In this document: in pieces, positions 1 to 64,000 of the stretch
How the letters are laid out: each line of letters starts with the position of its first letter
Numbering within the stretch: position 1 is the stretch's first letter
Origin: a phage
Direction: 5' to 3' (one strand)
DNA: 64,000 bases
Sequence record: PZ445439.1
Program-made: the position numbers and the translations under genes
The notes under the pieces: generated by a model
Told to the model about the DNA's origin: nothing
The model's database searches: none
What the model saw: the letters and a program-made list of their open reading frames with translations, nothing else

Positions 1-21
1 CTCGGTTTAGTTTAAAATTCT

Positions 22-285
22 TCACAAAAGATTCCTTTTAATGTATCTTTTAGACCATTCTATCATATCATCATAATCTAAAAAGTATTCATCAAATTCA
101 GCCATGCAAACAACACCTTGTGCTGCTTTTGATGTGATATAAATTATTCCAACATATCTAGAATCTTCTTCGGTATAATCAATATTTGCTATGAATTCAT
201 CATTAATGTCAAATGTCGAAAACTTCACAGTATGCATCCTTAATACAAGATACGGCCATATCTCGCAATGATTTAGGTGTGTCAT
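22..285 (-). CDS. hypothetical small early protein (real start probably internal Met near 237)
   Basis: ORF downstream of gene 47 in same orientation; overlaps 209..472 in another frame. Confidence 0.3.
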   Translation of the reverse strand: MTHLNHCEIWPYLVLRMHTVKFSTFDINDEFIANIDYTEEDSRYVGIIYITSKAAQGVVCMAEFDEYFLDYDDMIEWSKRYIKRNLL

Positions 286-472
286 TATCTAAAATGTTGA
301 AGTTAAAAGATACAGCCCAATCTGTACAGACCGTGACCTTTTTAATACAATTATCTTCAACCTCTAGCGGTTCAAACCAATATTCAATAATTTCTTTATG
401 ACCAATATCATCTTTTACTTCGCATTCAAAATGCTGACTCATCATAACATTTTTAAATTCATCAAAAGTCAT
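209..472 (-). CDS. hypothetical small protein, translationally coupled to gene 47
   Basis: Start codon at 472 abuts gene 47 stop (469-471); 87 aa acidic protein. Confidence 0.45.
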   Translation of the reverse strand: MTFDEFKNVMMSQHFECEVKDDIGHKEIIEYWFEPLEVEDNCIKKVTVCTDWAVSFNFNILDNDTPKSLRDMAVSCIKDAYCEVFDI

Positions 473-1488
473 TGTGTTGCCTCTACATATAGCTGATTTG
501 CATATTGAATAAGTGCTTCACGGTCAGAATCAGTGATGTCTGGAATTGCATTAATGTATTCTTCCATCAACGTCTGAAGCGATTGAACTTCAACTTCTTC
601 ACTGTCATCTGACTCGACAGAGTTATCAATTTTTGACACAACTCGTAATGAATGCACAACTTTTTCTAGTTCAGATTCGAACTTCGTCAGATTTTTGTCT
701 ACCTCAGTTACTATAACACGTACTGATAGATTTGTAAAATCTTTATAGTCAATTTTTCCTTTAAATGGATAATGAATTCTACGATGCCAGGTAGTATTGT
801 TTGGAATAAATTCCATTCGTTCTGTTTCTGTATCAAACATCCAGAACCCACGAGGGTCATTCTCGTCACCTGCAGTTAGTGTCCATGGTGTCCCAATATA
901 TCTGACGTTAGCAGCCTCAGAGATAGTATGGAAGTGACCAGACCACACTTCTTTATAAGTCTTAAGGAAATCAGGTTCAAGACCGTGAGATTTCATTCCT
1001 TTATAAAAATAAAATCCATTCAGTTCCCAGTGACCAACACAAAAAGAAGCAGATGAAGTTTTGATGTGCTCAAGAATTTCACCAGTATTTTCTTCACACA
1101 TCCAAGGAATCAAATCAATCAAACACCCGTCAAAATCTACCGTAGTAGGCTTATCATATACTTTAACATTAGGATATTTAGCCAAAAGCTCAGTAGAAGC
1201 ATTTGGATGCATTACATTTTTGTAGTGGAGATCGTGATTTCCTACAATAGTATGTAATGTGATTCCAGCATCATCAAGCATTTGAACTATTTCACGGGCA
1301 AACTCCATAGTTTTATGTGTGATTGCTTTTCGCACATCAAAAATATCACCATATTGAATCCATACAGTAATTCCATTTTTCTTAGAATATTCTATCGCTT
1401 GCTTAATTCCATCAATTTGAATACCGCGAATCCACTCATCATCAGCTTTAACGCCTAAATGCCAATCACCCAAGTTTAGTATTTTCAT
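469..1488 (-). CDS. 47: recombination endonuclease subunit gp47 (Mre11/SbcD-like phosphoesterase)
   Basis: 339 aa; calcineurin-like phosphoesterase motifs GDWHLG, GNHD, GHFH; length and sequence as recalled for T4 gp47. Confidence 0.92.
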   Translation of the reverse strand: MKILNLGDWHLGVKADDEWIRGIQIDGIKQAIEYSKKNGITVWIQYGDIFDVRKAITHKTMEFAREIVQMLDDAGITLHTIVGNHDLHYKNVMHPNASTELLAKYPNVKVYDKPTTVDFDGCLIDLIPWMCEENTGEILEHIKTSSASFCVGHWELNGFYFYKGMKSHGLEPDFLKTYKEVWSGHFHTISEAANVRYIGTPWTLTAGDENDPRGFWMFDTETERMEFIPNNTTWHRRIHYPFKGKIDYKDFTNLSVRVIVTEVDKNLTKFESELEKVVHSLRVVSKIDNSVESDDSEEVEVQSLQTLMEEYINAIPDITDSDREALIQYANQLYVEATQ

Positions 1489-2089
1489 GGTGTCTTTTCC
1501 ATCCTAATTTAGCTGCTTTTGAAACCAGTTCTTTAATTTTTCCTTTTGTCCATTCAGGACCAGGAGGTTCATGACATAACATTTGCTTAACTCCGTTATT
1601 ATACCATTTTTTACCTTTATTATGTGATGAAGCTTTAAATTTATTTGACCTTCCTTTTACATAACCTTCTGGAATATAAGGCAAAAAGGCAGATTTTCCT
1701 GTTAATGGATCATGTGAATGTATATTTCCTTTACAATTATGAGAACCATATAATGGATGATTTTGTCCTTTATTATCTCTTCCAAATGAACCTTTTGGAG
1801 CAGCATATGACATATTAAAGAATAATGGATTTTTAACTGCATCATGCAATCGTTGATAATATAACTCGCATTTAATAGCTTCTTCACGCGTATCAAATTC
1901 AGCTAAAATGCATGAATCAAATAAGTGAGGATTATCTGAAAGCTCTTTATTATAAATTTTCTTATACTTTTTAGATAAAACTGAACCATGATATCCAGCT
2001 AAATGCCTATCTAAAGACGTAGATCCAATATAAAAAGGAGGAAGTTTATCTCCACTATATATTGTTAAATAAGTTATATATTTTTTCAT
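1466..2089 (-). CDS. GIY-YIG family homing endonuclease (seg-like)
   Basis: N-terminal TIY...YIGST module, conserved Arg/His/Glu, DSCILAEF...EAIKCELYY block resembling I-TevI ECSILEE region; C-terminal NKGKKWYNNG-type repeats; overlaps gene 47 start by 23 nt. Confidence 0.7.
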   Translation of the reverse strand: MKKYITYLTIYSGDKLPPFYIGSTSLDRHLAGYHGSVLSKKYKKIYNKELSDNPHLFDSCILAEFDTREEAIKCELYYQRLHDAVKNPLFFNMSYAAPKGSFGRDNKGQNHPLYGSHNCKGNIHSHDPLTGKSAFLPYIPEGYVKGRSNKFKASSHNKGKKWYNNGVKQMLCHEPPGPEWTKGKIKELVSKAAKLGWKRHHENTKLG

Positions 2090-2224
2090 ATATCAAGAAC
2101 CGTCATTGAAATGCAAAATAAAATTATTGAAATAAACCCATCTGGTGTGCTAAAGAACCCAATCCAACATGCTTTAGTGAATAGATAAAATGCAAGAAAA
2201 AGTATCACATATTCAAGAAATATC

Positions 2225-2249
2225 ATTATATCAAACTCCGTATAAAGCT
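2225..2249 (-). promoter_or_regulatory. putative T4 middle-type promoter (MotA-box-like AGCTTTA, 12 nt, TATAAT)
   Basis: minus strand reads AGCTTTA-tacggagtttga-TATAAT upstream of seg-like gene. Confidence 0.3.
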
Positions 2250-2252
2250 AAA

Positions 2253-2264
2253 GGGCCGAAGCCC
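2253..2264 (-). terminator. GC hairpin with UUCG tetraloop (GGGC-UUCG-GCCC) 3' of a-gt
   Basis: perfect inverted repeat GGGCCGAAGCCC flanked by A/T runs immediately after a-gt stop. Confidence 0.55.
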
Positions 2265-2265
2265 T

Positions 2266-3468
2266 TTATTTTGTAATAATGTCAAACTGTTCTTTAAAGC
2301 AGAAGCTTGAATCTTGATGCTGATACAAAAATTCATAAGCTTTTTCGCGTTCGCGGTCATAAAGAGTTCGGTCAGATGACAGTTCTTTAATACGTTCAAA
2401 TGTTGATTCCATGTCATTTTCATCAAACCAAATGATACCGCTATCATGCGAGGTCAAAGGAGTATTATCAACACGGAATTTTAAATTTTCGCCAGTAGAT
2501 TTCCAAAATACCGGAATTGTTCCACATGCACCAAGCTCGAGATGAGTATATTCTAAAGAACGTTGTAGATATTTTTTATCCAACTTACTCAACTGATAAC
2601 CAAAACCGGATTTACTCATACGTTCAAGCATTTCGCTATTTACATAACGGTCAAGAATTTGCGTTGGCAAATTAGGAGCAATTTTAATTTGGTCTACTTG
2701 ATGAAGACGATAATACTCGTATGGAATTCCTTTTTCTTTAATAGGAATGAACGCTGGAGAACGTTCCAGACCTTCCATAATAGTACTTAGTCCTGCAGGT
2801 TTAAGATGTTTTTCATGAAAATCAAACATCTGATAAAAACCTTTCCATGTAGTCGTACGACCAATCCAACGGTTGATATTCATGTTAATTTCAGAAACAT
2901 CTTTCCAGTAGGTTGACCGAACCTTCGCAATATCCATAGGAGGCTGAAAGTTATATACTGTCGGTGCTTCTTCAATATCATCAAACAGAGAAACTGTTTC
3001 AGGATACCATTCTTTCATCAGAACTTTATTAAAATCACCATTATCAGAATGGCTAAAAATAACATCAGCTCGACGAACAGTTTCTTCTAATCCCAAATTT
3101 CGGCGCAAAGAAAGAGAAGAATGGTCATGTTGATAAACTACAACACGAACAGAAGGTTTAATGTTATCAATAATTTTTTTATAGTTATTAATAGTGTCTT
3201 CTTCAACCGAAGTAGCAGGAACTGAATTGATAATTAGAATATCACAATCATTTACCAGCTTAAGTGTTTTATCATATTCTTTTGCCAATAAAACCGGAAT
3301 TGAAAATGATTTATAATCATGCGCGCAATTACGAGTAAATGATTTATCTTTAGCATAAACCAAAGTTACTTCATGACCATTTTTAATAAACCAATCACGT
3401 TGCTCGAGTGAGAATTTTGTTACACCACAACCTTCAAGACCTCGAGCCATAAAAATACATACTTTCAT
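2266..3468 (-). CDS. a-gt: DNA alpha-glucosyltransferase
   Basis: 400 aa; N-terminus MKVCIFMARGLEGCGVTKF as recalled for T4 alpha-gt; same length as T4 protein. Confidence 0.85.
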   Translation of the reverse strand: MKVCIFMARGLEGCGVTKFSLEQRDWFIKNGHEVTLVYAKDKSFTRNCAHDYKSFSIPVLLAKEYDKTLKLVNDCDILIINSVPATSVEEDTINNYKKIIDNIKPSVRVVVYQHDHSSLSLRRNLGLEETVRRADVIFSHSDNGDFNKVLMKEWYPETVSLFDDIEEAPTVYNFQPPMDIAKVRSTYWKDVSEINMNINRWIGRTTTWKGFYQMFDFHEKHLKPAGLSTIMEGLERSPAFIPIKEKGIPYEYYRLHQVDQIKIAPNLPTQILDRYVNSEMLERMSKSGFGYQLSKLDKKYLQRSLEYTHLELGACGTIPVFWKSTGENLKFRVDNTPLTSHDSGIIWFDENDMESTFERIKELSSDRTLYDREREKAYEFLYQHQDSSFCFKEQFDIITK

Positions 3469-3521
3469 TTAATATCCTCTTTGTTTTGGTTTATTTTACC
3501 AAAAATTTATAAAGCAATATA

Positions 3522-3535
3522 GGAGCCGAAGCTCC
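3522..3535 (-). terminator. hairpin GGAGC-UUCG-GCUCC
   Basis: inverted repeat GGAGCCGAAGCTCC in intergenic region upstream of a-gt. Confidence 0.45.
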
Positions 3536-3711
3536 TATCCACATAATACGCCATACAGAGGCTCATTAGAACTTTTAAATTTTATGCGCTTATATTTTAT
3601 AGTTCCTTCTGCTTTAGCTTTATCATGAGACTCTTTAAAGCGTCTCATCATTTCCTCTTTAGAGGAACGAATTTTATTATAATCTATTTCAGAAGTCTGG
3701 GTGTTCATCTT

Positions 3712-3915
3712 TCATAACTGCCACCATTTTTTGACTTGATAAGAATCAACCCACACTTTCATATTAGGGTCTGCTCTTACAATAGGAGGATTAACTTCTT
3801 TAATTGAACTATCATGGTATTCTTTTTCAGAAATTTTCACACAAAGATGACCATTCAAAGATTCAGTAAATCCTGCATTAATTTTAAGACGCTTGAATTT
3901 TACGTGTGTAAGCAT
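3712..3915 (-). CDS. hypothetical small protein
   Basis: ORF in early orientation; first ATG at 3915. Confidence 0.35.
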   Translation of the reverse strand: MLTHVKFKRLKINAGFTESLNGHLCVKISEKEYHDSSIKEVNPPIVRADPNMKVWVDSYQVKKWWQL

Positions 3916-4201
3916 CAATCATATCCTCAATTTGCGATCTAGTAGTCTTCCAAAGAATACTGATGAGTTCATCGTTATATGGCTGTTTTAGAATATCCCG
4001 ACTTTTCTTGATAGCATATTCGTATTGAGCAAAATTATTATTTTCAGCTGCAATCTGAGCGTGCTTATAAAGACGATTCAGTTCGCGTTTGTTTTTAGAC
4101 AATAACTTATTTGCTTTTCTTTCTGCTTCAAGACGGTTCTTTTCTTCAATAGAAGAAATAAGCTTTTCCACTTCATCATTAATTTCGGGTTTATCAGTCA
4201 T
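3884..4201 (-). CDS. hypothetical protein, predicted helical
   Basis: 105 aa charged ORF between a-gt and gene 55. Confidence 0.45.
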   Translation of the reverse strand: MTDKPEINDEVEKLISSIEEKNRLEAERKANKLLSKNKRELNRLYKHAQIAAENNNFAQYEYAIKKSRDILKQPYNDELISILWKTTRSQIEDMIDAYTRKIQAS

Positions 4202-4202
4202 A

Positions 4203-4421
4203 TTATTTCTCTAATATAAAATAAAAATCATCATCTGTTAAATGATACCGATAGTTTAATTCTACACCATTAGATTTAAAAGCGGTATCATACGGATTTT
4301 CTGGATCAATATCAATGTCAAGAGCTAAAACTTCCCTGAGATACATTTTAAGTAAATAGGGAATAGCTTCAACTTCAGGTATTTCTTCCAAGAATCCGGA
4401 GAGGTTAATCGTTAGCCTCAT
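4203..4421 (-). CDS. hypothetical small acidic protein
   Basis: 72 aa ORF; overlaps gene 55 stop region. Confidence 0.45.
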
Positions 4422-4962
4422 ATAAAAAATCCAAACTAGGAGAATCGTCTACAACACTTTTCTTTTCAGCCCCCGGTGTTCTATAGGTTGATTCTTCGTA
4501 ATGCGTCATTTTATCGTAGATGTCTTGAATAAAAGTTTCATCTACTAACGCAACCATATCGTCGTCACGACTGTCATAGACATTGTGAACGAAGTAACTA
4601 TATTTCTTTGCAACTTCCTTACGTTCTTTTTTAATACGTTGGACGAATGCATTAAAACAAGCTTGAGTTATATACGCATGTGGGTTTTTATATTTCGTTT
4701 CATCAAAATTGTGAAGCCCCTTAATAGAAGCTTCTATACCATCTGCAATCATTTCTTGTTTCCAAGACTGGGTGTATCCTGAAAAGTTGAAACGTTTAGA
4801 TAAGCCTTCTGCAATAAGCATAATGGCTAATCCGATAGTATCATTCTGACGAACTACTTTATTTGGGTCTTTATTATTTGCTAATTCTGTTTTCCAATCA
4901 ATAATAGCTTGTAAAAGCTCTTTATTGTTTACGTAATTATATTTAGGCTTAGTTTCTGACAT
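4405..4962 (-). CDS. 55: late-transcription sigma factor gp55
   Basis: 185 aa from ATG at 4962 ([20 protein letters not shown]...), same length as T4 gp55. Confidence 0.85.
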
Positions 4963-5040
4963 TTTCACCTCTTAGCTCAATTCATAGATCTATTATATCA
5001 TAATATTTGAAGATCTATCTTAAAGCATAGAGAATATCAG

Positions 5041-5310
5041 TTATCTAAGTAAACAGTATGCTTGGAATACTTTCTCCATCATCTTTTTAAATTCATGAAT
5101 ATCTATATAATGACTAGTTAGATCAGCATGATATAAAAAGTCTAAAAACTTTTCATGTGTACTAACATATTCACTTTCATTTAATTCAGAAACATGGCTT
5201 TCCCAATATCCAACACCAGTCTTATTTGGGAAAAATGAAATTTTCATGTATTGGTCAACATAGAAAATGCCATAATTTTCAATAGTAATAGAAATATTAA
5301 TAAATTTCAT
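5041..5310 (-). CDS. hypothetical small protein
   Basis: 89 aa ORF in early orientation. Confidence 0.4.
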   Translation of the reverse strand: MKFINISITIENYGIFYVDQYMKISFFPNKTGVGYWESHVSELNESEYVSTHEKFLDFLYHADLTSHYIDIHEFKKMMEKVFQAYCLLR

Positions 5311-5522
5311 ACATTCATCAACTTAGCCGCTTCAAGAGCTGCATCTAGTGAATCAAATTGGTCAACGTATTCAATCAATTCGCCATAATTGGCATATAAC
5401 CACCATTGGCTAAATTCATACTCAAGGATGAATCCGTTTCCTTCAATTTGAGTTAAACCAATGCCATTTGTATTTACTTCATATCCAGCAAGACGCAAAT
5501 CGTTAATAAGAGCTTCGTTCAT
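5307..5522 (-). CDS. hypothetical small acidic protein
   Basis: 71 aa; stop/start overlap with neighbour. Confidence 0.4.
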   Translation of the reverse strand: MNEALINDLRLAGYEVNTNGIGLTQIEGNGFILEYEFSQWWLYANYGELIEYVDQFDSLDAALEAAKLMNV

Positions 5523-5524
5523 AA

Positions 5525-5851
5525 TTATACCTTAGTAATTTTCAGGTCTGCAAATTTTTTCTTGCGTTGATTTTTCATGCGACGAATAGTTTTATCGGAA
5601 ATTTCATGCTTTTGATAAGCTTTAGATTCTACACCAAAAGCTTTAACATCAAATTCTGACAAGATATATTGAACCAACAATTCACGGACAGTATTGCGTC
5701 CAATCTTCTGATCATTCTGTTTCATCGTCTGATGAAGCTCTTTTTCCCATTTATCCAAAATTTGAGGAGTTACAATATCGCCTTTTTCTAGCAAAGAAAC
5801 TACTTTATCATATGCGTAAGAATTGATGGCGTTTTTAATTTGAATAGTCAT
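5525..5851 (-). CDS. hypothetical protein
   Basis: 108 aa basic C-terminus. Confidence 0.45.
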   Translation of the reverse strand: MTIQIKNAINSYAYDKVVSLLEKGDIVTPQILDKWEKELHQTMKQNDQKIGRNTVRELLVQYILSEFDVKAFGVESKAYQKHEISDKTIRRMKNQRKKKFADLKITKV

Positions 5852-5890
5852 ACATTATCCTCAATTGCGTTAAAATTTTATTATCCAAAA

Positions 5891-5904
5891 AGGGCCGAAG
5901 CCCT
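5891..5904 (-). terminator. hairpin AGGGC-UUCG-GCCCU
   Basis: inverted repeat AGGGCCGAAGCCCT directly after ORF 5904..6104 stop. Confidence 0.5.
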
Positions 5905-6104
5905 TAGCTAAACTTTTTGGCACCCTTCCAGCCTTCATACATCATTGCGGCTGATATTAATATTGCTCCTGAGCAACTTGAATATTTGTGATTCCAAAAC
6001 CAGTTTAGAAAAACTTCGTCATCAATACCTTGTGCTATCATATTTTCAAAGAACTGACGACGAGCTTCGGCAATTCGCTGCGATAATTTAGATTCAGGAT
6101 TCAT
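5904..6104 (-). CDS. hypothetical small protein
   Basis: 66 aa ORF followed by hairpin. Confidence 0.4.
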   Translation of the reverse strand: MNPESKLSQRIAEARRQFFENMIAQGIDDEVFLNWFWNHKYSSCSGAILISAAMMYEGWKGAKKFS

Positions 6105-6236
6105 TTAAATTTTCCAATTACCGTTTTCATCAATGAATTTAATCCAGTCATTTACTGACCACTTAGTTGTATCGCCTTTTGGAGTAACATTTAAAGTATA
6201 TAGCCCTTGCTTAAAAAGCATTCGTTTGATATTCAT
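6105..6236 (-). CDS. hypothetical mini-protein (track ORF 6105..6320 trimmed to ATG with GAGGAAAAT RBS)
   Basis: ATG at 6236 preceded by GAGGAA; upstream part of track ORF overlaps 6244..6576. Confidence 0.3.
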   Translation of the reverse strand: MNIKRMLFKQGLYTLNVTPKGDTTKWSVNDWIKFIDENGNWKI

Positions 6237-6243
6237 ATTTTCC

Positions 6244-6537
6244 TCAGATGTAACGATAACACTCGTTTGATTTACGTTTAGCAACTCGTTGAGAAGTATT
6301 ATAATCAAAATCATCGTCAATGTAAACTGATTTTTTCAACTTTCTTACTTCACCACGTAATTGGCGATTTAGCTCATCTTTAACTTCTGAATCAATACCT
6401 TTCATTCTACGCCATTTATCTGAGCGAAAAATGTTTTCAACCATATCTTTATGACTTACCCCATCAGGAGCTTTACGCTTTCCGAAATAGTCATAATCAC
6501 GAACTTTCAAGTCTTTACGACGATACGTTTTACCCAT
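6244..6537 (-). CDS. hypothetical basic protein
   Basis: ORF trimmed to ATG at 6537 with AAGGAAAT RBS. Confidence 0.4.
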   Translation of the reverse strand: MGKTYRRKDLKVRDYDYFGKRKAPDGVSHKDMVENIFRSDKWRRMKGIDSEVKDELNRQLRGEVRKLKKSVYIDDDFDYNTSQRVAKRKSNECYRYI

Positions 6538-6712
6538 GGAGTTTAATTTCCTTAGCAACTGAACTAAATGCAGCACGATCGCAAATCATGCGTTTATGTA
6601 ACTTGAGTATAATATAGCAAACTTCAAAACTATTTACATGAGTAACACGAACAGCATTACCATTAATGAGATAATACTGTCCCTTTTTAATTTCTTTATC
6701 AACCATAACCAT
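6530..6712 (-). CDS. hypothetical small protein
   Basis: 60 aa ORF with GAGGAA RBS and early promoter upstream. Confidence 0.4.
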   Translation of the reverse strand: MVMVDKEIKKGQYYLINGNAVRVTHVNSFEVCYIILKLHKRMICDRAAFSSVAKEIKLHG

Positions 6713-6742
6713 ATCAATTCCTCAAAGGTAATTCATATGTTA

Positions 6743-6772
6743 ATAATACCACGGTTTGAACTTGTTGTAAAC
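6743..6772 (-). promoter_or_regulatory. T4 early-type promoter (-35 GTTTACA, 17 nt, -10 TATTAT)
   Basis: minus strand TTTTTCACAAAGTTGTTTACA...GGTATTATTAAC upstream of ORF 6530..6712. Confidence 0.5.
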
Positions 6773-6852
6773 AACTTTGTGAAAAATATTTCAGGGAATG
6801 ATAAGAAAGGAACGATAGCTTAGAATGGTAATATACAGAATGTAAGAAAGAA

Positions 6853-6867
6853 AGGCCCAGAGGGCCC
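6853..6867 (-). terminator. hairpin GGCCC-(AGA)-GGGCC
   Basis: inverted repeat immediately 3' of nrdH-like ORF. Confidence 0.45.
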
Positions 6868-6870
6868 ATC

Positions 6871-7194
6871 TTAGTCTTCTATGATATCTCTATCATATCC
6901 AAGTGAAATGAGAGTTTCTTTGAAGTGTTTAATGTTCTTTTGCCTAGAATCATTAATGAAAATGACCGGATACCGAATATTAAGAGATGTGAATCCGGCG
7001 CGTTTGGCAAGAGATACAATCAGTGGACGATCATACTCAATCTTACCATTATTAGTAAGAACTTTATAGAAAGTAAAAGGAGCATTGAGCTCCTTTAGAA
7101 GTTTTGTAACTGATTGACATCCAGGACAACGACCTACTTCATCTGGAATTCCATAGACTTCAATCTTATTCTTTAAGTTCGAGTTTTGTTCCAC
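6871..7194 (-). CDS. nrdH: NrdH/glutaredoxin-like redoxin (start uncertain, possibly GTG near 7194)
   Basis: CPGC redox motif preceded by IEVYGIP beta-strand; N-terminal 40 aa of track ORF are low-complexity and overlap next gene. Confidence 0.5.
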   Translation of the reverse strand: MEQNSNLKNKIEVYGIPDEVGRCPGCQSVTKLLKELNAPFTFYKVLTNNGKIEYDRPLIVSLAKRAGFTSLNIRYPVIFINDSRQKNIKHFKETLISLGYDRDIIED

Positions 7195-7477
7195 GAGAAA
7201 TAATTCCTTGGTAAGCCCAATAAGGAGGATTAACAGAATCCTCACCAGAGTTTTCTTCAGGAAAATAAACCTGGATAACGAAGCCGGATTCATCAAAGGT
7301 AAAATAAACCGTAGGCAGTTCACCTAACAAATCGGCACGAGCGTTGATTTCTTCGAGGTCTTGTTCACGTCCAGCCCAGAAGCTTGGGTTCAGACTACAT
7401 TCATAGAAATAATAGTCATTACCGAACATATCAAAACCATTCCAACTCTCTACTACATACCGCTCAAAACTAATCAT
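7166..7477 (-). CDS. hypothetical protein
   Basis: 103 aa ORF between nrdG and nrdH. Confidence 0.4.
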   Translation of the reverse strand: MISFERYVVESWNGFDMFGNDYYFYECSLNPSFWAGREQDLEEINARADLLGELPTVYFTFDESGFVIQVYFPEENSGEDSVNPPYWAYQGIISRGTKLELKE

Positions 7478-7479
7478 AA

Positions 7480-7695
7480 TTAATCCTTTTTATCAAGAAC
7501 CGCATTCAGCTTGTTAGTAATTTTATCCAGACGCTCATTGAACTCACTAGAAGATAAGCCCTTTTCCGGAGAAATTAAACTAATCACGAAAAATACAACA
7601 ATAAAAGGAATAAGAAAAATAGCTCCAACTGCCATAAACAGAAAGAACGTTACAGTTGTAAGAAAATCAGCTAAACCTTTACGAAATTTATACAT
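7480..7695 (-). CDS. small membrane protein
   Basis: 71 aa with a long hydrophobic segment (FFLFMAVGAIFLIPFIVVFFVISLI). Confidence 0.45.
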   Translation of the reverse strand: MYKFRKGLADFLTTVTFFLFMAVGAIFLIPFIVVFFVISLISPEKGLSSSEFNERLDKITNKLNAVLDKKD

Positions 7696-7810
7696 ATTTT
7701 ACCCTTAATTGATTAACCAAGCATTGATAAGCACTAAACTATATTGCGAATAAAATTCTGGACCAAAATGAAAAATCATATCATTTATAGTATCCATAAT
7801 GCAATTCAAT

Positions 7811-8281
7811 TTAATCATGTTTCCACACCCCATCGGTATTTGACCAAAGTCGCTGATTATCTGATCCTCGCCACAGCTTTTTAGTCGGAAGATTTTTCTC
7901 ATACTTCCCATCAATAATAACATCAACATATTTAAGCATTTCTAGTTGTTTAATATCTTCAAACTTATATCCTGTCCACAACCAAATGCTTTTATTGGGA
8001 TAAAGATTTTTTACTGTTTGAACAATGCAATGAATAACATCTCGGTTATCAGGATAGAGAGGGTCTCCTCCAGTTATAGTCAATCCTTCTATATAATCAT
8101 TATTCAAACATTCAATTAATTGTTCTAGCGTTTCACCGGTGAATGGAATACCATTTCTAGCATTCCATGTTGATTTATTATAACACCCTTCACATTTATG
8201 CAAACATCCAGTAACAAAAAGAACGGTCCTGCACCCAGGACCATTAACAAAATCACAAGGATAAATTCTATCGTAATTCAT
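7811..8281 (-). CDS. nrdG: anaerobic ribonucleotide reductase activating protein (radical SAM)
   Basis: 156 aa; CxxxCxxC motif CLHKCEGC; adjacent to nrdD. Confidence 0.9.
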   Translation of the reverse strand: MNYDRIYPCDFVNGPGCRTVLFVTGCLHKCEGCYNKSTWNARNGIPFTGETLEQLIECLNNDYIEGLTITGGDPLYPDNRDVIHCIVQTVKNLYPNKSIWLWTGYKFEDIKQLEMLKYVDVIIDGKYEKNLPTKKLWRGSDNQRLWSNTDGVWKHD

Positions 8282-10095
8282 TGATGCTTAACCCTATGCA
8301 TGATTTCTTTATTTTTGCCGAGATTAAATCCGCGTTCATTCGGATTTCCCAAATAGCCGCATGTTCTTCTTATGGTATTCATCTTTTTAGGATCAGTTTC
8401 TCCACAAATAGAACAAACAAATCCGTTTTCAGTAGGAGTCATTTCATGGGTACTTCCACACGTAAAACATTTATCTACTGGCATGTTAACGCCAAAATAA
8501 TCTAAATGCTGTGCAGCATAATCCCATACGGCCTCAAGACCTTTTAGGTTGTTTTTCATATCAGGAAGTTCAACATAAGAAATGTGACCACCTGTCGCAA
8601 TGAAATGATATGGTGCTTCACGAGAAATTTTTTCAAACGGAGTAATATTTTCTTCTACTGAAACGTGGAAACTGTTAGTGTACCATCCTTTATCAGTAAC
8701 ATCCTTTACACTTCCATATTTTTCAGTATCAAGTTTACAGAAGCGATAACAAAGGTTTTCAGCGGGGGTAGAATACAAGCTAAAAGCAAAACCGGTTCTT
8801 TCAGTCCACTGCTTAAGACGAGCATTCATTTTAGATAAAATTTCTTGTCCAATATCACGACCGACAAGAATATTCAATTCGTGAATACCAATGTATCCTA
8901 GGGACACTGAACTTCTACCGTTTTTAAATAACTCAATTATATCATCATCCGGTTTAAGACGAACCCCGAATGCACCTTCTTGGTAAAGAATAGGAGCAAC
9001 AGTCGCTTTAACTCCTTTTAAAGAACTAATTCTACACATCAAAGCTTCAAAACACAAATCCATTCGCTCATTGAATAATTCGGCAAATTTCTGTTCATTG
9101 AACTGTGTTCCAATATAAGAATCTAACGCAATGCGTGGAAGATTCAGCGTTACAACACCAAGATTATTACGTCCATCAAGAATTTCATTACCAGTCGAAT
9201 CTTTCCATACGCTCAAGAAACTACGGCAACCCATCGGAGAAACAGGAATAGATGAACCGGTGATAGCTTTATTGTTTTTAGCTGAAATAATATCAGGATA
9301 CATCCTTTTGCTTGCGCACTCTAGAGCAAGCTGCTTAATATCATAGTTCGGATCGTCTTTATAAAGATTAACGCCTTCTTCAACAAACATAACAAGCTTA
9401 GGGAAAATAGGAGTTATCCCATCACGACCGAGACCTTTAATACGATTTTTCAGAATTGCTTTCTGAATCATTCGTTCAGTCCAGTCAGTTCCCGTACCAA
9501 ATGTAATTGTTACAAAAGGCGTTTGTCCATTTGAACTAAAGAGAGTATTTACTTCATATTCATAAGCTTGGAATGCATCGTATACGTCTTTTTCTGTTTT
9601 AGATTGGGCATAATTCAACGCATCAGCAATTTGCCATTTTTCTGCATCCTCGATATGTTTTGCATAGGTGCGTTTAACATAAGGAGAAAGTACTTTATCT
9701 ACATTCGCAAAAGTCGTTCCGCCATATTGATGAGAAGCAACTTGTGCAGTAATTTGCGCCATAATTGCAGTAGCAACACCGATTGATTTAGGTGTTTCAA
9801 TCTGCGCATTACCGAGCTTAAATCCGTTCTCAAGCATTCCTTTTAAATCTACTAAACAGCAATTAGTAAATGGAAGAGCAGGGGAATAATCAATATCATG
9901 GAAATGAATAATTCCGCTTTCATGCGCTTTCATAATAAAAGACGGGACCATATTTTTGGCAATGTGTTTAGACACAATACCAGCCATAAGGTCCCGTTGA
10001 GTTGGAAAAACACGAGAATCTTTATTAGCATTCTCGTTTAAAAGGTCTTTATTAGTTTTATGAATCAATCCTTCAATTTCTTTTTCAATTGTCAT
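8278..10095 (-). CDS. nrdD: anaerobic ribonucleoside-triphosphate reductase
   Basis: 605 aa; C-terminal Cys cluster and glycyl-radical motif RRTCGYLG; contiguous ORF without intron. Confidence 0.92.
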   Translation of the reverse strand: MTIEKEIEGLIHKTNKDLLNENANKDSRVFPTQRDLMAGIVSKHIAKNMVPSFIMKAHESGIIHFHDIDYSPALPFTNCCLVDLKGMLENGFKLGNAQIETPKSIGVATAIMAQITAQVASHQYGGTTFANVDKVLSPYVKRTYAKHIEDAEKWQIADALNYAQSKTEKDVYDAFQAYEYEVNTLFSSNGQTPFVTITFGTGTDWTERMIQKAILKNRIKGLGRDGITPIFPKLVMFVEEGVNLYKDDPNYDIKQLALECASKRMYPDIISAKNNKAITGSSIPVSPMGCRSFLSVWKDSTGNEILDGRNNLGVVTLNLPRIALDSYIGTQFNEQKFAELFNERMDLCFEALMCRISSLKGVKATVAPILYQEGAFGVRLKPDDDIIELFKNGRSSVSLGYIGIHELNILVGRDIGQEILSKMNARLKQWTERTGFAFSLYSTPAENLCYRFCKLDTEKYGSVKDVTDKGWYTNSFHVSVEENITPFEKISREAPYHFIATGGHISYVELPDMKNNLKGLEAVWDYAAQHLDYFGVNMPVDKCFTCGSTHEMTPTENGFVCSICGETDPKKMNTIRRTCGYLGNPNERGFNLGKNKEIMHRVKHQ

Positions 10096-10565
10096 TTTAA
10101 ACTCTTTCTAAGCTGCTTCTTAAATGAAGCTATTAACTGTGTTTTAGTGTCAGATTCATTATATTCAAATCCTCTTTGAAGCATCTCAGCCATCATTTCC
10201 TCTTTTCCTAAACGAGAAAATTCCTTTGATTTATCTCCAACAAAGTTAGGGTGAATATTGTTTTGGGTGTAATCGGATTTTAAATAAGTAAGTAAATTTT
10301 CTAACCATTCAAGATAATCAACGCCTTGTCCCTTTAAACCAGAACGATTAAATTTGTGCTTCATTTGACCTTCTGCAGCATTACACAGATTACATAACAA
10401 TCCACGTACCTTTCCTGCTTTCGGTCCATTTAATTCATGGTCATGATCGAGGTGATTAGCTTGAACATCAGGATTTAATTCTCGTTGGCAAATTAAGCAT
10501 TTACCATTTTGTGCATTATAAAATTTTTGTTTTTCTTCTTTATATAATTTGCCAGTCAATAACAT
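10092..10565 (-). CDS. 49: endonuclease VII (Holliday junction resolvase)
   Basis: 157 aa; Cys4 zinc site plus DHDHELNG...LLCNLCN His-Asn nuclease motif; same length as T4 gp49. Confidence 0.85.
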   Translation of the reverse strand: MLLTGKLYKEEKQKFYNAQNGKCLICQRELNPDVQANHLDHDHELNGPKAGKVRGLLCNLCNAAEGQMKHKFNRSGLKGQGVDYLEWLENLLTYLKSDYTQNNIHPNFVGDKSKEFSRLGKEEMMAEMLQRGFEYNESDTKTQLIASFKKQLRKSLK

Positions 10566-10614
10566 AATAAAACCCTTACCTTAAATAGATAAGGGTATTT
10601 ATTATTTTCAAGTA

Positions 10615-11079
10615 TTAAAACGCTCGGTCAGAAAAAGAAATTTGGGTTTCAAGCCATTCAATGTATTCTGCGGCAGCTTGCATCAAATTTCCTTCGTAGC
10701 CATCGTTATTTTCTTGTGAAGCTAATTTAGCTAATGCATATGAAATACGTTCACCTTGAAAAGCGGCTTTAGGCTTCTGGGCAGCTTGATTAGTTCGTTC
10801 TACGACTTCTTCAATTTCACCATTTTCTACTGATTCAGTATTCCACAAACACCAATACGTAATTGGCTTATCATAGATGTTAATAATCTTTCCATCAGAA
10901 AGTTCAATTTCAATAATTCCAGTATCAGGTTCTATATCATCTTCACATTCTTTTGCAAGTTCACGAACTTTAAAGACAGTACCTGCACTAAGTTCCGGCC
11001 AGTAATTACACAGCCCTTTATCAGCACGATTAATTCTAAACCACTTATCTACTGTAATCATGTCCCATCTCCATATCAA
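10615..11079 (-). CDS. hypothetical acidic protein (positional equivalent of T4 pin)
   Basis: 154 aa ORF immediately upstream of gene 49; assignment by position only. Confidence 0.4.
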   Translation of the reverse strand: MIWRWDMITVDKWFRINRADKGLCNYWPELSAGTVFKVRELAKECEDDIEPDTGIIEIELSDGKIINIYDKPITYWCLWNTESVENGEIEEVVERTNQAAQKPKAAFQGERISYALAKLASQENNDGYEGNLMQAAAEYIEWLETQISFSDRAF

Positions 11080-11184
11080 TTAAGTCATTTATCGTTGGTT
11101 CATTATATACTGTTTCTTCATCAGTGTAAACCGGTTCTTCCGGCTCTGGCTCTACAGTTTCCCATCTAGCCGCCCACCAAGGTT

Positions 11185-11505
11185 TTATAGCGTAATCCAT
11201 TCTCGTACTGTCTGAGTTACTACACGTTCACGGGGCTCGACTAGTTCAACAGTCGGAACTGCATAATACCAGTCAGAATGATAAGAACCTGATCGAGATT
11301 CATTTACCGCTACATGTACATTATGTTTTGGACTAAAGTAAACGCACTGACGATATTGGCATTTACCATCTTGCACCCAATCTTCTATTTCGACAGGTTT
11401 AAGATAATCCGAAAAATCGAAATCATAATTTTCTGAAAATGCATCGTGGTCTTCAATAATTTCACTCAGAACTGCATCAACATCTAATTTATTTTCAATA
11501 GTCAT
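11185..11505 (-). CDS. hypothetical protein
   Basis: 106 aa acidic ORF. Confidence 0.4.
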   Translation of the reverse strand: MTIENKLDVDAVLSEIIEDHDAFSENYDFDFSDYLKPVEIEDWVQDGKCQYRQCVYFSPKHNVHVAVNESRSGSYHSDWYYAVPTVELVEPRERVVTQTVREWITL

Positions 11506-11515
11506 TTGTCACCAC

Positions 11516-11725
11516 TTAATTTCGCAATTTATTAAGTTCTTCATAATCAATCCAGGATTCTAATCCTGATGGCAAATCAGATTCAATTTCCCAAAGAAGT
11601 TCTTCAATTTTCTGAAGACGATCCAATTCTTCAGCTGGAATAGTAACCATTGCCGGAGCTCTTGCTGCACTAATATCGTAAATCATATTTACCCCAGTTT
11701 GACCATGCAATCGCCATATTTCCAC
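11516..11725 (-). CDS. hypothetical small protein
   Basis: 69 aa ORF. Confidence 0.35.
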   Translation of the reverse strand: MEIWRLHGQTGVNMIYDISAARAPAMVTIPAEELDRLQKIEELLWEIESDLPSGLESWIDYEELNKLRN

Positions 11726-11904
11726 TTAGAAATAGACTTTTCGCCATTAGAATAATAAACTTCGAGTTTAGCACGGTTATTTTTAATTTGAATAACCTTA
11801 GCTGTCATCAAAGTTCCATACCCATAGTAAACTGCAACTTCATCACCTACATATACCGCGCTTCCGCGGTAGTCATGGATATAATCAGTTCCTTCGAGCA
11901 TCAT
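11689..11904 (-). CDS. hypothetical small protein
   Basis: 71 aa ORF, coupled to nrdC. Confidence 0.4.
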   Translation of the reverse strand: MMLEGTDYIHDYRGSAVYVGDEVAVYYGYGTLMTAKVIQIKNNRAKLEVYYSNGEKSISKWKYGDCMVKLG

Positions 11905-12164
11905 TTAAAGTATTCCCGCAATTGGTCAAATCCACCAATATGACTTCCATCAGGAGCAAATACCTGAGGCATCGTCAAGCCGATTTGAGTATCACGACCT
12001 AGTTTCGTCAGAAGCTCAGCAATTTTCTCATCATCAAAAACACCTTTTTCCGGCATAATGTTGATAAATTCAAACGGCTGCTTCTTCACGGTCAAAAGAC
12101 GTTTTGCATTATCGCAATACACACATTTATGGATGTTGCTATCATAACCATATACTTTAAACAT
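11901..12164 (-). CDS. nrdC: thioredoxin/glutaredoxin (T4 thioredoxin)
   Basis: 87 aa; active site CVYC; same length as T4 NrdC. Confidence 0.85.
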
Positions 12165-12423
12165 AATATTCCTTAATTCCTAGTACTTGTTTAAAAGTCT
12201 CGTCGTAATCAAGACTTTGGCCCGTTTGTTCTTTATGTTTGTATATAATATCACTTACTTCTGATAGCATATTTTTATATGAACGAGTTAAAGCAGATTT
12301 AAGCACGCTGTATCTATCAGGAAATTTACCATGTTCATTATAATAAGCTATTGCTAATTCACGGACTGCCTTTTCAGCAGCCTCCATATATTCTTTACGC
12401 TTGGTCATTTTCTTCTCGGTCAA
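12157..12423 (-). CDS. hypothetical protein
   Basis: 88 aa ORF. Confidence 0.4.
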
Positions 12424-12712
12424 ATCGGTGTTTACAATGGCGACATTTATAACGAAGATTACTATTCTGCCAATGAACTAATTGTACCTGTTCAGTGCCG
12501 CACTTTGGGCAATTAGGAATATTCTTAGAAGCTCTTTCACGTCGTTCAACCATGGCCATAATAGCATCCCATGCTGGAGGTTTAAAATCTAAATCGTCGC
12601 AACCATGAATCTTTCCACGCATTTCCATATCATCTTCCTCACCAGCCATAATAATTTTAATTAAACTGGAATTACTTGAAGCTGCGATGTCTTCTAATAA
12701 ACGCTTTTTCAT
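12395..12712 (-). CDS. hypothetical zinc-ribbon protein
   Basis: 105 aa; CPKC...CRHC motif. Confidence 0.4.
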
Positions 12713-13638
12713 TTCAATACCTCGATGGCATTACGTAAACCATTTGCTTTGGCGGTTAAAGCCTTAAGAACTTTAGTATGCTCTTCAATTTGTTTTTCAA
12801 CTTCAGCCAAACGTACATTGAGATATTCACGTTCTTCGCTCAGATTATCAACCTTTTCTACTTTAGGTTCTTTTATAACTGACTTATATGTATTAGGGTT
12901 CTTCAGTTTAATTAGAATGCGTGAACTATATAACATTGAACCATTATCTTCGGTTTCGTCATACATTTCTACTACGTCCATGATTTTTAACATCATGCGA
13001 AGTTTATAAGACAACGAACGAATAGTTTTGTTGTGCTTATTAATTTCTTTAGCTGTCATGATGCCGAGATTACGTGAGTAATAATAAGGAACCTGGATAT
13101 TAATTAATACTGATGAACCACCTGGCTTGTGTGTTACTTCATCAGCAATAACCCAGTCCTTAACATGAACTGTATTTGTACGATCATCGCCCGCGGTAAA
13201 TAGTTTACGAGCATGCTTAAAAAGCATATTCACTTGGTCATTGAATTGACAAGCAAATTTATCAGCAAATTTAGTTTCAGGAATGGTAGATAACCAATCA
13301 GCCAAATGGGTCTTTTTAACATCATTAACAATAGTAAATTCAACCAAATCGGTTATAGATGTCTCAGATTTAATGAAGCTCGGCTTCATAAAGTTTTTAA
13401 TGTTCTCATGAGCTACAGTAGAAGATAACATACGAGAACGTTTAAACCATTCAAGCAAATTTCCTAACGAATGAGAATAAGCATTCTGAGTATCTTTACA
13501 GATATGATTTTCCTGTCCAACATATTGAAGGAAATCACGAAGAATATTATTAACTACTGCTCTGTGTCCTATCTGATAATTGCGATGTTTAGTAATAAGA
13601 CTGTTAAAATAATCAATATAATGTTTACGAGTTTTCAT
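12709..13638 (-). CDS. hypothetical protein with C-terminal coiled coil (paralogue family member 1)
   Basis: 309 aa; N-terminus MKTRKHYIDYFNSLI; C-terminal heptad-repeat segment. Confidence 0.5.
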   Translation of the reverse strand: MKTRKHYIDYFNSLITKHRNYQIGHRAVVNNILRDFLQYVGQENHICKDTQNAYSHSLGNLLEWFKRSRMLSSTVAHENIKNFMKPSFIKSETSITDLVEFTIVNDVKKTHLADWLSTIPETKFADKFACQFNDQVNMLFKHARKLFTAGDDRTNTVHVKDWVIADEVTHKPGGSSVLINIQVPYYYSRNLGIMTAKEINKHNKTIRSLSYKLRMMLKIMDVVEMYDETEDNGSMLYSSRILIKLKNPNTYKSVIKEPKVEKVDNLSEEREYLNVRLAEVEKQIEEHTKVLKALTAKANGLRNAIEVLK

Positions 13639-13692
13639 ATTCTTCTCACTTAGTTAATGATTTATGCTCCAAGCCATCCTTGGCTTTAAATT

Positions 13693-14694
13693 TTACTTAA
13701 TTAACTGTAAAGCTTGTTCAAGACGATCAAGACGATTAACAGATTCTTCCCAAATCCTTTTAGCCTGTTCATATTCTTTCTGCGCTTTATTAGAAATTTC
13801 TAGAACTTCTTTATAAGCTTTTTCTAGTGCAATAACTTCTGGACGAATTTCTACCGGTTCGGGTGAATCATCAAGACATTCCATTAGTTCCTCAAGAGTA
13901 GTTTCTTCTTTAGGAGTATTCACAATTTCCTCGCATTTTTGTTGATAAATTTCTTTATCAGTCGGTGAGTACGCGCATTTCACTTCACGAAGGCTAATTA
14001 TAATTTTATATCCTTCCCAACCACATATATTTTTGAAAGGATACGTATGAATACTTTTTACAGTTTCCATACAGCCCAAAGCCGCCTCTAACTGATGGGT
14101 TATAGTACTAGCAATTGAGAAAAATTTATTAATATTCTTTTGGTTAACTTCCGGTGTAAAAAATCCATAATTCACAAAAATAGCTACTTTATTTTTATCA
14201 AGCTCATATTCTTTTACGATAATCATATCAGAAGCTAAAGGATGAATTTGACGATAATCACCATAACATAATTTAGAAGCTGATTTTAAAATTTGTCCTT
14301 TAAAAAGTCTGAAATTACTAATCCAACGACGAGTAAAAATATTCTCAGGGTCTTCTTTATTATTAAGATGATAAGAATTAACATCACCGAACCAATTATA
14401 TCCTACTACATCTTTGGTTCGTTTAATTTCTTTCCCAAATTTACCAAAAATATCCCGATTAACCAAATATGAAAGAAGACGAGACCCTTTAAAGGTTTCC
14501 TTAATATCATCTTTATCTACACGGCTAGAAATTTTACAAACTTCATGAATAAATTTACTTGAAGAAACTATACTTGCATCAATACTATTGAGCCATTGAT
14601 TGATAATAGAAAGAACACCGTGATGACTAGACATGGGTTTAACTTTATCATCAATAACGCTATTGAATGATTTGATATATTCGTTACGAGTCAT
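13693..14694 (-). CDS. hypothetical protein with C-terminal coiled coil (paralogue family member 2)
   Basis: ATG at 14694 with GAGGAG RBS; MTRNEYIKSFNSVI N-terminus resembles neighbours. Confidence 0.5.
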   Translation of the reverse strand: MTRNEYIKSFNSVIDDKVKPMSSHHGVLSIINQWLNSIDASIVSSSKFIHEVCKISSRVDKDDIKETFKGSRLLSYLVNRDIFGKFGKEIKRTKDVVGYNWFGDVNSYHLNNKEDPENIFTRRWISNFRLFKGQILKSASKLCYGDYRQIHPLASDMIIVKEYELDKNKVAIFVNYGFFTPEVNQKNINKFFSIASTITHQLEAALGCMETVKSIHTYPFKNICGWEGYKIIISLREVKCAYSPTDKEIYQQKCEEIVNTPKEETTLEELMECLDDSPEPVEIRPEVIALEKAYKEVLEISNKAQKEYEQAKRIWEESVNRLDRLEQALQLIK

Positions 14695-14751
14695 AATAAT
14701 CTCCTCAGTAGAAAGTAAGAACATTATACCACATCCTTGTGGCAAAGTAAA

Positions 14752-15780
14752 CTAGTTCAGTGCATTTAGTGCATTGTTCAGTTTAGAACGTTGTTTTGTC
14801 AGATTTTGAACCCTTGACTGTGCTTGTTCTAACACCTTTTCAGCTTCTAGCATTTCATTAGTTGCTTTAACAAGTTCATCATCTACTGCTTTAAGAGACT
14901 TCTCAATCGCATCGGCGTGCCATTTTTCAACAGGTTTAAGACTCGGATTTTCAACAGGAAGAAAATTCACTTTATTGAATTTCCATGCATCATTATTACC
15001 TGAACTATACATCCAAAATTTAGGATCGTTTGATAAGTAATTAGATAAATTTAAGTTATAGTTATCTTGCACTTCCTGTTTTTTCTCTTGCGGGACTTCG
15101 TCCTTTCTCAAATAATCATATTTAAATGAAACGACCATATCAAGTTCATATGTTGTCGTATCTAATTTAAATCGTTCGAAATGCTGCGAAATCTTAGACT
15201 GAACAGCGGAAACAACATCCATATACTTAAATGCTTCTGTCAATTGTGATTTAAGGCATTCGCAAATTGAAAGAGAATTTTTTGTATTAGGTTTAAAGCT
15301 AATTCGTGCAGTTCTGTTATTTTCTTTTAATGGTCTTACTTCCATCTGAAGAGTATAACCATCAAATTTCAGATTCTTTAAGTTAATGTCAGAGCCTTTT
15401 AATCGACTAGCAGTAGACAAAATTTGCTTTAATTGTCTACGGAACAGAGCAATAAATCTCCATTCAATACGATAATGATTTGGATTGAAAAATCCAGATG
15501 ATAAATCGACCTTACTTTGACCAACGCCTTGAACAAATAGAGGATTTTTATAATCAATAGTTTTACAGAAATCAACGAGTTGCTCGCGAGCAGTCATTTG
15601 TGTAATATACCCTGCTTTACTAAAATGACGTAACCATTCACTGCTATTCAAATGTTTAAAGGCATGAATGGAACAATTAACTTTACCAAGGTCTAAATTA
15701 TTTTCGCACAAAAATGTCATAGCATCACGAGTATAACTGGCATTACGAACAATATCTTCAATTTGAGAACGAGTTTTCAT
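14752..15780 (-). CDS. hypothetical protein with C-terminal coiled coil (paralogue family member 3)
   Basis: 342 aa; MKTRSQIEDI N-terminus; C-terminal coiled coil. Confidence 0.5.
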   Translation of the reverse strand: MKTRSQIEDIVRNASYTRDAMTFLCENNLDLGKVNCSIHAFKHLNSSEWLRHFSKAGYITQMTAREQLVDFCKTIDYKNPLFVQGVGQSKVDLSSGFFNPNHYRIEWRFIALFRRQLKQILSTASRLKGSDINLKNLKFDGYTLQMEVRPLKENNRTARISFKPNTKNSLSICECLKSQLTEAFKYMDVVSAVQSKISQHFERFKLDTTTYELDMVVSFKYDYLRKDEVPQEKKQEVQDNYNLNLSNYLSNDPKFWMYSSGNNDAWKFNKVNFLPVENPSLKPVEKWHADAIEKSLKAVDDELVKATNEMLEAEKVLEQAQSRVQNLTKQRSKLNNALNALN

Positions 15781-15788
15781 AGTATTCC

Positions 15789-16700
15789 TTAAGATTTAAG
15801 TAAATCAACAATTTTAATTAACTTTTCACGCTCAGATTTAGCTTTACTACTCAGTCCAGATAGTCTAAAAATTTCATCATCATATTGTTGAATAGAAATA
15901 TTCAGCTCTTCAATCTGCTTATTAAAATAATCAATTTGTTCAGAATGTTTTTCGTTACTACGAACTGGTACAGGTTTTGTAGGCAATTCAATTGAACTGG
16001 ATTCATCCGGGCGATAAATTAAAATACAACTTGAACCAATTGGACATTTTGCACCAGATGAATATTCTAATGTTCCAGATTCTTTTAAAACTTCAAAAGC
16101 TAAACAGAGATGATGGCCCATATTAACATAATCCGTAGAGCGAGCTCTGACGTAATAATCATCTCCACGAATACTAAATTTAAAACATTTAAGGTCTTCT
16201 GTATTATTAGTTTTAAAAATCATTTGTTTATCTAGACCTTTAGCCAATCGAGCGCCTAACGCTAATAATCGTCGTTGATTTTCCCATAAATCCGCAATCA
16301 TTTGGTCGAATGATAATTTCGGCATTAGTCGGCCATAAAGGTCGTATCCTTTATTATAATTGCGAAGGATTTCACTCGCGTTAATACGAGACAATGCTCC
16401 AATTTTATTAAGGGCTTTCATAATGCGATTAGATAAACTCATTCCAGATCCGTTTGTTCGCTGTAAATGTTTTTCTAATCCAAACCCAATATCAACTTTA
16501 AACTTATCTAAAATTTCAGCATGAACATCTCTGTCAATAACATTCAAATCCAAAGTTGAGTTAAATCTATGAAAAAATTTATCTGGCTCTCCACGACGAA
16601 ATACAGTCCATTCATTCATCATTTTTTTATTAACTAAAGATTTAATTACTGCATTGACATTATTAATTACTACTGACATATTTTCCTCACTCAATTTCAA
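15789..16700 (-). CDS. hypothetical protein with C-terminal coiled coil (paralogue family member 4, most diverged)
   Basis: 303 aa; C-terminal heptad segment. Confidence 0.45.
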   Translation of the reverse strand: MKLSEENMSVVINNVNAVIKSLVNKKMMNEWTVFRRGEPDKFFHRFNSTLDLNVIDRDVHAEILDKFKVDIGFGLEKHLQRTNGSGMSLSNRIMKALNKIGALSRINASEILRNYNKGYDLYGRLMPKLSFDQMIADLWENQRRLLALGARLAKGLDKQMIFKTNNTEDLKCFKFSIRGDDYYVRARSTDYVNMGHHLCLAFEVLKESGTLEYSSGAKCPIGSSCILIYRPDESSSIELPTKPVPVRSNEKHSEQIDYFNKQIEELNISIQQYDDEIFRLSGLSSKAKSEREKLIKIVDLLKS

Positions 16701-17094
16701 TTTTACTAAATATACAGAATAAGATGGAACAGACTATATAAGCACCACACACAGATTGAACTAATACCATTCCAAAGAACCAAACAATATTATCAAACAA
16801 TGTCTGTTTTACGTCGAAAGGACGTAAACTTACAGTAATATTATCACCTTTTTCTATTGAAGAATACATCTCTGGGGAAATATATTCACTAAATCTATAA
16901 CCGTCTTTTAGTTCATATACGGCAATAAACGATAAACTAGACCCTTTTCCTTGTGTTCCTGTAATGGTATTAACTATAGTAACATCATAATCTTTATAAT
17001 GCATATAATCATTAATAGCATAATAACCGTATGCAACTACTACACATAAACAACATATCAATAAATTCAATCTTTTAATTATCAACTGTTTCAT
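16687..17094 (-). CDS. membrane protein (two predicted TM helices)
   Basis: 135 aa; hydrophobic N- and C-terminal segments. Confidence 0.45.
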   Translation of the reverse strand: MKQLIIKRLNLLICCLCVVVAYGYYAINDYMHYKDYDVTIVNTITGTQGKGSSLSFIAVYELKDGYRFSEYISPEMYSSIEKGDNITVSLRPFDVKQTLFDNIVWFFGMVLVQSVCGAYIVCSILFCIFSKIEIE

Positions 17095-17149
17095 AATAAT
17101 CTCAATTAAAAGGGCTTAGAACCATTATACCATCCTTGGTATAAAGCGG

Positions 17150-17677
17150 TTATGCGAGTACCGTCTTTAACCGTTCTTCAAACTTCCGAAGAGTATTTTG
17201 GCGTTCAGCTCTTTGCTTTTTGTAAGTTTCAATACGCTCTGAAATGAGAGTGTATCGTTCATTCACTGATTCTTTCATAAAATCAGGAATTTCACGAGAA
17301 GCTTTAATCTCGTCAAATTTATCAATAACAGCTTGCTCTTCAGCAATTAAGTTATCATACATTAAAATATCTTTCTTGATGAACTCAATATCTTCTTGAG
17401 TTACACGAGATAATTTAGATGCTTTATCCTTTTTGTACTGTTCGTTAGTATCACGAGACCAATGTAATATACGATTTTTATTCGTATTCTTGTAAATTTC
17501 TACAATACCAATCTCATCAATAATAACGATCCAATTCCAACGGGATTTGTAAATTTGTCCTCCATCAACAGTGATTTCACCTCCGATTGAGATGTCATTA
17601 AAGAACTTGCTTTGTGCTTCAGATTTAAATTTACCATCGTTGTAATTTACCAAGTTGAAAATATCTTTAGCATTCAT
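17150..17677 (-). CDS. hypothetical protein
   Basis: ATG at 17677 preceded by GGAGG RBS and early promoter; track ORF start lies inside promoter. Confidence 0.5.
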   Translation of the reverse strand: MNAKDIFNLVNYNDGKFKSEAQSKFFNDISIGGEITVDGGQIYKSRWNWIVIIDEIGIVEIYKNTNKNRILHWSRDTNEQYKKDKASKLSRVTQEDIEFIKKDILMYDNLIAEEQAVIDKFDEIKASREIPDFMKESVNERYTLISERIETYKKQRAERQNTLRKFEERLKTVLA

Positions 17678-17691
17678 TTTCTGTTCCTCCG

Positions 17692-17714
17692 TAGTTGATA
17701 GTTGTATAGTACCA
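17692..17714 (-). repeat. 23-bp promoter-associated repeat tagttgatagttgtatagtacca (copy 1)
   Basis: exact copies also at 19131..19153 and 35274..35296; near copy 22705..22726. Confidence 0.8.
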
Positions 17715-17735
17715 CAGAGGAACAGTCTTGTAAAC
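17704..17735 (-). promoter_or_regulatory. T4 early-type promoter (-35 GTTTACA, -10 TACTAT)
   Basis: minus strand GTTTACA-18 nt-TACTATAC then GGAGG-ATG. Confidence 0.5.
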
Positions 17736-17737
17736 AA

Positions 17738-18040
17738 CTAAAAGAAACTTCTTTCACAATTTTTTCCACTGAACCAGGCGCTCACTGCTTTCTTAGTCTC
17801 GGGAGCAGTGTTATCCATAAACCATTCAAAGGCAGCCTTTTTATGATTCTGGAGGGCTTCTCGGGCTTTAATCTGCTCACGGTCTATTAACACTAACATA
17901 TGAGCCTTTCTTGTCACCAGGGGCTTCTTATGATTTTTTGAATACTCCCAATCATTTGTCCATCGCATTGTCGTTGCGAATTGAAGTACAGCTTCTTTAA
18001 TTTTAGTTTCGTAAATTTCACGAGCCTTTGAGTATAACAT
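17738..18040 (-). CDS. hypothetical protein
   Basis: ATG at 18040 with GGAGGT RBS. Confidence 0.45.
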   Translation of the reverse strand: MLYSKAREIYETKIKEAVLQFATTMRWTNDWEYSKNHKKPLVTRKAHMLVLIDREQIKAREALQNHKKAAFEWFMDNTAPETKKAVSAWFSGKNCERSFF

Positions 18041-18141
18041 TATTACCTCCATTTACCAGTTTAATTCTAGTCATCTTTTTGATGGCAGTCCATATAATCT
18101 ATTTCTGAACTGCCTTTTTGTCTTAGAAGGTCTCTTATGAA

Positions 18142-19110
18142 TTATTTCAGAAGAGTAACCTCAGCAATTTCTTCCCAACCGTTTTTGTCGGTCATAATAA
18201 AGTCAGCAAGATAAAGAGCAGTACGCAGTGAAACATTGCGTAAACGATTAACATTGACTTTCATCCATGATAATGCTTTATAAGTTTCTTCATCAGAAAG
18301 ACCGCGCTTTTGCATCATGTCAGTTGAAAGAATAACATCTTCAACCCTGACCATAATTTCTTCATTAGTGTGAACACCTAAATCTAAATAAACTGAGCGG
18401 GACACTAATGCTTGTAAATGTGGAGCAAGTTTAGTACCACGGTCTAATTCGCGGTCAATGTCAACGTTTGTGATAAAAACAATCGTTCCTTTAAATTCAA
18501 ACTCACGCTCAATGCCTTTTTCTTCTAAGTAAGAAGATGCAGTGCTCCAGCAGACTTTACGGGTCTCTCCGGTGTCTAGAGCAGCTTTTAGAAGATTAAG
18601 AATGTCCATATCAGAGAAAACATCCACATCATCAATCAAAAGGACAGAATTCTCTTCACGATTATTCCAGAGCTGCTCATAAAGACCGATACCAGAGATT
18701 TTACCATTAATGCTTTTATACTCAATGTATCCAACATCATTTGCTTTATTTAAAGCTTTATCTAAAGAATACGTTTTACCAATACCTGCCGCACCAGAGA
18801 TAATTAATGAACGAATGTTTCCGTTAATAATACCATTCGTCATCATTCCCATAACATTAAATCTTTTATTAATGCGGGTTTTCATATCTTCATATGATTC
18901 TTTAACTTCTTCAACTTTTACACCATCATATGAAATATCTGATTTGTAAACCCAAACACCGCGACGCTTACCGTCAATTTCAACAAAAACTTTACCATCT
19001 CCTTGTGCATCCACCGGAGCATTATCTGGGAACCATTCGCCTAAGAGCTCAAAAGTTCCAGAGATTTCTTTACCGAAGTAGATACCCTTATTGATAGTTA
19101 CAGTTTTCAT
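18142..19110 (-). CDS. P-loop AAA-type ATPase
   Basis: Walker A GAAGIGKT, Walker B LLIDDVD; ATG at 19110 with GGAGAAT RBS. Confidence 0.6.
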   Translation of the reverse strand: MKTVTINKGIYFGKEISGTFELLGEWFPDNAPVDAQGDGKVFVEIDGKRRGVWVYKSDISYDGVKVEEVKESYEDMKTRINKRFNVMGMMTNGIINGNIRSLIISGAAGIGKTYSLDKALNKANDVGYIEYKSINGKISGIGLYEQLWNNREENSVLLIDDVDVFSDMDILNLLKAALDTGETRKVCWSTASSYLEEKGIEREFEFKGTIVFITNVDIDRELDRGTKLAPHLQALVSRSVYLDLGVHTNEEIMVRVEDVILSTDMMQKRGLSDEETYKALSWMKVNVNRLRNVSLRTALYLADFIMTDKNGWEEIAEVTLLK

Positions 19111-19130
19111 TTTATTCTCCAAATCCGTAT

Positions 19131-19153
19131 TAGTTGATAGTTGTATAGTACCA
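19131..19153 (-). repeat. 23-bp promoter-associated repeat (copy 2)
   Basis: identical to 17692..17714. Confidence 0.8.
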
Positions 19154-19175
19154 TAAAGCTTTATGCGTGTAAACA
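19143..19175 (-). promoter_or_regulatory. T4 early-type promoter with A/T-rich UP element
   Basis: minus strand TTTTTCACAAAACTGTTTACA...TACTATAC upstream of AAA ATPase gene. Confidence 0.55.
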
Positions 19176-19203
19176 GTTTTGTGAAAAATTTTTAAAATAA
19201 AAA

Positions 19204-19221
19204 GGGAGCCCGAAGGCTCCC
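19204..19221 (-). terminator. hairpin GGGAGCC-UUCG-GGCUCCC
   Basis: 7-bp GC stem with UUCG loop directly 3' of nucleotidyltransferase gene. Confidence 0.55.
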
Positions 19222-19223
19222 TA

Positions 19224-20237
19224 TCATTTATAATAACTTCGATGGTTTTCGAGATACACCCTTTCAAGGAAGTCATCCCAGAAACTCATGTCTACTTTTT
19301 GCTGCATACCGTTCTTAGAAGCTTCAATGGATGCTGCTTCTACTCGATCGACCACATCTTCCAAAAACTCTTGAACCGTTTTAAACGGATGCTTACCCAA
19401 CTTCACGTCGAGAATAAATGGAGCATCTTTGAGTGGATAGACCAAGTCGCCAGTTTTGTAAATTTCCAACAGTTGAAGTCCACCACGACAAGCATGACTC
19501 AGGGCTTTCCAGTCAATGCCCTCATTCGCTTCAGCCTTACGAGCGCGTTCACCATATTCAGCATCTAATTTGTTCAGTGACTGCTTAAGCTCAATAAGAG
19601 AAAGCGTTGTCTGATATTTACGACCCAGCACAGTGTAGAACGTCTGTGGGCCTGTTTTCTCATGATTATGGAATACCCATTCACAGAATTCGTTTTCTGG
19701 AAGACGATGCTTAATATCTTCAACCTTGGTACGACGCTGCTTAATAGAACCATCTTCTTGATAGTCAACCCACTGATCAGGGATTTGATTAACTACTTTC
19801 AATACATCACGTAATGCAGCCAAACGAGAACCCTTAACGCCATATTTAGAAGCTTGCTTGCGGACATATCCTAAATAGGATTTCATGTTAGTCGTATAAA
19901 AACGAGAACGGTTGTCTTGAATAAACTTCCATACGTCAGGCAAATCAGATTTAACCACTAGTTCAGGTGGAGTGTGAAGCATATCTAATGCTACAGTTTC
20001 ACCATCTGCTGCTAATTTAAAGAAATACTTAAGACTATACAATTCGTGGTCAATATCATCTTTAGTGTTTTTAGATGATGTGTTGTTAGTGTTTTTACTC
20101 ATGTGCTCTTTAACGTTTCCAATAAGAATATCACGAGCAGGAGGAACAAAAATTTCTTTAAAATCTACATCAGATTCTGGGGTAGAAGTTCCATAAAGAT
20201 GACTACCAAAATAGCTTTTCATTACTGTTTTCATCAT
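19224..20237 (-). CDS. Pol-beta superfamily nucleotidyltransferase
   Basis: GS-x10-DVD motif (YFGSHLYGTSTPESDVDF) near N-terminus; 337 aa. Confidence 0.6.
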   Translation of the reverse strand: MMKTVMKSYFGSHLYGTSTPESDVDFKEIFVPPARDILIGNVKEHMSKNTNNTSSKNTKDDIDHELYSLKYFFKLAADGETVALDMLHTPPELVVKSDLPDVWKFIQDNRSRFYTTNMKSYLGYVRKQASKYGVKGSRLAALRDVLKVVNQIPDQWVDYQEDGSIKQRRTKVEDIKHRLPENEFCEWVFHNHEKTGPQTFYTVLGRKYQTTLSLIELKQSLNKLDAEYGERARKAEANEGIDWKALSHACRGGLQLLEIYKTGDLVYPLKDAPFILDVKLGKHPFKTVQEFLEDVVDRVEAASIEASKNGMQQKVDMSFWDDFLERVYLENHRSYYK

Positions 20238-20695
20238 TCAGCCTTATATTCAATAACAGGACACACTTTAGCTTTACGGGCTTTTAAAAATTCGATAATA
20301 AGAGATTTCTTAGGTTGAATAGGAGGTAAATCTTTATACGCTCTATTAATATTTTCTACGTGTAAAGCATAATCCTTTTTCCATTTATAATTTTTATATT
20401 TTTCACGCAAACGCGCAGGAATAACAAATGAACCGATAATAAGTAAAACAACCAAAAGAGCAAGTATAAATGCCGATGGAAGAAGAGTCCATAAACTACC
20501 GAAAATAAGCCAACGTTGTAGACTTTCTGCACAAATAATTGTTAGCCCTACGAGTATAGCACACCCAAAAATAAAAACAAAAAATGTAGGGATAGCAATA
20601 GACCAAAAGTATGCACATAGTGTCTTAGGCCGTTGCCATTCGTCGTTAAACAATTTGAACAATTTATAGTGCCAAGAGTTTTCATTAATAATCAT
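20234..20695 (-). CDS. membrane protein
   Basis: 153 aa; 3 hydrophobic segments. Confidence 0.45.
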   Translation of the reverse strand: MIINENSWHYKLFKLFNDEWQRPKTLCAYFWSIAIPTFFVFIFGCAILVGLTIICAESLQRWLIFGSLWTLLPSAFILALLVVLLIIGSFVIPARLREKYKNYKWKKDYALHVENINRAYKDLPPIQPKKSLIIEFLKARKAKVCPVIEYKAE

Positions 20696-20697
20696 AA

Positions 20698-21219
20698 TTA
20701 TCCTTTCATTGAAGGTGTAATAGTTGTTAAATACTTAATCATAGCTTCAGCTTCTGATTTTGATAATGAAATTTCTCCATTGTTTTGACGAATAGAAATA
20801 AAATCCGGATGACGGTCACCACCAGCTTTTAAAACACACATATAAGTATCAGCTTCGTCTTCAATATTTGAAATGATTGAAGCAGTTCCACATGAATGTG
20901 GTTTTTGATAAATCAATACGGCTTTTCTTCCACCATTTGACTGTTCATAGGCTTTTAATACATCAAACAAATCAGTTCTTTTATCAATAGCTAAAATGTT
21001 ATTTTCATCTTCAATGTTAAATCCTTCGGATACTTCATAAAGCGTTACCCATAAATCACCAATGTCAATAACAGCATTTACGTTTCCACGGCTTTCAAGA
21101 GTATTACAAATTTTCTTGATTTCGTCATAACTCATTTTAATAATATCATCTCCTTGACTAAGGAAGATGTCATTTTTAAATTCAACACGAATTAAACCAC
21201 TTTCACTTGAAATATACAT
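20698..21219 (-). CDS. hypothetical protein (tandem paralogue A)
   Basis: 173 aa; C-terminus SKSEAEAMIKYLTTITPSM resembles neighbour. Confidence 0.5.
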   Translation of the reverse strand: MYISSESGLIRVEFKNDIFLSQGDDIIKMSYDEIKKICNTLESRGNVNAVIDIGDLWVTLYEVSEGFNIEDENNILAIDKRTDLFDVLKAYEQSNGGRKAVLIYQKPHSCGTASIISNIEDEADTYMCVLKAGGDRHPDFISIRQNNGEISLSKSEAEAMIKYLTTITPSMKG

Positions 21220-21225
21220 ATTTCC

Positions 21226-21771
21226 TCACTTTGAAATCATAGTTGGAATGACAGAATCAAGATAAGTCTTTAGCGCAATAGCTTCATCTTTGGTAAATGT
21301 GACAATATGCGATCGAAAATCATCAGTTTGACGAATAGTTAAGACATCTCCATCTTCATAGCATTTTGATACATTTAAAACAGTTTCATCATTCTGATCG
21401 CAAGCATTAGTAATAATAGCATTGCGATTTTTAAACCATTTTAAAATGTGTTTTCTTTCATTAGAATAATAAAAATATTTAATCTTAGTTATAAAATTAT
21501 CCCAATTGTTAATTGATAAGCATATAGACTCGCTTTCAATATTAAATCCTGGGCATAAAGAATAAAAATGAATTTTATGCTCATCATTAATGCTTACAAT
21601 TTTATCAGTATAAGGATTTTCAATTTGGGTTAAATGAATGATTTCACTAGGCGTAAAATATAGCATATCGTCTTCTTGTGTCAAACGATACATATTATTT
21701 ACTTTTTCTATAGCCAATTCACCAAAAAGTGAACTAACTTCTAATACTAATCGTTTTGCCTCTCCCATCAT
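21226..21771 (-). CDS. hypothetical protein (tandem paralogue B)
   Basis: 181 aa; GFNIESES and TKDEAIALKTYLDSVIPTM match paralogue A. Confidence 0.5.
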   Translation of the reverse strand: MMGEAKRLVLEVSSLFGELAIEKVNNMYRLTQEDDMLYFTPSEIIHLTQIENPYTDKIVSINDEHKIHFYSLCPGFNIESESICLSINNWDNFITKIKYFYYSNERKHILKWFKNRNAIITNACDQNDETVLNVSKCYEDGDVLTIRQTDDFRSHIVTFTKDEAIALKTYLDSVIPTMISK

Positions 21772-21935
21772 TACATGCTCCTTTGAATAATATCAATAAT
21801 GTTGTTCACCAGATTATAAGTAAACATTGGGTAATTATATTGAATCATCACATACACAACAAACAAAACTTTCATTCTCTTCTCCTTGGCAGTTGACAAG
21901 ATTACTATACCATAACCTTGCCAACTTGTAAACCG

Positions 21936-22109
21936 TTAAATGTTGTTTTCAATAAAATTTTGAAGCTTTGTATGAGCATCAACCATGATTTTCATTTCTT
22001 CTTTGGCGAAAGCTGTACCTCTTTCCCGAGAAGAATATTCATAGTCAGAAACTGCATTAGCATATTCTTCAATTAGCTTCATTAAAAACATCTGCTTTTC
22101 AGTTTTCAT
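21936..22109 (-). CDS. hypothetical small protein (below ORF-track length cut-off)
   Basis: 57 codons; ATG overlaps stop of 22099..22293 (ATGAAAACTGA); GGTGG RBS. Confidence 0.35.
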   Translation of the reverse strand: MKTEKQMFLMKLIEEYANAVSDYEYSSRERGTAFAKEEMKIMVDAHTKLQNFIENNI

Positions 22110-22293
22110 TATTCCACCTAATCATTTCAAGATATTGAACTAACTTAGCTTTGGATTTATCCAAATCCTTTTTAGCTGCTTCTATACCGTCGTATGAATA
22201 TCCTTCACAATGCTCAACTGCTAATTGATATGAATCTATTTCAATATCACGTGCTAATTTAATGATTTTTTCAAACTGTTCATGTGTTAGCAT
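22099..22293 (-). CDS. hypothetical small protein
   Basis: 64 aa ORF. Confidence 0.4.
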   Translation of the reverse strand: MLTHEQFEKIIKLARDIEIDSYQLAVEHCEGYSYDGIEAAKKDLDKSKAKLVQYLEMIRWNNEN

Positions 22294-22295
22294 AC

Positions 22296-22535
22296 TTAAA
22301 CTCTCGTATTATGATCGATAATTTCATCGAGAAACATATCTAAAGCTTCTACAGCATTATCAACTTTCGCTTCAAGTTCATCAATACCTTTATTTGCAAT
22401 GCCTGACGAAAACCAAGCAAAGTCGCTAAGTTCCTCATCTGCTTTACGAATTAAAGCCACCAATTCTTTAATCTTATCCGCTTGTTCGATACTAATCATT
22501 ATTCCACCACATATGAAAGAGAGAATATTGCACAC
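22296..22535 (-). CDS. hypothetical small acidic protein
   Basis: 79 aa ORF. Confidence 0.4.
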
Positions 22536-22687
22536 GCCATGTGAGTTGCAACTTCATCACACATATTATAGCGTTTCTTAAGAAGTTCTACAAGTTCTTC
22601 ACTAGTAACTTCATCCATGTCGACGAAAAAATCACCATTAATGATGACGTAAATATTTCCTTCTTTATTGAGTGCTTCAATTTTCAT
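22499..22687 (-). CDS. hypothetical small protein
   Basis: ATG at 22687 with AGAGGAG RBS just downstream of early promoter. Confidence 0.4.
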
Positions 22688-22713
22688 GATGTTCTCCTCT
22701 TTATCTGATAGTT

Positions 22714-22745
22714 GTATAGTACCACAGCTCAAACGGAAAGTAAAC
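22714..22745 (-). promoter_or_regulatory. T4 early-type promoter
   Basis: minus strand GGTTTAC...TACTATAC following terminator hairpin. Confidence 0.5.
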
Positions 22746-22761
22746 CGGTAAAATGAAAAAA

Positions 22762-22777
22762 GTCTCCCGAAGGAGAC
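22762..22777 (-). terminator. rho-independent terminator (GUCUCC-UUCG-GGAGAC + U-run)
   Basis: hairpin followed by TTTTTTCATTTT on minus strand, 3' of ORF 22783..23169. Confidence 0.6.
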
Positions 22778-22782
22778 TAATG

Positions 22783-23169
22783 TTATTCGAGGGAAAGAAG
22801 ATATTTACTTTGATAAAACATTCCAGTAATATCATCTATCGTGCTTTGAATGGCTGGAGGCATTTCTTTATAAATGCTGTTAGATTGGTCTAGTATGCGA
22901 TCAATCATTTTAATTGTATCGGTAGGAAGTTTACTAGCATCTGGAATTGAAGGAGTGTATTTTCTACCAGAATACCCTAAATACTGCTCACCAAATTTGT
23001 CAATCAAATCTGGTAACTCAGAAAAAATAAAATCGTATGCTTTGTGTCTAGCATAACTTTTAGTTTCAAAATGTGCAGAATGAAAATAAGCTTGTGCAGC
23101 CATTAATAAACCTAAGTATTCATCTGCCTTTGAAGGTTTTCCACTTTGTGAAAAGTCGCTGAATTTCAT
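22783..23169 (-). CDS. hypothetical protein
   Basis: 128 aa ORF coupled to rI. Confidence 0.45.
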
Positions 23170-23459
23170 TCAGTCTCCAATTTAATGTTCATAATTCTAG
23201 CGTATGATTGTGCCATCTCCGCGCCTCGTTCTATACATTCAAAATCAGAAGAGCACGGGTCATTTTTATAGGTCGTTCTCATAAAACTATAGAATTGTTC
23301 AGACGATTCTACGCTTTTGTTTTCAAAAAGTGTATAAACATGCCTAATACCAGATTCCATAAATTTATCAAAATGAGGATCGACATTCGCTTCAATAGAT
23401 GGAGATAAAACAAATGACAATCCTAGCATGGCAAATAGTGCCGTTGCTTTTAAGGCCAT
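23166..23459 (-). CDS. rI: lysis-inhibition regulator RI (signal-anchored periplasmic protein)
   Basis: 97 aa; MALKATALFAMLGLSFVLSPSIEA signal sequence; sequence as recalled for T4 RI. Confidence 0.85.
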   Translation of the reverse strand: MALKATALFAMLGLSFVLSPSIEANVDPHFDKFMESGIRHVYTLFENKSVESSEQFYSFMRTTYKNDPCSSDFECIERGAEMAQSYARIMNIKLETE

Positions 23460-23471
23460 AAAGGCCTCCTA

Positions 23472-23684
23472 TCATTTTTGTCCTGTATTTACTTTATGCC
23501 GATGCACGGCCTTAACTTTATCAAGGTATTTTTCAAAATTTCGCAATCTGGTATAGTCTGCCGGAGATTGGTTGATTGATACTTCTCGACGCAAAGCTGA
23601 AATAACATTTCCAACTTCTCTACGAATTTCATCTAATTGAAGCACAGTAAGATTGCGAAGTTGCTTTTCAGTTAATTGTAGCAT
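23472..23684 (-). CDS. hypothetical basic protein
   Basis: 70 aa ORF between tk and rI. Confidence 0.45.
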
Positions 23685-23726
23685 ATATACCCCTTTAGTT
23701 AGATAAACCTATTTATAACTTTTGTG

Positions 23727-24308
23727 CTAATCTAGCTTTTTAGTTAATTCGTTCCAATGTTTTCTACATAAAGATACGTAAATTTCATCACCAATACAAA
23801 TTTGATCGCCTTCTTTAACTGGGGTTCCATCTTCCATTAATCGAGCGGTCATAATAGCTTTTTTACCACAGTGACAAACCGCTTTAAGCTCAATAAGTTT
23901 ATCAGCAATCGCCAAAAGTTCTTTAGAACCTTCAAATAATTTTCCAGCGAAATCAGTTCTTAATCCATAAGCCATAACAGGAACATTATATGTATCAACA
24001 ATTCGGCTTAATTGGTGTACTTGTTCAGTTTTTAAAAACTGAGCTTCATCTACAAATACGCAATGAATATCTTTTTGTGCTTCAGCCCATTTATAGAACT
24101 CGAAAATATCCATATCATCTGTAATAATATTCGCTTCCTGTTTAATTCCAATGCGAGAAACAACTTCACAGACAGAATCGCGAGTATCAATAGCAGGTTT
24201 AAGAACTAATACACCCATTCCACGTTCTTTATAATTATGCGCAGCAGTCAAAAGAGAAGCAGATTTTCCAGCATTCATTGCTGCATAAGTAAAAATTAAA
24301 CTCGCCAT
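23727..24308 (-). CDS. tk: thymidine kinase
   Basis: 193 aa; P-loop NAGKSASLL; C-terminal Cys zinc motif CHCG...C..C. Confidence 0.9.
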   Translation of the reverse strand: MASLIFTYAAMNAGKSASLLTAAHNYKERGMGVLVLKPAIDTRDSVCEVVSRIGIKQEANIITDDMDIFEFYKWAEAQKDIHCVFVDEAQFLKTEQVHQLSRIVDTYNVPVMAYGLRTDFAGKLFEGSKELLAIADKLIELKAVCHCGKKAIMTARLMEDGTPVKEGDQICIGDEIYVSLCRKHWNELTKKLD

Positions 24309-24309
24309 C

Positions 24310-24498
24310 TTAGTCCTTAGTTAAATTTTCTAAATATGTTTCTAAATCATTTTCAGCTTTATCGATAGATTTTACTAATTCGTAATATGTTTCAGCATCT
24401 CCATAATCAGAAGATAATTCAAAAGACAAATCCTTTTCTAAACTAATAATTTCACCAACTAAAAATAATATTTCGTTCTTTTGTTCGCGAGTAATCAT
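24310..24498 (-). CDS. hypothetical small acidic protein
   Basis: 62 aa; similar in pattern to the adjacent 61 aa ORF. Confidence 0.4.
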   Translation of the reverse strand: MITREQKNEILFLVGEIISLEKDLSFELSSDYGDAETYYELVKSIDKAENDLETYLENLTKD

Positions 24499-24680
24499 AC
24501 GGAATTTACATAATCAATAAGTTCTTGCTCTTTATTATCGAATTCTTTAGAAAGTTCTTCGTATTCATTTGCGCTAAAAGGACCGCATTCATCACAAACT
24601 TTTTCTAATTCACTATTTTTATCCATAACTTCGTGAATAAGAGAAAACAGCCTGTCTTTCTGTTCTTTACTTAGGCTCAT
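24495..24680 (-). CDS. hypothetical small acidic protein
   Basis: 61 aa. Confidence 0.4.
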   Translation of the reverse strand: MSLSKEQKDRLFSLIHEVMDKNSELEKVCDECGPFSANEYEELSKEFDNKEQELIDYVNSV

Positions 24681-24850
24681 AATATATCGATTCCCAAAAG
24701 TTTTAAAATGACTCGCTTTTGATTCATAACTGCAACAATTGAATGACCATTTGGGTCTTTTTGACCTGATCCAATTATAAATCCTTTTTGAGCAGAAAGT
24801 TCAATTAAAATGTCGAGTTCACGTAATAATTGATATTTCAAATCATCATT
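24677..24850 (-). CDS. hypothetical small protein (below ORF-track cut-off)
   Basis: 58 codons MNDDLKYQLLRELDIL...; start overlaps upstream stop (ATGA) and stop overlaps downstream start (TTATGA). Confidence 0.4.
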   Translation of the reverse strand, partial: NDDLKYQLLRELDILIELSAQKGFIIGSGQKDPNGHSIVAVMNQKRVILKLLGIDIL

Positions 24851-25056
24851 CATTTCGGTTTTCCTTCTTTAACGAAATCTGGATAAGGATAAAATCCTGA
24901 ATAAAATCCTTCACCTTTATGATTCGTGCACCCTTTATTAGAACAATAGCACCAATAATCAAAATCACAAGCCATTTCATCATTACATAAAGCAAAGACA
25001 ACTGGCCATTTACACTTTTCACAATGGGCATTTTTGAGAATGCTAGTTTGGCTCAT
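24850..25056 (-). CDS. Cys-rich putative zinc-binding protein
   Basis: CEKC...C...C..C...C pattern; ATG at 25056 overlaps upstream stop. Confidence 0.4.
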   Translation of the reverse strand: MSQTSILKNAHCEKCKWPVVFALCNDEMACDFDYWCYCSNKGCTNHKGEGFYSGFYPYPDFVKEGKPK

Positions 25057-25265
25057 AACCATGTAACCTTTAAGCAATATTCTTCTACGTGTTGTTTACG
25101 ACCTTTCTTATCAATAAAAGTATATTCAACATATTCACCAATATACCACTTGTCTACATTATGTGGGCTTTTTATAGGACACTTGGTTACCCGAGTTTCT
25201 ATCCAACTCCGGATAATTGAAGCTTTGTTTTTAGGGTCAAACGGATGCGGGTAATGTGCTTTCAT
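25053..25265 (-). CDS. hypothetical protein
   Basis: 70 aa ORF coupled to macro-domain gene. Confidence 0.4.
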   Translation of the reverse strand: MKAHYPHPFDPKNKASIIRSWIETRVTKCPIKSPHNVDKWYIGEYVEYTFIDKKGRKQHVEEYCLKVTWL

Positions 25266-25716
25266 AATCCACCACTATTAAATCAATATCAGGAGTAAAC
25301 ATGTCGATTAATTTAGAAACCTTATCCCAATCACCGCCAGCAATACCACAACCTATACGTGGAATATAAATTACTGGTTTAAACAAAAGGGTTTCTGCCT
25401 GTAGATTTAATTCTATCATACAGTTTACTAAAGCACCATAATCAAGATTAGGACCTGGTTCGTATTGCGTATACAGGTTGTAACATATGCCAAAACCATT
25501 AGGTTTATGTTTAAAAACTATAGACATATCACCGAGTTTTTCACGCGAACCATATTCAGTTGTGGTCTTATCTATTTCTAAAATTTTGGGATAGGCTCTT
25601 GCTAATTGACCCGCTACACCTGAACCCATTGTGTGGAAGCAATTGCACCCGTGCGCAATAATATTACCTTCAAGAAAGAGGGCGACAATATCGCCCTTGA
25701 TATATTTTACAATCAT
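25237..25716 (-). CDS. macro-domain protein (ADP-ribose binding/processing fold)
   Basis: GDIV...HGCNC...GSGVAGQL N-terminal motifs and IPRIGCGIAGG C-terminal motif, matching macro-domain signature blocks. Confidence 0.6.
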   Translation of the reverse strand: MIVKYIKGDIVALFLEGNIIAHGCNCFHTMGSGVAGQLARAYPKILEIDKTTTEYGSREKLGDMSIVFKHKPNGFGICYNLYTQYEPGPNLDYGALVNCMIELNLQAETLLFKPVIYIPRIGCGIAGGDWDKVSKLIDMFTPDIDLIVVDYESTLPASV

Positions 25717-26060
25717 CTAGTACTCAATCCTCGATTATAAGAATCTACTAAACGGTCAACCATTGAACGACAAGCGGCTTTGTCTTTTTCCTCCGCAACT
25801 GAGCATTCTAAGGTATTCCACTTTTTAGCATATCGTTTTAATAATGTATCGTTTTTGTATCTACTTGTTTTATCTCTTTCTCCGTCTTTATATGCATATA
25901 TTAATTTCTGCGCAAACTCAGATTGACATGCTTTATTTTTCCCGCAATAATCTGCCGCAGTGCGGTTCACATACTCCCTAATTTCAGTATATGATGTATC
26001 TGCTGACGCGTAAGCAGAAAATGAAATTAATCCTATACATAAAACCAAAATTTTAGTCAT
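25713..26060 (-). CDS. secreted/periplasmic Cys-containing protein
   Basis: N-terminal signal peptide MTKILVLCIGLISFSAYA; 115 aa. Confidence 0.5.
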   Translation of the reverse strand: MTKILVLCIGLISFSAYASADTSYTEIREYVNRTAADYCGKNKACQSEFAQKLIYAYKDGERDKTSRYKNDTLLKRYAKKWNTLECSVAEEKDKAACRSMVDRLVDSYNRGLSTR

Positions 26061-26598
26061 TTACTATTTCCAAAAGTTTATTATTTTTAAGGTAATTAGC
26101 CTTTTCTAGGACTTCAGAAGCATATTTAGAACCTGCTTTAACATTCCATCCCGAATTATAAGAGGATATTGCTTTTCTTATATCGCCCTTATGTATATTT
26201 AACCAATAAGAAAGTTCAATGTACGCCCATGAAGCTGAATTGGATCGTTTATTCAACATTCTTTTTATTTCAGCATCGGTCATATTATAACCAAGTTCCT
26301 TAACTCTTGCTCGCATAGTAGGCAAATAATTTTGGAACATTCCATAAGCGTGATGCTTTGGTTTAGATTTTAAATTAACTCCGCCAGAGCTTTCTTGCCA
26401 TAAAATGGCTGCCATTATATGACCTAATCCACTCTTATGAACATTTTGGTGTGTTTTATATTTTCCATCCTTAGAAAACTGTTCCCCGAATTGATACGCG
26501 TAACGCATGTTATCGAGTTGGACATTACTGAAAGTATGCTCGGAGCTATGTGCCATCATTGAAATGGCCAATAGACCAGCGAGTAGTGCTTTTCTCAT
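26053..26598 (-). CDS. secreted lytic transglycosylase-like protein (SLT domain)
   Basis: signal peptide MRKALLAGLLAISMMAHS; SLT motifs WQESSG, YGMFQ, SYNSG. Confidence 0.6.
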   Translation of the reverse strand: MRKALLAGLLAISMMAHSSEHTFSNVQLDNMRYAYQFGEQFSKDGKYKTHQNVHKSGLGHIMAAILWQESSGGVNLKSKPKHHAYGMFQNYLPTMRARVKELGYNMTDAEIKRMLNKRSNSASWAYIELSYWLNIHKGDIRKAISSYNSGWNVKAGSKYASEVLEKANYLKNNKLLEIVND

Positions 26599-26605
26599 GT
26601 TTACC

Positions 26606-27067
26606 TCATTGAGTTTTAATTACTGCTTTAGAAGCCTTTCCTGGTAAACGACGACTGTTGATAATTGCCATCCTGCATTGAAGTGACGGGTCTTTGAACT
26701 TCTCATTAGGTTTACAAACCGTAAATCCAAGCCAAAGATTTCCATCAGTGATTTCTAAACGTCCAGGGCGATATTCAATTCCATCGATAAAATCTTCATC
26801 AATATCAGGACGCGGAGGCATACTCAGGAATTCATTAACTTCTAAAACATGGTCTTTTATTTTATGGAATAATTCAAAAACATATGTCTCATCAATCTCC
26901 CGTTGAATTGCACGATCAAGAAGATGCTGAGAATATTTTAGATGAAACGATGAGACCCCTGCTGCTTTTGATGCCTCACGAATCTCATTGTTAATTTGAC
27001 GAAACTCCGACTCAAAGTGACGACGAAGCTTATTTCGACGGATAAAAACTTCTGTGTTGATAGTCAT
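26606..27067 (-). CDS. regB: sequence-specific endoribonuclease RegB
   Basis: 153 aa; position between vs-region and tk as in T4; own strong early promoter. Confidence 0.7.
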   Translation of the reverse strand: MTINTEVFIRRNKLRRHFESEFRQINNEIREASKAAGVSSFHLKYSQHLLDRAIQREIDETYVFELFHKIKDHVLEVNEFLSMPPRPDIDEDFIDGIEYRPGRLEITDGNLWLGFTVCKPNEKFKDPSLQCRMAIINSRRLPGKASKAVIKTQ

Positions 27068-27094
27068 GTTATTCTCCTCTTAACTTATAGAAAA

Positions 27095-27124
27095 ATTATA
27101 CCACAGTTAAGAGGAAAAGTAAAC
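27095..27124 (-). promoter_or_regulatory. T4 early promoter with extended -10 (TGGTATAAT) and -35 GTTTAC
   Basis: minus strand GTTTACT-18 nt-TGGTATAAT then AAGAGGAG RBS of regB; -10 embedded in 9-bp inverted repeat CTCTTAACT/AGTTAAGAG. Confidence 0.6.
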
Positions 27125-27126
27125 AG

Positions 27127-27447
27127 TTATTCTTTAAATCTGATCAATTTATTCATAGACTTTGAAACTTCTGCTCGAACCTCATGTAGATTTTTGAGCT
27201 GCTCAAGACGCTGCTCATAGTAAGCAATTTCGTCTTCTTCAAGACAGTCGTCAGAATCTTCTTTAAGATAACGTGCATAGTCCTGGAAAGCTTTACGGAC
27301 TACTTCCTGGAAATCATCAAGACTTTGAATTTTCTTAGGAGCGGCAGATACACGACGAGGTGCAGTATAATACTCATAACCAAACCCTGCGCTTAATTGA
27401 GCCATTAATATTTTTCCTCTGGTTGGAATACAGCACGGCAAGCCCAC
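27127..27447 (-). CDS. hypothetical protein
   Basis: 106 aa ORF; likely starts at internal Met. Confidence 0.4.
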
Positions 27448-27707
27448 ATACTTGCTTCTTTGAGTTTCGTTTTAGCAATAGTTAACTGATCGAGGCTTTC
27501 GGCGTAATTATTCGCGAGTTCATCATCTTCACAGCTATCAAATGCTTCCCAGAATTCATCATATAAAGCATCAAAGATAAGTCCTAAACGAACTTCAGCA
27601 TCTTTAATAGCATTCACTTTACCGATTTTTTCGTCGGTATGTGGCTTATAACCTTTAATATCTTCAATCATATTTGACTTCCTCACCAGTGCACAAATCG
27701 TATTCAA
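27405..27707 (-). CDS. hypothetical protein (positional equivalent of T4 vs.4/Acb2 region)
   Basis: about 90-100 aa helical acidic protein; assignment by synteny only. Confidence 0.4.
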
Positions 27708-27885
27708 CTAAACGAATAGGTTCATGAATGCCATATCCTTGAACAGAAATTTCTGTCGTAGGATAAATTCCATCAATATCACCCATATTCCACGCTTCAT
27801 TAAATTGCTGTTCGCCTGAATTACTAAACCATTCGGCGAAAGCATTTAGTACATCTTTAGAACCTTCAATAATTATCTTTGCCAT
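27664..27885 (-). CDS. hypothetical small acidic protein
   Basis: 73 aa. Confidence 0.4.
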   Translation of the reverse strand: MAKIIIEGSKDVLNAFAEWFSNSGEQQFNEAWNMGDIDGIYPTTEISVQGYGIHEPIRLVEYDLCTGEEVKYD

Positions 27886-28247
27886 TACAAACTCTCGGTA
27901 AAGGTACGAGCGATAACGTCGCGTTGCTGTTCCGGAGTCAGAGAGTTAAAGCGAACTGCATAACCGGATACACGGATGGTCAGCTGCGGATATTTTTCCG
28001 GATGCTTAACTGCATCTTCCAGAGTTTCACGACGCAGAACGTTAACGTTCAGGTGTTGACCACCTTCAATTTTAACTGTAGGCTGTGGCTCAATTTCAAT
28101 TTCACGGGCATGCAAACCATAGAAAATTTCTGGGTCTACAAAAGAGTCCTCTTTAAAGGTTTTAGAAACGATAATTCGTGCTTGAATACCATCTTCAAAA
28201 TAAATAGTACCTTTGTGCGTGCCTTCAAGAATTTGATATGCTTTCAT
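27885..28247 (-). CDS. autonomous glycyl-radical cofactor (GrcA/YfiD-like)
   Basis: C-terminal glycyl radical signature RVSGYAVRF; 120 aa. Confidence 0.7.
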
Positions 28248-28254
28248 ATAAACC

Positions 28255-28635
28255 TCAATTAGAAAATAAATTTATCCAAGATTGTTCTTTAATTAAAAAT
28301 GGCTCAGAATCATATGCCATTAAACTCTGGGTAATTAATCCTTTAAAAGGTCCATCAATAAACTCCATTGTAAAATATGGAATTTTATTCATTAACCGTG
28401 CATTAGGAGCAGTACACAAAACTCTACATCCTTTGAATACACCTTTTTGTAGTTTATACTGCTTAGGATAAAATTCGCTCAAAATGTTGTTATTTGCCAA
28501 AATTTCAAAATGATTCACCAATTTATTTTTAATAGTTTTTGGCGAAAAATAAAGATATTCGAAAAGCTGCGCATCTGTCATCATTGCATTCCGATTACGA
28601 AAAACTGTGGACGAGTAATACCACCAATGCAGCAT
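28255..28635 (-). CDS. hypothetical protein
   Basis: 126 aa ORF; start probably internal. Confidence 0.35.
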
Positions 28636-29120
28636 TTACTTTTACAGCAATGTTGCACAGTTTCAATATGAATGTCGTAAATCTTATCCATATCAGGAGA
28701 TTTAACGGGCTCATCAATTATATACAAAATTCGCGAAAGCGATAAACCTCTGAACTTGCTACCTCTATTACCAATAAAACTGCGTATAGAATCAGTAAAT
28801 AAACGAAAACGTATATCATCATTAGAATAACGCGAAAATTCCTTTTTAATGTTATCTGCAGAAATTTTAGCGTAAGCTGAAGTATTAGAAAGAACAATAA
28901 CTGTTCCGCCATCATACAACCAATTAGCAGCAAAATTAGTCACAGCAATTGATTTACCGGATTGACGACCACCATCTAGTCGAAGTGTGCAATACTGCTT
29001 GAGTAAGTCTTCAAATGGTGGGATATAATCGTTTTTACAAATTTCTTCTACTCTAGCATCAGAATGGTGTGTAAAAGCATTCATCAGGGATAGATAAGGA
29101 CCAGTTAAAAATGTTCTCAT
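28581..29120 (-). CDS. small P-loop NTPase-like protein
   Basis: Walker A-like GGRQSGKS and Walker B-like ILYIIDEP; ATG at 29120. Confidence 0.45.
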   Translation of the reverse strand: MRTFLTGPYLSLMNAFTHHSDARVEEICKNDYIPPFEDLLKQYCTLRLDGGRQSGKSIAVTNFAANWLYDGGTVIVLSNTSAYAKISADNIKKEFSRYSNDDIRFRLFTDSIRSFIGNRGSKFRGLSLSRILYIIDEPVKSPDMDKIYDIHIETVQHCCKSKCCIGGITRPQFFVIGMQ

Positions 29121-29277
29121 TTTATTCTCTCTAAATTTGGGCCATTCCATGGCGCATGAATTGTCCATTTCTGTATTTACCCATTACCGCACTTGGGCTC
29201 GACCTTATTACAGGTTGGCGGGAATCCCTCATAGAATCATGAGGTCCAGGTTGTTCCCATTTTATTTGAATGTAAAT

Positions 29278-29295
29278 AGGCCTAAGTATCGGCCT
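29278..29295 (-). terminator. hairpin AGGCC-(loop)-GGCCU
   Basis: inverted repeat directly 3' of internal-protein gene. Confidence 0.4.
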
Positions 29296-29297
29296 TA

Positions 29298-29876
29298 TTA
29301 ATTACCACGGGCTGCATTAGCAACGGCGTAAGCGTACTGAACATTAGCGTCCTTAAACGTACCTTTAGAGGTATCTATTTCTGCCTTAAAGCCGCCTTTA
29401 GCCATAACATCGGCAAATTCTTTACGGAAAGCCATTGCATCAAGACCTTTCCATGATGATTTGTGCTTGGCGAATTCAAGACCAGCGTAGTTGACAGCCT
29501 TAGCTAATTTATTATCAATGACCCATTTACCGGCTTTAGGCACAAACTTCGGGCCTTTTTGTTTAGAGAACAGTTTTAAATTCCAGCGACGAAGATCACT
29601 GTCGGCTTTAACAAAAGCTGCGTCTAAGTTACTAGCAACAACATCTTCAATATGAGCAAATTTAAGTCCGTCAACTTCAATATTTAAATCGGTACGCCAG
29701 CGAAGTCCTTCCCAAGCGAAAGCTTTAAAATCGGAAGCTTTTGTAGCTAAGTATCGTTCAAGTGGAGCAGTTTTAGGGTCAAAGCCGTTTCCACCACGAT
29801 AGTTCCACTCGTCCTTATTAATGCCTTTGGCCTTTACTACAGAAGCTTCAGCAATAAATTCTTGATACGTTTTCAT
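29298..29876 (-). CDS. capsid internal protein with N-terminal capsid-targeting sequence (IPIII-like)
   Basis: N-terminus MKTYQEFIAE followed by basic Lys/Ala-rich body; 192 aa. Confidence 0.7.
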   Translation of the reverse strand: MKTYQEFIAEASVVKAKGINKDEWNYRGGNGFDPKTAPLERYLATKASDFKAFAWEGLRWRTDLNIEVDGLKFAHIEDVVASNLDAAFVKADSDLRRWNLKLFSKQKGPKFVPKAGKWVIDNKLAKAVNYAGLEFAKHKSSWKGLDAMAFRKEFADVMAKGGFKAEIDTSKGTFKDANVQYAYAVANAARGN

Positions 29877-29901
29877 TTTGTTCCTATTGATTTAATTTAT
29901 G

Positions 29902-30216
29902 TTATTCTTTAGGGAAGTTTTTAGAGTATGCATCATAAAGTTTATTACCGATGCGACGGAAGACTTTAGCTGCAAAACGGTTTTCAGGGTTTTTAATCAT
30001 GATTTGCATCATGTAAGTTCCTGCATCCGAAAGAGCTTCTTCATAGTACCCATTAATTTCTTTAAGAGTCCTACGTTTACCGCCAGGACCGTCAACAGTA
30101 ATTTTCCATTTACCTGTAGAAGTGCGGCTCGGTGGCTCAACTTGTTCAATCCAAATATAACCACCTTCAACGCGTTGGTTGGCGGATTCTGCAATAAATT
30201 CTTGATACGTTTTCAT
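29902..30216 (-). CDS. capsid internal protein (CTS-bearing)
   Basis: N-terminus MKTYQEFIAE; 104 aa; own early promoter. Confidence 0.65.
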   Translation of the reverse strand: MKTYQEFIAESANQRVEGGYIWIEQVEPPSRTSTGKWKITVDGPGGKRRTLKEINGYYEEALSDAGTYMMQIMIKNPENRFAAKVFRRIGNKLYDAYSKNFPKE

Positions 30217-30246
30217 TTTTGTTTCCTTGTTTGTTTTGATAGAGTA

Positions 30247-30276
30247 ATTATATCATATTAATACTTAAGCGTAAAC
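30247..30276 (-). promoter_or_regulatory. T4 early-type promoter (-35 GTTTAC, -10 TATAAT)
   Basis: minus strand GTTTACGCTTAAGTATTAATATGATATAAT upstream of 29902..30216. Confidence 0.5.
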
Positions 30277-30279
30277 TGT

Positions 30280-30540
30280 TTAAGCTTTACCACCAGAAAT
30301 AATTCCGAAGTTGTTAAAATCATATCCAATATCGTCAACATCTACTTTAGGGCTTGCTACAACATAAGCAATTTCACTACGTTTTGCATAGGTGTTTATT
30401 TCTCTACCATCGCCGCCTAGGAAAGAATACCCATTACGTTTTAATGAGCCAAAATCTTCGGCATCACCAACGAAAGCTTTAACTTTAAATTTGGGGCCTT
30501 TGGCATCTGCTTCAGCGATAAATTCTTGATACATTTTCAT
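30280..30540 (-). CDS. capsid internal protein (CTS-bearing), 86 aa
   Basis: N-terminus MKMYQEFIAE. Confidence 0.65.
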   Translation of the reverse strand: MKMYQEFIAEADAKGPKFKVKAFVGDAEDFGSLKRNGYSFLGGDGREINTYAKRSEIAYVVASPKVDVDDIGYDFNNFGIISGGKA

Positions 30541-30546
30541 TTTTCC

Positions 30547-30960
30547 TTAGTAAATTGATTTACCATAGTATTTGTACCAAGTAGGGCGTTGAGCAATTTT
30601 TTCATCTAAGCGAGCTTGACTTATCGCAATGGACGCTTCGGACGGGACATAATTATTACGAAATTCGACAGGGATGTCGGAAATATCCTGGACAGTCGTG
30701 TCCTTGATTTTGAAACCACGTTTCAAGCATTCAGCGATTAGCTCGATTTGACGTAAACGTAAAAATTCGAGTTTGTCGTAAAAGAATGTTACGTGACCTG
30801 TGCCTAAGATAAATGTTGGAGAGATTTTAAAATCCTTTACACGTTTACCGTTTTGAACATGTTTACGGACTGCACCAAATACGCGTGGTAATTCACGATA
30901 CTCAGCCATAAGATGTTGGTCGGTCAGTTCAGAAACAAGTGTTAAATTGATACGAGTCAT
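30547..30960 (-). CDS. denV: endonuclease V (pyrimidine dimer DNA glycosylase)
   Basis: [12 protein letters not shown]...[11 protein letters not shown]; 137 aa from ATG at 30960 with GGAGGA RBS. Confidence 0.9.
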
Positions 30961-31018
30961 AATTTCCTCCAAGTAATTGATGAATGTATAGTATCAAAGT
31001 CCTTGGAGGAAGTAAACA

Positions 31019-31821
<803 letters not shown>

Positions 31822-32277
31822 TTAAAAGAGGCTGTTCATTATTCGGTAAAGTGAAGGACCCATCACATATTGCCACTGAGTACGAGGAATAAGAGCAAAA
31901 GCATCCATCTCTGGAATCATAACGCCATCTTTATTTTCAAAATAAGACTCGCAATGGCAATTTCTGAACATCTCATGCTCTACTGGAATCGTATAATAAA
32001 ATAGCTGTAAGTCTTTATTACTAGAATATTTAAATACACCTAGGTCTTCTAGAAGGTCTGGATTATAATTGCTAAAACCAGTCTCTTCTAAGCATTCTCT
32101 TCGTGCTGCATCTAATGCGCTTAAATCGGAATTTTCTACACGACCCTTTGGAATATCCCAACGATGTGCCATCATTCCAGGCTTACGAGAACCAGTAACC
32201 CGACCCATAAATAAATCTTTATCTTCTGTCATAAAGATAATACCAGCTGATAATGTTTTCATTTTAATTTCCTGCAT
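31822..32277 (-). CDS. nudE: Nudix hydrolase
   Basis: Nudix box GRVENSDLSALDAARRECLEETG; 151 aa (alternative start at 32262). Confidence 0.85.
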   Translation of the reverse strand: MQEIKMKTLSAGIIFMTEDKDLFMGRVTGSRKPGMMAHRWDIPKGRVENSDLSALDAARRECLEETGFSNYNPDLLEDLGVFKYSSNKDLQLFYYTIPVEHEMFRNCHCESYFENKDGVMIPEMDAFALIPRTQWQYVMGPSLYRIMNSLF

Positions 32278-32762
32278 TCAGTAATAAAGTTATTTAAATT
32301 TTGAGTATATTTCTTTTCATCAAAAATCTTTTGTTGTCTGCGTAAACGCCATGGCATTTCAATGAACACGCACCATATTCCTGATAATATTGCTGCAGTA
32401 AAAATATTAACAAATATAGTACAAAGAGCCCAATCTCCTATTCTGTCCATTGGATTTTTTCCAAAGAAGTAAAATACGAATGATGACACAGGAAGACTGA
32501 TAGTATACCACAGAAGCATATTCTTGTCTGTAAACCAATCAGCGTTCGTTAACTTAGCGCGACCATTTTGAATACACACGAATTTATCATCTGTTACAGT
32601 AGATGGCTTAACTGGTTGATATCCCATTCTAAACTCCCTAATTAGCAAATTTTTCATATCTTCGGAACAGCCACTCCAGTCAACTCTATCAACTGAAATG
32701 CCATCATCCCCATCATCTAAATCATACCAGCGAGTTTTTAAAATCATCTGATTTTCCTGCAA
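32259..32762 (-). CDS. membrane protein, C-terminal F-x-x-ECRK motif family
   Basis: hydrophobic helices; C-terminus NNFITECRKLK. Confidence 0.5.
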   Translation of the reverse strand: MQENQMILKTRWYDLDDGDDGISVDRVDWSGCSEDMKNLLIREFRMGYQPVKPSTVTDDKFVCIQNGRAKLTNADWFTDKNMLLWYTISLPVSSFVFYFFGKNPMDRIGDWALCTIFVNIFTAAILSGIWCVFIEMPWRLRRQQKIFDEKKYTQNLNNFITECRKLK

Positions 32763-33106
32763 TCACTCACAAACTCTTTCATTGATTCATTTTCAATATA
32801 AGACATGTAGCTGTTATATTCTTTTAATTGTATTTTGTAATCCTTTTTTCTTTGCCAATTTATTTTAAAATTATCATAATGAAAATATAACATGATACCA
32901 AAGAATGAAAATGATGAAATCGCTATAGTATAATGAAGTTCACTCCAAACTTCTATTATATTTACTGTGCCGTCGATATTTAAAATAAGACAGTCAATTA
33001 ACAATCCAATAAGACTACCCGCAAGAGCTGCAGCCAACGCCACAGCAAAAATTAAAAATGACTCAGGAAACGAATATTTGACTTTATTTAGTTTTGGCTT
33101 TTGCAC
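32744..33106 (-). CDS. membrane protein, same family
   Basis: two TM segments; C-terminus KEFVSDCRKIR. Confidence 0.5.
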   Translation of the reverse strand: MQKPKLNKVKYSFPESFLIFAVALAAALAGSLIGLLIDCLILNIDGTVNIIEVWSELHYTIAISSFSFFGIMLYFHYDNFKINWQRKKDYKIQLKEYNSYMSYIENESMKEFVSDCRKIR

Positions 33107-33501
33107 CGTGATTCCTTAACAAATTTCATAATTTCATCAAATTCATACGCAGCAAGTTTAAGCTGGTGTTCCTTTTTAATCTTTTTACACTGAGCTTTCC
33201 AATCGCGTATGCGTTTACGATAATGTCTTCCTTGATACCAGTATCCTACCCAATTTACAGGTACTAATAAAAATGGAACTATCATTGGAAGAATTAGTGT
33301 TGACGCAAATATTATATTAGATTCAATATCAGTCATAACATCTATAACTATTCCAACCCCCAGTAGAATTACAAATGATACAGCTATTACAGGACCTATT
33401 AATACATCAGTAGAAATTAGCTGGCGCTTTAATTCATACTTCAACGGTTTACTTGGAAGATACATTGATGGCTTTGACATATTCTCTACATTCCTTAACA
33501 A
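33088..33501 (-). CDS. membrane protein, same family
   Basis: two TM segments; C-terminus MKFVKESRCKSQN. Confidence 0.5.
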   Translation of the reverse strand: MLRNVENMSKPSMYLPSKPLKYELKRQLISTDVLIGPVIAVSFVILLGVGIVIDVMTDIESNIIFASTLILPMIVPFLLVPVNWVGYWYQGRHYRKRIRDWKAQCKKIKKEHQLKLAAYEFDEIMKFVKESRCKSQN

Positions 33502-34057
33502 ATTTTTCTAGTAATAAATCGCTTTCAAAATTAGGATTTTCCACGAATTTATCAAAAAGATCATCAACAACGGTTAAAATATTCTTTTTGCTAAGAATAC
33601 GTTTATTTTCATGCTTCGTTTCAGAATCAACTATAAGAGTAAAGAAATATTTCTTGCCACGAAATTTTACGGTAGTATCAATATAAAATAAATTTGACTT
33701 TTGTAAATTACGTTTAAACCATGCGTCACTCAAACTATAAATGCCAAGATAATCATAATCGTCATTTAAATAACAAACTGTCCATTCAGGAGAAATGAAA
33801 TCAGTAAATTCAACATCAAAATCACAGGTCAATGAATGAATTGATTCAATACTGTTAATAAGTATTCCAGGACGTATTAAAGACTTTTTACCTCTTGAAA
33901 ATCTTCCAGAAAGGCTTTCATCAGTTTCATATGAAGAACCCCAATAGTAATTACGTCCTTCTGCCATGCGTTTAAGAGCATTTAGTAATTGGTCTGGAAC
34001 ATCAACCTGTCTTTGGAACTCTTCAAACATTGAATTGAAATCACTTTGCATTTTCAT
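33449..34057 (-). CDS. soluble protein carrying related EKFVKECREYV motif
   Basis: 202 aa; no TM; motif shared with three downstream membrane proteins. Confidence 0.5.
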   Translation of the reverse strand: MKMQSDFNSMFEEFQRQVDVPDQLLNALKRMAEGRNYYWGSSYETDESLSGRFSRGKKSLIRPGILINSIESIHSLTCDFDVEFTDFISPEWTVCYLNDDYDYLGIYSLSDAWFKRNLQKSNLFYIDTTVKFRGKKYFFTLIVDSETKHENKRILSKKNILTVVDDLFDKFVENPNFESDLLLEKFVKECREYVKAINVSSK

Positions 34058-34078
34058 TCCTATTTACTCCAAGTAATA

Positions 34079-34092
34079 GGGGCCGAAGCCCC
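34079..34092 (-). terminator. hairpin GGGGC-UUCG-GCCCC
   Basis: inverted repeat GGGGCCGAAGCCCC 3' of 34099..34692. Confidence 0.5.
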
Positions 34093-34098
34093 TTATTA

Positions 34099-34692
34099 TC
34101 ATTTCAGAGAATTAATGTATTCCTGAACATCGGCAGAGGTAGTTTCAACCCCGGAAATATTACCATTAAAGGTTTCAACTCGAGCAAGGGTATCTTCAAT
34201 ATCAACCTTAGTCAGCGCTGCAATTTCAACTACATCATCGGCAGTACTAATTCCAAGGGCATTTGCTGCACGAGTTTCACGGATATATTCCAATTTAACT
34301 GCAAGTTCTTGGCGAGCATCATCTAACTCAACTACTTTCTTGGCGATTTCAATTCGCATTTCAGCATAACCGTCAGCCTTAGTAGTCAACTGCTCAGCTG
34401 TTCGACGATATAGTAAACCGAGTTTAGCATGCATTGTTACATCTTGACCTTCAGAAAGAAGCTTGCGAATTTCACGCTCTTTTGATTCGGCCTGCTTATT
34501 CTTTTCGACAATAAGTTCACGAATACGTTTTTCTTCATTAATAGATTTAACAGAAGCAGTTTTTAGGTCTTTAATTTTATCAAGTAGTTTTGCTGCTGCA
34601 GCAGTATACTGTTCTTCAACAGATAAATTTTTAGCCATAGCAGAACCAAGTTTAGTGCGAATAAACTCAACAATTTTCTTCAGTGTGTTCAT
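34099..34692 (-). CDS. long coiled-coil protein, PspA/IM30-like
   Basis: 197 aa almost entirely heptad-type helix; pattern resembles PspA family (low certainty). Confidence 0.4.
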
Positions 34693-34735
34693 AGTATTTC
34701 CTTAGGTTAATTAAGATTTAAAATCCATGAGAGTA

Positions 34736-34912
34736 TTATACTCCGGATAGTTTGTAAACTATTTTAACATCGCCTTTTGCTGCTTTATAACCTTCAGCCC
34801 AAGATATAACAGAGTTTTTATCTGAAGATTCAAATTCTGGCATTGGGCTTTCGCCAATGTTCACACAATATGTTTCTTCATTTTCGTCGAACCAAATAAT
34901 TAAAGTAGTCAT
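34736..34912 (-). CDS. hypothetical small protein (below ORF-track cut-off)
   Basis: 58 codons MTTLIIWFDENEETYCVNIGESPMPEF...; GGAGAAAT RBS. Confidence 0.35.
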   Translation of the reverse strand: MTTLIIWFDENEETYCVNIGESPMPEFESSDKNSVISWAEGYKAAKGDVKIVYKLSGV

Positions 34913-34980
34913 TTATTTCTCCGTTTCTATATTTGTTTTGATAAGTCTATAATAACACCGTCCTTGGTGTTTGTACACAA

Positions 34981-35256
34981 TTATTTCATATTATTGAAAT
35001 ATTCTTCTGCGATTTCGTCGTTATCATGGTAAACTTTAGAAGACAGTTTAACATAACCTTCAGCAGCGAACATGTTAATCACAACCTTTACAGTATACCA
35101 CTGACCGTCTTCATTACCCATTACTGCATAGGTTTCAAACATCGGATGGTCAGGACCGATAACTTTAATATCATTCACCGTACGACCAAAATCTTCTGAA
35201 ACACATTTCATAAAGAAGTTGAACAGTTCACCGTAATTATCCATTTCGTTCTCCAA
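34981..35256 (-). CDS. hypothetical acidic protein
   Basis: 91 aa; early promoter and GGAGAA RBS upstream. Confidence 0.5.
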   Translation of the reverse strand: MENEMDNYGELFNFFMKCVSEDFGRTVNDIKVIGPDHPMFETYAVMGNEDGQWYTVKVVINMFAAEGYVKLSSKVYHDNDEIAEEYFNNMK

Positions 35257-35273
35257 GTTGTTTTCTGTATCAG

Positions 35274-35296
35274 TAGTTGATAGTTGTATAGTACCA
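35274..35296 (-). repeat. 23-bp promoter-associated repeat (copy 3)
   Basis: identical to 17692..17714 and 19131..19153. Confidence 0.8.
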
Positions 35297-35317
35297 TGGA
35301 AGAACAGGGATGTAAAC
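35286..35317 (-). promoter_or_regulatory. T4 early-type promoter with UP element
   Basis: minus strand TTTTTTCACAAAACTGTTTACA...TACTATAC. Confidence 0.55.
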
Positions 35318-35440
35318 AGTTTTGTGAAAAAATTTTTAAAAAGTTTTGGGGAATTCTAGGGCAGGGAGAGGCAATTAAAGGATAGGATAATATATTATAA
35401 AGGGTAGAAACTAAATGATGCCTAGAGAGGCCCGGAAAGG

Positions 35441-35471
35441 CTTAGATACCAAAAAGCCCCAACCTTTCGGC
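35441..35471 (-). repeat. 31-bp direct repeat containing terminator hairpin (copy A)
   Basis: aaaaagccccaacctttcggctgaggctaag; 30/31 identical to 36006..36036. Confidence 0.85.
35445..35468 (-). terminator. rho-independent terminator (stem AGCCUCA/UGGGGCU, GAAA-type loop, U5)
   Basis: hairpin followed by TTTTT on minus strand, 3' of CTS protein gene. Confidence 0.6.
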
Positions 35472-35485
35472 TGAGGCTAAGAATG

Positions 35486-35959
35486 TTATTTGATTTGTTT
35501 AGCAGACCAAATGCGGTCTTTAATAATTTTTTGGATGTCTTCAACATACTCAAGAGAGTGAACATGCGGGTTATCTTTGAAACTATAAGCACGAGCTAAC
35601 TTTTGGCCTTCAGTTTTGATTACTAAAAGCTCTTTAAGGATAGCTTCATATTTGGAGATAATTCCTTTAACAATATTTTTCTCTTGTGCTACTTTAGGAT
35701 CTGCTTTAGGAGCAGGTTTACCTGAAGCCTTTGCAAAAGCAGCTCCAGTAGCAACTAAACTTTTCCAAGCCATACTAACTGCATTTCCCGTAAATCCTTC
35801 TGCTTTCATATCGCGAGCAAATTGGAATCGCGATTCATCAGAAGCATCTTTATAGGAATATTTACCCGCGGCAATGGCAGCTTTTGCGACAGCTTGAATT
35901 TCAGTGCTAGATGCTTCATTTAACACCGCTTCATTTAAAAATTGAGCATATGATTTCAT
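35486..35959 (-). CDS. capsid-targeted internal protein-like protein (CTS-bearing), 157 aa
   Basis: N-terminus MKSYAQFLNE-AVLNE resembling MKTYQEFIAE CTS; late promoter upstream; flanked by terminator repeats. Confidence 0.6.
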   Translation of the reverse strand: MKSYAQFLNEAVLNEASSTEIQAVAKAAIAAGKYSYKDASDESRFQFARDMKAEGFTGNAVSMAWKSLVATGAAFAKASGKPAPKADPKVAQEKNIVKGIISKYEAILKELLVIKTEGQKLARAYSFKDNPHVHSLEYVEDIQKIIKDRIWSAKQIK

Positions 35960-35995
35960 CTTATTTCCTGTTTTAATTCGTGGTTTTAATATACT

Positions 35996-36003
35996 TATTT
36001 ATA
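35996..36003 (-). promoter_or_regulatory. late promoter TATAAATA
   Basis: minus strand GTATAAATAAG about 35 nt upstream of 35959 start. Confidence 0.45.
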
Positions 36004-36005
36004 CT

Positions 36006-36036
36006 AAAAAGCCCCAACCTTTCGGCTGGGGCTAAG
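36006..36036 (-). repeat. 31-bp direct repeat containing terminator hairpin (copy B)
   Basis: aaaaagccccaacctttcggctggggctaag. Confidence 0.85.
36010..36033 (-). terminator. rho-independent terminator of tRNA/stable-RNA operon
   Basis: perfect 7-bp stem AGCCCCA/UGGGGCU + inner CC/GG, followed by TTTTT. Confidence 0.65.
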
Positions 36037-36039
36037 CCT

Positions 36040-36349
36040 TGCGGCAACCTTGTCGGGGTTCCACCTGCTAAGGCAAGTGTTTGTACGAAACGCCGGGATT
36101 CGAACCCGGTTACCAAGCAGTTGACGCTACTCAATATTTTTAAAAGGCCATATCTCGACCATATCCGAACGTTCCGTCAAAAACGCTACTCGGCTTATGG
36201 CAAAGATATTTCCTCGAATCGATAATTCGGTGCGCCGTTTCTGCTGTGATATAAGGGGACATTAACAGATCGTAAAGATTTGTTAATGTCAGTCCTTAAA
36301 CAGGGAACATCAGTCCGACGACTTACCGGTAGCGACCCGGCTTCTTGTC
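36040..36349 (-). ncRNA. stable small RNA region (T4 species 1/2, rnaC/rnaD-like) with tRNA-like T-arm
   Basis: no ORF; canonical T-arm CCGGG-TTCGAAT-CCCGG and paired ends between tRNA-Arg and terminator; boundaries approximate. Confidence 0.45.
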
Positions 36350-36426
<77 letters not shown>

Positions 36427-36429
36427 TAG

Positions 36430-37095
36430 TTAAAATTTCATTTTTCGACCTTTAAACCATCCTTCTGGAATTGGGTCAGTTTTCTTAATACGTTTAGAAA
36501 CTTTTTCATCTAATGAATGAATCCACATCATACCAAATTGGGAATTCTTTTCACCTTTTTGGTGATTATTTTTAGCATGAATTTCTTTCATTTTATTAAT
36601 AGTTTCAGGAGTATGGGTCTTACCCAAGAAAGATTTAGTATTTAAAAATTTCTCTCTATACTTAGGATTATCCCAAAGCTGTTTAAACCTTTCTGAACCC
36701 ATTTTACGATATTTTTCTTTAAGGTCTGGGTCGTTCTCAAATCTGGTTTTAAAAGCAGCAGCCCCTTTTAAGGAAGCTTCTTTCTTTTTATCCAAATATT
36801 CTTTAGTGTTTAAATGGTCCCAACCACCTTCACCACCTAATTTCAAATTATAAACATCAGGGCGCTTTAAAAACTCTTCAGTCAAAATATTCTTTTCTGA
36901 CTCAAACATAGAGGTTTTATCGTCAAAGAACTCTAATATTTCTTTAGAGAAATTTTCTATACCATACTTGTCTTGGGCTCTTTTTAATAATTTACCAGAA
37001 CCCATATATCCATCATCTAAATTTTCGGTAGAATGAGCGCCTATATAGATTTTATTATTAATTTTATTTGTTATTTTATAAGTGTAATGGAACAT
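36430..37095 (-). CDS. segB: GIY-YIG homing endonuclease SegB
   Basis: 221 aa; YTYKITNKINNKIYIGAHS GIY-YIG module; located inside tRNA cluster as in T4. Confidence 0.8.
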   Translation of the reverse strand: MFHYTYKITNKINNKIYIGAHSTENLDDGYMGSGKLLKRAQDKYGIENFSKEILEFFDDKTSMFESEKNILTEEFLKRPDVYNLKLGGEGGWDHLNTKEYLDKKKEASLKGAAAFKTRFENDPDLKEKYRKMGSERFKQLWDNPKYREKFLNTKSFLGKTHTPETINKMKEIHAKNNHQKGEKNSQFGMMWIHSLDEKVSKRIKKTDPIPEGWFKGRKMKF

Positions 37096-37136
37096 AAATA
37101 TCTCCTATTTCTAAGAGTATTTATGTTCCCAAAATA

Positions 37137-37208
37137 TGGCCCTGGGTGGAATTGAACCACCATCTGGCGATTATGAGTCGCTTGCTTGAACCTTCCAGCT
37201 ACAGGGCC
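37137..37208 (-). tRNA. tRNA-Ile (anticodon CAU, lysidine-type)
   Basis: acceptor GGCCCTG/CAGGGCC, anticodon loop CTCATAA, T-loop GGTTCAATTCC. Confidence 0.75.
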
Positions 37209-37209
37209 T

Positions 37210-37285
37210 TGGTGCTGATTGACGGAATCGAACCGCCGACCTTCTCATTACAAGTGAGTTGCTCTACCTACTGAGCTAAATCAGC
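37210..37285 (-). tRNA. tRNA-Thr (anticodon UGU), CCA encoded
   Basis: acceptor GCTGATT/AATCAGC, D-arm TAGCTCAGTAGGTAGAGC, anticodon loop CTTGTAA, T-loop GGTTCGATTCC. Confidence 0.85.
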
Positions 37286-37292
37286 GAAATTA

Positions 37293-37379
37293 CGGAGGCG
37301 ATAGGATTTGAACCTATGAGTCGCCGGAGCGACTGCCGGTTTTCAAGACCGGTGCATTAAACCACTCTGCCACGCCTCC
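37293..37379 (-). tRNA. tRNA-Ser (anticodon UGA), long variable arm
   Basis: acceptor GGAGGCG/CGCCTCC, anticodon stem CCGGT/ACCGG loop CTTGAAA, T-loop GGTTCAAATCC. Confidence 0.85.
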
Positions 37380-37381
37380 AG

Positions 37382-37455
37382 TCTCCGTGGCAGGATTTGA
37401 ACCTACGACATTCTGCTCCCAAAGCAGACGCTCTACCAAACTGAGCTACACGGAG
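37382..37455 (-). tRNA. tRNA-Pro (anticodon UGG)
   Basis: acceptor CTCCGTG/CACGGAG, D-arm TAGCTCAGTTTGGTAGAGC, anticodon loop TTTGGGA, T-loop GGTTCAAATCC. Confidence 0.85.
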
Positions 37456-37467
37456 TAAATTAAATTT

Positions 37468-37539
<72 letters not shown>

Positions 37540-37545
37540 AAACTT

Positions 37546-37632
37546 TGGTACGAGAAGTGGGACTCGAACCCACAAGGAAATCATTCCGCAGCATTTTAAG
37601 TGCTGTGCCTTTACCAATTTGACCATTCTCGC
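37546..37632 (-). tRNA. tRNA-Leu (anticodon UAA), long variable arm, CCA encoded
   Basis: acceptor GCGAGAA/TTCTCGT, anticodon stem CAGCA/TGCTG loop CTTAAAA, T-loop GGTTCGAGTCC. Confidence 0.85.
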
Positions 37633-37633
37633 G

Positions 37634-37706
37634 CTGGGAATAAAGGACTCGAACCTTTGCATCTAGCAGTCAAAGTGCTATGCCTTACCAACTTGGCTAA
37701 TTCCCA
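37634..37706 (-). tRNA. tRNA-Gln (anticodon UUG)
   Basis: acceptor TGGGAAT/ATTCCCA, D-arm TAGCCAAGTTGGTAAGGC, anticodon stem TAGCA/TGCTA loop CTTTGAC, T-loop GGTTCGAGTCC. Confidence 0.85.
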
Positions 37707-37792
37707 ATTATTAACAAAGGCTCTCAAACAAGAACCCTTGATGATAGAGGGTATTAATCAGTGCGGTATGAGTTAATAATAACAAATAATTC

Positions 37793-38308
37793 TTAAAGCA
37801 AATTAAACATTTTAACGGTCGGCAAAACAATTTCTTTTTCTATATAAGAGTATTTAACACTCTCAACTACACGCAAAAAATCATAATCATAATACTCAGA
37901 AGCACTGCCTAAAATATTAATAAGTCCTTCAAGCACTTTATTACCATTCACAAAGAATAAGTCAAATACACGTTCTTCGTCTTCTTCGGATTTATTACCA
38001 AGGTCAACTTCTATGTCAAAGACCTTTTTAATGAATTCTGGATAAAGTTGTTCTGAGAACAGTCCTTCAACCAAGTATTCATAAATAAAAAGCGATTGCT
38101 CGCTGAACAAGCCATTACCACAATAACGTTCAGCTTTAGTACTAGAATGTCTACTTTTAAACTTCTTTAAAAGATATTGAAATTGTAAGATTTCATGCTC
38201 TTCTACGCCAAACAGTGTTTTAGTTTTATAGTTGTCACCATCATTTTCCCAGGTAGTGACATCAATTACGTAACCCTGTGGAATTGTAGTACCTAAACAA
38301 ATATTCAT
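37793..38308 (-). CDS. hypothetical acidic protein
   Basis: 171 aa ORF upstream of tRNA cluster. Confidence 0.45.
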   Translation of the reverse strand: MNICLGTTIPQGYVIDVTTWENDGDNYKTKTLFGVEEHEILQFQYLLKKFKSRHSSTKAERYCGNGLFSEQSLFIYEYLVEGLFSEQLYPEFIKKVFDIEVDLGNKSEEDEERVFDLFFVNGNKVLEGLINILGSASEYYDYDFLRVVESVKYSYIEKEIVLPTVKMFNLL

Positions 38309-38604
38309 TTGCTCACCATATTAATGTAAGTATATTCAATACATTCAAGACCCAAAGGATTCTTGAAAATATCATATTCAAGAGGACCTTTTTCCGTTTC
38401 AATAAAGAAATCAAAATTTACTGTATTAAATTTACGGTCTTCCTTCACTAATTTAACCTGAGAAGATGAACGGTCAATGTAAACCTTTTCAACTTCAAAA
38501 CATGTTAAAATGCCATAATCATCAATCAAGGCTTTAGCTGCTTCTTGATCATATTTATATCCATTTTCAATGGATGATACTTTAGCATAAAGAATCATTA
38601 TCAC
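38305..38604 (-). CDS. hypothetical protein
   Basis: 99 aa; its first 26 nt are duplicated at 39013..39038. Confidence 0.45.
   Translation of the reverse strand: MIMILYAKVSSIENGYKYDQEAAKALIDDYGILTCFEVEKVYIDRSSSQVKLVKEDRKFNTVNFDFFIETEKGPLEYDIFKNPLGLECIEYTYINMVSK
38576..38601 (-). repeat. 26-bp direct repeat (copy 1, gene start)
   Basis: tactttagcataaagaatcattatca identical at 39013..39038. Confidence 0.85.
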
Positions 38605-38981
38605 ACTCCGTAGTCTATCTTGACCAATCTACCTTTGTAGTAGCCAAAGTTCTTTGGAAAGGCATCATACTCAAAGAAATCACGGTCAAGCGTTCTGCAT
38701 TCATCACCATCAACATCATTATAGAGCTTTTGCAAATCAGATTTAAAAAGCTCCTTATCCTCAACTGGCTCTGCTTTGTGCATCACAACCATGAGACCAA
38801 ATCTGTTTGAGTATGCTATTGGGCATAGGTGCTTGTTATCATACCCCTTCCACTGACCTTCTGTAAGATTGCTGAGCATACCCTGCACGAAGTGTTTCCA
38901 TGTCTTGGGGATAGGGAATTTAATAGCATACTTACGTGTTAGTAGTACCCATCTGGTTCCACCCGATTTAATTAATTTCAT
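38601..38981 (-). CDS. hypothetical protein
   Basis: 126 aa ORF. Confidence 0.45.
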   Translation of the reverse strand: MKLIKSGGTRWVLLTRKYAIKFPIPKTWKHFVQGMLSNLTEGQWKGYDNKHLCPIAYSNRFGLMVVMHKAEPVEDKELFKSDLQKLYNDVDGDECRTLDRDFFEYDAFPKNFGYYKGRLVKIDYGV

Positions 38982-39012
38982 AGTCTCAGCTACCTCAATA
39001 TTAATTTAAGCA

Positions 39013-39038
39013 ATATCATTCCTATAAGGTAGTACTTT
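39013..39038 (-). repeat. 26-bp direct repeat (copy 2, intergenic pseudo-start)
   Basis: encodes truncated MILYAKV... then stop after 15 codons. Confidence 0.85.
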
Positions 39039-39055
39039 AGCATAAAGAATCATTA

Positions 39056-39466
39056 TCAGCCTCTATCAACGATAGCATGAGTATGGGCATTTACGATTTG
39101 CCACCAGTCGAAACGATTGGAACCATAATCTGGTTTATTTTCATTTTCTTTAATGATATCACGCAATTTATCTTCTGTTTCAGCATACGCAATTAAATCA
39201 TCATATCCACCACAAGGATAATAATTATCACCTGCGAATAAAAGAAAATTTACCTTAGATGGATTTACGTAATAATGGTCTTTAGGATATTTAGTTCCTC
39301 TCCAATCAGTTACTTCAACATAACGGTAAGAAAATCCATTTTTACTTTCAATCCAACTCCACGCTTCAAAAGGAGTATTAAAAACTTTATCAGGTATTAA
39401 ATTACCTTCAAAATGAGAAGGATTTGCATAATCCCCGGCATAAACATAATATTCGTTAATACTCAT
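39056..39466 (-). CDS. hypothetical protein (Tyr/Trp-rich)
   Basis: 136 aa ORF. Confidence 0.45.
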   Translation of the reverse strand: MSINEYYVYAGDYANPSHFEGNLIPDKVFNTPFEAWSWIESKNGFSYRYVEVTDWRGTKYPKDHYYVNPSKVNFLLFAGDNYYPCGGYDDLIAYAETEDKLRDIIKENENKPDYGSNRFDWWQIVNAHTHAIVDRG

Positions 39467-39652
39467 TTATTCACCTTTAGAAATTTTATCCATAACGATA
39501 GCAATTAAACCAATTAAAAATGCTACTACAAGTGAAAACACATTTTCTGCTGTAGTTAATAATCCGCATATAAATCCAACAAACATTGAAAAACTAAAAG
39601 CGGAAGCAGAAATTGCAATAGCAACATTTCGAATTAATTCACAACGTTTCAT
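39467..39652 (-). CDS. small membrane protein
   Basis: 61 aa, two hydrophobic segments; GAGGAG RBS and early promoter upstream. Confidence 0.45.
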   Translation of the reverse strand: MKRCELIRNVAIAISASAFSFSMFVGFICGLLTTAENVFSLVVAFLIGLIAIVMDKISKGE

Positions 39653-39680
39653 TTTATTCTCCTCAGTAGTTGATAGGGTA

Positions 39681-39710
39681 ATAGTATCACTACCCTATCT
39701 AAAAGTAAAC
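39681..39710 (-). promoter_or_regulatory. T4 early-type promoter with -10 inside 9-bp inverted repeat
   Basis: minus strand GTTTACTTTTAGATAGGGTAGTGATACTATTACCCTATCAA; inverted repeat GATAGGGTA/TACCCTATC. Confidence 0.5.
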
Positions 39711-39944
39711 TCATTTTTTACGAAAAATTGATTTATTTTCTGCTGCCCATTTTTCAATAACTGCAGCCGGACCAGTAACAACAATTTTATCACCGTAATC
39801 TTCTGCGGCGAGTTGACCGAAATCATCTAATGCATCACGAAGAACTCCATGAGGCATTTCACCCATTTTATCTTTCTTGCCAGTGTAAATAAACTCAACT
39901 TTTACATCAGCAGTTTCAGCAATAAATTCTTGATACGTTTTCAT
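39711..39944 (-). CDS. capsid internal protein (CTS-bearing; ipI position)
   Basis: MKTYQEFIAE N-terminus from ATG at 39944 with GGAGAAC RBS; adjacent to 57B. Confidence 0.6.
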   Translation of the reverse strand: MKTYQEFIAETADVKVEFIYTGKKDKMGEMPHGVLRDALDDFGQLAAEDYGDKIVVTGPAAVIEKWAAENKSIFRKK

Positions 39945-39980
39945 TTTGTTCTCCAATTTCACATTTGTTTTGATAGGGTA

Positions 39981-40010
39981 ATAGTATCACTACTAAAACC
40001 CCATGTAAAC
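39981..40010 (-). promoter_or_regulatory. T4 early-type promoter
   Basis: minus strand TTTCACAAAGTTGTTTACA-17 nt-TACTAT upstream of ipI-position gene. Confidence 0.5.
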
Positions 40011-40022
40011 AACTTTGTGAAA

Positions 40023-40719
<697 letters not shown>

Positions 40720-40720
<1 letters not shown>

Positions 40721-41433
40721 TATAGTACCTTTAGTGTATTTTTAATTTTAGAAAAAAGTTCTTCAAGAGAACCATCGTTTGTAATTACTAAATCGCCATC
40801 ACGAATTGGCAATCCAGCTTCTGTAATATGAGTATCATTGGATTTTTGACCAGGACGAACTACATGAATTACTGTAGCACCCATCGCCCTAGCCGCATCC
40901 ATTTCATGATCTTGACGAGTATCAGGAACGATATAATAATCATAACCTGAGTTAAATTTATCAAGATAATCTAAAGCAAATAATTTTACCCAGTACATGC
41001 GGTCGAAGTTATTAACAATCAAATCCGTACCTAGGGCTTGCATCAGACGACGGACTGACCATTGATCTTCAATATTATTTATAACGTCAGTAATTTTGTT
41101 AAATGCTACGAAATTAACTGCGTCATCAAAAACAAACACACCTTTAATTGGGCTTTTACTATTAAGATAGCAAAATGCTTGTTCCATAATCGTAATTACT
41201 TCTAATTTAGTCAGATTTAAATTAGTTTCACGATCATAGTCAATTCCTTCAAACTCTTTACGAGTTAAGCAAGGATAGTCAGTGTTTGCTGCAAATACAC
41301 CCCATGCATAAGCCAATGCATCCTTAATAGGACCAGCAAGTTGGTATTTAACTGCAGAATAATTGCTCATGATAAAATCAGCAGTAGTATCTTTTCCACT
41401 GCGCTTTACACCGCTTAAAAAGATTAGTTTCAT
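40720..41433 (-). CDS. 1: deoxynucleoside monophosphate kinase
   Basis: P-loop GVKRSGKDT; ATG at 41433 with GAGGAG RBS; 237 aa. Confidence 0.85.
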
Positions 41434-41482
41434 GTGTTTCTCCTCAAATTTAATTAAGATTATAACACACAAAACTGAAGCA

Positions 41483-42013
41483 TTAAACTTCCGCTATAAT
41501 TTTTCCATCTTTTTCTACTTGAAAATAGGTGTAAGGAATCGTTGCAGTACATACTAAAGCCGGGTCTGAATCTTCTGTGTAGCTAAATTCTACTTCAGAC
41601 AAGTCAGAAACCCAAGGCTTATAAAAATTTATTGACATCACTATTTCAGTTTTGCTATTATCTAAGATGTAAAGCGTAATGTACTCAGGACCTGTTTTTT
41701 GGGCAGTATTTTCACCTGTAAGATAGTTGCTAGTTCCTAGCATCCATTCATACATTCCTATCCACGACTTAAGTTCTTCATCAACTATAAATCTCACAAT
41801 GAGTGGATCATACTCAAATGTAACACCTGGACGTTGTGCTCGGCCCAGTCCAAACGGCCCAGTCACGGTATCAGTAACAGGTATTCTAATTCCTGGAATA
41901 GGAACTGACTGAGCATTTAAAGTAAAAGCAGATGTAGTATTACTATGTGGTATTGATACTACAAAGTTAGTTGTATTTGCTTGGTTAAAAATTTGTTGCA
42001 GAGCTTGCGACAT
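41483..42013 (-). CDS. 3: tail sheath stabiliser/tail completion protein gp3
   Basis: 176 aa from ATG at 42013 (MSQALQQIF...), same length as T4 gp3. Confidence 0.8.
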   Translation of the reverse strand: MSQALQQIFNQANTTNFVVSIPHSNTTSAFTLNAQSVPIPGIRIPVTDTVTGPFGLGRAQRPGVTFEYDPLIVRFIVDEELKSWIGMYEWMLGTSNYLTGENTAQKTGPEYITLYILDNSKTEIVMSINFYKPWVSDLSEVEFSYTEDSDPALVCTATIPYTYFQVEKDGKIIAEV

Positions 42014-42119
42014 ATATTCCTCATAATGCTTTATAACTGTTGGTGGTATAATGGGTCTAAGTCCCTTCCATTCAATTCCATTTAGAACAAACAACAGAAA
42101 AGAATGGAAGATAATAGAA

Positions 42120-42944
42120 TTAGATATTTGACCAGACTTTGTTTGCAGAGAAACGTTTTCCTTTTGAAACGAACTGCTGAAGTGGCATCAACACAACGTT
42201 CGCCCAGTCTTTCGGGGCGATTTCAACAAGGCTACCCATAATATTACCGGGTATATATGCCTTAATCATTTGGTCTGCACCCCTAAATCCTTTCACTTGA
42301 CTCCAATCAATTTTTAATTTCGTTTTATTAGTAATAGTAGGTGTATTTGAATATTGCTTTAAAAGCTCTTCTAGAAATTGCTGACGAGCTTTAGGTGGAA
42401 TATAGTGCAAGTTCAATCCGTACATTAAATTATGCTTACCTAAACCAAGGTAAATTATCAAAGGAAATTTATCCCAGTAAGGAAGAGTTTCCTTGTGTTT
42501 AGCATCATAAGCAAAAGCATATATTCGTCCCGGCTGCGGGCGAACAACTTTATGTCCTTTTACTTGCTTAATAGTTTCAGCAAACCACTTTCTGGTTTTA
42601 TTATTAATTGCTGCACCTTCATTACGAATTTTATCGCGCAATGTTTGTCTGAATGAATTTATCATAAGCAGTTGTCTTTCTTGCTTATTGAGCTTATTCA
42701 TTGGTTTTGATTCAAGCTTTTGAATCTTTTCAGCTGTTTTAATTCCTGAAGCATATTTTGACATTGCCGAAGTAAACGTAGAGTATTTGATTCCTCTTTC
42801 TTCAGCAAATTGCTTTCCTGTCATTCCTTTTGCTTTGGCCTTTTTGTATTCAAGACCTATTTGAATCCATTTCTTTTCGTTTAATGATTGCTTAACCTTT
42901 GGAACTTGGGGAGTGCTTTCATTAATTATTTGAAAAATAGCCAT
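42120..42944 (-). CDS. 2: DNA end-protector protein gp2
   Basis: 274 aa, same length as T4 gp2; basic protein; start overlaps gp4 stop (TAATG). Confidence 0.85.
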
Positions 42945-43396
42945 TATGCCCCCTTAAAGCCAAGAGCTCGTAATCCATCTTCTGTTAGAATTCTAAATTT
43001 TATTCCACGCTTTTCAGCTAAAGCTTGCGCTGCTTTCCATTTGTCGGTATTAACAGAATATGTATAAATTTCATTCATAAATCTTTTCTTCGCTGCGGTT
43101 GTTAGATGTGCTGGTTTAACCGGTGGTTGTGTTTCTTTTTTAGGTTTTATTTCAATAAAAAATTCTTGCCCAGAAGAATCTTTCATCCAAATATCCATGA
43201 AGTATCTACGTTTTTTCCCTTCTGCATTACAAAAATAAGGAATTACTGCTGTTTCACTACCCCATGCAATAATTTCTGGATTTTTATCTAACCATTCAAA
43301 AAAGAATTTTTCCCAATTTGATCTATACGTAATTTTTTTAGGGTCACCTCTATACTTTGATATATTTTTAGGAACCCATTTTCCAGAATATGCCAT
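42944..43396 (-). CDS. 4: head completion protein gp4
   Basis: 150 aa, same length as T4 gp4; position before divergent gene 53. Confidence 0.85.
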
Positions 43397-43406
43397 TGGA
43401 TTCTCC

Positions 43407-43414
43407 TTATAAAT
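43407..43414 (+). promoter_or_regulatory. late promoter TATAAATA for gene 53
   Basis: exact TATAAATA 30 nt upstream of gp53 ATG with GGAGGG RBS. Confidence 0.6.
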
Positions 43415-43420
43415 AGATAA

Positions 43421-43428
43421 TATATTTA
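43421..43428 (-). promoter_or_regulatory. late promoter TATAAATA (divergent, for genes 4-2-3)
   Basis: minus strand GTTTATAAATAT upstream of gp4 start. Confidence 0.5.
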
Positions 43429-43443
43429 TAAACAGGAGGGCCC

Positions 43444-44034
43444 ATGCTCTTTACATTTTTTGATCCGATTGAATATGCGGCCAAAACGGTGAATAAAAAC
43501 GCGCCGACTATTCCTATGACAGATATTTTTAGAAACTATAAAGACTATTTTAAACGCGCTCTTGCGGGATACCGCTTACGTACTTATTATATTAAAGGTT
43601 CACCACGCCCGGAAGAATTAGCAAATACTATATATGGAAATCCACAGCTGTATTGGGTTTTATTGATGTGTAATGATAATTATGATCCGTATTATGGATG
43701 GATTACTTCACAAGAAGCAGCTTATCAAGCATCTATACAAAAATACAAAAATGTGGGTGGAGACCAAATAGTATATCATGTGAATGAGAACGGTGAAAAA
43801 TTTTATAATTTAATATCATACGATGATAATCCATATGTTTGGTATGACAAAGGCGATAAAGCTAGAAAATATCCTCAATATGAAGGAGCACTTGCTGCGG
43901 TCGATACGTATGAAGCTGCTGTTCTTGAAAATGAAAAACTTCGTCAAATAAAAATAATAGCAAAATCAGACATTAATTCATTTATGAACGACCTTATACG
44001 TATAATGGAGAAATCTTATGGAAATGATAAGTAA
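43444..44034 (+). CDS. 53: baseplate wedge protein gp53
   Basis: 196 aa, same length as T4 gp53; first gene of plus-strand late module. Confidence 0.85.
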   Translation: MLFTFFDPIEYAAKTVNKNAPTIPMTDIFRNYKDYFKRALAGYRLRTYYIKGSPRPEELANTIYGNPQLYWVLLMCNDNYDPYYGWITSQEAAYQASIQKYKNVGGDQIVYHVNENGEKFYNLISYDDNPYVWYDKGDKARKYPQYEGALAAVDTYEAAVLENEKLRQIKIIAKSDINSFMNDLIRIMEKSYGNDK

Positions 44035-45745
44035 TAACCTTAATTGGTTTGTTGGTGTTGTTGAAGATAGAATGGACCCATTAAAATTAGGTCGTGTTCG
44101 TGTTCGTGTGGTTGGTCTGCATCCACCTCAAAGAGCACAAGGTGATGTAATGGGTATTCCAACTGAAAAATTACCATGGATGTCAGTTATTCAACCTATA
44201 ACTTCTGCAGCGATGTCAGGAATTGGAGGTTCTGTTACAGGGCCAGTAGAAGGAACTAGAGTTTATGGTCATTTTTTAGACAAATGGAAAACTAACGGAA
44301 TTGTCCTTGGCACATATGGTGGAATAGTTCGCGAAAAACCGAATAGACTTGAAGGATTTTCTGACCCAACTGGGCAGTATCCTAGACGTTTAGGAAATGA
44401 TACGAACGTATTAAACCAAGGCGGAGAAGTAGGATATGATTCGTCTTCTAACATTATCCAAGATAGTAACTTAGACACCGCAATAAATCCCGATGATAGA
44501 CCACTATCAGAGATTCCAACCGATGATAATCCAAATATGTCAATGGCTGAAATGCTTCGCCGTGATGAAGGATTAAGATTAAAAGTTTATTGGGATACCG
44601 AAGGATATCCGACAATTGGTATTGGTCATCTTATCATGAAGCAGCCAGTTCGTGATATGGCTCAAATTAATAAAGTTTTATCAAAACAAGTTGGTCGTGA
44701 AATTACTGGAAACCCAGGTTCTATTACAATGGAAGAGGCGACAGCTTTATTTGAGCGTGATTTGGCTGATATGCAACGGGACATTAAATCACATTCTAAA
44801 GTTGGCCCAGTTTGGCAGGCAGTTAATCGTTCTCGTCAAATGGCGTTAGAAAATATGGCATTTCAGATGGGTGTTGGCGGTGTAGCTAAATTTAACACAA
44901 TGTTAACTGCTATGTTAGCCGGAGATTGGGAAAAAGCATATAAAGCTGGTCGTGATTCATTGTGGTATCAACAAACAAAAGGCCGTGCATCCCGTGTTAC
45001 CATGATTATTCTTACGGGAAATTTGGAATCATATGGTGTTGAAGTGAAAACCCCAGCTAGGTCTCTATCAGCAATGGCTGCTACTGTAGCTAAATCTTCT
45101 GACCCTGCTGATCCTCCTATTCCAAATGACTCGAGAATTTTATTCAAAGAACCAGTTTCTTCATATAAAGGTGAATATCCTTATGTGCATACAATGGAAA
45201 CTGAAAGTGGACATATCCAAGAATTTGATGATACCCCTGGGCAAGAACGATACAGATTAGTTCATCCAACTGGAACTTATGAAGAAGTATCACCGTCAGG
45301 AAGAAGAACAAGAAAAACTGTTGATAATTTGTATGATATAACCAACGCTGATGGTAATTTTTTGGTAGCCGGTGATAAAAAGACTAACGTCGGTGGATCA
45401 GAAATTTATTACAACATGGATAATCGTCTTCACCAAATAGATGGAAGCAATACGATATTTGTTCGAGGCGATGAAACTAAGACGGTTGAAGGTAATGGAA
45501 CTATCCTAGTTAAAGGTAATGTTACTATTGTAGTTGAAGGTAATGCTGACATTACAGTTAAAGGAGATGCTACCACTTTAGTTGAAGGAAATCAGACTAA
45601 TACAGTAAATGGAAATCTTTCTTGGAAAGTTGCTGGGACAGTTGATTGGGACGTTGGTGGTGATTGGACAGAAAAAATGGCATCTATGAGTTCTATTTCA
45701 TCTGGTCAATACACAATTGATGGATCGAGGATTGACATTGGCTAA
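44018..45745 (+). CDS. 5: baseplate hub/cell-puncturing protein with lysozyme domain gp5
   Basis: 575 aa; OB-fold N-terminus, lysozyme domain DEGLRLKVYWDTEGYPTIGIGHL, C-terminal VxGxxxxx beta-helix repeats. Confidence 0.95.
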   Translation: MEMISNNLNWFVGVVEDRMDPLKLGRVRVRVVGLHPPQRAQGDVMGIPTEKLPWMSVIQPITSAAMSGIGGSVTGPVEGTRVYGHFLDKWKTNGIVLGTYGGIVREKPNRLEGFSDPTGQYPRRLGNDTNVLNQGGEVGYDSSSNIIQDSNLDTAINPDDRPLSEIPTDDNPNMSMAEMLRRDEGLRLKVYWDTEGYPTIGIGHLIMKQPVRDMAQINKVLSKQVGREITGNPGSITMEEATALFERDLADMQRDIKSHSKVGPVWQAVNRSRQMALENMAFQMGVGGVAKFNTMLTAMLAGDWEKAYKAGRDSLWYQQTKGRASRVTMIILTGNLESYGVEVKTPARSLSAMAATVAKSSDPADPPIPNDSRILFKEPVSSYKGEYPYVHTMETESGHIQEFDDTPGQERYRLVHPTGTYEEVSPSGRRTRKTVDNLYDITNADGNFLVAGDKKTNVGGSEIYYNMDNRLHQIDGSNTIFVRGDETKTVEGNGTILVKGNVTIVVEGNADITVKGDATTLVEGNQTNTVNGNLSWKVAGTVDWDVGGDWTEKMASMSSISSGQYTIDGSRIDIG

Positions 45746-46274
45746 TATACTTCCAATGAGCGCTGATTTAGGAGAATCCATGGAAGGTTCTTCTATCGAC
45801 GTCACCTTTACCGCTCAATTAGAAACAGGTGAAACGTTAGTATCTATAAATATAACTAGTTACGAAGAAACTCCTGGGGTTTTAGTAGAAGAAAATCGCT
45901 TATATGGAACATATGAATCTGTGTTTGGATTTGGAAATGACGCGTTGAAATATCGTTTAGGCGATGAATTTAAAACTGCTGCTTCATGGGAAGAACTTCC
46001 TACTGATTCTGACACTCAGTTGTATTTGTGGAAAGCTCCTCAGAATCTCCAGAAGACATTCACTTACGAAGTAACATTAATATATGACTACCAAGAACAA
46101 AGTGAATCTGGAGGTTCTGGTAGTAATTCTAGGTCATCTTCTGATACTACTGAACCAACAGATCCTCCTGCTCCAGTAAGAAAAACTCTCGTTAAAAATT
46201 ATACTAAAACTATAGTTGGAAATTGGAGTCGTTGGGCTAATAAATTGAGAAGCTATGTATATGAGAGGCCATAA
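45717..46274 (+). CDS. 5.1: hypothetical baseplate-region protein gp5.1
   Basis: 185 aa ORF between 5 and 5.4. Confidence 0.6.
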
Positions 46275-46568
46275 ATGTCAGGATTAAGTTATGATAAGTG
46301 TGTTACTGCTGGCCATGAAGCGTGGCCTCCAACAGTTGTGAATGCTACACAAAGTAAAGTATTCACTGGAGGAATTGCTGTTCTAGTAGCAGGCGATCCA
46401 ATTACAGAACATACAGAAATTAAAAAGCCATATGAAACACATGGCGGAGTGACACAACCTCGAACTTCTAAGGTATATGTCACTGGAAAGAAAGCTGTTC
46501 AAATGGCTGATCCAATATCATGCGGTGATACTGTGGCTCAGGCATCATCTAAAGTATTCATTAAATAG
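46275..46568 (+). CDS. 5.4: PAAR-repeat spike tip protein gp5.4
   Basis: 97 aa; PAAR-like repeats ([20 protein letters not shown]). Confidence 0.85.
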
Positions 46569-46576
46569 GATTTAAA

Positions 46577-48559
46577 ATGGCAAATACCCCTGTAAATTAT
46601 CAATTAACAAGAACAGCAAATGCTATTCCCGAGATATTCGTCGGGGGTACGTTTGCTGAAATAAAACAAAACCTCATTGAATGGCTTAATGGCCAAAATG
46701 AATTTTTGGATTATGATTTTGAAGGCTCAAGATTAAACGTTCTGTGTGACCTTTTAGCTTATAATACATTATACATTCAGCAGTTTGGTAATGCTGCTGT
46801 GTATGAAAGCTTTATGCGTACTGCTAACTTACGAAGTTCAGTTGTTCAAGCTGCGCAAGATAACGGATATTTACCTACTTCAAAATCCGCTGCGCAGACC
46901 GAAATTATGTTAACATGCACAGATGCATTGAATAGAAATTACATTACTATTCCTCGCGGTACTCGCTTTTTAGCATATGCAAAGGATACTTCTGTTAATC
47001 CTTATAACTTTGTATCTACCGAAGATGTTATTGCTATTCGTGATAAAAATAACCAATATTTTCCACGTTTAAAATTGGCCCAGGGACGTATAGTAAGAAC
47101 TGAAATCATTTATGATAAATTAACACCTATTATCATTTATGATAAAAATATTGATAGAAACCAGGTTAAATTATATGTTGATGGAGCGGAATGGATTAAC
47201 TGGACAAGAAAGTCAATGGTTCATGCTGGTTCAACATCAACGATTTATTATATGCGTGAAACTATTGATGGAAACACTGAATTCTATTTTGGTGAAGGTG
47301 AAATTTCTGTTAATGCTTCTGAAGGAGCTTTGACCGCTAATTATATCGGAGGTCTTAAACCTACTCAGAACTCTACGATTGTTATTGAGTACATTAGTAC
47401 TAATGGTGCTGACGCGAACGGAGCAGTCGGATTTTCATACGCAGATACATTAACAAATATAACTGTCATCAATATTAATGAAAATCCAAACGATGACCCA
47501 GATTTTGTTGGGGCAGATGGCGGCGGTGATCCAGAAGATATTGAGCGTATTCGCGAATTGGGTACTATTAAACGCGAAACCCAACAACGATGCGTAACTG
47601 CGACTGACTATGATACATTCGTTTCAGAGAGATTTGGTTCTATTATTCAAGCAGTTCAAACTTTCACTGATTCTACTAAACCTGGTTATGCATTTATTGC
47701 TGCTAAACCTAAATCAGGTCTGTATTTAACTACCGTACAGCGTGAAGATATTAAAAATTATCTCAAAGATTATAATTTAGCACCTATTACGCCATCAATT
47801 ATTTCTCCTAATTATCTTTTCATTAAGACTAATTTAAAAGTCACATATGCTTTAAATAAACTGCAAGAATCCGAGCAGTGGCTCGAAGGTCAAATAATTG
47901 ATAAAATTGATCGTTATTATACCGAAGATGTAGAAATTTTTAACTCGTCTTTTGCCAAGTCTAAGATGTTGACATATGTAGATGATGCAGATCATTCTAT
48001 CATTGGTTCATCAGCGACAATTCAAATTGTTCGTGAAGTACAAAACTTCTATAAAACGCCTGAAGCAGGTATTAAATACAATAATCAAATAAAAGATCGT
48101 TCTATGGAATCTAATACGTTTTCATTTAATTCTGGACGAAAGGTTGTAAATCCTGATACTGGTTTAGAAGAAGATGTATTATATGACGTTCGTATAGTAT
48201 CAACAGACCGAGATTCTAAAGGAATTGGTAAAGTTATTATTGGTCCATTTGCTTCTGGCGATGTTACAGAAAATGAAAACATTCAGCCGTATACAGGAAA
48301 CGATTTTAACAAATTAGCAAATTCTGATGGACGCGACAAATACTATGTTATCGGTGAAATAAATTATCCAGCTGACATGATTTATTGGAATATCGCTAAA
48401 ATTAATTTAACATCTGAAAAATTTGAAGTTCAGACTATTGAATTATATTCTGACCCAACCGATGATGTTATCTTTACTCGTGATGGTTCACTGATTGTAT
48501 TTGAAAATGACTTACGTCCACAATACTTAACTATCGATTTGGAGCCTATATCACAATGA
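46577..48559 (+). CDS. 6: baseplate wedge protein gp6
   Basis: 660 aa, same length as T4 gp6. Confidence 0.9.
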   Translation: MANTPVNYQLTRTANAIPEIFVGGTFAEIKQNLIEWLNGQNEFLDYDFEGSRLNVLCDLLAYNTLYIQQFGNAAVYESFMRTANLRSSVVQAAQDNGYLPTSKSAAQTEIMLTCTDALNRNYITIPRGTRFLAYAKDTSVNPYNFVSTEDVIAIRDKNNQYFPRLKLAQGRIVRTEIIYDKLTPIIIYDKNIDRNQVKLYVDGAEWINWTRKSMVHAGSTSTIYYMRETIDGNTEFYFGEGEISVNASEGALTANYIGGLKPTQNSTIVIEYISTNGADANGAVGFSYADTLTNITVININENPNDDPDFVGADGGGDPEDIERIRELGTIKRETQQRCVTATDYDTFVSERFGSIIQAVQTFTDSTKPGYAFIAAKPKSGLYLTTVQREDIKNYLKDYNLAPITPSIISPNYLFIKTNLKVTYALNKLQESEQWLEGQIIDKIDRYYTEDVEIFNSSFAKSKMLTYVDDADHSIIGSSATIQIVREVQNFYKTPEAGIKYNNQIKDRSMESNTFSFNSGRKVVNPDTGLEEDVLYDVRIVSTDRDSKGIGKVIIGPFASGDVTENENIQPYTGNDFNKLANSDGRDKYYVIGEINYPADMIYWNIAKINLTSEKFEVQTIELYSDPTDDVIFTRDGSLIVFENDLRPQYLTIDLEPISQ

Positions 48560-51500
48560 CAGTAAAAGCACCTTCAGTCACTAGTCTCAGAATTTCCAAG
48601 TTATCCGCAAATCAGGTGCAAGTACGCTGGGATGACGTTGGTGCTAATTTCTACTATTTTGTAGAAATCGCTGAGACAAAAACAAACTCGGGGGAAAATC
48701 TCCCGAGTAATCAATACAGATGGATTAACTTAGGATATACTGCAAATAACAGCTTCTTTTTTGATGATGCTGATCCATTGACATCATACATTATCAGAGT
48801 AGCTACAGCTGCGCAAGATTTTGAGCAGTCTGATTGGATTTATACCGAAGAGTTTGAAACTTTTGCTACAAATGCTTATACATTTCAAAACATGATTGAA
48901 ATGCAATTAGCCAATAAATTCATTCAGGAAAAATTTACTCTTAATAATTCTGATTATGTTAATTTTAATAATGACACTATAATGGCTGCATTGATGAATG
49001 AATCATTTCAATTCAGCCCATCGTATGTTGATGTTTCATCAATAAGTAATTTTATTATTGGTGAAAATGAGTATCATGAAATACAAGGTTCTATTCAGCA
49101 AGTATGTAAGGATATTAACCGAGTTTATTTGATGGAATCAGAAGGAATTCTATATCTTTTTGAGCGCTATCAACCTGTAGTTAAAGTATCCAATGATAAA
49201 GGACAAACTTGGAAAGCTGTAAAGCTCTTCAATGACCGTGTAGGATATCCTTTATCTAAGACAGTATATTACCAATCTGCGAACACAACATACGTTCTAG
49301 GATACGACAAGATTTTCTATGGCCGCAAATCTACTGATGTTAGATGGTCAGCCGATGATGTCAGATTTAGTTCTCAGGATATAACATTTGCTAAACTTGG
49401 CGACCAGTTACATTTAGGATTTGATGTAGAAATTTTTGCCACTTACGCGACTTTGCCAGCGAATGTATACCGCATTGCAGAAGCTATTACTTGCACCGAT
49501 GATTACATTTACGTTGTCGCCAGAGACAAAGTTAGATACATAAAAACGAGTAATGCACCTATAGATTCTGATCCATTATCTCCAACATATTCGGAAAGAC
49601 TTTTTGAACCTGATACCATGACTATAACCGGAAATCCTAAAGCAGTATGTTATAAAATGGATTCTATCGGTGATAAAGTTTTTGCTCTTATTATTGGTGA
49701 AGTTGAAACATTAAATGCTAATCCTAGAACATCAAAAATAATTGATTCCGCTGATAAAGGAATATATGTTTTAAATCATGACGAAAAAACATGGAAAAGA
49801 GTTTTTGGTAATACCGAAGAAGAAAGAAGACGTATTCAACCCGGATATGCGAATATGTCAACTGACGGTAAATTAGTTTCTCTGTCTTCGAGTAATTTTA
49901 AATTTTTAAGTGATAACGTTGTTAATGACCCTGAAACTGCGGCAAAATACCAGTTAATTGGCGCTGTTAAATATGAATTTCCTCGCGAATGGTTAGCTGA
50001 TAAACATTATCATATGATGGCGTTTATAGCGGATGAAAAATCTGACTGGGAGACTTTTACTCCTCAACCAATGAAATACTACGCAGAACCATTCTTTAAC
50101 TGGTCTAAAAAATCTAACACGCGTTGTTGGATAAACAACTCCGATAGAGCTGTAGTAGTTTATGCGGATTTAAAATACACTAAAGTTATAGAAAATATTC
50201 CTGAAACATCACCAGATAGATTAGTGCATGAATACTGGGATGATGGCGATTGCACTATAGTAATGCCAAATGTTAAATTCACTGGATTTAAAAAATATGC
50301 ATCTGGGATGCTTTTCTATAAAGCCTCTGGTGAAATAATTTCTTATTATGATTTTAACTATCGTGTGAGAGATACAGTAGAAATTATTTGGAAGCCAACC
50401 GGGGTATTTTTAAAAGCGTTTTTACAAAACCAAGAGCATGAAACTCCTTGGTCACCGGAAGAAGAGCATGGATTAGCTGACCCTGATTTAAGACCATTAA
50501 TTGGCACAATGATGCCTGATTCTTATTTGTTACAGGATTCGAATTTTGAGGCATTTTGCGAAGCATATATTCAATATCTTTCTGATGGATACGGAACTCA
50601 GTATAATAATTTGCGAAATTTAATTCGTAATCAGTATCCACGAGAAGAGCATGCATGGGAATATTTGTGGTCAGAGATATATAAAAGAAACATTTATTTA
50701 AATGCTGACAAACGCGATGCTGTCGCAAGATTCTTTGAATCACGTAGCTATGATTTTTATTCTACTAAAGGAATTGAAGCATCATACAAATTTCTTTTTA
50801 AAGTTCTTTATAATGAAGAAGTTGAAATTGAAATTGAATCTGGGGCTGGTACTGAATATGACATAATCGTTCAATCTGATTCTTTGACTGAAGATTTAGT
50901 AGGACAAACGATTTATACGGCAACAGGAAGATGTAATGTTACTTATATAGAAAGAAGCTATTCTAATGGTAAATTGCAATGGACCGTGACTATACATAAT
51001 CTTTTGGGGCGTTTAATAGCAGGGCAAGAAGTTAAAGCAGAAAGACTCCCTAGTTTTGAAGGCGAAATTATTCGTGGGGTTAAAGGAAAGGATTTGCTTC
51101 AAAATAATATAGACTATATTAATAGAAGTCGATCATATTATGTAATGAAAATTAAATCCAATTTACCTTCTTCTCGTTGGAAATCTGACGTTATTCGTTT
51201 TGTTCATCCAGTAGGATTTGGATTTATAGCAATTACTCTTTTAACTATGTTTATTAATGTTGGTTTAACTCTTAAACATACAGAGACTATAATTAATAAA
51301 TACAAAAACTATAAATGGGATTCTGGATTGCCTACTGAATATGCTGATAGAATAGCTAAATTAACTCCAACTGGTGAAATTGAGCATGATTCAGTAACAG
51401 GCGAAGCAATTTATGAGCCTGGCCCAATGGCTGGTGTAGAATATCCTCTTCCTGATGACTATAATGCTGAAAATAACAATTCAATATTTCAAGGTCAATT

Positions 51501-51654
51501 GCCGTCTGAACGACGTAAATTAATGAGTCCTCTATTTGACGCATCTGGAACAACATTTGCACAATTTAGAGATTTAGTTAATAAACGTCTAAAAGACAAT
51601 ATAGGAAATCCAAGAGACCCTGAAAATCCAACACAGGTTAAAATAGATGAATGA
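48556..51654 (+). CDS. 7: baseplate wedge initiator gp7
   Basis: 1032 aa, same length as T4 gp7. Confidence 0.9.
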   Translation: MTVKAPSVTSLRISKLSANQVQVRWDDVGANFYYFVEIAETKTNSGENLPSNQYRWINLGYTANNSFFFDDADPLTSYIIRVATAAQDFEQSDWIYTEEFETFATNAYTFQNMIEMQLANKFIQEKFTLNNSDYVNFNNDTIMAALMNESFQFSPSYVDVSSISNFIIGENEYHEIQGSIQQVCKDINRVYLMESEGILYLFERYQPVVKVSNDKGQTWKAVKLFNDRVGYPLSKTVYYQSANTTYVLGYDKIFYGRKSTDVRWSADDVRFSSQDITFAKLGDQLHLGFDVEIFATYATLPANVYRIAEAITCTDDYIYVVARDKVRYIKTSNAPIDSDPLSPTYSERLFEPDTMTITGNPKAVCYKMDSIGDKVFALIIGEVETLNANPRTSKIIDSADKGIYVLNHDEKTWKRVFGNTEEERRRIQPGYANMSTDGKLVSLSSSNFKFLSDNVVNDPETAAKYQLIGAVKYEFPREWLADKHYHMMAFIADEKSDWETFTPQPMKYYAEPFFNWSKKSNTRCWINNSDRAVVVYADLKYTKVIENIPETSPDRLVHEYWDDGDCTIVMPNVKFTGFKKYASGMLFYKASGEIISYYDFNYRVRDTVEIIWKPTGVFLKAFLQNQEHETPWSPEEEHGLADPDLRPLIGTMMPDSYLLQDSNFEAFCEAYIQYLSDGYGTQYNNLRNLIRNQYPREEHAWEYLWSEIYKRNIYLNADKRDAVARFFESRSYDFYSTKGIEASYKFLFKVLYNEEVEIEIESGAGTEYDIIVQSDSLTEDLVGQTIYTATGRCNVTYIERSYSNGKLQWTVTIHNLLGRLIAGQEVKAERLPSFEGEIIRGVKGKDLLQNNIDYINRSRSYYVMKIKSNLPSSRWKSDVIRFVHPVGFGFIAITLLTMFINVGLTLKHTETIINKYKNYKWDSGLPTEYADRIAKLTPTGEIEHDSVTGEAIYEPGPMAGVEYPLPDDYNAENNNSIFQGQLPSERRKLMSPLFDASGTTFAQFRDLVNKRLKDNIGNPRDPENPTQVKIDE

Positions 51655-52651
51655 TTCAAGTGTTATCTATCGTGCGATAGTTACTTCAAAATTTAGAACA
51701 GAAAAAATGTTGAATTTTTATAATTCAATTGGAAGTGGTCCGGATAAAAACACTATCTTTATCACATTTGGAAGATCAGAACCGTGGTCATCAAATGAAA
51801 ATGAGGTGGGCTTTGCCCCACCTTATCCAACCGATTCTGTATTAGGCGTAACTGACATGTGGACGCATATGATGGGAACAGTAAAGGTTCTTCCATCAAT
51901 GCTTGATGCTGTTATTCCTCGCAGAGATTGGGGAGATACTAGATATCCGGATCCATACACATTTAGAATTAACGATATTGTAGTGTGTAACTCAGCTCCT
52001 TACAATGCTACTGAATCAGGCGCAGGCTGGTTAGTATATCGTTGTTTAGATGTTCCTGATACCGGAATGTGTTCAATAACATCTTTAACTGATAAGGATG
52101 AATGCCTTAAATTAGGTGGAAAATGGACACCTTCTGTTAGGTCAATGACTCCTCCTGAAGGTCGAGGAGATGCTGAAGGAACAATTGAACCAGGAGATGG
52201 ATATGTGTGGGAATATCTTTTTGAGATTCCGCCTGATGTATCTATAAATAGATGCACGAATGAATATATCGTGGTTCCTTGGCCTGAGGAATTAAAAGAA
52301 AATCCGACTAGATGGGGATATGAAGATAATCTCACTTGGCAACAAGACGATTTTGGATTAATTTATCGTGTTAAAGCTAATACAATTCGCTTTAAAGCAT
52401 ATTTAGACTCAGTTTATTTTCCTGAAGCTGCACTGCCAGGAAATAAAGGGTTTAGACAAATATCGATAATTACAAATCCTCTTGAAGCTAAAGCTCATCC
52501 AAATGATCCAAACGTTAAAGCTGAAAAGGACTATTATGATCCGGAAGATTTAATGAGGCATTCCGGCGAAATGATTTATATGGAAAATAGGCCACCTATT
52601 ATTATGGCAATGGATCAAACAGAAGAAATCAATATTCTGTTTACATTTTAA
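51647..52651 (+). CDS. 8: baseplate wedge protein gp8
   Basis: 334 aa, same length as T4 gp8. Confidence 0.9.
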   Translation: MNDSSVIYRAIVTSKFRTEKMLNFYNSIGSGPDKNTIFITFGRSEPWSSNENEVGFAPPYPTDSVLGVTDMWTHMMGTVKVLPSMLDAVIPRRDWGDTRYPDPYTFRINDIVVCNSAPYNATESGAGWLVYRCLDVPDTGMCSITSLTDKDECLKLGGKWTPSVRSMTPPEGRGDAEGTIEPGDGYVWEYLFEIPPDVSINRCTNEYIVVPWPEELKENPTRWGYEDNLTWQQDDFGLIYRVKANTIRFKAYLDSVYFPEAALPGNKGFRQISIITNPLEAKAHPNDPNVKAEKDYYDPEDLMRHSGEMIYMENRPPIIMAMDQTEEINILFTF

Positions 52652-52656
52652 ATTGA

Positions 52657-52679
52657 GGGAGCCCATGGGCTCCCTTTTT
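52657..52679 (+). terminator. rho-independent terminator after gene 8
   Basis: hairpin GGGAGCCCATGGGCTCCC followed by TTTTT. Confidence 0.6.
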
Positions 52680-52680
52680 C

Positions 52681-52688
52681 TTTATAAA
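52681..52688 (+). promoter_or_regulatory. late promoter TATAAATA for gene 9
   Basis: exact TATAAATA 27 nt upstream of gp9 ATG. Confidence 0.6.
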
Positions 52689-52714
52689 TACTATAAACTC
52701 ATAAGGAAACCGCT

Positions 52715-53581
52715 ATGTTCATTCAAGAACCAAAGAAATTGATTGATACCGGCGAAATTGGTAACGCTTCTACTGGTGATATCTTATTCGACGGTGGTAA
52801 TAAAATTAATAGTGATTTTAACGCAATTTATAATGCGTTTGGCGATCAACGTAAAATGGCAGTAGCAAATGGAACTGGAGCAGATGGCCAAATTATTCAT
52901 GCTACTGGATATTATCAAAAACACTCTATTGCAGAGTACGCAACTCCAGTAAAAGTTGGCACTAGGCATGATATTGATACCTCTACTGTAGGTGTTAAAG
53001 TTATCATTGAAAGAGGCGAACTTGGCGACTGTGTTGAATTTATTAACTCAAATGGATCTATATCAGTTACTAATCCTTTAACGATTCAAGCGATTGATTC
53101 AATTAAAGGTGTTTCGGGTAATTTAGTAGTAACTAGCCCATATAGTAAAGTTACTTTACGCTGTATTTCATCTGATAATTCTACTTCGGTTTGGAATTAT
53201 TCTATTGAAAGTATGTTTGGACAAAAGGAATCACCAGCTGAAGGTACATGGAATATTTCTACATCCGGATCAGTTGATATTCCACTATTTCATCGCACTG
53301 AATACAATATGGCTAAATTGTTAGTTACATGCCAATCAGTAGATGGAAGAAAAATTAAAACAGCAGAAATAAATATTCTTGTGGATACTGTTAATTCAGA
53401 GGTAATTTCTTCTGAATATGCTGTCATGCGAGTTGGGAATGAAACCGAAGAAGACGAAATCGCTAATATTGCATTTAGTATTAAAGAAAATTATGTAACG
53501 GCGACTATAAGTTCTTCAACTGTCGGTATGAGAGCAGCAGTTAAAGTTATCGCTACGCAGAAAATCGGGGTGGCTCAATAA
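52715..53581 (+). CDS. 9: baseplate protein gp9 (long tail fibre socket)
   Basis: 288 aa, same length as T4 gp9. Confidence 0.9.
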   Translation: MFIQEPKKLIDTGEIGNASTGDILFDGGNKINSDFNAIYNAFGDQRKMAVANGTGADGQIIHATGYYQKHSIAEYATPVKVGTRHDIDTSTVGVKVIIERGELGDCVEFINSNGSISVTNPLTIQAIDSIKGVSGNLVVTSPYSKVTLRCISSDNSTSVWNYSIESMFGQKESPAEGTWNISTSGSVDIPLFHRTEYNMAKLLVTCQSVDGRKIKTAEINILVDTVNSEVISSEYAVMRVGNETEEDEIANIAFSIKENYVTATISSSTVGMRAAVKVIATQKIGVAQ

Positions 53582-55389
53582 TGAAACAAAATATTAATAT
53601 CGGTAATGTTGTAGATGATGGTACCGGTGACTACCTGCGTAAAGGTGGTATAAAAATAAATGAAAACTTTGATGAGCTTTATTATGAACTCGGTGATGGT
53701 GATGTTCCATATTCAGCTGGTGCCTGGAAAACTTATAATGCTTCATCAGGACAAACATTAACAGCAGAATGGGGAAAATCATACGCTATTAATACATCTT
53801 CTGGAAGAGTGACTATAAATCTTCCAAAGGGTACAGTTAATGATTACAACAAGGTAATTAGAGCTAGAGACGTATTTGCTACATGGAACGTCAACCCAGT
53901 TACACTAGTAGCTGCTTCCGGAGATACGATTAAAGGGTCTGCAGTACCAGTTGAAATTAATGTTCAATTCAGCGATTTAGAACTAGTGTATTGTGCCCCA
54001 GGACGTTGGGAATATGTCAAAAATAAACAAATTGACAAAATTACCAGTTCAGACATTAGTAATGTAGCTCGTAAAGAATTTTTAGTCGAAGTCCAAGGAC
54101 AAACAGACTTTTTAGATGTTTTCCGTGGAACTAGTTATAATGTAAATAACATCAGAGTAAAACATCGTGGTAACGAATTATATTATGGCGATGTGTTTAG
54201 CGAAAACAGCGATTTTGGCTCTCCGGGCGAAAATGAAGGAGAACTGGTTCCTCTTGATGGATTTAATATTCGATTAAGACAGCCTTGTAATATTGGTGAC
54301 ACTGTTCAAATTGAAACATTTATGGATGGTGTATCGCAGTGGAGAAGTTCATATACAAGACGTCAAATTAGATTGTTAGATTCAAAATTAACGTCAAAAA
54401 CTTCTCTAGAAGGAAGTATTTACGTTACTGATTTATCAACAATGAAATCAATTCCATTTTCTGCTTTTGGATTAATTCCAGGAGAACCTATTAATCCTAA
54501 CTCTCTTGAGGTTCGTTTTAATGGGATTTTGCAGGAATTGGCTGGCACAGTTGGAATGCCATTATTTCATTGTGTTGGTGCCGATTCAGACGATGAAGTA
54601 GAATGCTCTGTTTTAGGTGGAACTTGGGAACAATCTCATACCGATTATTCAATTGAAACTGATGAAAACGGCATACCGGAAATTTTACATTTCGATAGAG
54701 TATTTGAGCATGGTGACATTATCAATATCACCTGGTTTAATAATGATTTAGGCACATTATTAACAAAAGACGAGATTATTGATGAAACTGATAATCTTTA
54801 TGTATCTCAAGGACCGGGAGTAGATATTTCTGGTGATGTAAATTTAACAGACTTCGATAAAATTGGTTGGCCAAATGTAGAAGCAGTTCAATCTTATCAA
54901 CGCGAATTTAATGCTGTTTCAAATATCTTTGATACGATTTATCCTATTGGAACTATATATGAAAACGCTGTTAATCCAAACAACCCTGTTACATATATGG
55001 GATTCGGCTCATGGAAATTATTTGGGCAAGGAAAAGTTTTAGTTGGATGGAATGAAGATATTTCGGACCCTAACTTTGCTCTAAATAACAACGATTTAGA
55101 TTCGGGTGGAAATCCTTCACATACTGCAGGTGGAACAGGTGGTTCTACTTCTGTTACATTGGAAAATGCTAATCTTCCTGCAACTGAAACAGATGAAGAA
55201 GTTCTAATAGTTGATGAAAATGGATCAGTCATTGTTGGTGGGTGTCAATACGATCCAGATGAATCCGGTCCAATTTACACTAAATACCGTGAAGCTAAAG
55301 CATCTACTAACTCTACTCACACTCCGCCAACATCAATAACTAACATTCAACCATATATTACAGTTTATCGTTGGATAAGGATTGCATAA
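53581..55389 (+). CDS. 10: baseplate wedge protein gp10
   Basis: 602 aa, same length as T4 gp10. Confidence 0.9.
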
Positions 55390-56048
55390 TGAGTTTACTT
55401 AATAATAAAGCGGGAGTTATTTCCCGCTTAGCCGATTTTCTTGGTTTTAGACCTAAAGCTGGTAATATAGATGTAATGAATCGTCAATCAGTTGGGTCAG
55501 TGACAATTTCTCAATTAGCGAAAGGATTTTATGAACCAAACGTAGAATCAGCTATTAATGATGTTCATAATTTTTCTATAAAAGACGTTGGTACAATTAT
55601 TACTAATAAAACTGGTGTTTCTCCTGAGGGTGTTTCTCAAACTGATTATTGGGCATTTTCTGGAACTGTAACAGACGATTCTCTTCCTCCGGGTTCTCCT
55701 GTTACGGTATTAGTATTTGGTCTTCCAGTTTCAGCAACTACTGGAATGACGGCAATTGAGTTTGTTGCAAAAGTTCGTGTTGCCCTTCAAGAAGCTATTG
55801 CGTCATTTACTGCTATTAACTCATATAAAGACCATCCAACAGATGGTAGTAAATTAGAAGTTACTTATTTAGATAATCAAAAACATGTATTAAGCACATA
55901 TTCTACATATGGAATAACTATTTCACAGGAAATTATTTCTGAGTCTAAACCTGGCTACGGTACATGGAATTTATTAGGCGCACAAACTGTAACTTTAGAT
56001 AATCAGCAGACTCCTACAGTATTTTATCATTTTGAGAGAACAGCATGA
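55389..56048 (+). CDS. 11: baseplate wedge protein gp11
   Basis: 219 aa from ATG at 55389 overlapping gp10 stop (TAATG). Confidence 0.85.
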
Positions 56049-57628
56049 GTAATAATACATATCAACACGTTTCTAATGAATCTCGTTATGTAAAATTTGA
56101 TCCTACCGATACGAATTTTCCACCAGAGATTACTGATGTTCAGGCTGCTATAGCAGCCATTTCTCCTGCTGGCGTAAATGGAGTTCCTGATGCATCGTCA
56201 ACAACAAAGGGAATTTTATTTCTTGCCACTGAACAGGAAGTTATAGATGGAACTAATAATACCAAAGCAGTTACACCAGCAACGTTGGCAACAAGATTAT
56301 CATATCCAAACGCAACTGAAACTGTTTACGGATTAACAAGATATTCAACCAATGATGAAGCCATTGCCGGAGTTAATAATGAATCTTCTATAACTCCAGC
56401 TAAATTTACTGTTGCTCTTAATAATGCGTTTGAAACACGAGTTTCAACTGAATCCTCGAATGGTGTTATTAAAATTTCATCTCTACCGCAAGCATTAGCT
56501 GGTGCAGATGATACTACTGCAATGACTCCATTAAAAACACAGCAGTTAGCTATTAAATTAATTGCGCAAATTGCTCCTTCTGAAACCACAGCTACTGAAT
56601 CGGACCAAGGTGTTGTTCAATTAGCAACAGTAGCGCAGGTTCGTCAGGGAACTTTGAGAGAAGGCTATGCAATTTCTCCTTATACGTTTATGAATTCATC
56701 TGCTACTGAAGAATATAAAGGCGTAATTAAATTAGGAACACAATCAGAAGTTAACTCGAATAATGCTTCTGTTGCGGTTACTGGCGCAACTCTTAATGGT
56801 CGTGGTTCTACAACGTCAATGAGAGGCGTAGTTAGATTAACAACAACGGCCGGTTCACAGAGTGGAGGAGATGCTTCATCAGCCTTAGCTTGGAATGCTG
56901 ACGTTATCCACCAAAGAGGCGGTCAAACTATCAATGGAACACTTCGCATTAATAACACGCTTACAATAGCTTCAGGTGGAGCAAATATTACCGGAACAGT
57001 TAACATGACCGGTGGTTATATTCAAGGTAAGCGTGTCGTAACACAAAATGAAATTGATAGAACTATTCCTGTCGGAGCTATTATGATGTGGGCCGCTGAT
57101 AGTCTTCCTAGTGATGCTTGGCGTTTTTGCCACGGTGGAACTGTTTCAGCGTCAGATTGTCCATTATATGCTTCTAGAATTGGAACAAGATATGGCGGAA
57201 GCTCATCAAATCCTGGATTGCCTGACATGCGTGGTCTTTTTGTTCGTGGCTCTGGTCGTGGCTCTCACTTAACAAATCCAAATGTTAATGGTAATGACCA
57301 ATTTGGTAAACCTAGATTAGGTGTAGGTTGTACTGGTGGATATGTTGGTGAAGTACAGAAACAGCAGATGTCTTATCATAAACATGCTGGTGGATTTGGT
57401 GAGCATGATGATTCTGGGGCATTCGGTAATACCCGTAGATCAAATTTTGTTGGTACACGTAAAGGACTTGACTGGGATAACCGTTCATACTTCACTAATG
57501 ACGGGTATGAAATTGACCCAGCATCACAACGAAATTCCAGATATACATTAAATCGTCCTGAATTAATTGGAAATGAAACACGTCCATGGAACATTTCTTT
57601 AAACTACATAATTAAGGTAAAAGAATGA
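56045..57628 (+). CDS. 12: short tail fibre protein gp12
   Basis: 527 aa, same length as T4 gp12; Ala/Thr-rich beta-structure repeats. Confidence 0.9.
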
Positions 57629-59088
57629 CAGATATTGTACTGAATGACTTACCATTCGTTGACGGCCCTCCTGCAGAGGGCCAGAGCCGCATTTCCTGGA
57701 TTAAAAACGGCGAAGAAATATTAGGAGCTGACACACAGTATGGAAGTGAAGGTTCAATGAATAGACCTACAGTTTCTGTACTAAGAAATGTTGAAGTTCT
57801 TGATAAAAACATTGGAATACTTAAAACATCTTTAGAAACCGCAAATAGTGATATTAAAACAATTCAGGGCATCTTAGATGTATCTGGTGATATTGAAGCT
57901 TTGGCCCAAATAGGTATCAATAAAAAGGATATTTCTGACCTCAAAACGCTAACCAGTGAACACACAGAAATATTAAATGGAACTAATAATACGGTTGACA
58001 GTATTCTTGCCGATATTGGTCCATTTAACTCCGAGGCCAACTCTGTATACAGAACAATCAGAAATGATTTATTGTGGATAAAGCGTGAACTTGGACAATA
58101 CACTGGTCAAGATATTAATGGTCTTCCTGTTGTAGGAAATCCTAGTAGTGGAATGAAGCATCGTATTATTAATAATACTGATGTCATTACTTCACAGGGA
58201 ATACGTTTAAGCGAATTAGAAACAAAATTTATTGAATCTGATGTAGGTTCTTTAACTATCGAAGTTGGTAATCTTCGCGAAGAGCTTGGACCGAAACCAC
58301 CATCATTTTCACAGAACGTTTACAGTCGTTTAAATGAAATTGACACTAAACAGACAACAGTTGAGTCTGACATTAGTGCTATTAAGACCTCAATAGGATA
58401 TCCGGTAAATAATTCGATTATTACGAGTGTTAATACAAACACTGATAATATTGCATCTATTAATTTAGAGCTAAATCAAAGTGGAGGTATTAAACAGCGT
58501 TTAACCGTTATTGAAACTTCTATTGGATCAGACGATATTCCTTCAAGTATTAAAGGCCAAATCAAAGATAATACAACTTCAATCGAATCTCTAAATGGAA
58601 TCGTCGGTGAAAACACTTCATCTGGTTTAAGAGCGAATGTTTCGTGGTTAAACCAAATTGTTGGAACTGATTCTAGCGGTGGACAACCTTCTCCTCCTGG
58701 GTCTCTTTTAAACCGAGTTTCTACAATTGAAACTTCTGTTTCAGGCTTGAATAATGATGTTCAAAACCTACAAGTAGAGATTGGTAATAACAGCACAGGA
58801 ATTAAAGGGCAAGTTGTAGCGTTAAATACTTTAGTAAATGGAACTAATCCAAACGGTTCAACTGTTGAAGAACGCGGATTAACCAATTCAATAAAAGCTA
58901 ACGAAACCAACATTGCATCAGTTACACAAGAAGTGAATACCGCTAAAGGTAGTATATCTTCTCTGCAAGGTGATGTTCAAGCTCTCCAAGAAGCAGGTTA
59001 TATTCCTGAAGCTCCAAAAGATGGACAAGCTTACGTTCGTAAAGACGGCGAATGGGTATTACTTTCTACCTTTTTATCACCAGCATAA
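57625..59088 (+). CDS. wac: fibritin (whisker antigen control)
   Basis: 487 aa; coiled-coil heptads; C-terminal foldon [27 protein letters not shown]. Confidence 0.95.
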
Positions 59089-59091
59089 CAT

Positions 59092-59107
59092 GGGGCCGCA
59101 AGGCCCC
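59092..59107 (+). terminator. hairpin GGGGCCGCAAGGCCCC after wac
   Basis: 6-bp GC stem, followed by AAAGGATTTTT. Confidence 0.45.
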
Positions 59108-59120
59108 AAAGGATTTTTAA

Positions 59121-60822
<1,702 letters not shown>

Positions 60823-60863
60823 TAAATATTATAAACTAATTAAAGCCCAGATTAGGAGAAATC

Positions 60864-64000
<3,137 letters not shown>

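Follow-up and report, generated by a model that had tools for sequence, protein, structure and literature searches.

A free-standing Seg-like GIY-YIG endonuclease gene at the start of gene 47 in a T4-like phage, with a candidate target and immunity site

The 64 000-nucleotide stretch of phage DNA analysed here (record PZ445439.1; hereafter the window) carries, directly upstream of gene 47, a free-standing gene whose product is probably a homing endonuclease of the Seg type with a GIY-YIG catalytic domain. In the reading that we favour, to which we assign a probability of about 0.75, this homing endonuclease gene (HEG) is a selfish cassette inserted at the start of gene 47, its product cuts the naive junction of genes 47.1 and 47, and the carrier genome is immune. 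The predicted fold, the motifs, the patchy distribution and the anatomy of the junction all argue for the interpretation as a homing endonuclease that had been put forward in the preliminary description of this DNA. What we infer from these features is that the endonuclease is active, where exactly it recognises and cuts DNA, marker exclusion and the role of silent changes in immunity.

Free-standing homing endonucleases influence which alleles survive when T4-like phages co-infect a cell. The HEG represents a distinct, uncharacterised Seg-like lineage of a type of element that is ordinary for T4-like phages, and literature searches turned up no endonuclease at the gene 47 start that had been named or characterised. 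Its candidate target and immunity signature is unusually legible, and no current concept is challenged by it.

Organization of the locus and anatomy of the insertion

Table 1. Features of the HEG locus; positions are those of the window
Feature	Position	Strand	Basis or remark
Seg-like GIY-YIG homing endonuclease gene (HEG), free-standing	1466..2089	-	ATG-start ORF, 207 aa; PHROG and Pfam matches
Gene 47, SbcD/Mre11-like recombination nuclease subunit, presumed target	469..1488	-	T4 annotation, identity
Gene 47.1, 46-aa predicted membrane protein, upstream neighbour of HEG	2086..2226	-	
a-gt, DNA alpha-glucosyltransferase	2266..3468	-	Pfam AGT, E 4e-237
MotA-box-like element (TTAGCTTTA, 12 nt, TATAAT)	2225..2250	-	Pattern match; overlaps 47.1 start
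ATGAAAA direct repeat, left copy, 7 nt	2083..2089	-	HEG start; T4 alignment
ATGAAAA direct repeat, right copy, 7 nt	1482..1488	-	Gene 47 start
Gene 47 codons 3-6, ATA CTA AAC TTG	1471..1482	-	Proposed immunity/target determinant
Gene 47 codons 7-12, GDWHLG, Mre11/SbcD phosphoesterase motif I	1453..1470	-	Proposed recognition-site anchor
GIY-YIG catalytic domain, aa 1 to ~97	1799..2089	-	Tyr11, Tyr20-Ile21-Gly22, Arg28, Tyr33, Glu75, Asn92
Linker with half NUMOD3-like motif, presumed DNA-binding region, terminal helix	1466..1798	-	
C-terminal repeat 1, aa 120-147, KGNIHSHDPLTGKSAFLPYIPEGYVKGR	1649..1732	-	Predicted beta-hairpin
C-terminal repeat 2, aa 158-184, KGKKWYNNGVKQMLCHEPPGPEWTKGK	1538..1618	-	Predicted beta-hairpin

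The preliminary description had placed a 207-aa ORF between gene 47 and a-gt, with a 23-nt overlap with the gene 47 start. Both the ORF, ATG-initiated and on the minus strand, and the overlap (1466..1488, 23 nt) appear as described in the ORF listing (Table 1). The placement was correct on the gene 47 side only: on the other side the direct neighbour is 47.1, and a-gt lies one gene further upstream. The HEG overlaps both of its neighbours. Its ATG overlaps the stop of 47.1 within ATATGA, and its own TGA stop falls within GGTGAT, which encodes Gly-Asp in phosphoesterase motif I of gp47, a protein of 339 aa that is 99% identical to T4 gp47 and has a Pfam Metallophos match. No intron context surrounds the gene, which is free-standing. 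Its match to PHROG 10820 (E 1e-94), its 170 database homologues and a dN/dS of 0.05-0.07 indicate that it is a genuine gene and not a chance ORF.

In T4 (NC_000866), the HEG is absent and 47.1 abuts 47 via the same ATATGA overlap; pairwise alignment of the window with T4 yields one clean 600-bp indel between these two genes. ATGAAAA is present at this locus as a direct repeat. The left copy is located precisely where gene 47 begins in T4 and overlaps the 47.1 stop, and the HEG start codon stands in the translational-coupling context that T4 gene 47 uses. The right copy is read in the HEG frame as His-Glu-Asn, a HEN/NEN tail conserved among relatives. Codons 3-6 of gene 47 differ from the ATT TTA AAT TTA of T4 and HEG-less phages by four silent changes, beyond which the window and T4 are identical for ~100 nt. 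The adjoining GDWHLG codons are conserved across genera, in loci with and without the HEG alike. The T4-type 30-mer, searched with up to three mismatches, has no copy anywhere in the window. The ribosome-binding region and the ATG of gene 47 are themselves embedded in the HEG ORF, so that only a precise deletion of the HEG would be tolerated.

As for expression, the MotA-box-like element at the start of 47.1 is possibly a middle promoter common to this phage and T4, and the HEG would be the first complete ORF on a transcript from it. No promoter specific to the HEG was identified: a scan for sigma-70-type promoters returned sites no more often than expected by chance, and no late promoter (TATAAATA) was found near the HEG. 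RNA hairpins that could sequester the HEG or gene 47 starts showed no stability over shuffled sequence (z +0.25 to +1.6); a hairpin sequestering the start site has reportedly been described for mobE.

Catalytic domain and family assignment

The GIY-YIG catalytic module with a DSCILAEF block that the preliminary description had recognised is borne out, the former by the predicted fold, the GIY/YIG tyrosines, Glu75 and Asn92, the latter as FDSCILAEF at aa 57-65. Pfam GIY-YIG (PF01541) matches the HEG protein with E 3e-4 and 21.4 bits, below the gathering threshold of 22.6 bits, with positions 2-74 of the 78 in the profile aligned. A precomputed PF01541 match exists for one homologue, P0064. The protein also matches phrog_314, labelled 'homing endonuclease' (E 5e-18), a family matched as well by SegB of the window, whereas an NCBIfam search gave no meaningful match.

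AlphaFold2, run with 37 homologues, gives a model with a pLDDT of 90-98 over residues 1-90, where the order of elements is beta, beta, short alpha, alpha, beta, alpha; the three-stranded sheet with flanking helices of GIY-YIG domains is thus present in the predicted fold. In a Foldseek search with this model, the I-TevI catalytic domain (1LN0, 1MK0) ranks first to third with a probability of 0.96-1.0. Searches of PDB sequences with the single protein and with a 37-sequence family profile retrieved no GIY-YIG structure and no I-TevI, so the structural link comes from the fold comparison alone.

In the family alignment, Tyr33, Gly35, Ser39, Glu75 and Asn92 are invariant, and Tyr11, Tyr20-Ile-Gly22-Ser and Arg68 nearly so. 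T9-I10-Y11 and Y20-I21-G22, conserved at 90% or more in the 37 homologues, align with G4-I5-Y6 and Y17-V18-G19 of I-TevI, and Glu75 and Asn92 align with I-TevI E75 and N90 and with their equivalents in SegB, SegC and SegG. The catalytic Arg and Glu, whose loss would have spoken against the preliminary description, thus differ in clarity: the Glu is invariant, while an Arg is present at position 28 and the I-TevI helix carrying Arg27 was left unaligned by MAFFT. Arg28 lies in a short predicted helix (26-30); the position holds Arg or Lys in the close, gene-47-associated relatives and Arg, Lys, Asn or Gln in the wider family. The helix is likewise unaligned for I-TevII and for T4 SegB, SegC and SegG, the last three of which are listed as active or have been shown to be so, and this is no argument for inactivity, since SegB, for which homing is proven, behaves in the same way.

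Many records, those of RefSeq among them, and the description of PHROG 10820 call this protein an 'HNH endonuclease'. These labels are all that speaks for an HNH enzyme, a reading that we regard as practically negligible. No Pfam HNH family matches the protein, all top structural matches of the model are GIY-YIG and none is HNH, the GIY, YIG, Glu and Asn elements are present, and tblastn reveals no similarity between the HEG and T4 MobB, C, D or E. The label was therefore rejected: that of PHROG 10820 is wrong, and the same mislabelling is frequent in databases, where the gene is otherwise entered in part as 'putative homing endonuclease'.

C-terminal half

The C-terminal repeated motifs of the preliminary description are found at aa 120-147 and 158-184, and both repeats end in P-E-G/x-Y/W-x-K-G-R/K. 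They are preceded by residues 103-116 (GRDNKGQNHPLYGSH), whose sequence is similar to the first half of NUMOD3. Within this region, GQNHPLYGSH gives a weak hhalign match to the NUMOD3 stretch of I-TevI (E 0.002, probability 14%); Pfam NUMOD3 does not match the HEG protein, and a full NUMOD3 (PF07460) is present in more distant relatives. In the AlphaFold2 model, a predicted terminal helix (186-203) extends into the part of the protein encoded by the gene 47 overlap. By analogy, the C-terminal half presumably binds DNA. Yersinia phage TG1 carries a paralogue upstream of a topoisomerase gene that has only the catalytic domain in common with the HEG protein and bears a NUMOD3 tail; its different tail fits a modular enzyme whose target is set by the C-terminus.

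Distribution and selection

At 95% nucleotide identity or more, the HEG is found in 68 phage records, all of recent isolates; T2, T4, T6 and every RB phage are missing from them. The empty T4 junction was searched for with a 113-nt query, which 465 records match over its full length. Universal presence at this site would have spoken against a mobile gene; the HEG is instead carried by ~13% of the Tequatrovirus-type records that contain the junction (68/~533). The junction queries were made on the phage collection, as an IMG/VR scan gave 28 loci, too few for population statistics.

The HEG alleles of Tequatrovirus form one group with ~99-100% identity to the window and another with ~96-97%. Alleles from different groups are separated by 14-19 synonymous and 3-5 non-synonymous differences, and the resulting dN/dS places the protein under strong purifying selection. 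In GEP001, the copy is cut short by a premature stop at codon 183. An apparent partial deletion of the HEG in KNP1 and KNP5 was rejected as a case of decay, being a run of N in the assembly.

In several further genera of Straboviridae, a full-length relative with 50-76% identity is the direct upstream neighbour of gene 47. Such relatives are present in a Klebsiella phage (L002), Winklervirus LC53, Roskildevirus FBB1 and Biquartavirus L9-6, and further in Mosigvirus AV116, QL01, vB_EcoM_005 and three metagenomic contigs. In sister phages, 47.1 abuts 47. Most of the relatives' proteins end in (H/N)-E-N-x, which implies that their genes overlap ATGAAAAT of gene 47 in the same way.

Silent changes linked to the HEG

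Comparison of the junction with that of HEG-less relatives yields the 47.1/47 junction and gene 47 codons 1-6 as the candidate target. We compared 2.4 kb of flanking sequence between five Tequatrovirus loci that have the HEG and eight that lack it. Of its 309 polymorphic sites, only gene 47 positions 9, 15 and 18 show a fixed difference between the two sets; they fall in codons 3, 5 and 6, and all three changes are silent. Position 10 also separates the sets, except in RB14, which bears one of the four silent changes. The remaining polymorphisms, the nearest of them at position 45 on the downstream side and 4 nt away on the upstream side, are shuffled between carriers and non-carriers. Among the database records, 67 of the 68 with the HEG have the variant codons 3-6. 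On the sequence evidence, the silent changes in codons 3, 5 and 6 probably mark the target and immunity site.

Chimeric queries were used for the two converse combinations. An empty junction with variant codons is matched perfectly in SHFML-26, BCPEco_001, BCPSen_003 and Ec_YwIITB1. The HEG 3' end joined to T4-type codons is matched by ERS-1 alone, an UNVERIFIED_ORG record of low quality with many single-base indels, which was set aside as evidence. When QL01 is compared with its HEG-less relatives, differences are seen at positions 9, (10), 12, 15 and 18, followed by ~20 identical nt. This repetition of the codon-position differences is only suggestive, because background divergence there is 9-11%. 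The HEG-less, Mosigvirus-like locus L024 reads ATA CTA AAC, which suggests a natural source of the variant.

The linkage of the four changes could also be explained by proximity, as they lie within 18 nt of the insert and would rarely be separated from it by recombination, or by donor sequence carried along with it. On this basis the protein might be a true Seg-like endonuclease that cuts elsewhere, in the interior of gene 47 or in 47.1/a-gt, with the silent changes having hitch-hiked. The existence of variant codons in phages without the HEG, the single change of RB14, the possible natural source in L024 and the precedent of SegG, whose cleavage site is far away from segG itself, are all compatible with such a scheme. 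We nevertheless consider it unlikely. No site past codon 6 is fixed between carriers and non-carriers, so that a distant target would be identical in the carriers and exposed to self-cleavage; moreover, differences at these codon positions recur in an independent genus, and the insertion at the gene 47 start is conserved across genera.

A second possibility, which seems to us quite improbable, is a catalytically dead or domesticated remnant, kept for the sake of the gene 47 start or for another role, such as that of an exclusion factor or a regulator that binds DNA. With the ribosome-binding region and ATG of gene 47 inside the ORF, such a remnant would have a reason to persist, and the ambiguity of the canonical Arg, the sub-threshold Pfam score and the pairing in the ERS-1 record of the HEG with unprotected codons would suit it. 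Against it, the low dN/dS holds across the whole ORF and not at its 3' end alone, and between genera there is no change at Glu75, Asn92 or the GIY/YIG tyrosines, a conservation that a role as a spacer would not bring about. Furthermore, precise empty sites exist, and the pattern of presence and absence is typical of a mobile gene.

Proposed mechanism and significance

Under the favoured reading of a Seg-type enzyme that cuts the naive 47.1/47 junction, events would begin when a carrier phage co-infects a cell with an HEG-less relative. Through the half-NUMOD3 and the two beta-hairpin repeats of its C-terminal half, the enzyme would attach to naive gene 47 at its 5' end, with the conserved motif-I codons GGTGATTGGCAT as the probable anchor; cleavage by the N-terminal GIY-YIG domain would fall on or close to the 47.1/47 junction and codons 1-6. 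Recombinational repair of the break, with the HEG-bearing genome as template, would copy the HEG with a very short flank and so exclude markers locally. Two things would make the carrier immune: the splitting of the site by the insertion, and the four silent substitutions in gene 47 codons 3-6. Empty sites with variant codons could have arisen by precise loss of the HEG between the ATGAAAA repeats, or through short conversion tracts that brought in resistance but not the HEG. Such a mechanism fits the intronless homing of SegB, SegF and SegG, which is established (PMC2988022; PMC2330249).

A more detailed version, which we advance tentatively and at somewhat less than an even chance, is that of an active Seg lineage specialized on the 5' end of gene 47 in at least six Straboviridae genera, which would be anchored on GDWHLG, would cut in the start region and would be kept from its carriers by codons 3-6 alone, with the stop codon and the C-terminal tail of the HEG encoded by the first codons of gene 47. 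If this holds true, resistant empty alleles of the SHFML-26 type and the truncated gene of GEP001 would display a cycle of invasion, immunity and decay within one genus. The gene 47 nuclease is thought to resect the very breaks that are used for homing.

These findings are relevant to phage evolution and to therapeutic cocktails, in which marker exclusion around 46 and 47, essential genes for a recombination nuclease, would bias the recombinants. An active enzyme would add a nuclease that acts on DNA containing glucosyl-hydroxymethylcytosine, and the 'HNH endonuclease' annotation would be corrected. Natural material for such studies is at hand in hundreds of sequenced relatives with occupied, empty and resistant empty sites and in a candidate immunity signature of 4 nt.

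Comparison with known endonucleases

The endonuclease complement was established by comparing the window with T4 and by tblastn with the T4 endonucleases. The preliminary description had reported segB in the tRNA cluster, an uninterrupted nrdD and the absence of segC and mobD, and had concluded that the complement is distinct. All of this is confirmed, and the difference is wider than claimed, as mobB and mobC are also missing. The segB gene lies at 36430..37095, between tRNA-Arg and a tRNA with a CAU anticodon, and encodes a protein 84% identical to T4 SegB; nrdD lacks the 1035-bp intron of T4 with its I-TevII; and 5.3 is missing together with segC. The mobD site is occupied by 962 bp with two unrelated ORFs (a phrog_944 membrane protein and phrog_1502). 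In the 64-kb interval, T4 has six endonuclease genes and the window two.

In T4, the free-standing mobB lies between a-gt and a-gt.2 and flanks the same a-gt/47 block as the HEG, which makes this neighbourhood a recurrent landing zone for such genes. It differs from the HEG in its HNH fold and in the junction that it occupies; its target is unknown (PMC2988022).

No T4 protein was reached by tblastn with the HEG at E 1e-5. I-TevI, the closest structural match, is encoded in the intron of T4 td, unlike the HEG, and the two proteins are 16-19% identical in sequence. In contrast to I-TevI, the HEG protein has neither zinc finger nor helix-turn-helix, and the Arg27-His31 helix is not conserved in its sequence.

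The likeness to T4 SegB, whose homing has been proven experimentally (PMC2330249), is at the level of profiles alone (hhalign E 1e-4). Both proteins have the layout YIG...GYxGS...F..EIL...E...N, without the Arg27 helix of I-TevI, and the GYxGS motif is common to the HEG protein, SegB and SegC. SegB also closes with the same C-terminal IPEG(W/Y)xKGR beta-hairpin motif (local BLASTP E 0.003), but it has a full NUMOD3 and targets tRNA-gene DNA, whereas the HEG protein has a half NUMOD3 and two hairpin repeats.

Of three T4 Seg proteins compared by hhalign, SegG, listed as an active endonuclease (PMC2988022), gave the strongest match (E 5e-8, 95% probability), which spans the FG..G.(T/N)HP linker and, in the catalytic domain, the Glu/Asn half. 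Like the HEG, segG is free-standing and lies directly upstream of an essential gene of DNA metabolism, between 59 and 32. The two differ in their C-terminal regions and in their loci and, whereas SegG cuts far away from its own gene, the evidence for the HEG points to a site at its insertion point.

Relatives' copies of the endonuclease gene and their junctions

The variant gene 47 codons are codons 3–6 reading ATA CTA AAC TTG (T4-type, ATT TTA AAT TTA). In Escherichia phage GEP001 (1553-2101), a GGA to TGA change at codon 183 introduces an early stop, through which the terminal helix is lost; the copy may be in decay, or the change may be an error of sequencing. In Shigella phage SHFML-26 (3011-3113), the 47.1/47 junction is empty yet the variant codons are present. 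An annotated ‘homing endonuclease’ of the same phage lies directly downstream of 46.1, the place taken in T4 and RB14 by the start of gene 46. The 46/47 block thereby holds a further gene of the endonuclease kind. The record of Escherichia phage ERS-1 (PP337211, UNVERIFIED_ORG) combines the endonuclease gene with T4-type gene 47 codons; the gene is frameshifted by several single-base indels, and the downstream polymorphisms are also T4-type. The assembly may be chimeric or rich in errors; if the combination is real, ERS-1 would be a carrier of the endonuclease gene with an unprotected site.

Annotation and internal sequence of the gene

Orthologues of the window gene are widely labelled ‘HNH endonuclease’ in GenBank/RefSeq (e.g. 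NC_054911, NC_054933), contrary to their fold and motifs, which are those of the GIY-YIG family. The mislabelling appears to stem from the family description of PHROG 10820, propagated to the records. Within the reading frame, a perfect extended -10 element, TGGTATAAT (window 1598-1606, minus strand), falls in the codons that specify the conserved KWYNNG motif, and the gene 47 ATG follows 110 nt downstream. The element could drive transcription of gene 47 from inside the endonuclease ORF, or it could simply result from the amino acids encoded there.

Other differences from T4

Two T4 HNH genes are cleanly missing from the window: mobB (861 bp in T4, where it separates a-gt from a-gt.2) at 3460-3484, and mobC (601 bp in T4, where its neighbours are nrdG and nrdD) at 8261-8281. 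These absences come in addition to those of mobD and segC listed in the preliminary description. The T4 mobD site (20234-21219) is not empty and carries a 962-bp replacement with two ORFs. The larger of these resembles by eye the neighbouring mobD.1-like ORF (21226..21771), with the stretches ...GFNIE.E... and ...IPTM... in common, and this resemblance suggests a tandem paralogue.

Small insertions relative to T4 and ORFs at the T4 mobD site
Feature	Window position	ORF	Family
Insertion	5036-5295	5041..5310	phrog_1822
Insertion	24683-25051		
Insertion	35481-36000	35486..35959	phrog_2280
Insertion	37813-38326	37793..38308	phrog_2290
ORF at mobD site	within 20234-21219	153 aa	phrog_944, membrane protein
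ORF at mobD site	within 20234-21219	173 aa	phrog_1502

The counterpart of the T4 denV/ipII/ipIII region (29281-31300), about 665 bp of which is without a T4 match, shows a rearrangement when compared with T4. Its ipIII-like segment comes before the denV-matching one, and the latter is only 79% identical to T4 64946-65393.

Follow-up and report, generated by a model that had tools for sequence, protein, structure and literature searches.

Repeated early promoters at cassette borders in a Tequatrovirus genome, with stem-loops that appear to hide ribosome-binding sites

Results and Discussion

The Repeats as Early Promoters

What are the elements that recur through a 64,000-nucleotide stretch of phage DNA (sequence record PZ445439.1; hereafter, the window)? 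They are recognizable as core sequences of early promoters of the T4 type, located on the minus strand and predicted to be used by host sigma70 RNA polymerase, and the units built around them have the sequence features of elements already published as promoter-early stem-loops (PeSLs). [quoted passage not shown] Transcription starts, read-through, and translation at the window's units are predictions from sequence.

The window is from a Tequatrovirus, collinear with T4 34,965-98,503 at 91-99% identity. Orthologous T4 sites (nrdC.8, nrdC.10, mobD.5, e.8, regB, denV, trna.4, and ipI) hold the same promoters, three of them with the 22-mer TGGTACTATACAACTATCAACT. The PST/T4 PeSL promoter consensus, TTTACW-N17-TAYWAT, is matched 12 times on the minus strand of the window and never on the plus strand (0.41 expected), which extends the set listed in a first-pass annotation, and weaker members lie at 21932, 30275, 34977, and 34758. 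The units are compact (∼90-110 bp) and keep one order: an A/T-rich UP region, a G-TTTAC(A/T) −35 box, a 17-bp spacer, TGn with a TAYWAT −10 box, a ∼20-nt leader with CTATCAA, a GGAG-type Shine-Dalgarno sequence (SD), and the ATG. A G precedes the −35 box in 16 of 16 units, and TGn is present in 13 of 16. Consensus matches outside the range first annotated, which have orthologs in T4, are listed here, each numbered at the T that opens its −35 box:

6236..14776, minus strand: interval holding the following TTTACW-N17-TAYWAT matches
14751, minus strand: nrdC.4 promoter unit
11130, minus strand: unit inside the 49.1 coding sequence, upstream of pin
6771, minus strand: 55.6 promoter unit
6326, minus strand: further promoter unit

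The likeness to PeSLs of T4-type phages (Arbiol et al. 2010, PMC2839356; Comeau, Arbiol and Krisch 2014, PMC4122927), proposed at first pass, holds. Both have the same composite of AT-rich region, sigma70-type −35/−10 boxes, stem-loop, SD, and ATG; both lie in hyperplastic regions before small accessory ORFs; and both are associated with indels between close relatives. Because the authors of the 2014 paper applied the concept to the T4/PST pair itself, that is, to the window's genus, this finding is already known. The units likewise share GTTTAC, TGn, the −10 box, and A/T-rich upstream sequence with the “uber” UP/−35/TGn/−10 class of T4 early promoters (Pe; Hinton 2010, PMC2988021), at orthologous positions and with no difference in kind. 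What distinguishes the window from T4 is point changes and which cassettes lie between the promoters.

A Paralogous Promoter Subfamily

Three exact copies of a 23-mer, TAGTTGATAGTTGTATAGTACCA, had been reported at 17692-17714, 19131-19153, and 35274-35296, and all three are present; 100 shuffles gave no match. The near copy also exists, with two mismatches, but lies at 22702-22724 rather than 22705-22726. Read on the minus strand, the 23-mer is TGG-TACTAT-ACAACTATCAACTA, i.e., the extended −10 box, the discriminator, and the first transcribed bases, in agreement with its earlier placement over the −10 region and transcript start. The four units are as follows:

17675..17759, minus strand: early promoter unit of the nrdC.8 homolog, a consensus match with an exact 23-mer (−35 box 17729-17734; −10 box 17706-17711; 23-mer 17692-17714; ATG 17675-17677); hairpin arms 17681-17695 / 17711-17725, the spacer pairing with the SD GGAGGAACAG
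19108..19222, minus strand: early promoter unit of the nrdC.10 homolog with an upstream intrinsic terminator (−35 box 19168-19173; −10 box 19145-19150; 23-mer 19131-19153; ATG 19108-19110; terminator hairpin 19203-19222); UP/−35 block TTTTTCACAAAACTGTTTACA, and a 14-bp palindrome, CATAAAGCTTTATG, in the spacer
22685..22778, minus strand: early promoter unit of the mobD.5 homolog with an intrinsic terminator upstream, 22761-22778 (−35 box 22739-22744; −10 box 22716-22721; near 23-mer 22702-22724; ATG 22685-22687)
35242..35345, minus strand: early promoter unit of the e.8 homolog, with the UP/−35 block seen at 19173 (nrdC.10) (−35 box 35311-35316; −10 box 35288-35293; 23-mer 35274-35296; ATG 35242-35244); spacer:SD pairing weak, fold −13.2 kcal/mol (z −1.27)

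The exact 23-mer goes far beyond a shared promoter consensus: a position-specific promoter model gives it a probability of ∼10^-7.8, and unrelated promoter pairs have just 12-16 of 23 positions in common. The similarity of ∼75 bp noted between the copies near 19140 and 35285 amounts to ∼70 bp and does include the UP/−35 region, but it is split by an unrelated spacer of ∼15 nt into two parts, the −10 box with its leader (24/24 bases identical) and the −35 box with the UP element, TGTAAACAGTTTTGTGAAAAA(A)TTTTTAAAA (∼31/32 identical).

Did a promoter-bearing segment of this phage duplicate recently and leave the copies behind? The exact identity over 23 nt would fit such an origin, which we nevertheless regard as very improbable. 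The copies are related neither in their spacers nor in their flanks, and the block recurs at the three orthologous genes in T4 and in five further relatives, which contradicts a recent duplication. By its sequence and distribution, the 23-mer is instead a paralogous promoter subfamily ancestral in the genus. Selection together with occasional short-patch exchange between promoters probably maintains it; the nrdC.8 promoter of one relative carries a conversion patch of 5 clustered nt.

Gene-Content Variation at the Promoters

Does gene content vary between the repeats in close relatives? It does so at the nrdC.10 promoter, the internal-protein (IP) locus, and the e.7 region. One relative (L008) has an insertion of three ORFs and two promoters at the nrdC.10 promoter, ...ACAACTATCAA to GGAGAATAAAATGAAA, the left junction of which falls inside the 23-mer, after ...ACAACTATCAA; in another (L010), the nrdC.10 promoter and leader are replaced. 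Altogether, three different promoter-leader modules precede nrdC.10 proteins that are at least 98% identical. The units at the other two loci are these:

30214..30300, minus strand: IP gene unit, TTTACG-N17-TATAAT, protein start MKTYQEFIAE; no hairpin in this unit; indel edges in relatives at 30187 and 30228
34690..35002, minus strand: two weaker promoter units on either side of a 58-aa ORF
34977, minus strand: the weaker unit TGTACA-N17-TATTAT
34758, minus strand: the degenerate unit TTTACA-N17-TACTCT, before e.6
39650..39734, minus strand: trna.4 early promoter unit (−35 box 39704-39709; −10 box 39681-39686; ATG 39650-39652), the downstream border of a variable IP cassette; T4 homology breaks at 39690
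39942..40034, minus strand: IP-cassette early promoter unit, 77-aa protein MKTYQEFIAETA (−35 box 40004-40009; −10 box 39981-39986), with a long imperfect palindrome, 39960-39986 / 39991-40017, plus 39955-39963 / 40016-40024; the upstream border of the cassette that stands in place of T4 ipI

Between 57B and trna.4, different IP genes replace each other, each with its own promoter and conserved MKTYQEFIAE targeting codons, variation of the same kind as the T-even IP-locus polymorphism (Repoila et al. 1994, as cited in PMC4122927). The window and T4 have one cassette each, and one relative (L051) has tandem IP cassettes with identical 28-nt promoter heads. Where the window has the 58-aa ORF, T4 has e.7 instead; the presence of either between the promoters varies among relatives, and one of them (L052) has the 58-aa ORF, e.7, and e.6, each with its own promoter.

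Because all units have the same conserved blocks, short patches are available to homologous recombination. The UP/−35 region, the −10/leader, the SD-ATG region, and, in IP genes, the capsid-targeting codons would be the patches through which whole cassettes are joined, lost, or replaced. Junctions at these blocks are observed in relatives; the recombination mechanism is our reading of them. The modular shuffling suggested at first pass is supported on both points raised against it: the repeats exceed the promoter consensus, and relatives show the gain, loss, and replacement of cassettes with junctions at promoters. Still, of 40 indels, only 12 begin or end no more than 40 bp from a unit (14.8% expected under a uniform rather than intergenic null; P = 0.011), and the deletion that recombination of the 23-mers closest to each other, 17692 and 19131, would produce was found in 0 of 614 phage records. 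Several of the other 28 indels, away from promoter units, simply add or remove homing endonucleases or an intron.

These last counts also bear on a simpler account, in which the units are ordinary promoters, the repeats reflect a long T4 early consensus, and promoters lie near indels only since both are intergenic. That consensus is known to extend well past the −35 and −10 boxes, the CTATCAA-type leader recurs across many genera, most indels lie elsewhere, the enrichment was measured against a uniform null, and the predicted deletion is never seen. We find this account unlikely in view of the improbability of the 23-mer, the mapping of junctions within the conserved blocks themselves, the tandem IP cassettes with their identical heads, and the conversion patch.

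Stem-Loops Spanning the −10 Box

The stem-loops are of two kinds. Those just upstream of two promoters (19203-19222 and 22761-22778) are intrinsic terminators; only these two units correspond to the PST/T4 arrangement of the PeSL paper, in which stem-loops just upstream of the promoter are regarded as terminators or attenuators. Most window stem-loops instead span the −10 box without a U-tract, the promoter spacer forming the 5′ arm and the unit's own leader or SD the 3′ arm. Because the promoter's own transcripts lack the 5′ arm, such a hairpin is limited to read-through RNA. Beyond nrdC.8 and trna.4, strong cases are the following:

21873..21957, minus strand: early promoter unit TTTACA-N17-TATAGT upstream of a 34-aa ORF, found by PWM (−35 box 21927-21932; −10 box 21904-21909); −10-spanning hairpin arms ∼21912-21926 / 21891-21905; fold −20.7 kcal/mol (z −3.57); spacer-leader duplex ranked 1 of 172 promoters
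27065..27148, minus strand: regB early promoter unit (−35 box 27118-27123; −10 box 27095-27100; ATG 27065-27067); inverted repeat 27072-27085 / 27105-27118 (14 nt, 93%, including the 9-bp CCTCTTAAC/GTTAAGAGG) pairing the spacer with the SD AAGAGGAGAA; fold −21.1 kcal/mol (z −3.81)
30958..31041, minus strand: denV early promoter unit (−35 box 31011-31016; −10 box 30988-30993; ATG 30958-30960); spacer TTCCTCCAAG pairing with the SD CTTGGAGGAA, arms within 30955-30978 / 30997-31020; fold −19.1 kcal/mol (z −2.96)

At trna.4, the inverted repeat GATAGGGTA/TACCCTATC (39672-39680 / 39691-39699; 9 nt, 100%) brackets the −10 box, with a fold of −17.2 kcal/mol (z −2.77). The 9-bp inverted repeats annotated around the −10 boxes of regB and trna.4 are real, but the ranges given for them, 27095..27124 and 39681..39710, are the −35 to −10 spans, and the downstream arms lie just outside. 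Folds of the −10-spanning class range from −17 to −24.5 kcal/mol (z −2.8 to −4.35), the strongest being the nrdC.8 read-through RNA (−24.5 kcal/mol, z −4.35; T4 promoter ortholog at 53942), and are as strong as the validated hairpin of gene e, which was recovered as a control (window 31774-31850). The predictions have the SD base-paired in read-through RNA but accessible in the unit's own transcript, with unpaired probabilities of 0.00 vs. 0.79 for nrdC.8, 0.02 vs. 0.84 for regB, and 0.10 vs. 0.61 for denV.

Across 172 promoters, whose sequences are not phylogenetically independent, spacers pair with their own leaders more strongly than with those of other promoters (mean −9.29 vs. −6.58 kcal/mol, z = −15.8), and 23% of own pairs reach −14 kcal/mol or below vs. 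1.8% of cross pairs. Neither UP region with leader nor spacer with coding sequence gave a comparable pairing signal. Across genera, orthologs of regB, denV, and nrdC.8 keep the pairing with unrelated arm sequences; in other T4-like lineages, 16 of 19 distinct regB promoters do so with different arms. Spacer-leader pairing is lacking at roughly one promoter in two, among them 19173, 30275, 34977, and 14751. Among strong hairpins, 27 are leader-proximal and 24 cover the SD; thus, SD masking is not the whole function.

Could these stem-loops instead terminate or attenuate upstream transcription, as the PeSL papers propose, with no translational role? An RB49/phi1 stem-loop placed before lacZ lowered expression as strongly as the rrnB T1 terminator, and T-runs follow −35-overlapping hairpins in more distant genera. 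In the window, however, the hairpins run on into AAAAUG, UAACAUG, AUUAUG, or AACUAC and lack a U-tract; in half of the strong cases, the SD itself makes up the 3′ arm, which stays with the SD as the sequence changes; and −10-spanning hairpins are scarce where a true terminator lies upstream (3/27 vs. 49/145, P = 0.021). A terminator role is accordingly doubtful. Less probable still is action as DNA, in which cruciforms or single-strand hairpins would attract recombination enzymes such as endonuclease VII and make promoters break-prone hot spots. Inverted repeats do lie at cassette borders, and comparing G:T with A:C mismatches (RNA- vs. DNA-level selection) gave few counts, but loops of 10-19 nt make extrusion unfavourable, one position of the T4 regB stem is G:U, which in DNA is a mismatch, and the SD link and the anticorrelation with terminators point to RNA. 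Nor was any indel junction found, in the relatives examined, at the strongest inverted-repeat units, 17734 and 27123.

As for their role, the −10-spanning stem-loops appear to insulate translation and not to serve in recombination or termination, and their pairing suggests insulation from read-through transcripts. The hairpins of nrdC.8, regB, and denV, and more weakly those of e.8 and mobD.5, would bury the SD. GGAG SDs are cut by RegB, and RNA structure protects them; at these five units, both translation and exposure of GGAG to RegB would be limited to the unit's own immediate-early transcripts, and each cassette would be insulated from its genomic context. The PeSL papers (PMC2839356, PMC4122927), in the portions available, treat the SD merely as a landmark and do not mention translation or ribosomes. 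The same geometry is known from SD-sequestering hairpins with a nested promoter at T4 genes e, soc, 49, and I-TevI (PMC3014915, PMC2988022): the SD is paired on long upstream transcripts, and a promoter inside the structure yields translatable transcripts without the 5′ arm. The genes so regulated are, according to one review, all late genes. Whereas the nested promoter is late there, it is early in the window's units, so translation would be immediate-early only rather than postponed to the late period.

Identity and setting of the repeated elements

What are the repeated promoter and stem-loop elements of this phage? The first-pass annotation likened them to promoter-early stem-loops (PeSLs), the composite elements published for T4-type phages (Arbiol et al. 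2010; Comeau et al. 2014), and our analysis agrees: they combine a promoter, A/T-rich upstream DNA, a stem-loop, and a Shine-Dalgarno sequence (SD) with start codon, and they lie in hyperplastic regions adjacent to indels. As PeSLs the repeats are already known, having been defined in 2010 and described for T4 and PST in 2014; their re-identification in one more T4-like genome leaves knowledge unchanged. The gain is in annotation, where 16 predicted early promoter units and two terminators are now placed and the edges of variable cassettes are marked.

The PeSL promoter consensus for the PST/T4 pair, TTTACW-N17-TAYWAT (Comeau et al., PMC4122927), matches the minus strand 12 times and the plus strand not at all, with 0.41 matches expected. 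Weaker sites were recovered by weight matrix (21932, 30275, and 34977, units being named by the first T of the -35 box on the minus strand) and, for the degenerate site 34758, by a relaxed pattern. The T4-specific pattern alone picks out the elements; a generic sigma70 scan of the window does not discriminate them (87 matches vs. 83 expected). A G precedes the -35 box in all 16 units, and TGn is present in 13. The 25 nt upstream are 68–88% A+T in 10 of the 16 units vs. 64.8% window-wide, the exceptions including unit 11130 (36%), which is located in coding sequence. From -10 box to ATG the distance is 27–43 nt in 14 of the 15 units measured and 61 nt at 6326, and an SD of GGAG, GAGG, or AGGA type stands with the start codon at the 3' end of the element. 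T4 early promoters have been characterized as UP/-35/TGn/-10 promoters with additional consensus (PMC2988021). The units fit this pattern, UP element and a -35 box of GTTTAC type included, and they are orthologous to T4 promoters, which stand at the orthologous genes nrdC.4, nrdC.8, nrdC.10, mobD.5, regB, e.8, trna.4, and ipI, among others. Members of the T4 class are active as soon as infection begins, with no need for phage protein synthesis. The T4 GenBank record has no annotated promoter features.

The window belongs to Tequatrovirus, is 96–97.6% identical to several E. coli phages, and is collinear with T4 34,965–98,503 apart from 17 indel or replacement blocks, several of which are the absence of mobB, mobC, mobD, segC, and the nrdD intron. 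All units lie within 6.2–40 kb, in the nrdC.x, mobD.x, vs.x, e.x, and internal protein (IP) regions; the promoter pattern scan found none in the structural block at 40–64 kb. The stretch from 16.5 to 41 kb is a mosaic: even the best record among 1200 phage matches spans only 91% of it, broken into 8 pieces.

A promoter subfamily marked by a 23-mer

Three exact copies of the 23-mer TAGTTGATAGTTGTATAGTACCA stand at 17692, 19131, and 35274, as first reported, and shuffled sequence gave zero matches. On the minus strand, the coding strand for every gene in this region, it reads TGG-TACTAT-ACAACTATCAACTA: extended -10 box, discriminator, and first transcribed bases. The near copy also exists, with 2 mismatches, but at 22702–22724, slightly off the position first assigned to it. 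Similarity between the copies at 19131 and 35274 does extend over ~70 bp including the UP region; it is not continuous, however, being split by an unrelated spacer into one block over the -10 box and leader (24/24 matches) and another over the -35 box and UP region TTTTTCACAAAACTGTTTACA (~31/32 matches).

Could the repeats merely reflect a shared promoter consensus? When the remaining promoters are used to build a position-specific model, the 23-mer has a P of ~10^-7.8, in excess of consensus; unrelated promoter pairs have 12–16 of the 23 positions in common. The four copies are a promoter subfamily. Their spacers and flanks are unrelated, which excludes duplication or conversion of whole promoters among them. 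Recent duplication as the source is likewise rejected, since the flanks differ and T4 has the copies too: the same 22-mer occurs there at nrdC.8, nrdC.10, and e.8 and is also found in five other relatives. Its presence at orthologous genes means that the repeat is ancestral in the genus. In one relative, contig 2974787500, the nrdC.8 promoter carries a clustered patch (TACTATACAAC changed to TATTATTACCC) that yields a trna.4/IP-type promoter, with just one other difference in the surrounding 88 nt; judged from the sequence, this looks like a short-patch exchange between promoter paralogs.

Two kinds of stem-loop

PeSL stem-loops, published in five positions inside or beside the promoter, are held to act as transcription terminators or attenuators. 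Sequences of textbook intrinsic-terminator form stand ahead of two units, 19173 (nrdC.10) and 22744 (mobD.5), in the arrangement drawn for PST.

Intrinsic terminators
19222–19203, minus strand: AGGGAGCC-TTCG-GGCTCCCT followed by TTTTATTTTA; GC-rich stem and T-run
22778–22761, minus strand: AGTCTCC-TTCG-GGAGACT followed by TTTTTCATTT; GC-rich stem and T-run

In five loci from more distant T4-like genera (L040, L042, L044, L041, and L045), a stem-loop ~60–130 nt upstream of the nrdC.10 homolog (position 10001) overlaps the -35 box, with a T-run after it, e.g., GGAGTGTTTACAAGACACTCCTTTTTT; terminator and next promoter therefore use the same bases.

The second kind of stem-loop spans the -10 box. 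The inverted repeats noted earlier around the -10 boxes at 27095–27123 and 39681–39709 were confirmed, and hairpins of this layout—5' arm formed by the promoter spacer, loop holding the -10 box, 3' arm in the leader—occur at units 17734 (nrdC.8), 21932, 27123 (regB), 31016 (denV), 39709 (trna.4), and 40009 (IP). No U-tract follows them, an Rfam search returned 8 tRNAs and no family matching them, and no hairpin was found at units 30275, 34977, 14751 (nrdC.4), and 6771 (55.6).

Predicted folds of read-through RNA over -10-spanning hairpins
nrdC.8: -24.5 kcal/mol, z -4.35
regB: -21.1 kcal/mol, z -3.81
21932: -20.7 kcal/mol, z -3.57
denV: -19.1 kcal/mol, z -2.96
trna.4: -17.2 kcal/mol, z -2.77

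These five predicted folds are at least as stable as our positive control, the experimentally established leader hairpin of gene e (lysozyme; 31774–31850, minus strand; -16.2 kcal/mol, z -3.55), in which the SD is buried and two TATAAATA late promoters lie in and just before the 5' arm. At nrdC.8, regB, and denV, the SD itself forms the 3' arm, and its predicted unpaired probability is 0.00–0.10 on read-through RNA vs. 0.61–0.84 on transcripts from their own promoters. The trna.4 and 21932 hairpins are leader-proximal and do not cover the SD.

Such SD masking, with nested late promoters, is established for the T4 genes e, soc, 49, and I-TevI (PMC3014915, PMC2988022), and the known nested-promoter cases are all late genes according to one review. 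Because the 5' arm lies upstream of the -10 box, the window units have the same nested geometry, and folding predicts sequestration of this kind at nrdC.8, regB, and denV, with a weak prediction at e.8 and mobD.5. Shared with the known type are the pairing of SD or AUG on upstream transcripts, the lack of the 5' arm on the gene's own transcripts, and conservation of the structure in relatives (here regB and denV). Promoter and gene are late in the known type, however, whereas the window has early-type promoters. As modeled, the window hairpins work like this class but are a variant of it, not a member.

Pairing between spacer and leader is kept as the arms diverge

How general is this pairing? 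We compared 172 diverged promoter–leader units from the window and 64 T4-like phage loci. The duplex between a unit's own -35/spacer region and its own leader averages -9.29 kcal/mol vs. -6.58 kcal/mol for mismatched pairs (permutation z = -15.8), and 23% of own pairs vs. 1.8% of cross pairs reach -14 kcal/mol or lower—statistics that are indicative rather than exact, because the sequences are not phylogenetically independent. The complementarity is specific: control pairings (UP with leader, spacer with coding sequence, and UP with spacer) gave no signal. Strong pairing lies over the SD in 24 cases and involves the leader just after the -10 box in 27.

Among orthologous promoters, the pairing persists while the arms change completely. 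Duplexes of -10 kcal/mol or lower are present in 16 of 19 distinct regB promoters and 9 of 13 denV promoters, nearly all of them ending 0–6 nt from the ATG. At least 8 different arm sequences occur at regB, and nrdC.8 orthologs resemble it in keeping the pairing.

Examples of arm pairs at regB promoters
TTTTCCTCTTGAC with GTTAAGAGGAGAA
TTCTCCTCTAGTTG with CAACTAGAGGAGAA
TCTCCTGTAAG with CTTACAGGAGA
TCCTCATTTG with CAAATGAGGA
TCTCCTTTTAGTTGTGT with ACACACTAAAAGGAGA
TCTCCTGTAG with CTACAGGAGA
CCTCCTTT with AAAGGAGG

Because the arms of different lineages fall out of register, RNAalifold predicted no structure when 18 regB promoters were aligned with MAFFT; own-vs.-cross duplex energies were used in place of alignment-based folding. 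With CTCC (spacer) and GGAG (SD) as anchors, pairing extended by a mean of 2.93 positions vs. 0.95 under the null, but the 14 usable promoters make this test too narrow to carry the argument. Mismatches in the stems, which bear on RNA- vs. DNA-level selection, were G:T in 4 cases and A:C in 2, both small counts. Hairpins are rare where a terminator lies upstream (3 of 27 units vs. 49 of 145 without one; p = 0.021), consistent with terminator and hairpin being alternative means of shielding a gene from transcription that arrives from upstream.

At L048 12056 and L063 10781, either of two pairings could form: spacer GAGGAC with leader GTCCTC, or leader GTCCTCC with SD GGAGGAC. The latter would mask the SD on the gene's own transcript and free it on read-through, the reverse of the logic proposed for the window.

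A possible insulator of early genes

What might the pairing do? The -10-spanning hairpins would form only on RNA reading through from upstream, where the promoter spacer would fold onto its own leader or SD, in the window at nrdC.8, regB, and denV. There the hairpin would block ribosome binding and also cleavage by RegB, because RNA structure protects GGAG from this enzyme (PMC3014915). Translation of the three genes, and their exposure to RegB, would then be limited to immediate-early transcripts from their own promoters. Such a built-in insulator would make a promoter–gene cassette independent of its genomic context, as a shufflable module needs. The conserved promoter blocks would serve as patches for homologous recombination, as in the PeSL model.

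That spacer pairing with leader or SD is an early-gene translational insulator, and both real and new, is a proposal we make tentatively, judging it a serious possibility somewhat short of probable. Insulation of this kind is not described in the two 2010 T4 reviews searched, the 2010 PeSL paper, or the literature searched, most subscription journals lying outside that search. Should it prove real, classic T4 translational control would reach from late genes to early ones, the fixed expression window of a shuffled cassette would be explained whatever its landing site, and insulated expression units would gain a simple design rule. The pairing, retained across genera, could matter more than the re-identification of PeSLs.

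Cassette borders in relatives

Do the units mark places where gene content changes? Loci around the nrdC.10 and lysozyme homologs of relatives, taken from IMG/VR, vary in gene content at promoters, as modular shuffling had led the first-pass annotation to expect, at nrdC.10, the IP locus, the e.7 region, and the denV/IP region. At the nrdC.10 promoter, locus L008 has three inserted ORFs and two further promoters, the insertion edges being ...TACTATACAACTATCAA (within the 23-mer) and GGAGAATAAAATGAAA of nrdC.10; the layout of L010 is related, but its promoter–leader module differs, being near-identical to the window's IP promoter 40009. At the IP locus, L051 carries two tandem IP cassettes with an identical 28 nt, TTAAAATAATTTCACAAAGTTGTTTACA, ahead of each. 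The second cassette type stands alone in the window and L049, and ipI alone in T4 and L050; the borders in the window are promoters 40009 and 39709. Shuffling at this locus goes back to 1994 in the literature, as far as a citation in PMC4122927 indicates. In L052, separate promoters precede a 58-aa ORF, e.7, and e.6; of these, the window is without e.7 and T4 without the 58-aa ORF. The denV/IP region has indel edges at two promoters, denV and 30275.

Between the window and T4 plus five contigs, 12 of 40 distinct indel events have edges within 40 bp of a unit vs. 14.8% expected (p = 0.011) under a uniform null, which takes no account of any restriction of indels to intergenic sequence. Different causes apply to the remaining 28 events, so that association with promoters concerns a minority, in agreement with the published view that PeSLs account for a nontrivial part of plasticity but not all of it (PMC4122927). 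Mini-circles or deletions are the products that the PeSL model expects when adjacent elements recombine. Recombination between the two nearest exact 23-mers, 19131 and 17692, would delete nrdC.10 and nrdC.9; its junction was found in 0 of 614 records.

Internal proteins and many small early ORFs are among the cargo between units. Host-takeover and anti-defence functions usually reside in such genes, and knowledge of the cassette borders therefore helps when phages chosen for therapy are compared. Five small ORFs carry the IP capsid-targeting motif or a close variant at the N-terminus.

IP-like ORFs with the N-terminal motif
39711–39944, minus strand
29902–30216, minus strand
30280–30540, minus strand
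31019–31300, minus strand
35486–35959, minus strand

All five fall outside the sequence aligning with T4 at those positions, and the window's set of IP-like cassettes therefore differs from, and exceeds, that of T4. A Pfam scan of the ORFs at 39711–39944 and 35486–35959 gave no match.

Other differences from T4

The window is without T4's mobB (~3470), mobC (~8270), the nrdD intron with I-TevII (~9558), mobD (20238–21201), and segC (~46273). In place of mobD are two ORFs, one for a y05I-like putative transcription factor (PF24449/PF24448) and one of 153 aa with hydrophobic stretches. The cluster of eight tRNA genes (36353–37706, minus strand) is as in T4, with flanks unlike T4 at 35480–36001 and 37812–38327. 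A ~600-bp insertion between gp47 and a-gt, beside T4 gene 47.1, holds a 207-aa ORF (1466–2089, minus strand) with a weak GIY-YIG match (E = 3e-4; 21.4 bits, just below the 22.6-bit cutoff), which may be a seg-like homing endonuclease.

Follow-up and report, generated by a model that had tools for sequence, protein, structure and literature searches.

MobD.1 and a diverged tandem paralogue between tk and nrdC.11 of a T4-like phage, with a predicted PC4/PUR-like repeat fold

The window analyzed here, a 64,000-nucleotide stretch of phage DNA (PZ445439.1), belongs to a T4-like phage of the genus Tequatrovirus, and the 2.1 kb surrounding the gene pair of interest match 504 phage records at 90–97% identity. 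The genes of this region all lie on the minus strand, in the transcription order tk, rI.1, rI, rI.-1, the small mobD.5 to mobD.2 open reading frames (ORFs), an ORF of 181 amino acids, one of 173, one of 153, nrdC.11, and nrdC.10 (Table 1). The initial annotation had singled out the 173- and 181-aa ORFs as neighbors with shared central and C-terminal motifs, and both the ORFs and the motifs (GFNIEDE / GFNIESE, and KSEAEAMIKYLTTITPSM / KDEAIALKTYLDSVIPTM) are found in the sequence just as it described them. The two ORFs are preceded by plausible ribosome-binding sites, AGGAG and GAGGA, 6–8 nt 5′ of the ATG.

Table 1. Features at and around the mobD.1 pair, in transcription order (window coordinates).
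Feature	Position	Strand	Basis
tk	23727-24308	-	
Terminator-like hairpin preceding the apparent mobD.2–nrdC.11 unit	22778-22761		
Early-promoter-like site upstream of mobD.2 (GTTTACA, 17 nt, TGgTATAGT)	21904..21932	-	scan: 10/12 matches, extended -10
mobD.2, 34 aa, first gene past the promoter-like site; stop overlaps the mobD.1 start region	21771..21875	-	sequence and RB51/T4 annotation
mobD.1, 181 aa, orthologue of T4 MobD.1 / y05I	21226..21771	-	ORF and homology
MobD.1 N-terminal two-repeat domain (predicted), ~residues 1–106	21771-21454	-	
MobD.1 C-terminal single repeat (predicted), residues 107–181	21453-21229	-	
Diverged tandem paralogue of mobD.1, 173 aa, RB32ORF097c type	20698..21219	-	ORF, BLASTP, Pfam, RB51 annotation
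173-aa protein, N domain, residues 1–97	21219-20929	-	
173-aa protein, C repeat, residues 98–173	20928-20701	-	
153-aa membrane protein, RB32ORF096c type, PHROG 944, directly downstream of the 173-aa ORF	20234..20695	-	
nrdC.11, RlaP-type (RNA-repair-associated) nucleotidyltransferase, last gene of the apparent unit	19224..20237	-	
Intrinsic-terminator-like hairpin just past nrdC.11 (8 pairs, 6 G-C, then a T run)	19203..19222	-	

Gene boundaries in this stretch are tight or overlapping, with the start of nrdC.11, for example, overlapping the stop of the 153-aa membrane-protein gene (ATGA). The hexamers of the promoter-like site upstream of mobD.2 are identical in T4 and RB51, while the T4 spacer differs at two positions in the alignment, and we take the arrangement of the site to resemble the T4 early-promoter consensus. 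Taken together, the promoter-like site, the flanking terminator-like hairpins, and the tight or overlapping boundaries suggest that mobD.2, mobD.1, its copy, the membrane-protein gene, and nrdC.11 form one early transcription unit. An Rfam sequence search gave no match.

The duplication and divergence proposed from the shared motifs hold up well under the pairwise alignment that had been suggested as a check, with homology extending over the full length of both ORFs. BLASTP aligns the 173- and 181-aa proteins end to end at 29% identity and 51% positives across 176 columns (E = 3e-12), and their Smith–Waterman score is 124, compared to 32 ± 5.4 for shuffled sequences (n = 2000; z = 17; best shuffle 65), with the N-terminal and C-terminal halves each significant separately (z = 9.8 and 8.5, respectively). 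Both ORFs exceed the Pfam gathering scores of PF24449 (T4_y05I_N, 24.9 bits) and PF24448 (T4_y05I_C, 27 bits): the 173-aa protein matches the former at E = 7.6e-33 (113.6 bits) and the latter at E = 9.5e-23 (80.8 bits), and the 181-aa protein does so at E = 1e-40 (138.8 bits) and E = 2e-20 (73.3 bits). Both also match PHROG 1502. We assign a negligible probability to the notion that the similarity is a product of chance or of the composition of AT-rich phage ORFs, or that one of the two ORFs is not a gene, as nothing was found in its favor beyond the identity being only 29%, whereas the alignment stands out significantly from composition-matched shuffles, as does each half by itself, the Pfam domain matches are shared, and both ORFs are intact in hundreds of genomes with dN/dS values well under 1. 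These values, calculated against four or five relatives, are 0.15–0.28 for mobD.1 and 0.14–0.32 for the 173-aa copy, and as such indicate purifying selection and hence real genes. For tk, rI.-1, rI, nrdC.11, and the membrane-protein gene, they lie between 0.00 and 0.16 in nearly all comparisons (one rI comparison gives 0.24). Both paralogues are thus genuine protein-coding genes that evolve faster than their neighbors, with purifying selection relaxed.

The 181-aa ORF is syntenic with mobD.1 of T4, sharing 85% identity with T4 MobD.1 and 91% with the RB51 gene. The 173-aa ORF is not a mobD.1 orthologue, as it shows 23–35% identity by domain and falls in a clade of its own; it is the counterpart of RB32ORF097c, which the RB51 GenBank record calls “similar to mobD.1”. 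We are therefore highly confident in identifying the ORFs as mobD.1 together with a diverged tandem copy. This assignment is correct but ordinary, since hundreds of phage genomes already carry the pair in their annotation, and the paralogy is on record through the RB51 entry and the Pfam curation of both domains. Both ORFs are full-length members of the T4 MobD.1 (y05I) family and do not differ from it in kind.

Unlike the window, T4 itself has no 173-aa copy. Window positions 18000–20238 and 21201–24499 align to T4 at 94–96% identity, and in place of window positions 20239–21200, T4 carries an 808-bp segment with the HNH endonuclease gene mobD, which bears out the remark in the initial annotation that this region holds mobD in T4. 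The replaced segment comprises the 153-aa membrane-protein ORF and the 173-aa ORF minus its first 19 nt, and BLASTN does not match it to the mobD segment of T4. In T4, the mobD.1 stop and a Shine–Dalgarno sequence are followed by ATG TTT ATT TCA AGT GGA (MFISSG), that is, by the first six codons of the 173-aa gene, after which the sequences diverge. Because these six codons persist after mobD.1, we conclude with high confidence that T4 descends from a pair-bearing genome, in which mobD displaced the second copy and the membrane-protein gene. The published mobD insertion site, nrdC.11/mobD.1, agrees with this replacement (PMC2988022). The name “mobD.1” is only positional: neither the 173-aa nor the 181-aa ORF carries an HNH Pfam domain, and neither is a MobD HNH homing endonuclease. 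We note that RefSeq gives the product name [quoted passage not shown] to several mobD.x proteins (mobD.4 in NC_000866, NC_028780, and mobD.1 in NC_012635). We discarded this name, as it has no Pfam support and looks like a confusion of T4 mobD (a mobile endonuclease) with a bacterial mob gene.

As far as presence and absence across relatives are concerned, the last of the checks that had been suggested, tblastn searches of the phage collection find mobD.1 homologues in 732 records, the 173-aa copy at 80% identity or more in 433, and T4-type mobD at 95% identity or more in 47. The pair occurs in about 430 phage records, nearly all from T4-like phages, and is thus the common state, with T4 the exception. 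These counts come from the phage collection because a scan of viral contigs yielded 7 loci, a number too small to survey the population. In Mosigvirus and Dhakavirus, mobD.1 is present in one copy, and the membrane-protein gene and nrdC.11 come immediately after it. In neighbor-joining trees, which serve as a rough guide, the 173-aa clade branches outside the clade of Tequatrovirus and Mosigvirus MobD.1, suggesting that the duplication is either old or was followed by fast divergence. Some metagenomic contigs carry, at the place of the pair, a hybrid gene (P0011) with a MobD.1 N domain and a 173-type C end, the product expected if the two paralogues recombined.

Both genes can be lost. Engineered T4 from which nrdC.11 through mobD.3 have been deleted is viable (PMC9825161), and in a T2 record, mobD.1 and the 173-aa copy are each broken by two frameshifts. 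With the copy gone from T4 as well, we are highly confident that mobD.1 and its copy are dispensable. An apparent T2 variant of the 173-aa protein with 55% identity is not a divergent allele but this doubly frameshifted gene. Separately, in one family member (P0044), MobD.1 residues 1–50 are fused to the C-terminal portion of NrdC.11, through a deletion that removes the rest of mobD.1, the copy, the membrane-protein gene, and the start of nrdC.11, and another is a truncated MobD.1 from a T4 derivative (P0043). Both fit the reported viable nrdC.11–mobD.3 deletions.

The y05I family is small: when 1.84 billion representative proteins were scanned in full with HMMER, only 29 clusters were recovered, among them six full-length types and about thirteen free-standing C-domain proteins of 67–87 aa, and no informative domain fusion was found among the 29. 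One protein combining PF24448 with a peptidase domain (P0008) comes from a single 1.3-kb contig, and was treated as unreliable. The members considered here come from phage genomes or phage-like contigs, and all named sources are T4-like phages, with two matches labeled E. coli and Enterococcus probably representing phage DNA in those samples.

Structure prediction, which the initial annotation had also recommended, gave a confident model of MobD.1 composed of PC4/PUR-like repeats. Calculated from 21 sequences including free-standing C repeats, this model has a mean pLDDT of 89.8 and a pTM of 0.71, and consists of three successive elements, β4-α (residues 7–49), β4-α (57–105), and β5-α (109–174). 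Its highest-scoring fold matches are Drosophila Pur-alpha repeats I–II (11.1), Whirly p24 (8.7), MRP2 (8.5), and StWhy2 (8.3), followed by DUF155 (7.9), the KhtT N domain (7.6), PUR repeat III (7.4 and 7.0), an SsgA-like protein (7.2), Borrelia Pur-alpha (6.7), and PC4 homologues (5.0–6.0). Among predicted viral structures, Foldseek retrieved nothing beyond family members lacking an assigned function. An independent model of the 173-aa protein, from a 14-sequence alignment, is weak, with a pLDDT of 68 that falls to about 50 in the C half, and its N domain is again β4-α-β4-α. Human PURA repeats I–II are its sole Foldseek match with good probability (0.82). In view of its low pLDDT, and since Foldseek found nothing in the PDB at E ≤ 0.001, we take this second model as a lead only.

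In a profile–profile comparison, repeat 1 matches the C repeat (probability 87%, E = 4e-6), in agreement with weak Pfam cross-matches between T4_y05I_N positions 15–43, T4_y05I_C, and DUF7189. No such similarity was found between repeat 2 and either repeat 1 or repeat 3 (E about 0.1), and thus the place of repeat 2 in the three-repeat reading comes from the model only. In that model, two ββββα repeats make up one intramolecular domain, as is characteristic of PUR domains, and we consider a three-repeat PC4/PUR-like fold to be distinctly likely. Repeats 1 and 2 would then pair within the chain to give a PC4-like “type I” domain, as in PUR-alpha and Whirly proteins, and the third repeat, the most conserved part of the protein, would be a lone “type II” repeat of the sort that also appears as a free-standing 67–87-aa protein in other T4-like genera. 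In Pur-alpha, a type I domain is likewise followed by a lone type II repeat, and it is the third repeat that makes the dimer (PMC7549692).

Similarity to these known systems is confined to the predicted fold. In Pfam, neither ORF matches PurA, Whirly, or PC4 at E ≤ 0.1, sequences in the PDB gave no match at E ≤ 10, and an NCBIfam sequence search was likewise without a match. Compared to PUR-alpha, the phage proteins show no detectable sequence similarity to the PurA model, are acidic, and have five predicted strands in the C repeat. The Whirly proteins (p24, StWhy2) and trypanosome MRP1/MRP2 are basic tetramers with no sequence match to the phage proteins, which have no match to the Whirly Pfam model and in which no KGKAAL-type motif, which we take to be the conserved Whirly motif, was seen. 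The single-repeat PC4-like proteins (the PC4 C-terminal domain, Borrelia Pur-alpha, YdbC, and the PC4-like protein of phage T5) show no sequence similarity either. The y05I_C proteins are mostly acidic and end in a strongly conserved tail, YLNSVIPTMK, that to our knowledge has no counterpart among them.

Taking the above into account, the best overall explanation, which we hold tentatively and somewhat short of calling it probable, is that the two genes are a diverged mobD.1 pair encoding a dimeric accessory early (host-takeover) factor that would bind single-stranded nucleic acid, possibly acting together with the membrane protein encoded by the adjacent gene. By analogy with PUR-alpha repeat III and with single-repeat PC4-like proteins, the lone C repeat would complete its fold by pairing with a second copy, such that the y05I proteins would be dimeric, each paralogue pairing either with itself or with the other. 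The occurrence of free-standing C repeats is the second ground for this proposal. We consider dimerization through the C repeat to be evenly balanced between being right and being wrong. The β-sheet faces of the N-terminal domain would be the surface that binds single-stranded RNA or DNA, and here we are more hesitant, regarding such binding as conceivable but somewhat doubtful. All four of the best fold matches of the MobD.1 model are nucleic-acid binders, but fold relatives that do not bind nucleic acids score nearly as high. In addition, the known nucleic-acid-binding PC4-like domains are basic, whereas the y05I members examined are nearly all acidic (pI 4.2–5.3, net charge -1 to -22), the exceptions being two free-standing C-repeat proteins that are neutral or basic (pI 6.7 and 9.2). 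The most conserved residues of the N domain are acidic or hydrophobic (LTQEDD, GFNIExE), and the wider family has no invariant basic or aromatic residue. This acidity weakens the nucleic-acid-binding reading without overturning it. If the y05I proteins do bind RNA, the unit shared with nrdC.10 and nrdC.11 could be meaningful. We found no experimental or functional study of “mobD.1” or “y05I” in the literature, in keeping with the initial annotation, which had assigned no function.

The Pfam name “putative transcription factor” points to a narrower role, in which the proteins would change transcription on binding RNA polymerase or the promoter DNA of phage or host. Members of the same fold class, namely PC4, Whirly p24, and Pur-alpha, are described as transcriptional regulators, and the genes appear to be expressed early. 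However, the Pfam name seems to derive from the fold class only, the Pfam scan finds no helix-turn-helix or other motif for binding double-stranded DNA, the proteins are acidic, and the genes are dispensable, with no transcription defect reported for T4, T2, or engineered T4, where they are missing or disrupted. We therefore consider a strict transcription factor to be very unlikely.

The main rival reading is that this acidic PC4-like fold acts as a scaffold for protein interactions, by analogy with SsgA/SsgB or the KhtT N domain, although these show no sequence relation to y05I and the parallel is one of analogy only. On this account, the y05I proteins would be protein-binding adaptors or decoys that work with the downstream membrane protein or with a host protein, and the pair would be an accessory module for host takeover, exclusion, or anti-defense. 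Consistent with this, nearly all members examined are acidic, with conserved residues that are acidic or hydrophobic, and the fast evolution, dispensability, and copy-number variation of the genes are typical of accessory conflict genes. Furthermore, in six genera, the gene for a homologue of the 153-aa membrane protein is immediately preceded by one that encodes y05I_C, often with overlapping stop and start codons, an order seen in Tequatrovirus, Mosigvirus, Dhakavirus, Tegunavirus, and Jiaodavirus, as well as on 158–173-kb contigs (L007–L010), which makes the membrane protein a candidate partner. In one of these contigs (L008), two C-repeat ORFs related at E = 7e-8 stand in tandem, and in a Jiaodavirus, the tandem pair is a DUF7189 gene followed by a y05I_C gene. 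Against this, the whole tk–rI–nrdC region is syntenic in these phages, and thus the adjacency alone is weak evidence; T4 has lost the membrane protein but kept mobD.1; the family of the membrane protein extends beyond that of y05I (951 phage records) and has a member in a jumbo phage with no y05I neighbor; no PADLOC model matches (none below E = 0.07); and, as noted above, the top four fold matches are nucleic-acid binders. We consider the adaptor role possible, though on balance unlikely.

A more specific form of it, in which two different chains of an acidic, phage-specific PC4/PUR offshoot, either the tandem paralogues or the free-standing C repeats that are paired in other genera, would heterodimerize via the conserved C repeat and dock on the membrane protein as an early host-takeover or exclusion module, strikes us as quite improbable. 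If true, it would mean that the PC4/PUR fold has been reused for protein recognition, in a module previously unrecognized in T4-like phages. Returning to the dimeric single-strand binder that we tentatively favor, its value is modest: it offers a testable fold-level hypothesis (PUR-alpha-like, three-repeat, and probably dimeric) for a conserved T4-group gene, alongside the documented remodeling of one locus by duplication, paralogue fusion, displacement by a homing endonuclease that left six codons as a scar, and decay through frameshifts. No new type of system emerges from it.

Several further features of the region were observed. The strongest σ70-like match in the region (TTGACA, 16 nt, TATATT, with TG; 11/12) lies at 21657-21684 on the minus strand, within mobD.1 codons ~30–39, where the codons for the conserved LTQEDD form the -35 hexamer; it could be either a chance match or an internal promoter for the downstream genes. 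In the 3′ part of the 153-aa ORF (~20345-20371, minus strand), a MotA-box-like sequence, TATGCTTTA, is followed 11 nt further by TATTAAT, and is a possible middle promoter for nrdC.11. The product of nrdC.10 (18142-19122, minus strand) has weak AAA/STAND NTPase matches. Near it, RB51 carries RB32ORF093c, a seg-like endonuclease gene inserted between nrdC.9 and nrdC.10, which the window lacks (18127–18160, compared to 1230–1960 of the RB51 locus, L001), another endonuclease presence/absence polymorphism near the pair. Just upstream of the pair, three adjacent small ORFs of 57, 64, and 79 aa at the mobD.2a, mobD.3, and mobD.4 positions (21936-22535, minus strand) all match DUF7438 (E ~1e-16), and constitute a second tandem paralogue array. 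Two ORFs of 61–62 aa located downstream of tk in window coordinates (24310-24680, minus strand) resemble them by eye. Finally, contigs with a hybrid y05I gene (L014–L016) carry an 88-aa “Phage_tudor” (PF24144) ORF and a fourth DUF7438 ORF at the mobD.2 position, showing further mosaicism upstream.

Follow-up and report, generated by a model that had tools for sequence, protein, structure and literature searches.

A macrodomain gene of a T4-like phage is the ortholog of the T4 anti-DarTG2 gene tk.4 (adfM)

Introduction

Among the viral domains that process ADP-ribose, macrodomains are the most frequent; about 41% of myoviruses encode one (PMC9503650). The phage T4 gene tk.4 has recently been connected to protection of the phage from DarTG2, a bacterial defense that modifies DNA by ADP-ribosylation. 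Phage T4 lacking both adfA and adfN (gene 30.3, encoding a NADAR enzyme that acts against DarTG1) is still resistant to DarTG2, and the existence of another factor was predicted (PMC11825919). When a T4 transposon library was screened by HIDEN-SEQ on a host carrying DarTG2, tk.4 was the single significant hit, and a clean tk.4 knockout made T4 sensitive to DarTG2. The gene was named adfM, and according to the authors of this preprint it "seems likely" that T4 AdfM clears ADP-ribose from DNA enzymatically (bioRxiv 10.1101/2025.11.20.689424). The same name was given independently to gp104 of PhiKZ, a chimallivirus macrodomain that in vitro frees a TNTC oligonucleotide of the ADP-ribose added by DarT2 (PMC13309987). 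Our literature search found no biochemistry or enzymology on T4 Tk.4, for which the evidence is genetic.

A bacterial macrodomain, SCO6735, provides a mechanistic precedent. It strips ADP-ribose from thymidine in DNA, but not from guanosine, and works faster than DarG or TARG1; the wild-type protein rescues E. coli from DarT (PMC9411070). Its Gln85 is structurally equivalent to Lys80 of DarG and Lys84 of TARG1 and is essential for activity; the Q85A, N27S and G128E mutants all lose activity on ADP-ribosyl-thymidine DNA (PMC9411070). The same glutamine is found in Bt_1257, which is 54% identical to SCO6735, and the subclass is defined by a longer mobile loop carrying DNA-contacting lysines (PMC9411070).

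Here we analyze a macrodomain gene located in a 64,000-nucleotide stretch of phage DNA from sequence record PZ445439.1 (hereafter, the window). The original prediction, made from these letters, proposed that the gene product could reverse DarT-type ADP-ribosylation, in agreement with the DarTG2 sensitivity reported for the T4 tk.4 knockout (10.1101/2025.11.20.689424). This reading is right but not new, as it has already been published for the T4 ortholog. The prediction also allowed that the gene might turn out to be characterized in T4 with an unrelated function; the gene is indeed present and characterized in T4, but its function there is the one proposed.

Identity and arrangement of the macrodomain gene

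The ORF list of the window contains the two ORFs named in the original prediction, both on the minus strand and both starting with ATG (Table 1). The translation of the 159-aa ORF includes KGDIVALFLEGNIIAHGCNC, MGSGVAGQL and IYIPRIGCGIAGGDW, and the conserved blocks KGDIVAL...AHGCNC can also be read in it, so the macro signature motifs quoted beforehand are present. Its product aligns with T4 Tk.4 along 155 residues without a gap, at 58% identity (E=5e-70); the product of the 70-aa ORF is 79% identical to T4 Tk.3. In both the window and T4, the macrodomain gene is flanked by vs (115 aa) and tk.3. Because of this 58% identity and the shared neighbors, we assign the 159-aa ORF as the ortholog of T4 tk.4, and the 70-aa ORF as that of tk.3.

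Other ORFs of the region were recognized as T4 genes in the Pfam search, including those for thymidine kinase, RegB and an SLT-domain protein (Table 1). The phage is T4-like, of the Tequatrovirus type, and its tk.4 is a real, already known T-even gene.

Table 1 Features of the tk–regB region of the window.
Feature	Coordinates	Strand	Description
tk	23727..24308		Thymidine kinase
Extra ORF 1	24677..24853	-	58 aa, phrog_3452
Extra block relative to T4	24683..25058	-	376 nt, between tk.3 and tk.2; columns 1062-1437 of the window-T4 alignment
Extra ORF 2	24850..25056	-	68 aa from ATG, Phage_zn_bind PF23895
tk.3 ortholog	25053..25265	-	70 aa, DUF7202, directly downstream of tk.4; Pfam PF23832, E=8.6e-37
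Overlap of tk.4 3' end and tk.3 5' end	25237..25265	-	29 nt, different frames
tk.4 / adfM ortholog	25237..25716	-	159 aa, single-domain macrodomain, ALC1-like class, Gln at the catalytic position
Phosphate-binding loop P119-G128 (PRIGCGIAGG)	25333..25362	-	P119, G122 and G124 invariant
Gln84 codon (CAA)	25465..25467	-	Last residue of N-x-Y-T-Q, an invariant motif; TARG1 (K84) and DarG (K80) have their catalytic Lys here
First ADP-ribose-binding loop, H22-Q37 (HGCNCFHTMGSGVAGQ)	25606..25653	-	Invariant Asn25 (25642..25644), G31-S-G33 motif
SLT-domain protein	26053..26598		
regB	26606..27067		RegB, PF10715 at 1e-68
Sigma-70-like promoter match	27095..27123	-	TTTACT-17-TATAAT with TG, just upstream of regB; consensus match only

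The start of tk.4 overlaps the stop of the preceding vs ORF by ATGA. At its other end, the overlap between tk.4 and tk.3 is 4 nt (ATGA) in T4 and 29 nt in PZ445439.1. In the DNA alignment of the window with T4, a gap of 13 nt relative to T4 falls at the 3' end of tk.4 and accounts for both the longer overlap and the low-confidence tail ESTLPASV of the window protein. As the macro gene lies upstream and overlaps tk.3, a hand-over of ribosomes from tk.4 to tk.3 is plausible.

Expression context

The genes regB, vs.1, vs, tk.4, tk.3 and onward to tk are arranged head to tail, with stops and starts that overlap or nearly abut. In T4, the tk–regB region is expressed early, and the tk.4 gene of the window is probably expressed early as well. 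A sigma-70-like sequence lies just upstream of regB (Table 1); in the consensus scan, the total of promoter-like sites in the region was no higher than in shuffled sequences. We also considered an 8-bp GC-rich hairpin at codons 7-13 of tk.4 as a terminator and rejected it, as its fold is not better than that of shuffled sequences (z -1.4). The 8-bp stem is present but coincides with the conserved KGDIVAL coding sequence.

Profiles and predicted fold identify Tk.4 as a macrodomain

The Pfam Macro model (PF01661) matched residues 22-136 of the window protein (E=2.4e-8) and covered model positions 2-117 of 118, its 34.4 bits exceeding the gathering score of 22; the match to PHROG 335 had an E-value of 2e-71. 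Compared with solved macrodomains as a single sequence, Tk.4 matched Bt_1257 (1e-10), Poa1p (2e-9), DarG of Mycobacterium tuberculosis (1e-5) and TARG1 (7e-3). With a profile built from 52 homologs these matches became 4e-20 for Bt_1257, 1e-17 for TARG1, 1e-15 for both SCO6735 and Poa1p, and 3e-12 for DarG. The best family models among NCBIfam and PADLOC were those of DarG, in their macro part only.

The AlphaFold2 model of Tk.4, generated from a 51-sequence alignment from which the T4 sequence was left out, has a mean pLDDT of 93.5, and disorder is confined to the last four residues (156-159, pLDDT <50). It shows the three-layer alpha/beta/alpha architecture of the macro fold. Foldseek matched it to TARG1, Poa1p, Bt_1257 and DarG with a probability of 1.00 and TM scores of 0.73-0.83. 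Tk.4 of the window is a macrodomain by both approaches, as had been proposed from its motifs. The loops that form the ADP-ribose pocket (an Asn plus G-x-G after strand 2, and P-x-I-G-x-G) are present and align with those of TARG1 and Bt_1257. Membership in this family predicts that Tk.4 would bind or hydrolyze ADP-ribose adducts.

Labels for this gene vary among databases. The T4 RefSeq record describes tk.4 as "phosphatase; contains A1pp phosphatase motif", and a phosphatase or A1pp role is written in many other phage records. Some records carry a YmdB-like "RNase III inhibitor" label, which we rejected: YmdB is a MacroD-type protein and reached only rank 44 by Foldseek.

The catalytic position is occupied by a glutamine

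We established residue equivalences from sequence and profile alignments, through TARG1 and Bt_1257, together with the published structure-based alignment. Sixteen residues are invariant in the 52 homologs (H22, G23, N25, C26, G33, A35, L61, G62, N80, Y82, T83, Q84, P119, G122, G124 and W130), and G31 is conserved in at least 90% of them. The counterpart of the first ADP-ribose-binding loop, H22-Q37, in Bt_1257, TARG1 and Poa1p is a loop of the form HxCN..G.G. Its Asn25 corresponds to the Asn on which activity depends in SCO6735 (N27S mutant; PMC9411070) and in PhiKZ AdfM (N23A mutant; PMC13309987). The phosphate-binding loop aligns with "PRIGCGLD" of TARG1 and "PRIGCGLAGG" of Bt_1257; within it, G124 is the equivalent of TARG1 G123 and SCO6735 G128, and A126 sits at the position of the catalytic D125 of TARG1. 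In the profile alignment, Q84 lies opposite K84 of TARG1 and opposite the Gln of the Bt_1257 motif "NMIGQ". From these alignments, Tk.4 is predicted to carry a Gln-type center (N25, Q84 and G124) of the SCO6735/Bt_1257 type.

The likeness to this subclass is partial. Tk.4 shares with it the Gln that replaces the Lys of DarG and TARG1, and has no TARG1-type Asp. The mobile loop of the subclass is five residues longer than that of DarG and TARG1, while the phage proteins show a 6-residue gap after Q84 when aligned to Bt_1257 and need no gap there when the phage family is aligned to TARG1. Thus, as judged by alignment, Tk.4 resembles the SCO6735/Bt_1257 subclass at the catalytic position, yet it would not be a full member, because the longer mobile loop is absent.

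Comparison with described macrodomains

The nearest described protein is T4 Tk.4/AdfM (NP_049723). The two genes occupy the same slot between vs and tk.3, and their products are of similar length (159 aa in the window, 155 aa in T4), are identical in the first 14 residues and have the motifs HGCNCFHTMGSGVAGQL, NLYTQ and PRIG.GI..G.WD in common. They differ in the loop that reads GAGIGKGNW in T4 and GCGIAGGDW in the window.

The cellular macrodomains are more distant. SCO6735 of Streptomyces coelicolor (PDB 5E3B) is a housekeeping or stress enzyme of the cell rather than a counter-defense gene of a phage. Bt_1257 of Bacteroides thetaiotaomicron (PDB 2FG1/2AFC) is only 27-29% identical to Tk.4, and the roughly 5-6 additional residues in the mobile loop of both bacterial proteins are absent from the phage proteins. 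Human TARG1/OARD1 (4J5S) has the catalytic dyad K84/D125, which is replaced by Q84/A126 in Tk.4, and yeast Poa1p (6LFQ) is known as an ADP-ribose-1''-phosphate phosphatase.

Several features set Tk.4 apart from DarG, for which the macrodomain structures from M. tuberculosis (5M3I) and T. aquaticus (5M31/5M3E) and that of Thermosipho DarTG (7OMU) were compared. The NCBIfam DarG model (NF048014) scored 28.1 bits against a cut-off of 250 and was covered at positions 2-142 of 338; in the PADLOC DarG model, Tk.4 covered positions 3-144 of 329. Gln84 of Tk.4 stands where DarG has its catalytic Lys80, as aligned through K84 of TARG1 and by the published structure-based equivalence (PMC9411070). No DarT-like Pfam match was found among the ORFs flanking tk.4, whose neighbors are vs and tk.3. 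When plasmids were searched by tblastn for DarG, all that came up were free-standing macro-domain genes and genes of the SLOG family, none of them annotated as DarG.

PhiKZ AdfM (gp104) is, like T4 Tk.4, an orphan phage macrodomain directed against DarTG2, and its conserved Asn is needed for activity, which was reduced when the equivalent residue was mutated (N23A) (PMC13309987). By contrast, its sequence is barely related to that of Tk.4 (BLASTP E=0.001 in a 31-residue match; 96% probability by hhalign). Its "FPTKDNW" segment, with a DarG-like Lys, falls within one residue of the T-even "LYTQ" in a low-confidence local alignment, the placements of "PTK" against "YTQ" by MAFFT and hhalign being off by one or two residues. 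PhiKZ AdfM is also imported into the phage nucleus, a structure that T4-like phages do not have. We infer that the T-even and PhiKZ AdfM proteins look like separate acquisitions.

Proposed function and alternative readings

Our model proposes that Tk.4 of this phage acts early in infection by hydrolyzing the ADP-ribosyl-thymidine that DarT2 makes on single-stranded phage DNA. We consider this the probable function, because of the orthology to T4 tk.4 and the Gln-type center resembling that of SCO6735. In this model, Tk.4 would be produced from within the tightly packed regB-vs.1-vs-tk.4-tk.3-...-tk string as a free-standing macrodomain lacking a DarT-binding domain. It would bind the ADP-ribose that host DarT2 places on thymidine in TNTC motifs of the single-stranded phage DNA. 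The distal ribose would be oriented by Gln84, which Asn25 presumably keeps in place, and the diphosphate would be held by two loops, GSG and PRIGCGIAGG. Cleavage of the bond between ribose and thymine would then release ADP-ribose and restore a template that can be replicated, and the phage would grow on DarTG2 hosts. The window allele would have the same substrate and role as T4 Tk.4, with which it shares 58% identity, and would act as a catalyst rather than as a binding protein. The mechanism of SCO6735 may not transfer exactly to Tk.4, because the phage proteins are devoid of the longer mobile loop and of its DNA-contacting lysines.

Differences between the window protein and the T4 protein that was tested genetically affect 42% of the positions, mostly after residue 48.

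We weighed three other activities. Among them are two that the original prediction had also listed, adjustment of the Alt/Mod modifications and breakdown of ADP-ribose-derived signals; specific support was found for neither. Protection could be mainly non-catalytic, with Tk.4 binding and blocking DarT2 or shielding the ADP-ribosylated sites. This is conceivable since the inactive Q85A mutant of SCO6735 inhibits DarT in vitro more than inactive DarG or TARG1 do (PMC9411070), and Tk.4 does not have the catalytic Lys of DarG. We nevertheless find it improbable: the residues of SCO6735-type hydrolysis (the Asn, the Gln and the loop Gly) are invariant across the 52 diverse phage and bacterial homologs, a pattern that fits conservation of an enzyme better than toxin-specific binding, and the C-terminal domain with which DarG binds DarT is absent from Tk.4. 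PhiKZ AdfM, moreover, works enzymatically (PMC13309987). Similarly improbable is a role as an ADP-ribose-1''-phosphate phosphatase, or as a hydrolase of another small ADP-ribose derivative, connected for instance with RNA repair by-products or immune signals. The phosphatase label of the database records and the resemblance of the N-terminal half of Tk.4 to yeast Poa1p make ADP-ribose-1''-phosphate hydrolysis conceivable as a side activity, but the label was derived from a motif and not from an experiment. Weak Appr-1''-p phosphatase activity in vitro is common among macrodomains without being their role, which also counts against this reading. Loss of DarTG2 resistance is the sole phenotype that has been described for T4 tk.4 (10.1101/2025.11.20.689424).

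Removal of ADP-ribose from proteins or RNA, be it the Alt/ModA/ModB marks, the products of protein-targeting host ART defenses or RNA ADP-ribosylation, appears to us improbable as well. T-even phages encode ADP-ribosyltransferases of their own, which speaks for this possibility, but the Alt and Mod marks are arginine-linked, which speaks against it for proteins, since ALC1-like macrodomains are not known to cleave arginine-linked ADP-ribose. SCO6735 and TARG1 also cleave Glu/Asp-linked ADP-ribose from proteins, but SCO6735 in competition clearly favors the DNA over the protein substrate (PMC9411070). As for RNA, the CmdTAC system, an ADP-ribosyltransferase defense acting on mRNA, strongly restricts even wild-type T4, which has tk.4 (PMC11618068); thus, Tk.4 does not neutralize that modification.

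With hydrolysis of ADP-ribosyl-thymidine as the preferred reading, the phage of PZ445439.1 would possess the macrodomain part of the toolkit that T-even phages use against DarTG. In T4, this toolkit consists of AdfA and AdfN against DarTG1 and of Tk.4/AdfM against DarTG2, and knowing its presence aids the prediction of host range on E. coli strains bearing DarTG2. Two points are modestly new, both of them comparative only. One is that the catalytic position of the T-even proteins holds a Gln, and not the lysine of DarG, together with a short loop; the other is that sequenced phages frequently carry either of two very different Tk.4 alleles. The nature of the gene is not altered by these points.

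Allele divergence and distribution

DNA identity between the window and T4, measured in 60-nt windows, varies along the region. Throughout vs and in the initial 60 nt of tk.4 it is 90-100%, and over the following ~90 nt of tk.4 it drops to about 77-80%. Between about 25600 and 25130, an interval comprising the remainder of tk.4 and the greater part of tk.3, most windows are at 42-63%. From about 25130 onward it is back above 90%. The divergent patch thus takes in most of tk.3 besides tk.4.

Homologs of Tk.4 of any kind occur in about 2770 phage records, from many host genera. The window allele is found at an identity of at least 99% in 21 phage records and of at least 90% in 318, and is 93% identical to Tk.4 of phage JS98. 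For the T4-type allele, 224 records have an identity of at least 90%, and another 159 lie at 80-90%. Two deeply diverged Tk.4 alleles, 58% identical to each other, circulate among otherwise near-identical T4-like genomes. Matches to Tk.3 of the window in the phage collection do not exceed about 90%, and at the DNA level the two-gene tk.4-tk.3 stretch is matched at about 92% at best. Consequently, this exact tk.4/tk.3 mosaic is absent from the collection, while each of its pieces is ordinary.

A bolder reading would join the catalytic center to this allele split. T-even Tk.4 would then represent a third kind of DNA hydrolase for thymidine-linked ADP-ribose, with a mechanism of its own, combining an SCO6735-like Gln center with the short mobile loop of DarG and TARG1 and having an origin unrelated to that of the Lys-type PhiKZ AdfM, and the two alleles would have separated under selection for different DarT variants or additional substrates rather than through neutral mosaicism. 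We regard this combination as speculative and rather unlikely.

Tk.3 and the linkage to the macrodomain gene

Homologs of Tk.3 were found in 837 phage records, compared with about 2768 that have a Tk.4 homolog. In Yersinia phage TG1 the tk.3 and macro genes are adjacent, with their order swapped, and in phage VivaForever, which has a DUF7202 gene, the 1.5-kb flanks examined contain no recognizable macro gene. Based on these three observations we rejected Tk.3 as an obligate partner of the macrodomain. The linkage of the two genes is a property of the Tevenvirinae and is not universal, and the comparison of distribution and neighborhood provided no evidence of functional dependence between Tk.3 and the macrodomain.

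The tk–regB interval

Between tk and regB the window has eight ORFs and T4 has six, namely tk.1, tk.2, tk.3 (70 aa), tk.4 (155 aa), vs and vs.1 in the order of the RefSeq record. The ORF list and the T4 record thus bear out the gene count given in the original prediction. From this count it had been suggested that the macrodomain gene and the 70-aa gene were the inserted pair, absent from T4. Comparison of the interval with T4 speaks against this: T4 carries both, as tk.4 and tk.3, in the same place between vs and tk.2, and the additional genes of the window are instead the 58-aa and 68-aa ORFs, the 376-nt block that is extra relative to T4 falling between tk.3 and tk.2 (Table 1). Moreover, the low DNA identity of the tk.4/tk.3 stretch to T4 marks it as a diverged allele and not as an addition. 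Despite the difference in gene number, the idea that the macro pair was inserted is wrong.

The ends of the 376-nt block suggest how the difference may have arisen. The 9 nt TTATGAGCC open both the block and the sequence directly after it, in each case at a stop/start overlap, and T4 has a single TTATGAG at the corresponding junction. The block looks like one that was gained or lost by recombination at microhomology between gene boundaries. The same eight-gene layout is also annotated in phage vB_EcoM_G4507.

A patch of divergence from T4 across tk.4 and tk.3

Between about 25130 and 25600 of the window, DNA identity to T4 was 42-63% in most 60-nt windows, and this low-identity patch covers the remainder of tk.4 and most of tk.3. 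The patch is sharp, and its flanks are 90-100% identical to T4 DNA. Because the divergence breakpoints fall within tk.4 at one end and within tk.3 at the other, the two genes appear, judging from the alignment, to have been swapped jointly as one cassette.

The Tk.3 version found here had no protein match above about 90% among 50,697 phage records. By contrast, the neighbouring Tk.4 was found at 99% or more in 21 records. Cys29, His35, His59 and Cys64 are the same in this Tk.3 and in that of T4, and these four residues might form a small metal site. In the Yersinia phage vB_YenM_TG1, a Tegunavirus (locus L004, 1067..2172), the order of the two genes is the opposite of that in T4, with DUF7202 upstream and the macrodomain gene downstream, and an unrelated 144-aa ORF separates vs from the DUF7202 gene.

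A two-gene block without a T4 counterpart

Alignment with T4 showed that T4 lacks a 376-nt block present at 24683..25058 of the window, which carries two small ORFs (see table). An identical 9-nt sequence, TTATGAGCC, begins both the block and the sequence directly after it. Both copies are located at stop/start overlaps, and T4 retains a single TTATGAG copy. This arrangement suggests that the genes were gained or lost via recombination at gene-boundary microhomology.

Features of the region from the two-gene block to vs.1
Feature	Position	Strand	Description
Small ORF in 376-nt block	24677..24853	minus	58 aa, phrog_3452
Small ORF in 376-nt block	24850..25056	minus	68 aa, Phage_zn_bind PF23895
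GC-rich hairpin	25679..25697	minus	8-bp stem, AGGGCGAT-ATT-GTCGCCCT; within tk.4 codons 7-13
vs ortholog	25713..26060		115 aa
vs.1	26053..26598		181 aa; SLT lytic transglycosylase domain match, E=1.5e-5

A hairpin within tk.4 and the neighbouring genes

The hairpin inside tk.4 is followed by a T-rich stretch, and in phage DalCa an annotated 'terminator' feature underlies the homologous match (database match H38). Its sequence also codes for the conserved KGDIVAL of the tk.4 product, and the local fold of the region was no better than that of shuffled sequences (z -1.4).

The vs ortholog matched no significant Pfam family, its best E value (0.078) being below threshold. According to the HIDEN-SEQ preprint (10.1101/2025.11.20.689424), vs is the T4 gene most depleted in minimal medium. 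The N-terminus of Vs.1 is a hydrophobic stretch, possibly signal-like.

Finally, CP057073.1, an E. coli record of 137 kb listed as a 'plasmid', encodes a Tk.4-like macrodomain with 42% identity at 19856..20308 (database match H71). Since this match is far closer to Tk.4 than all other plasmid matches, the record may represent a phage-plasmid, or else a phage genome that was wrongly assigned.
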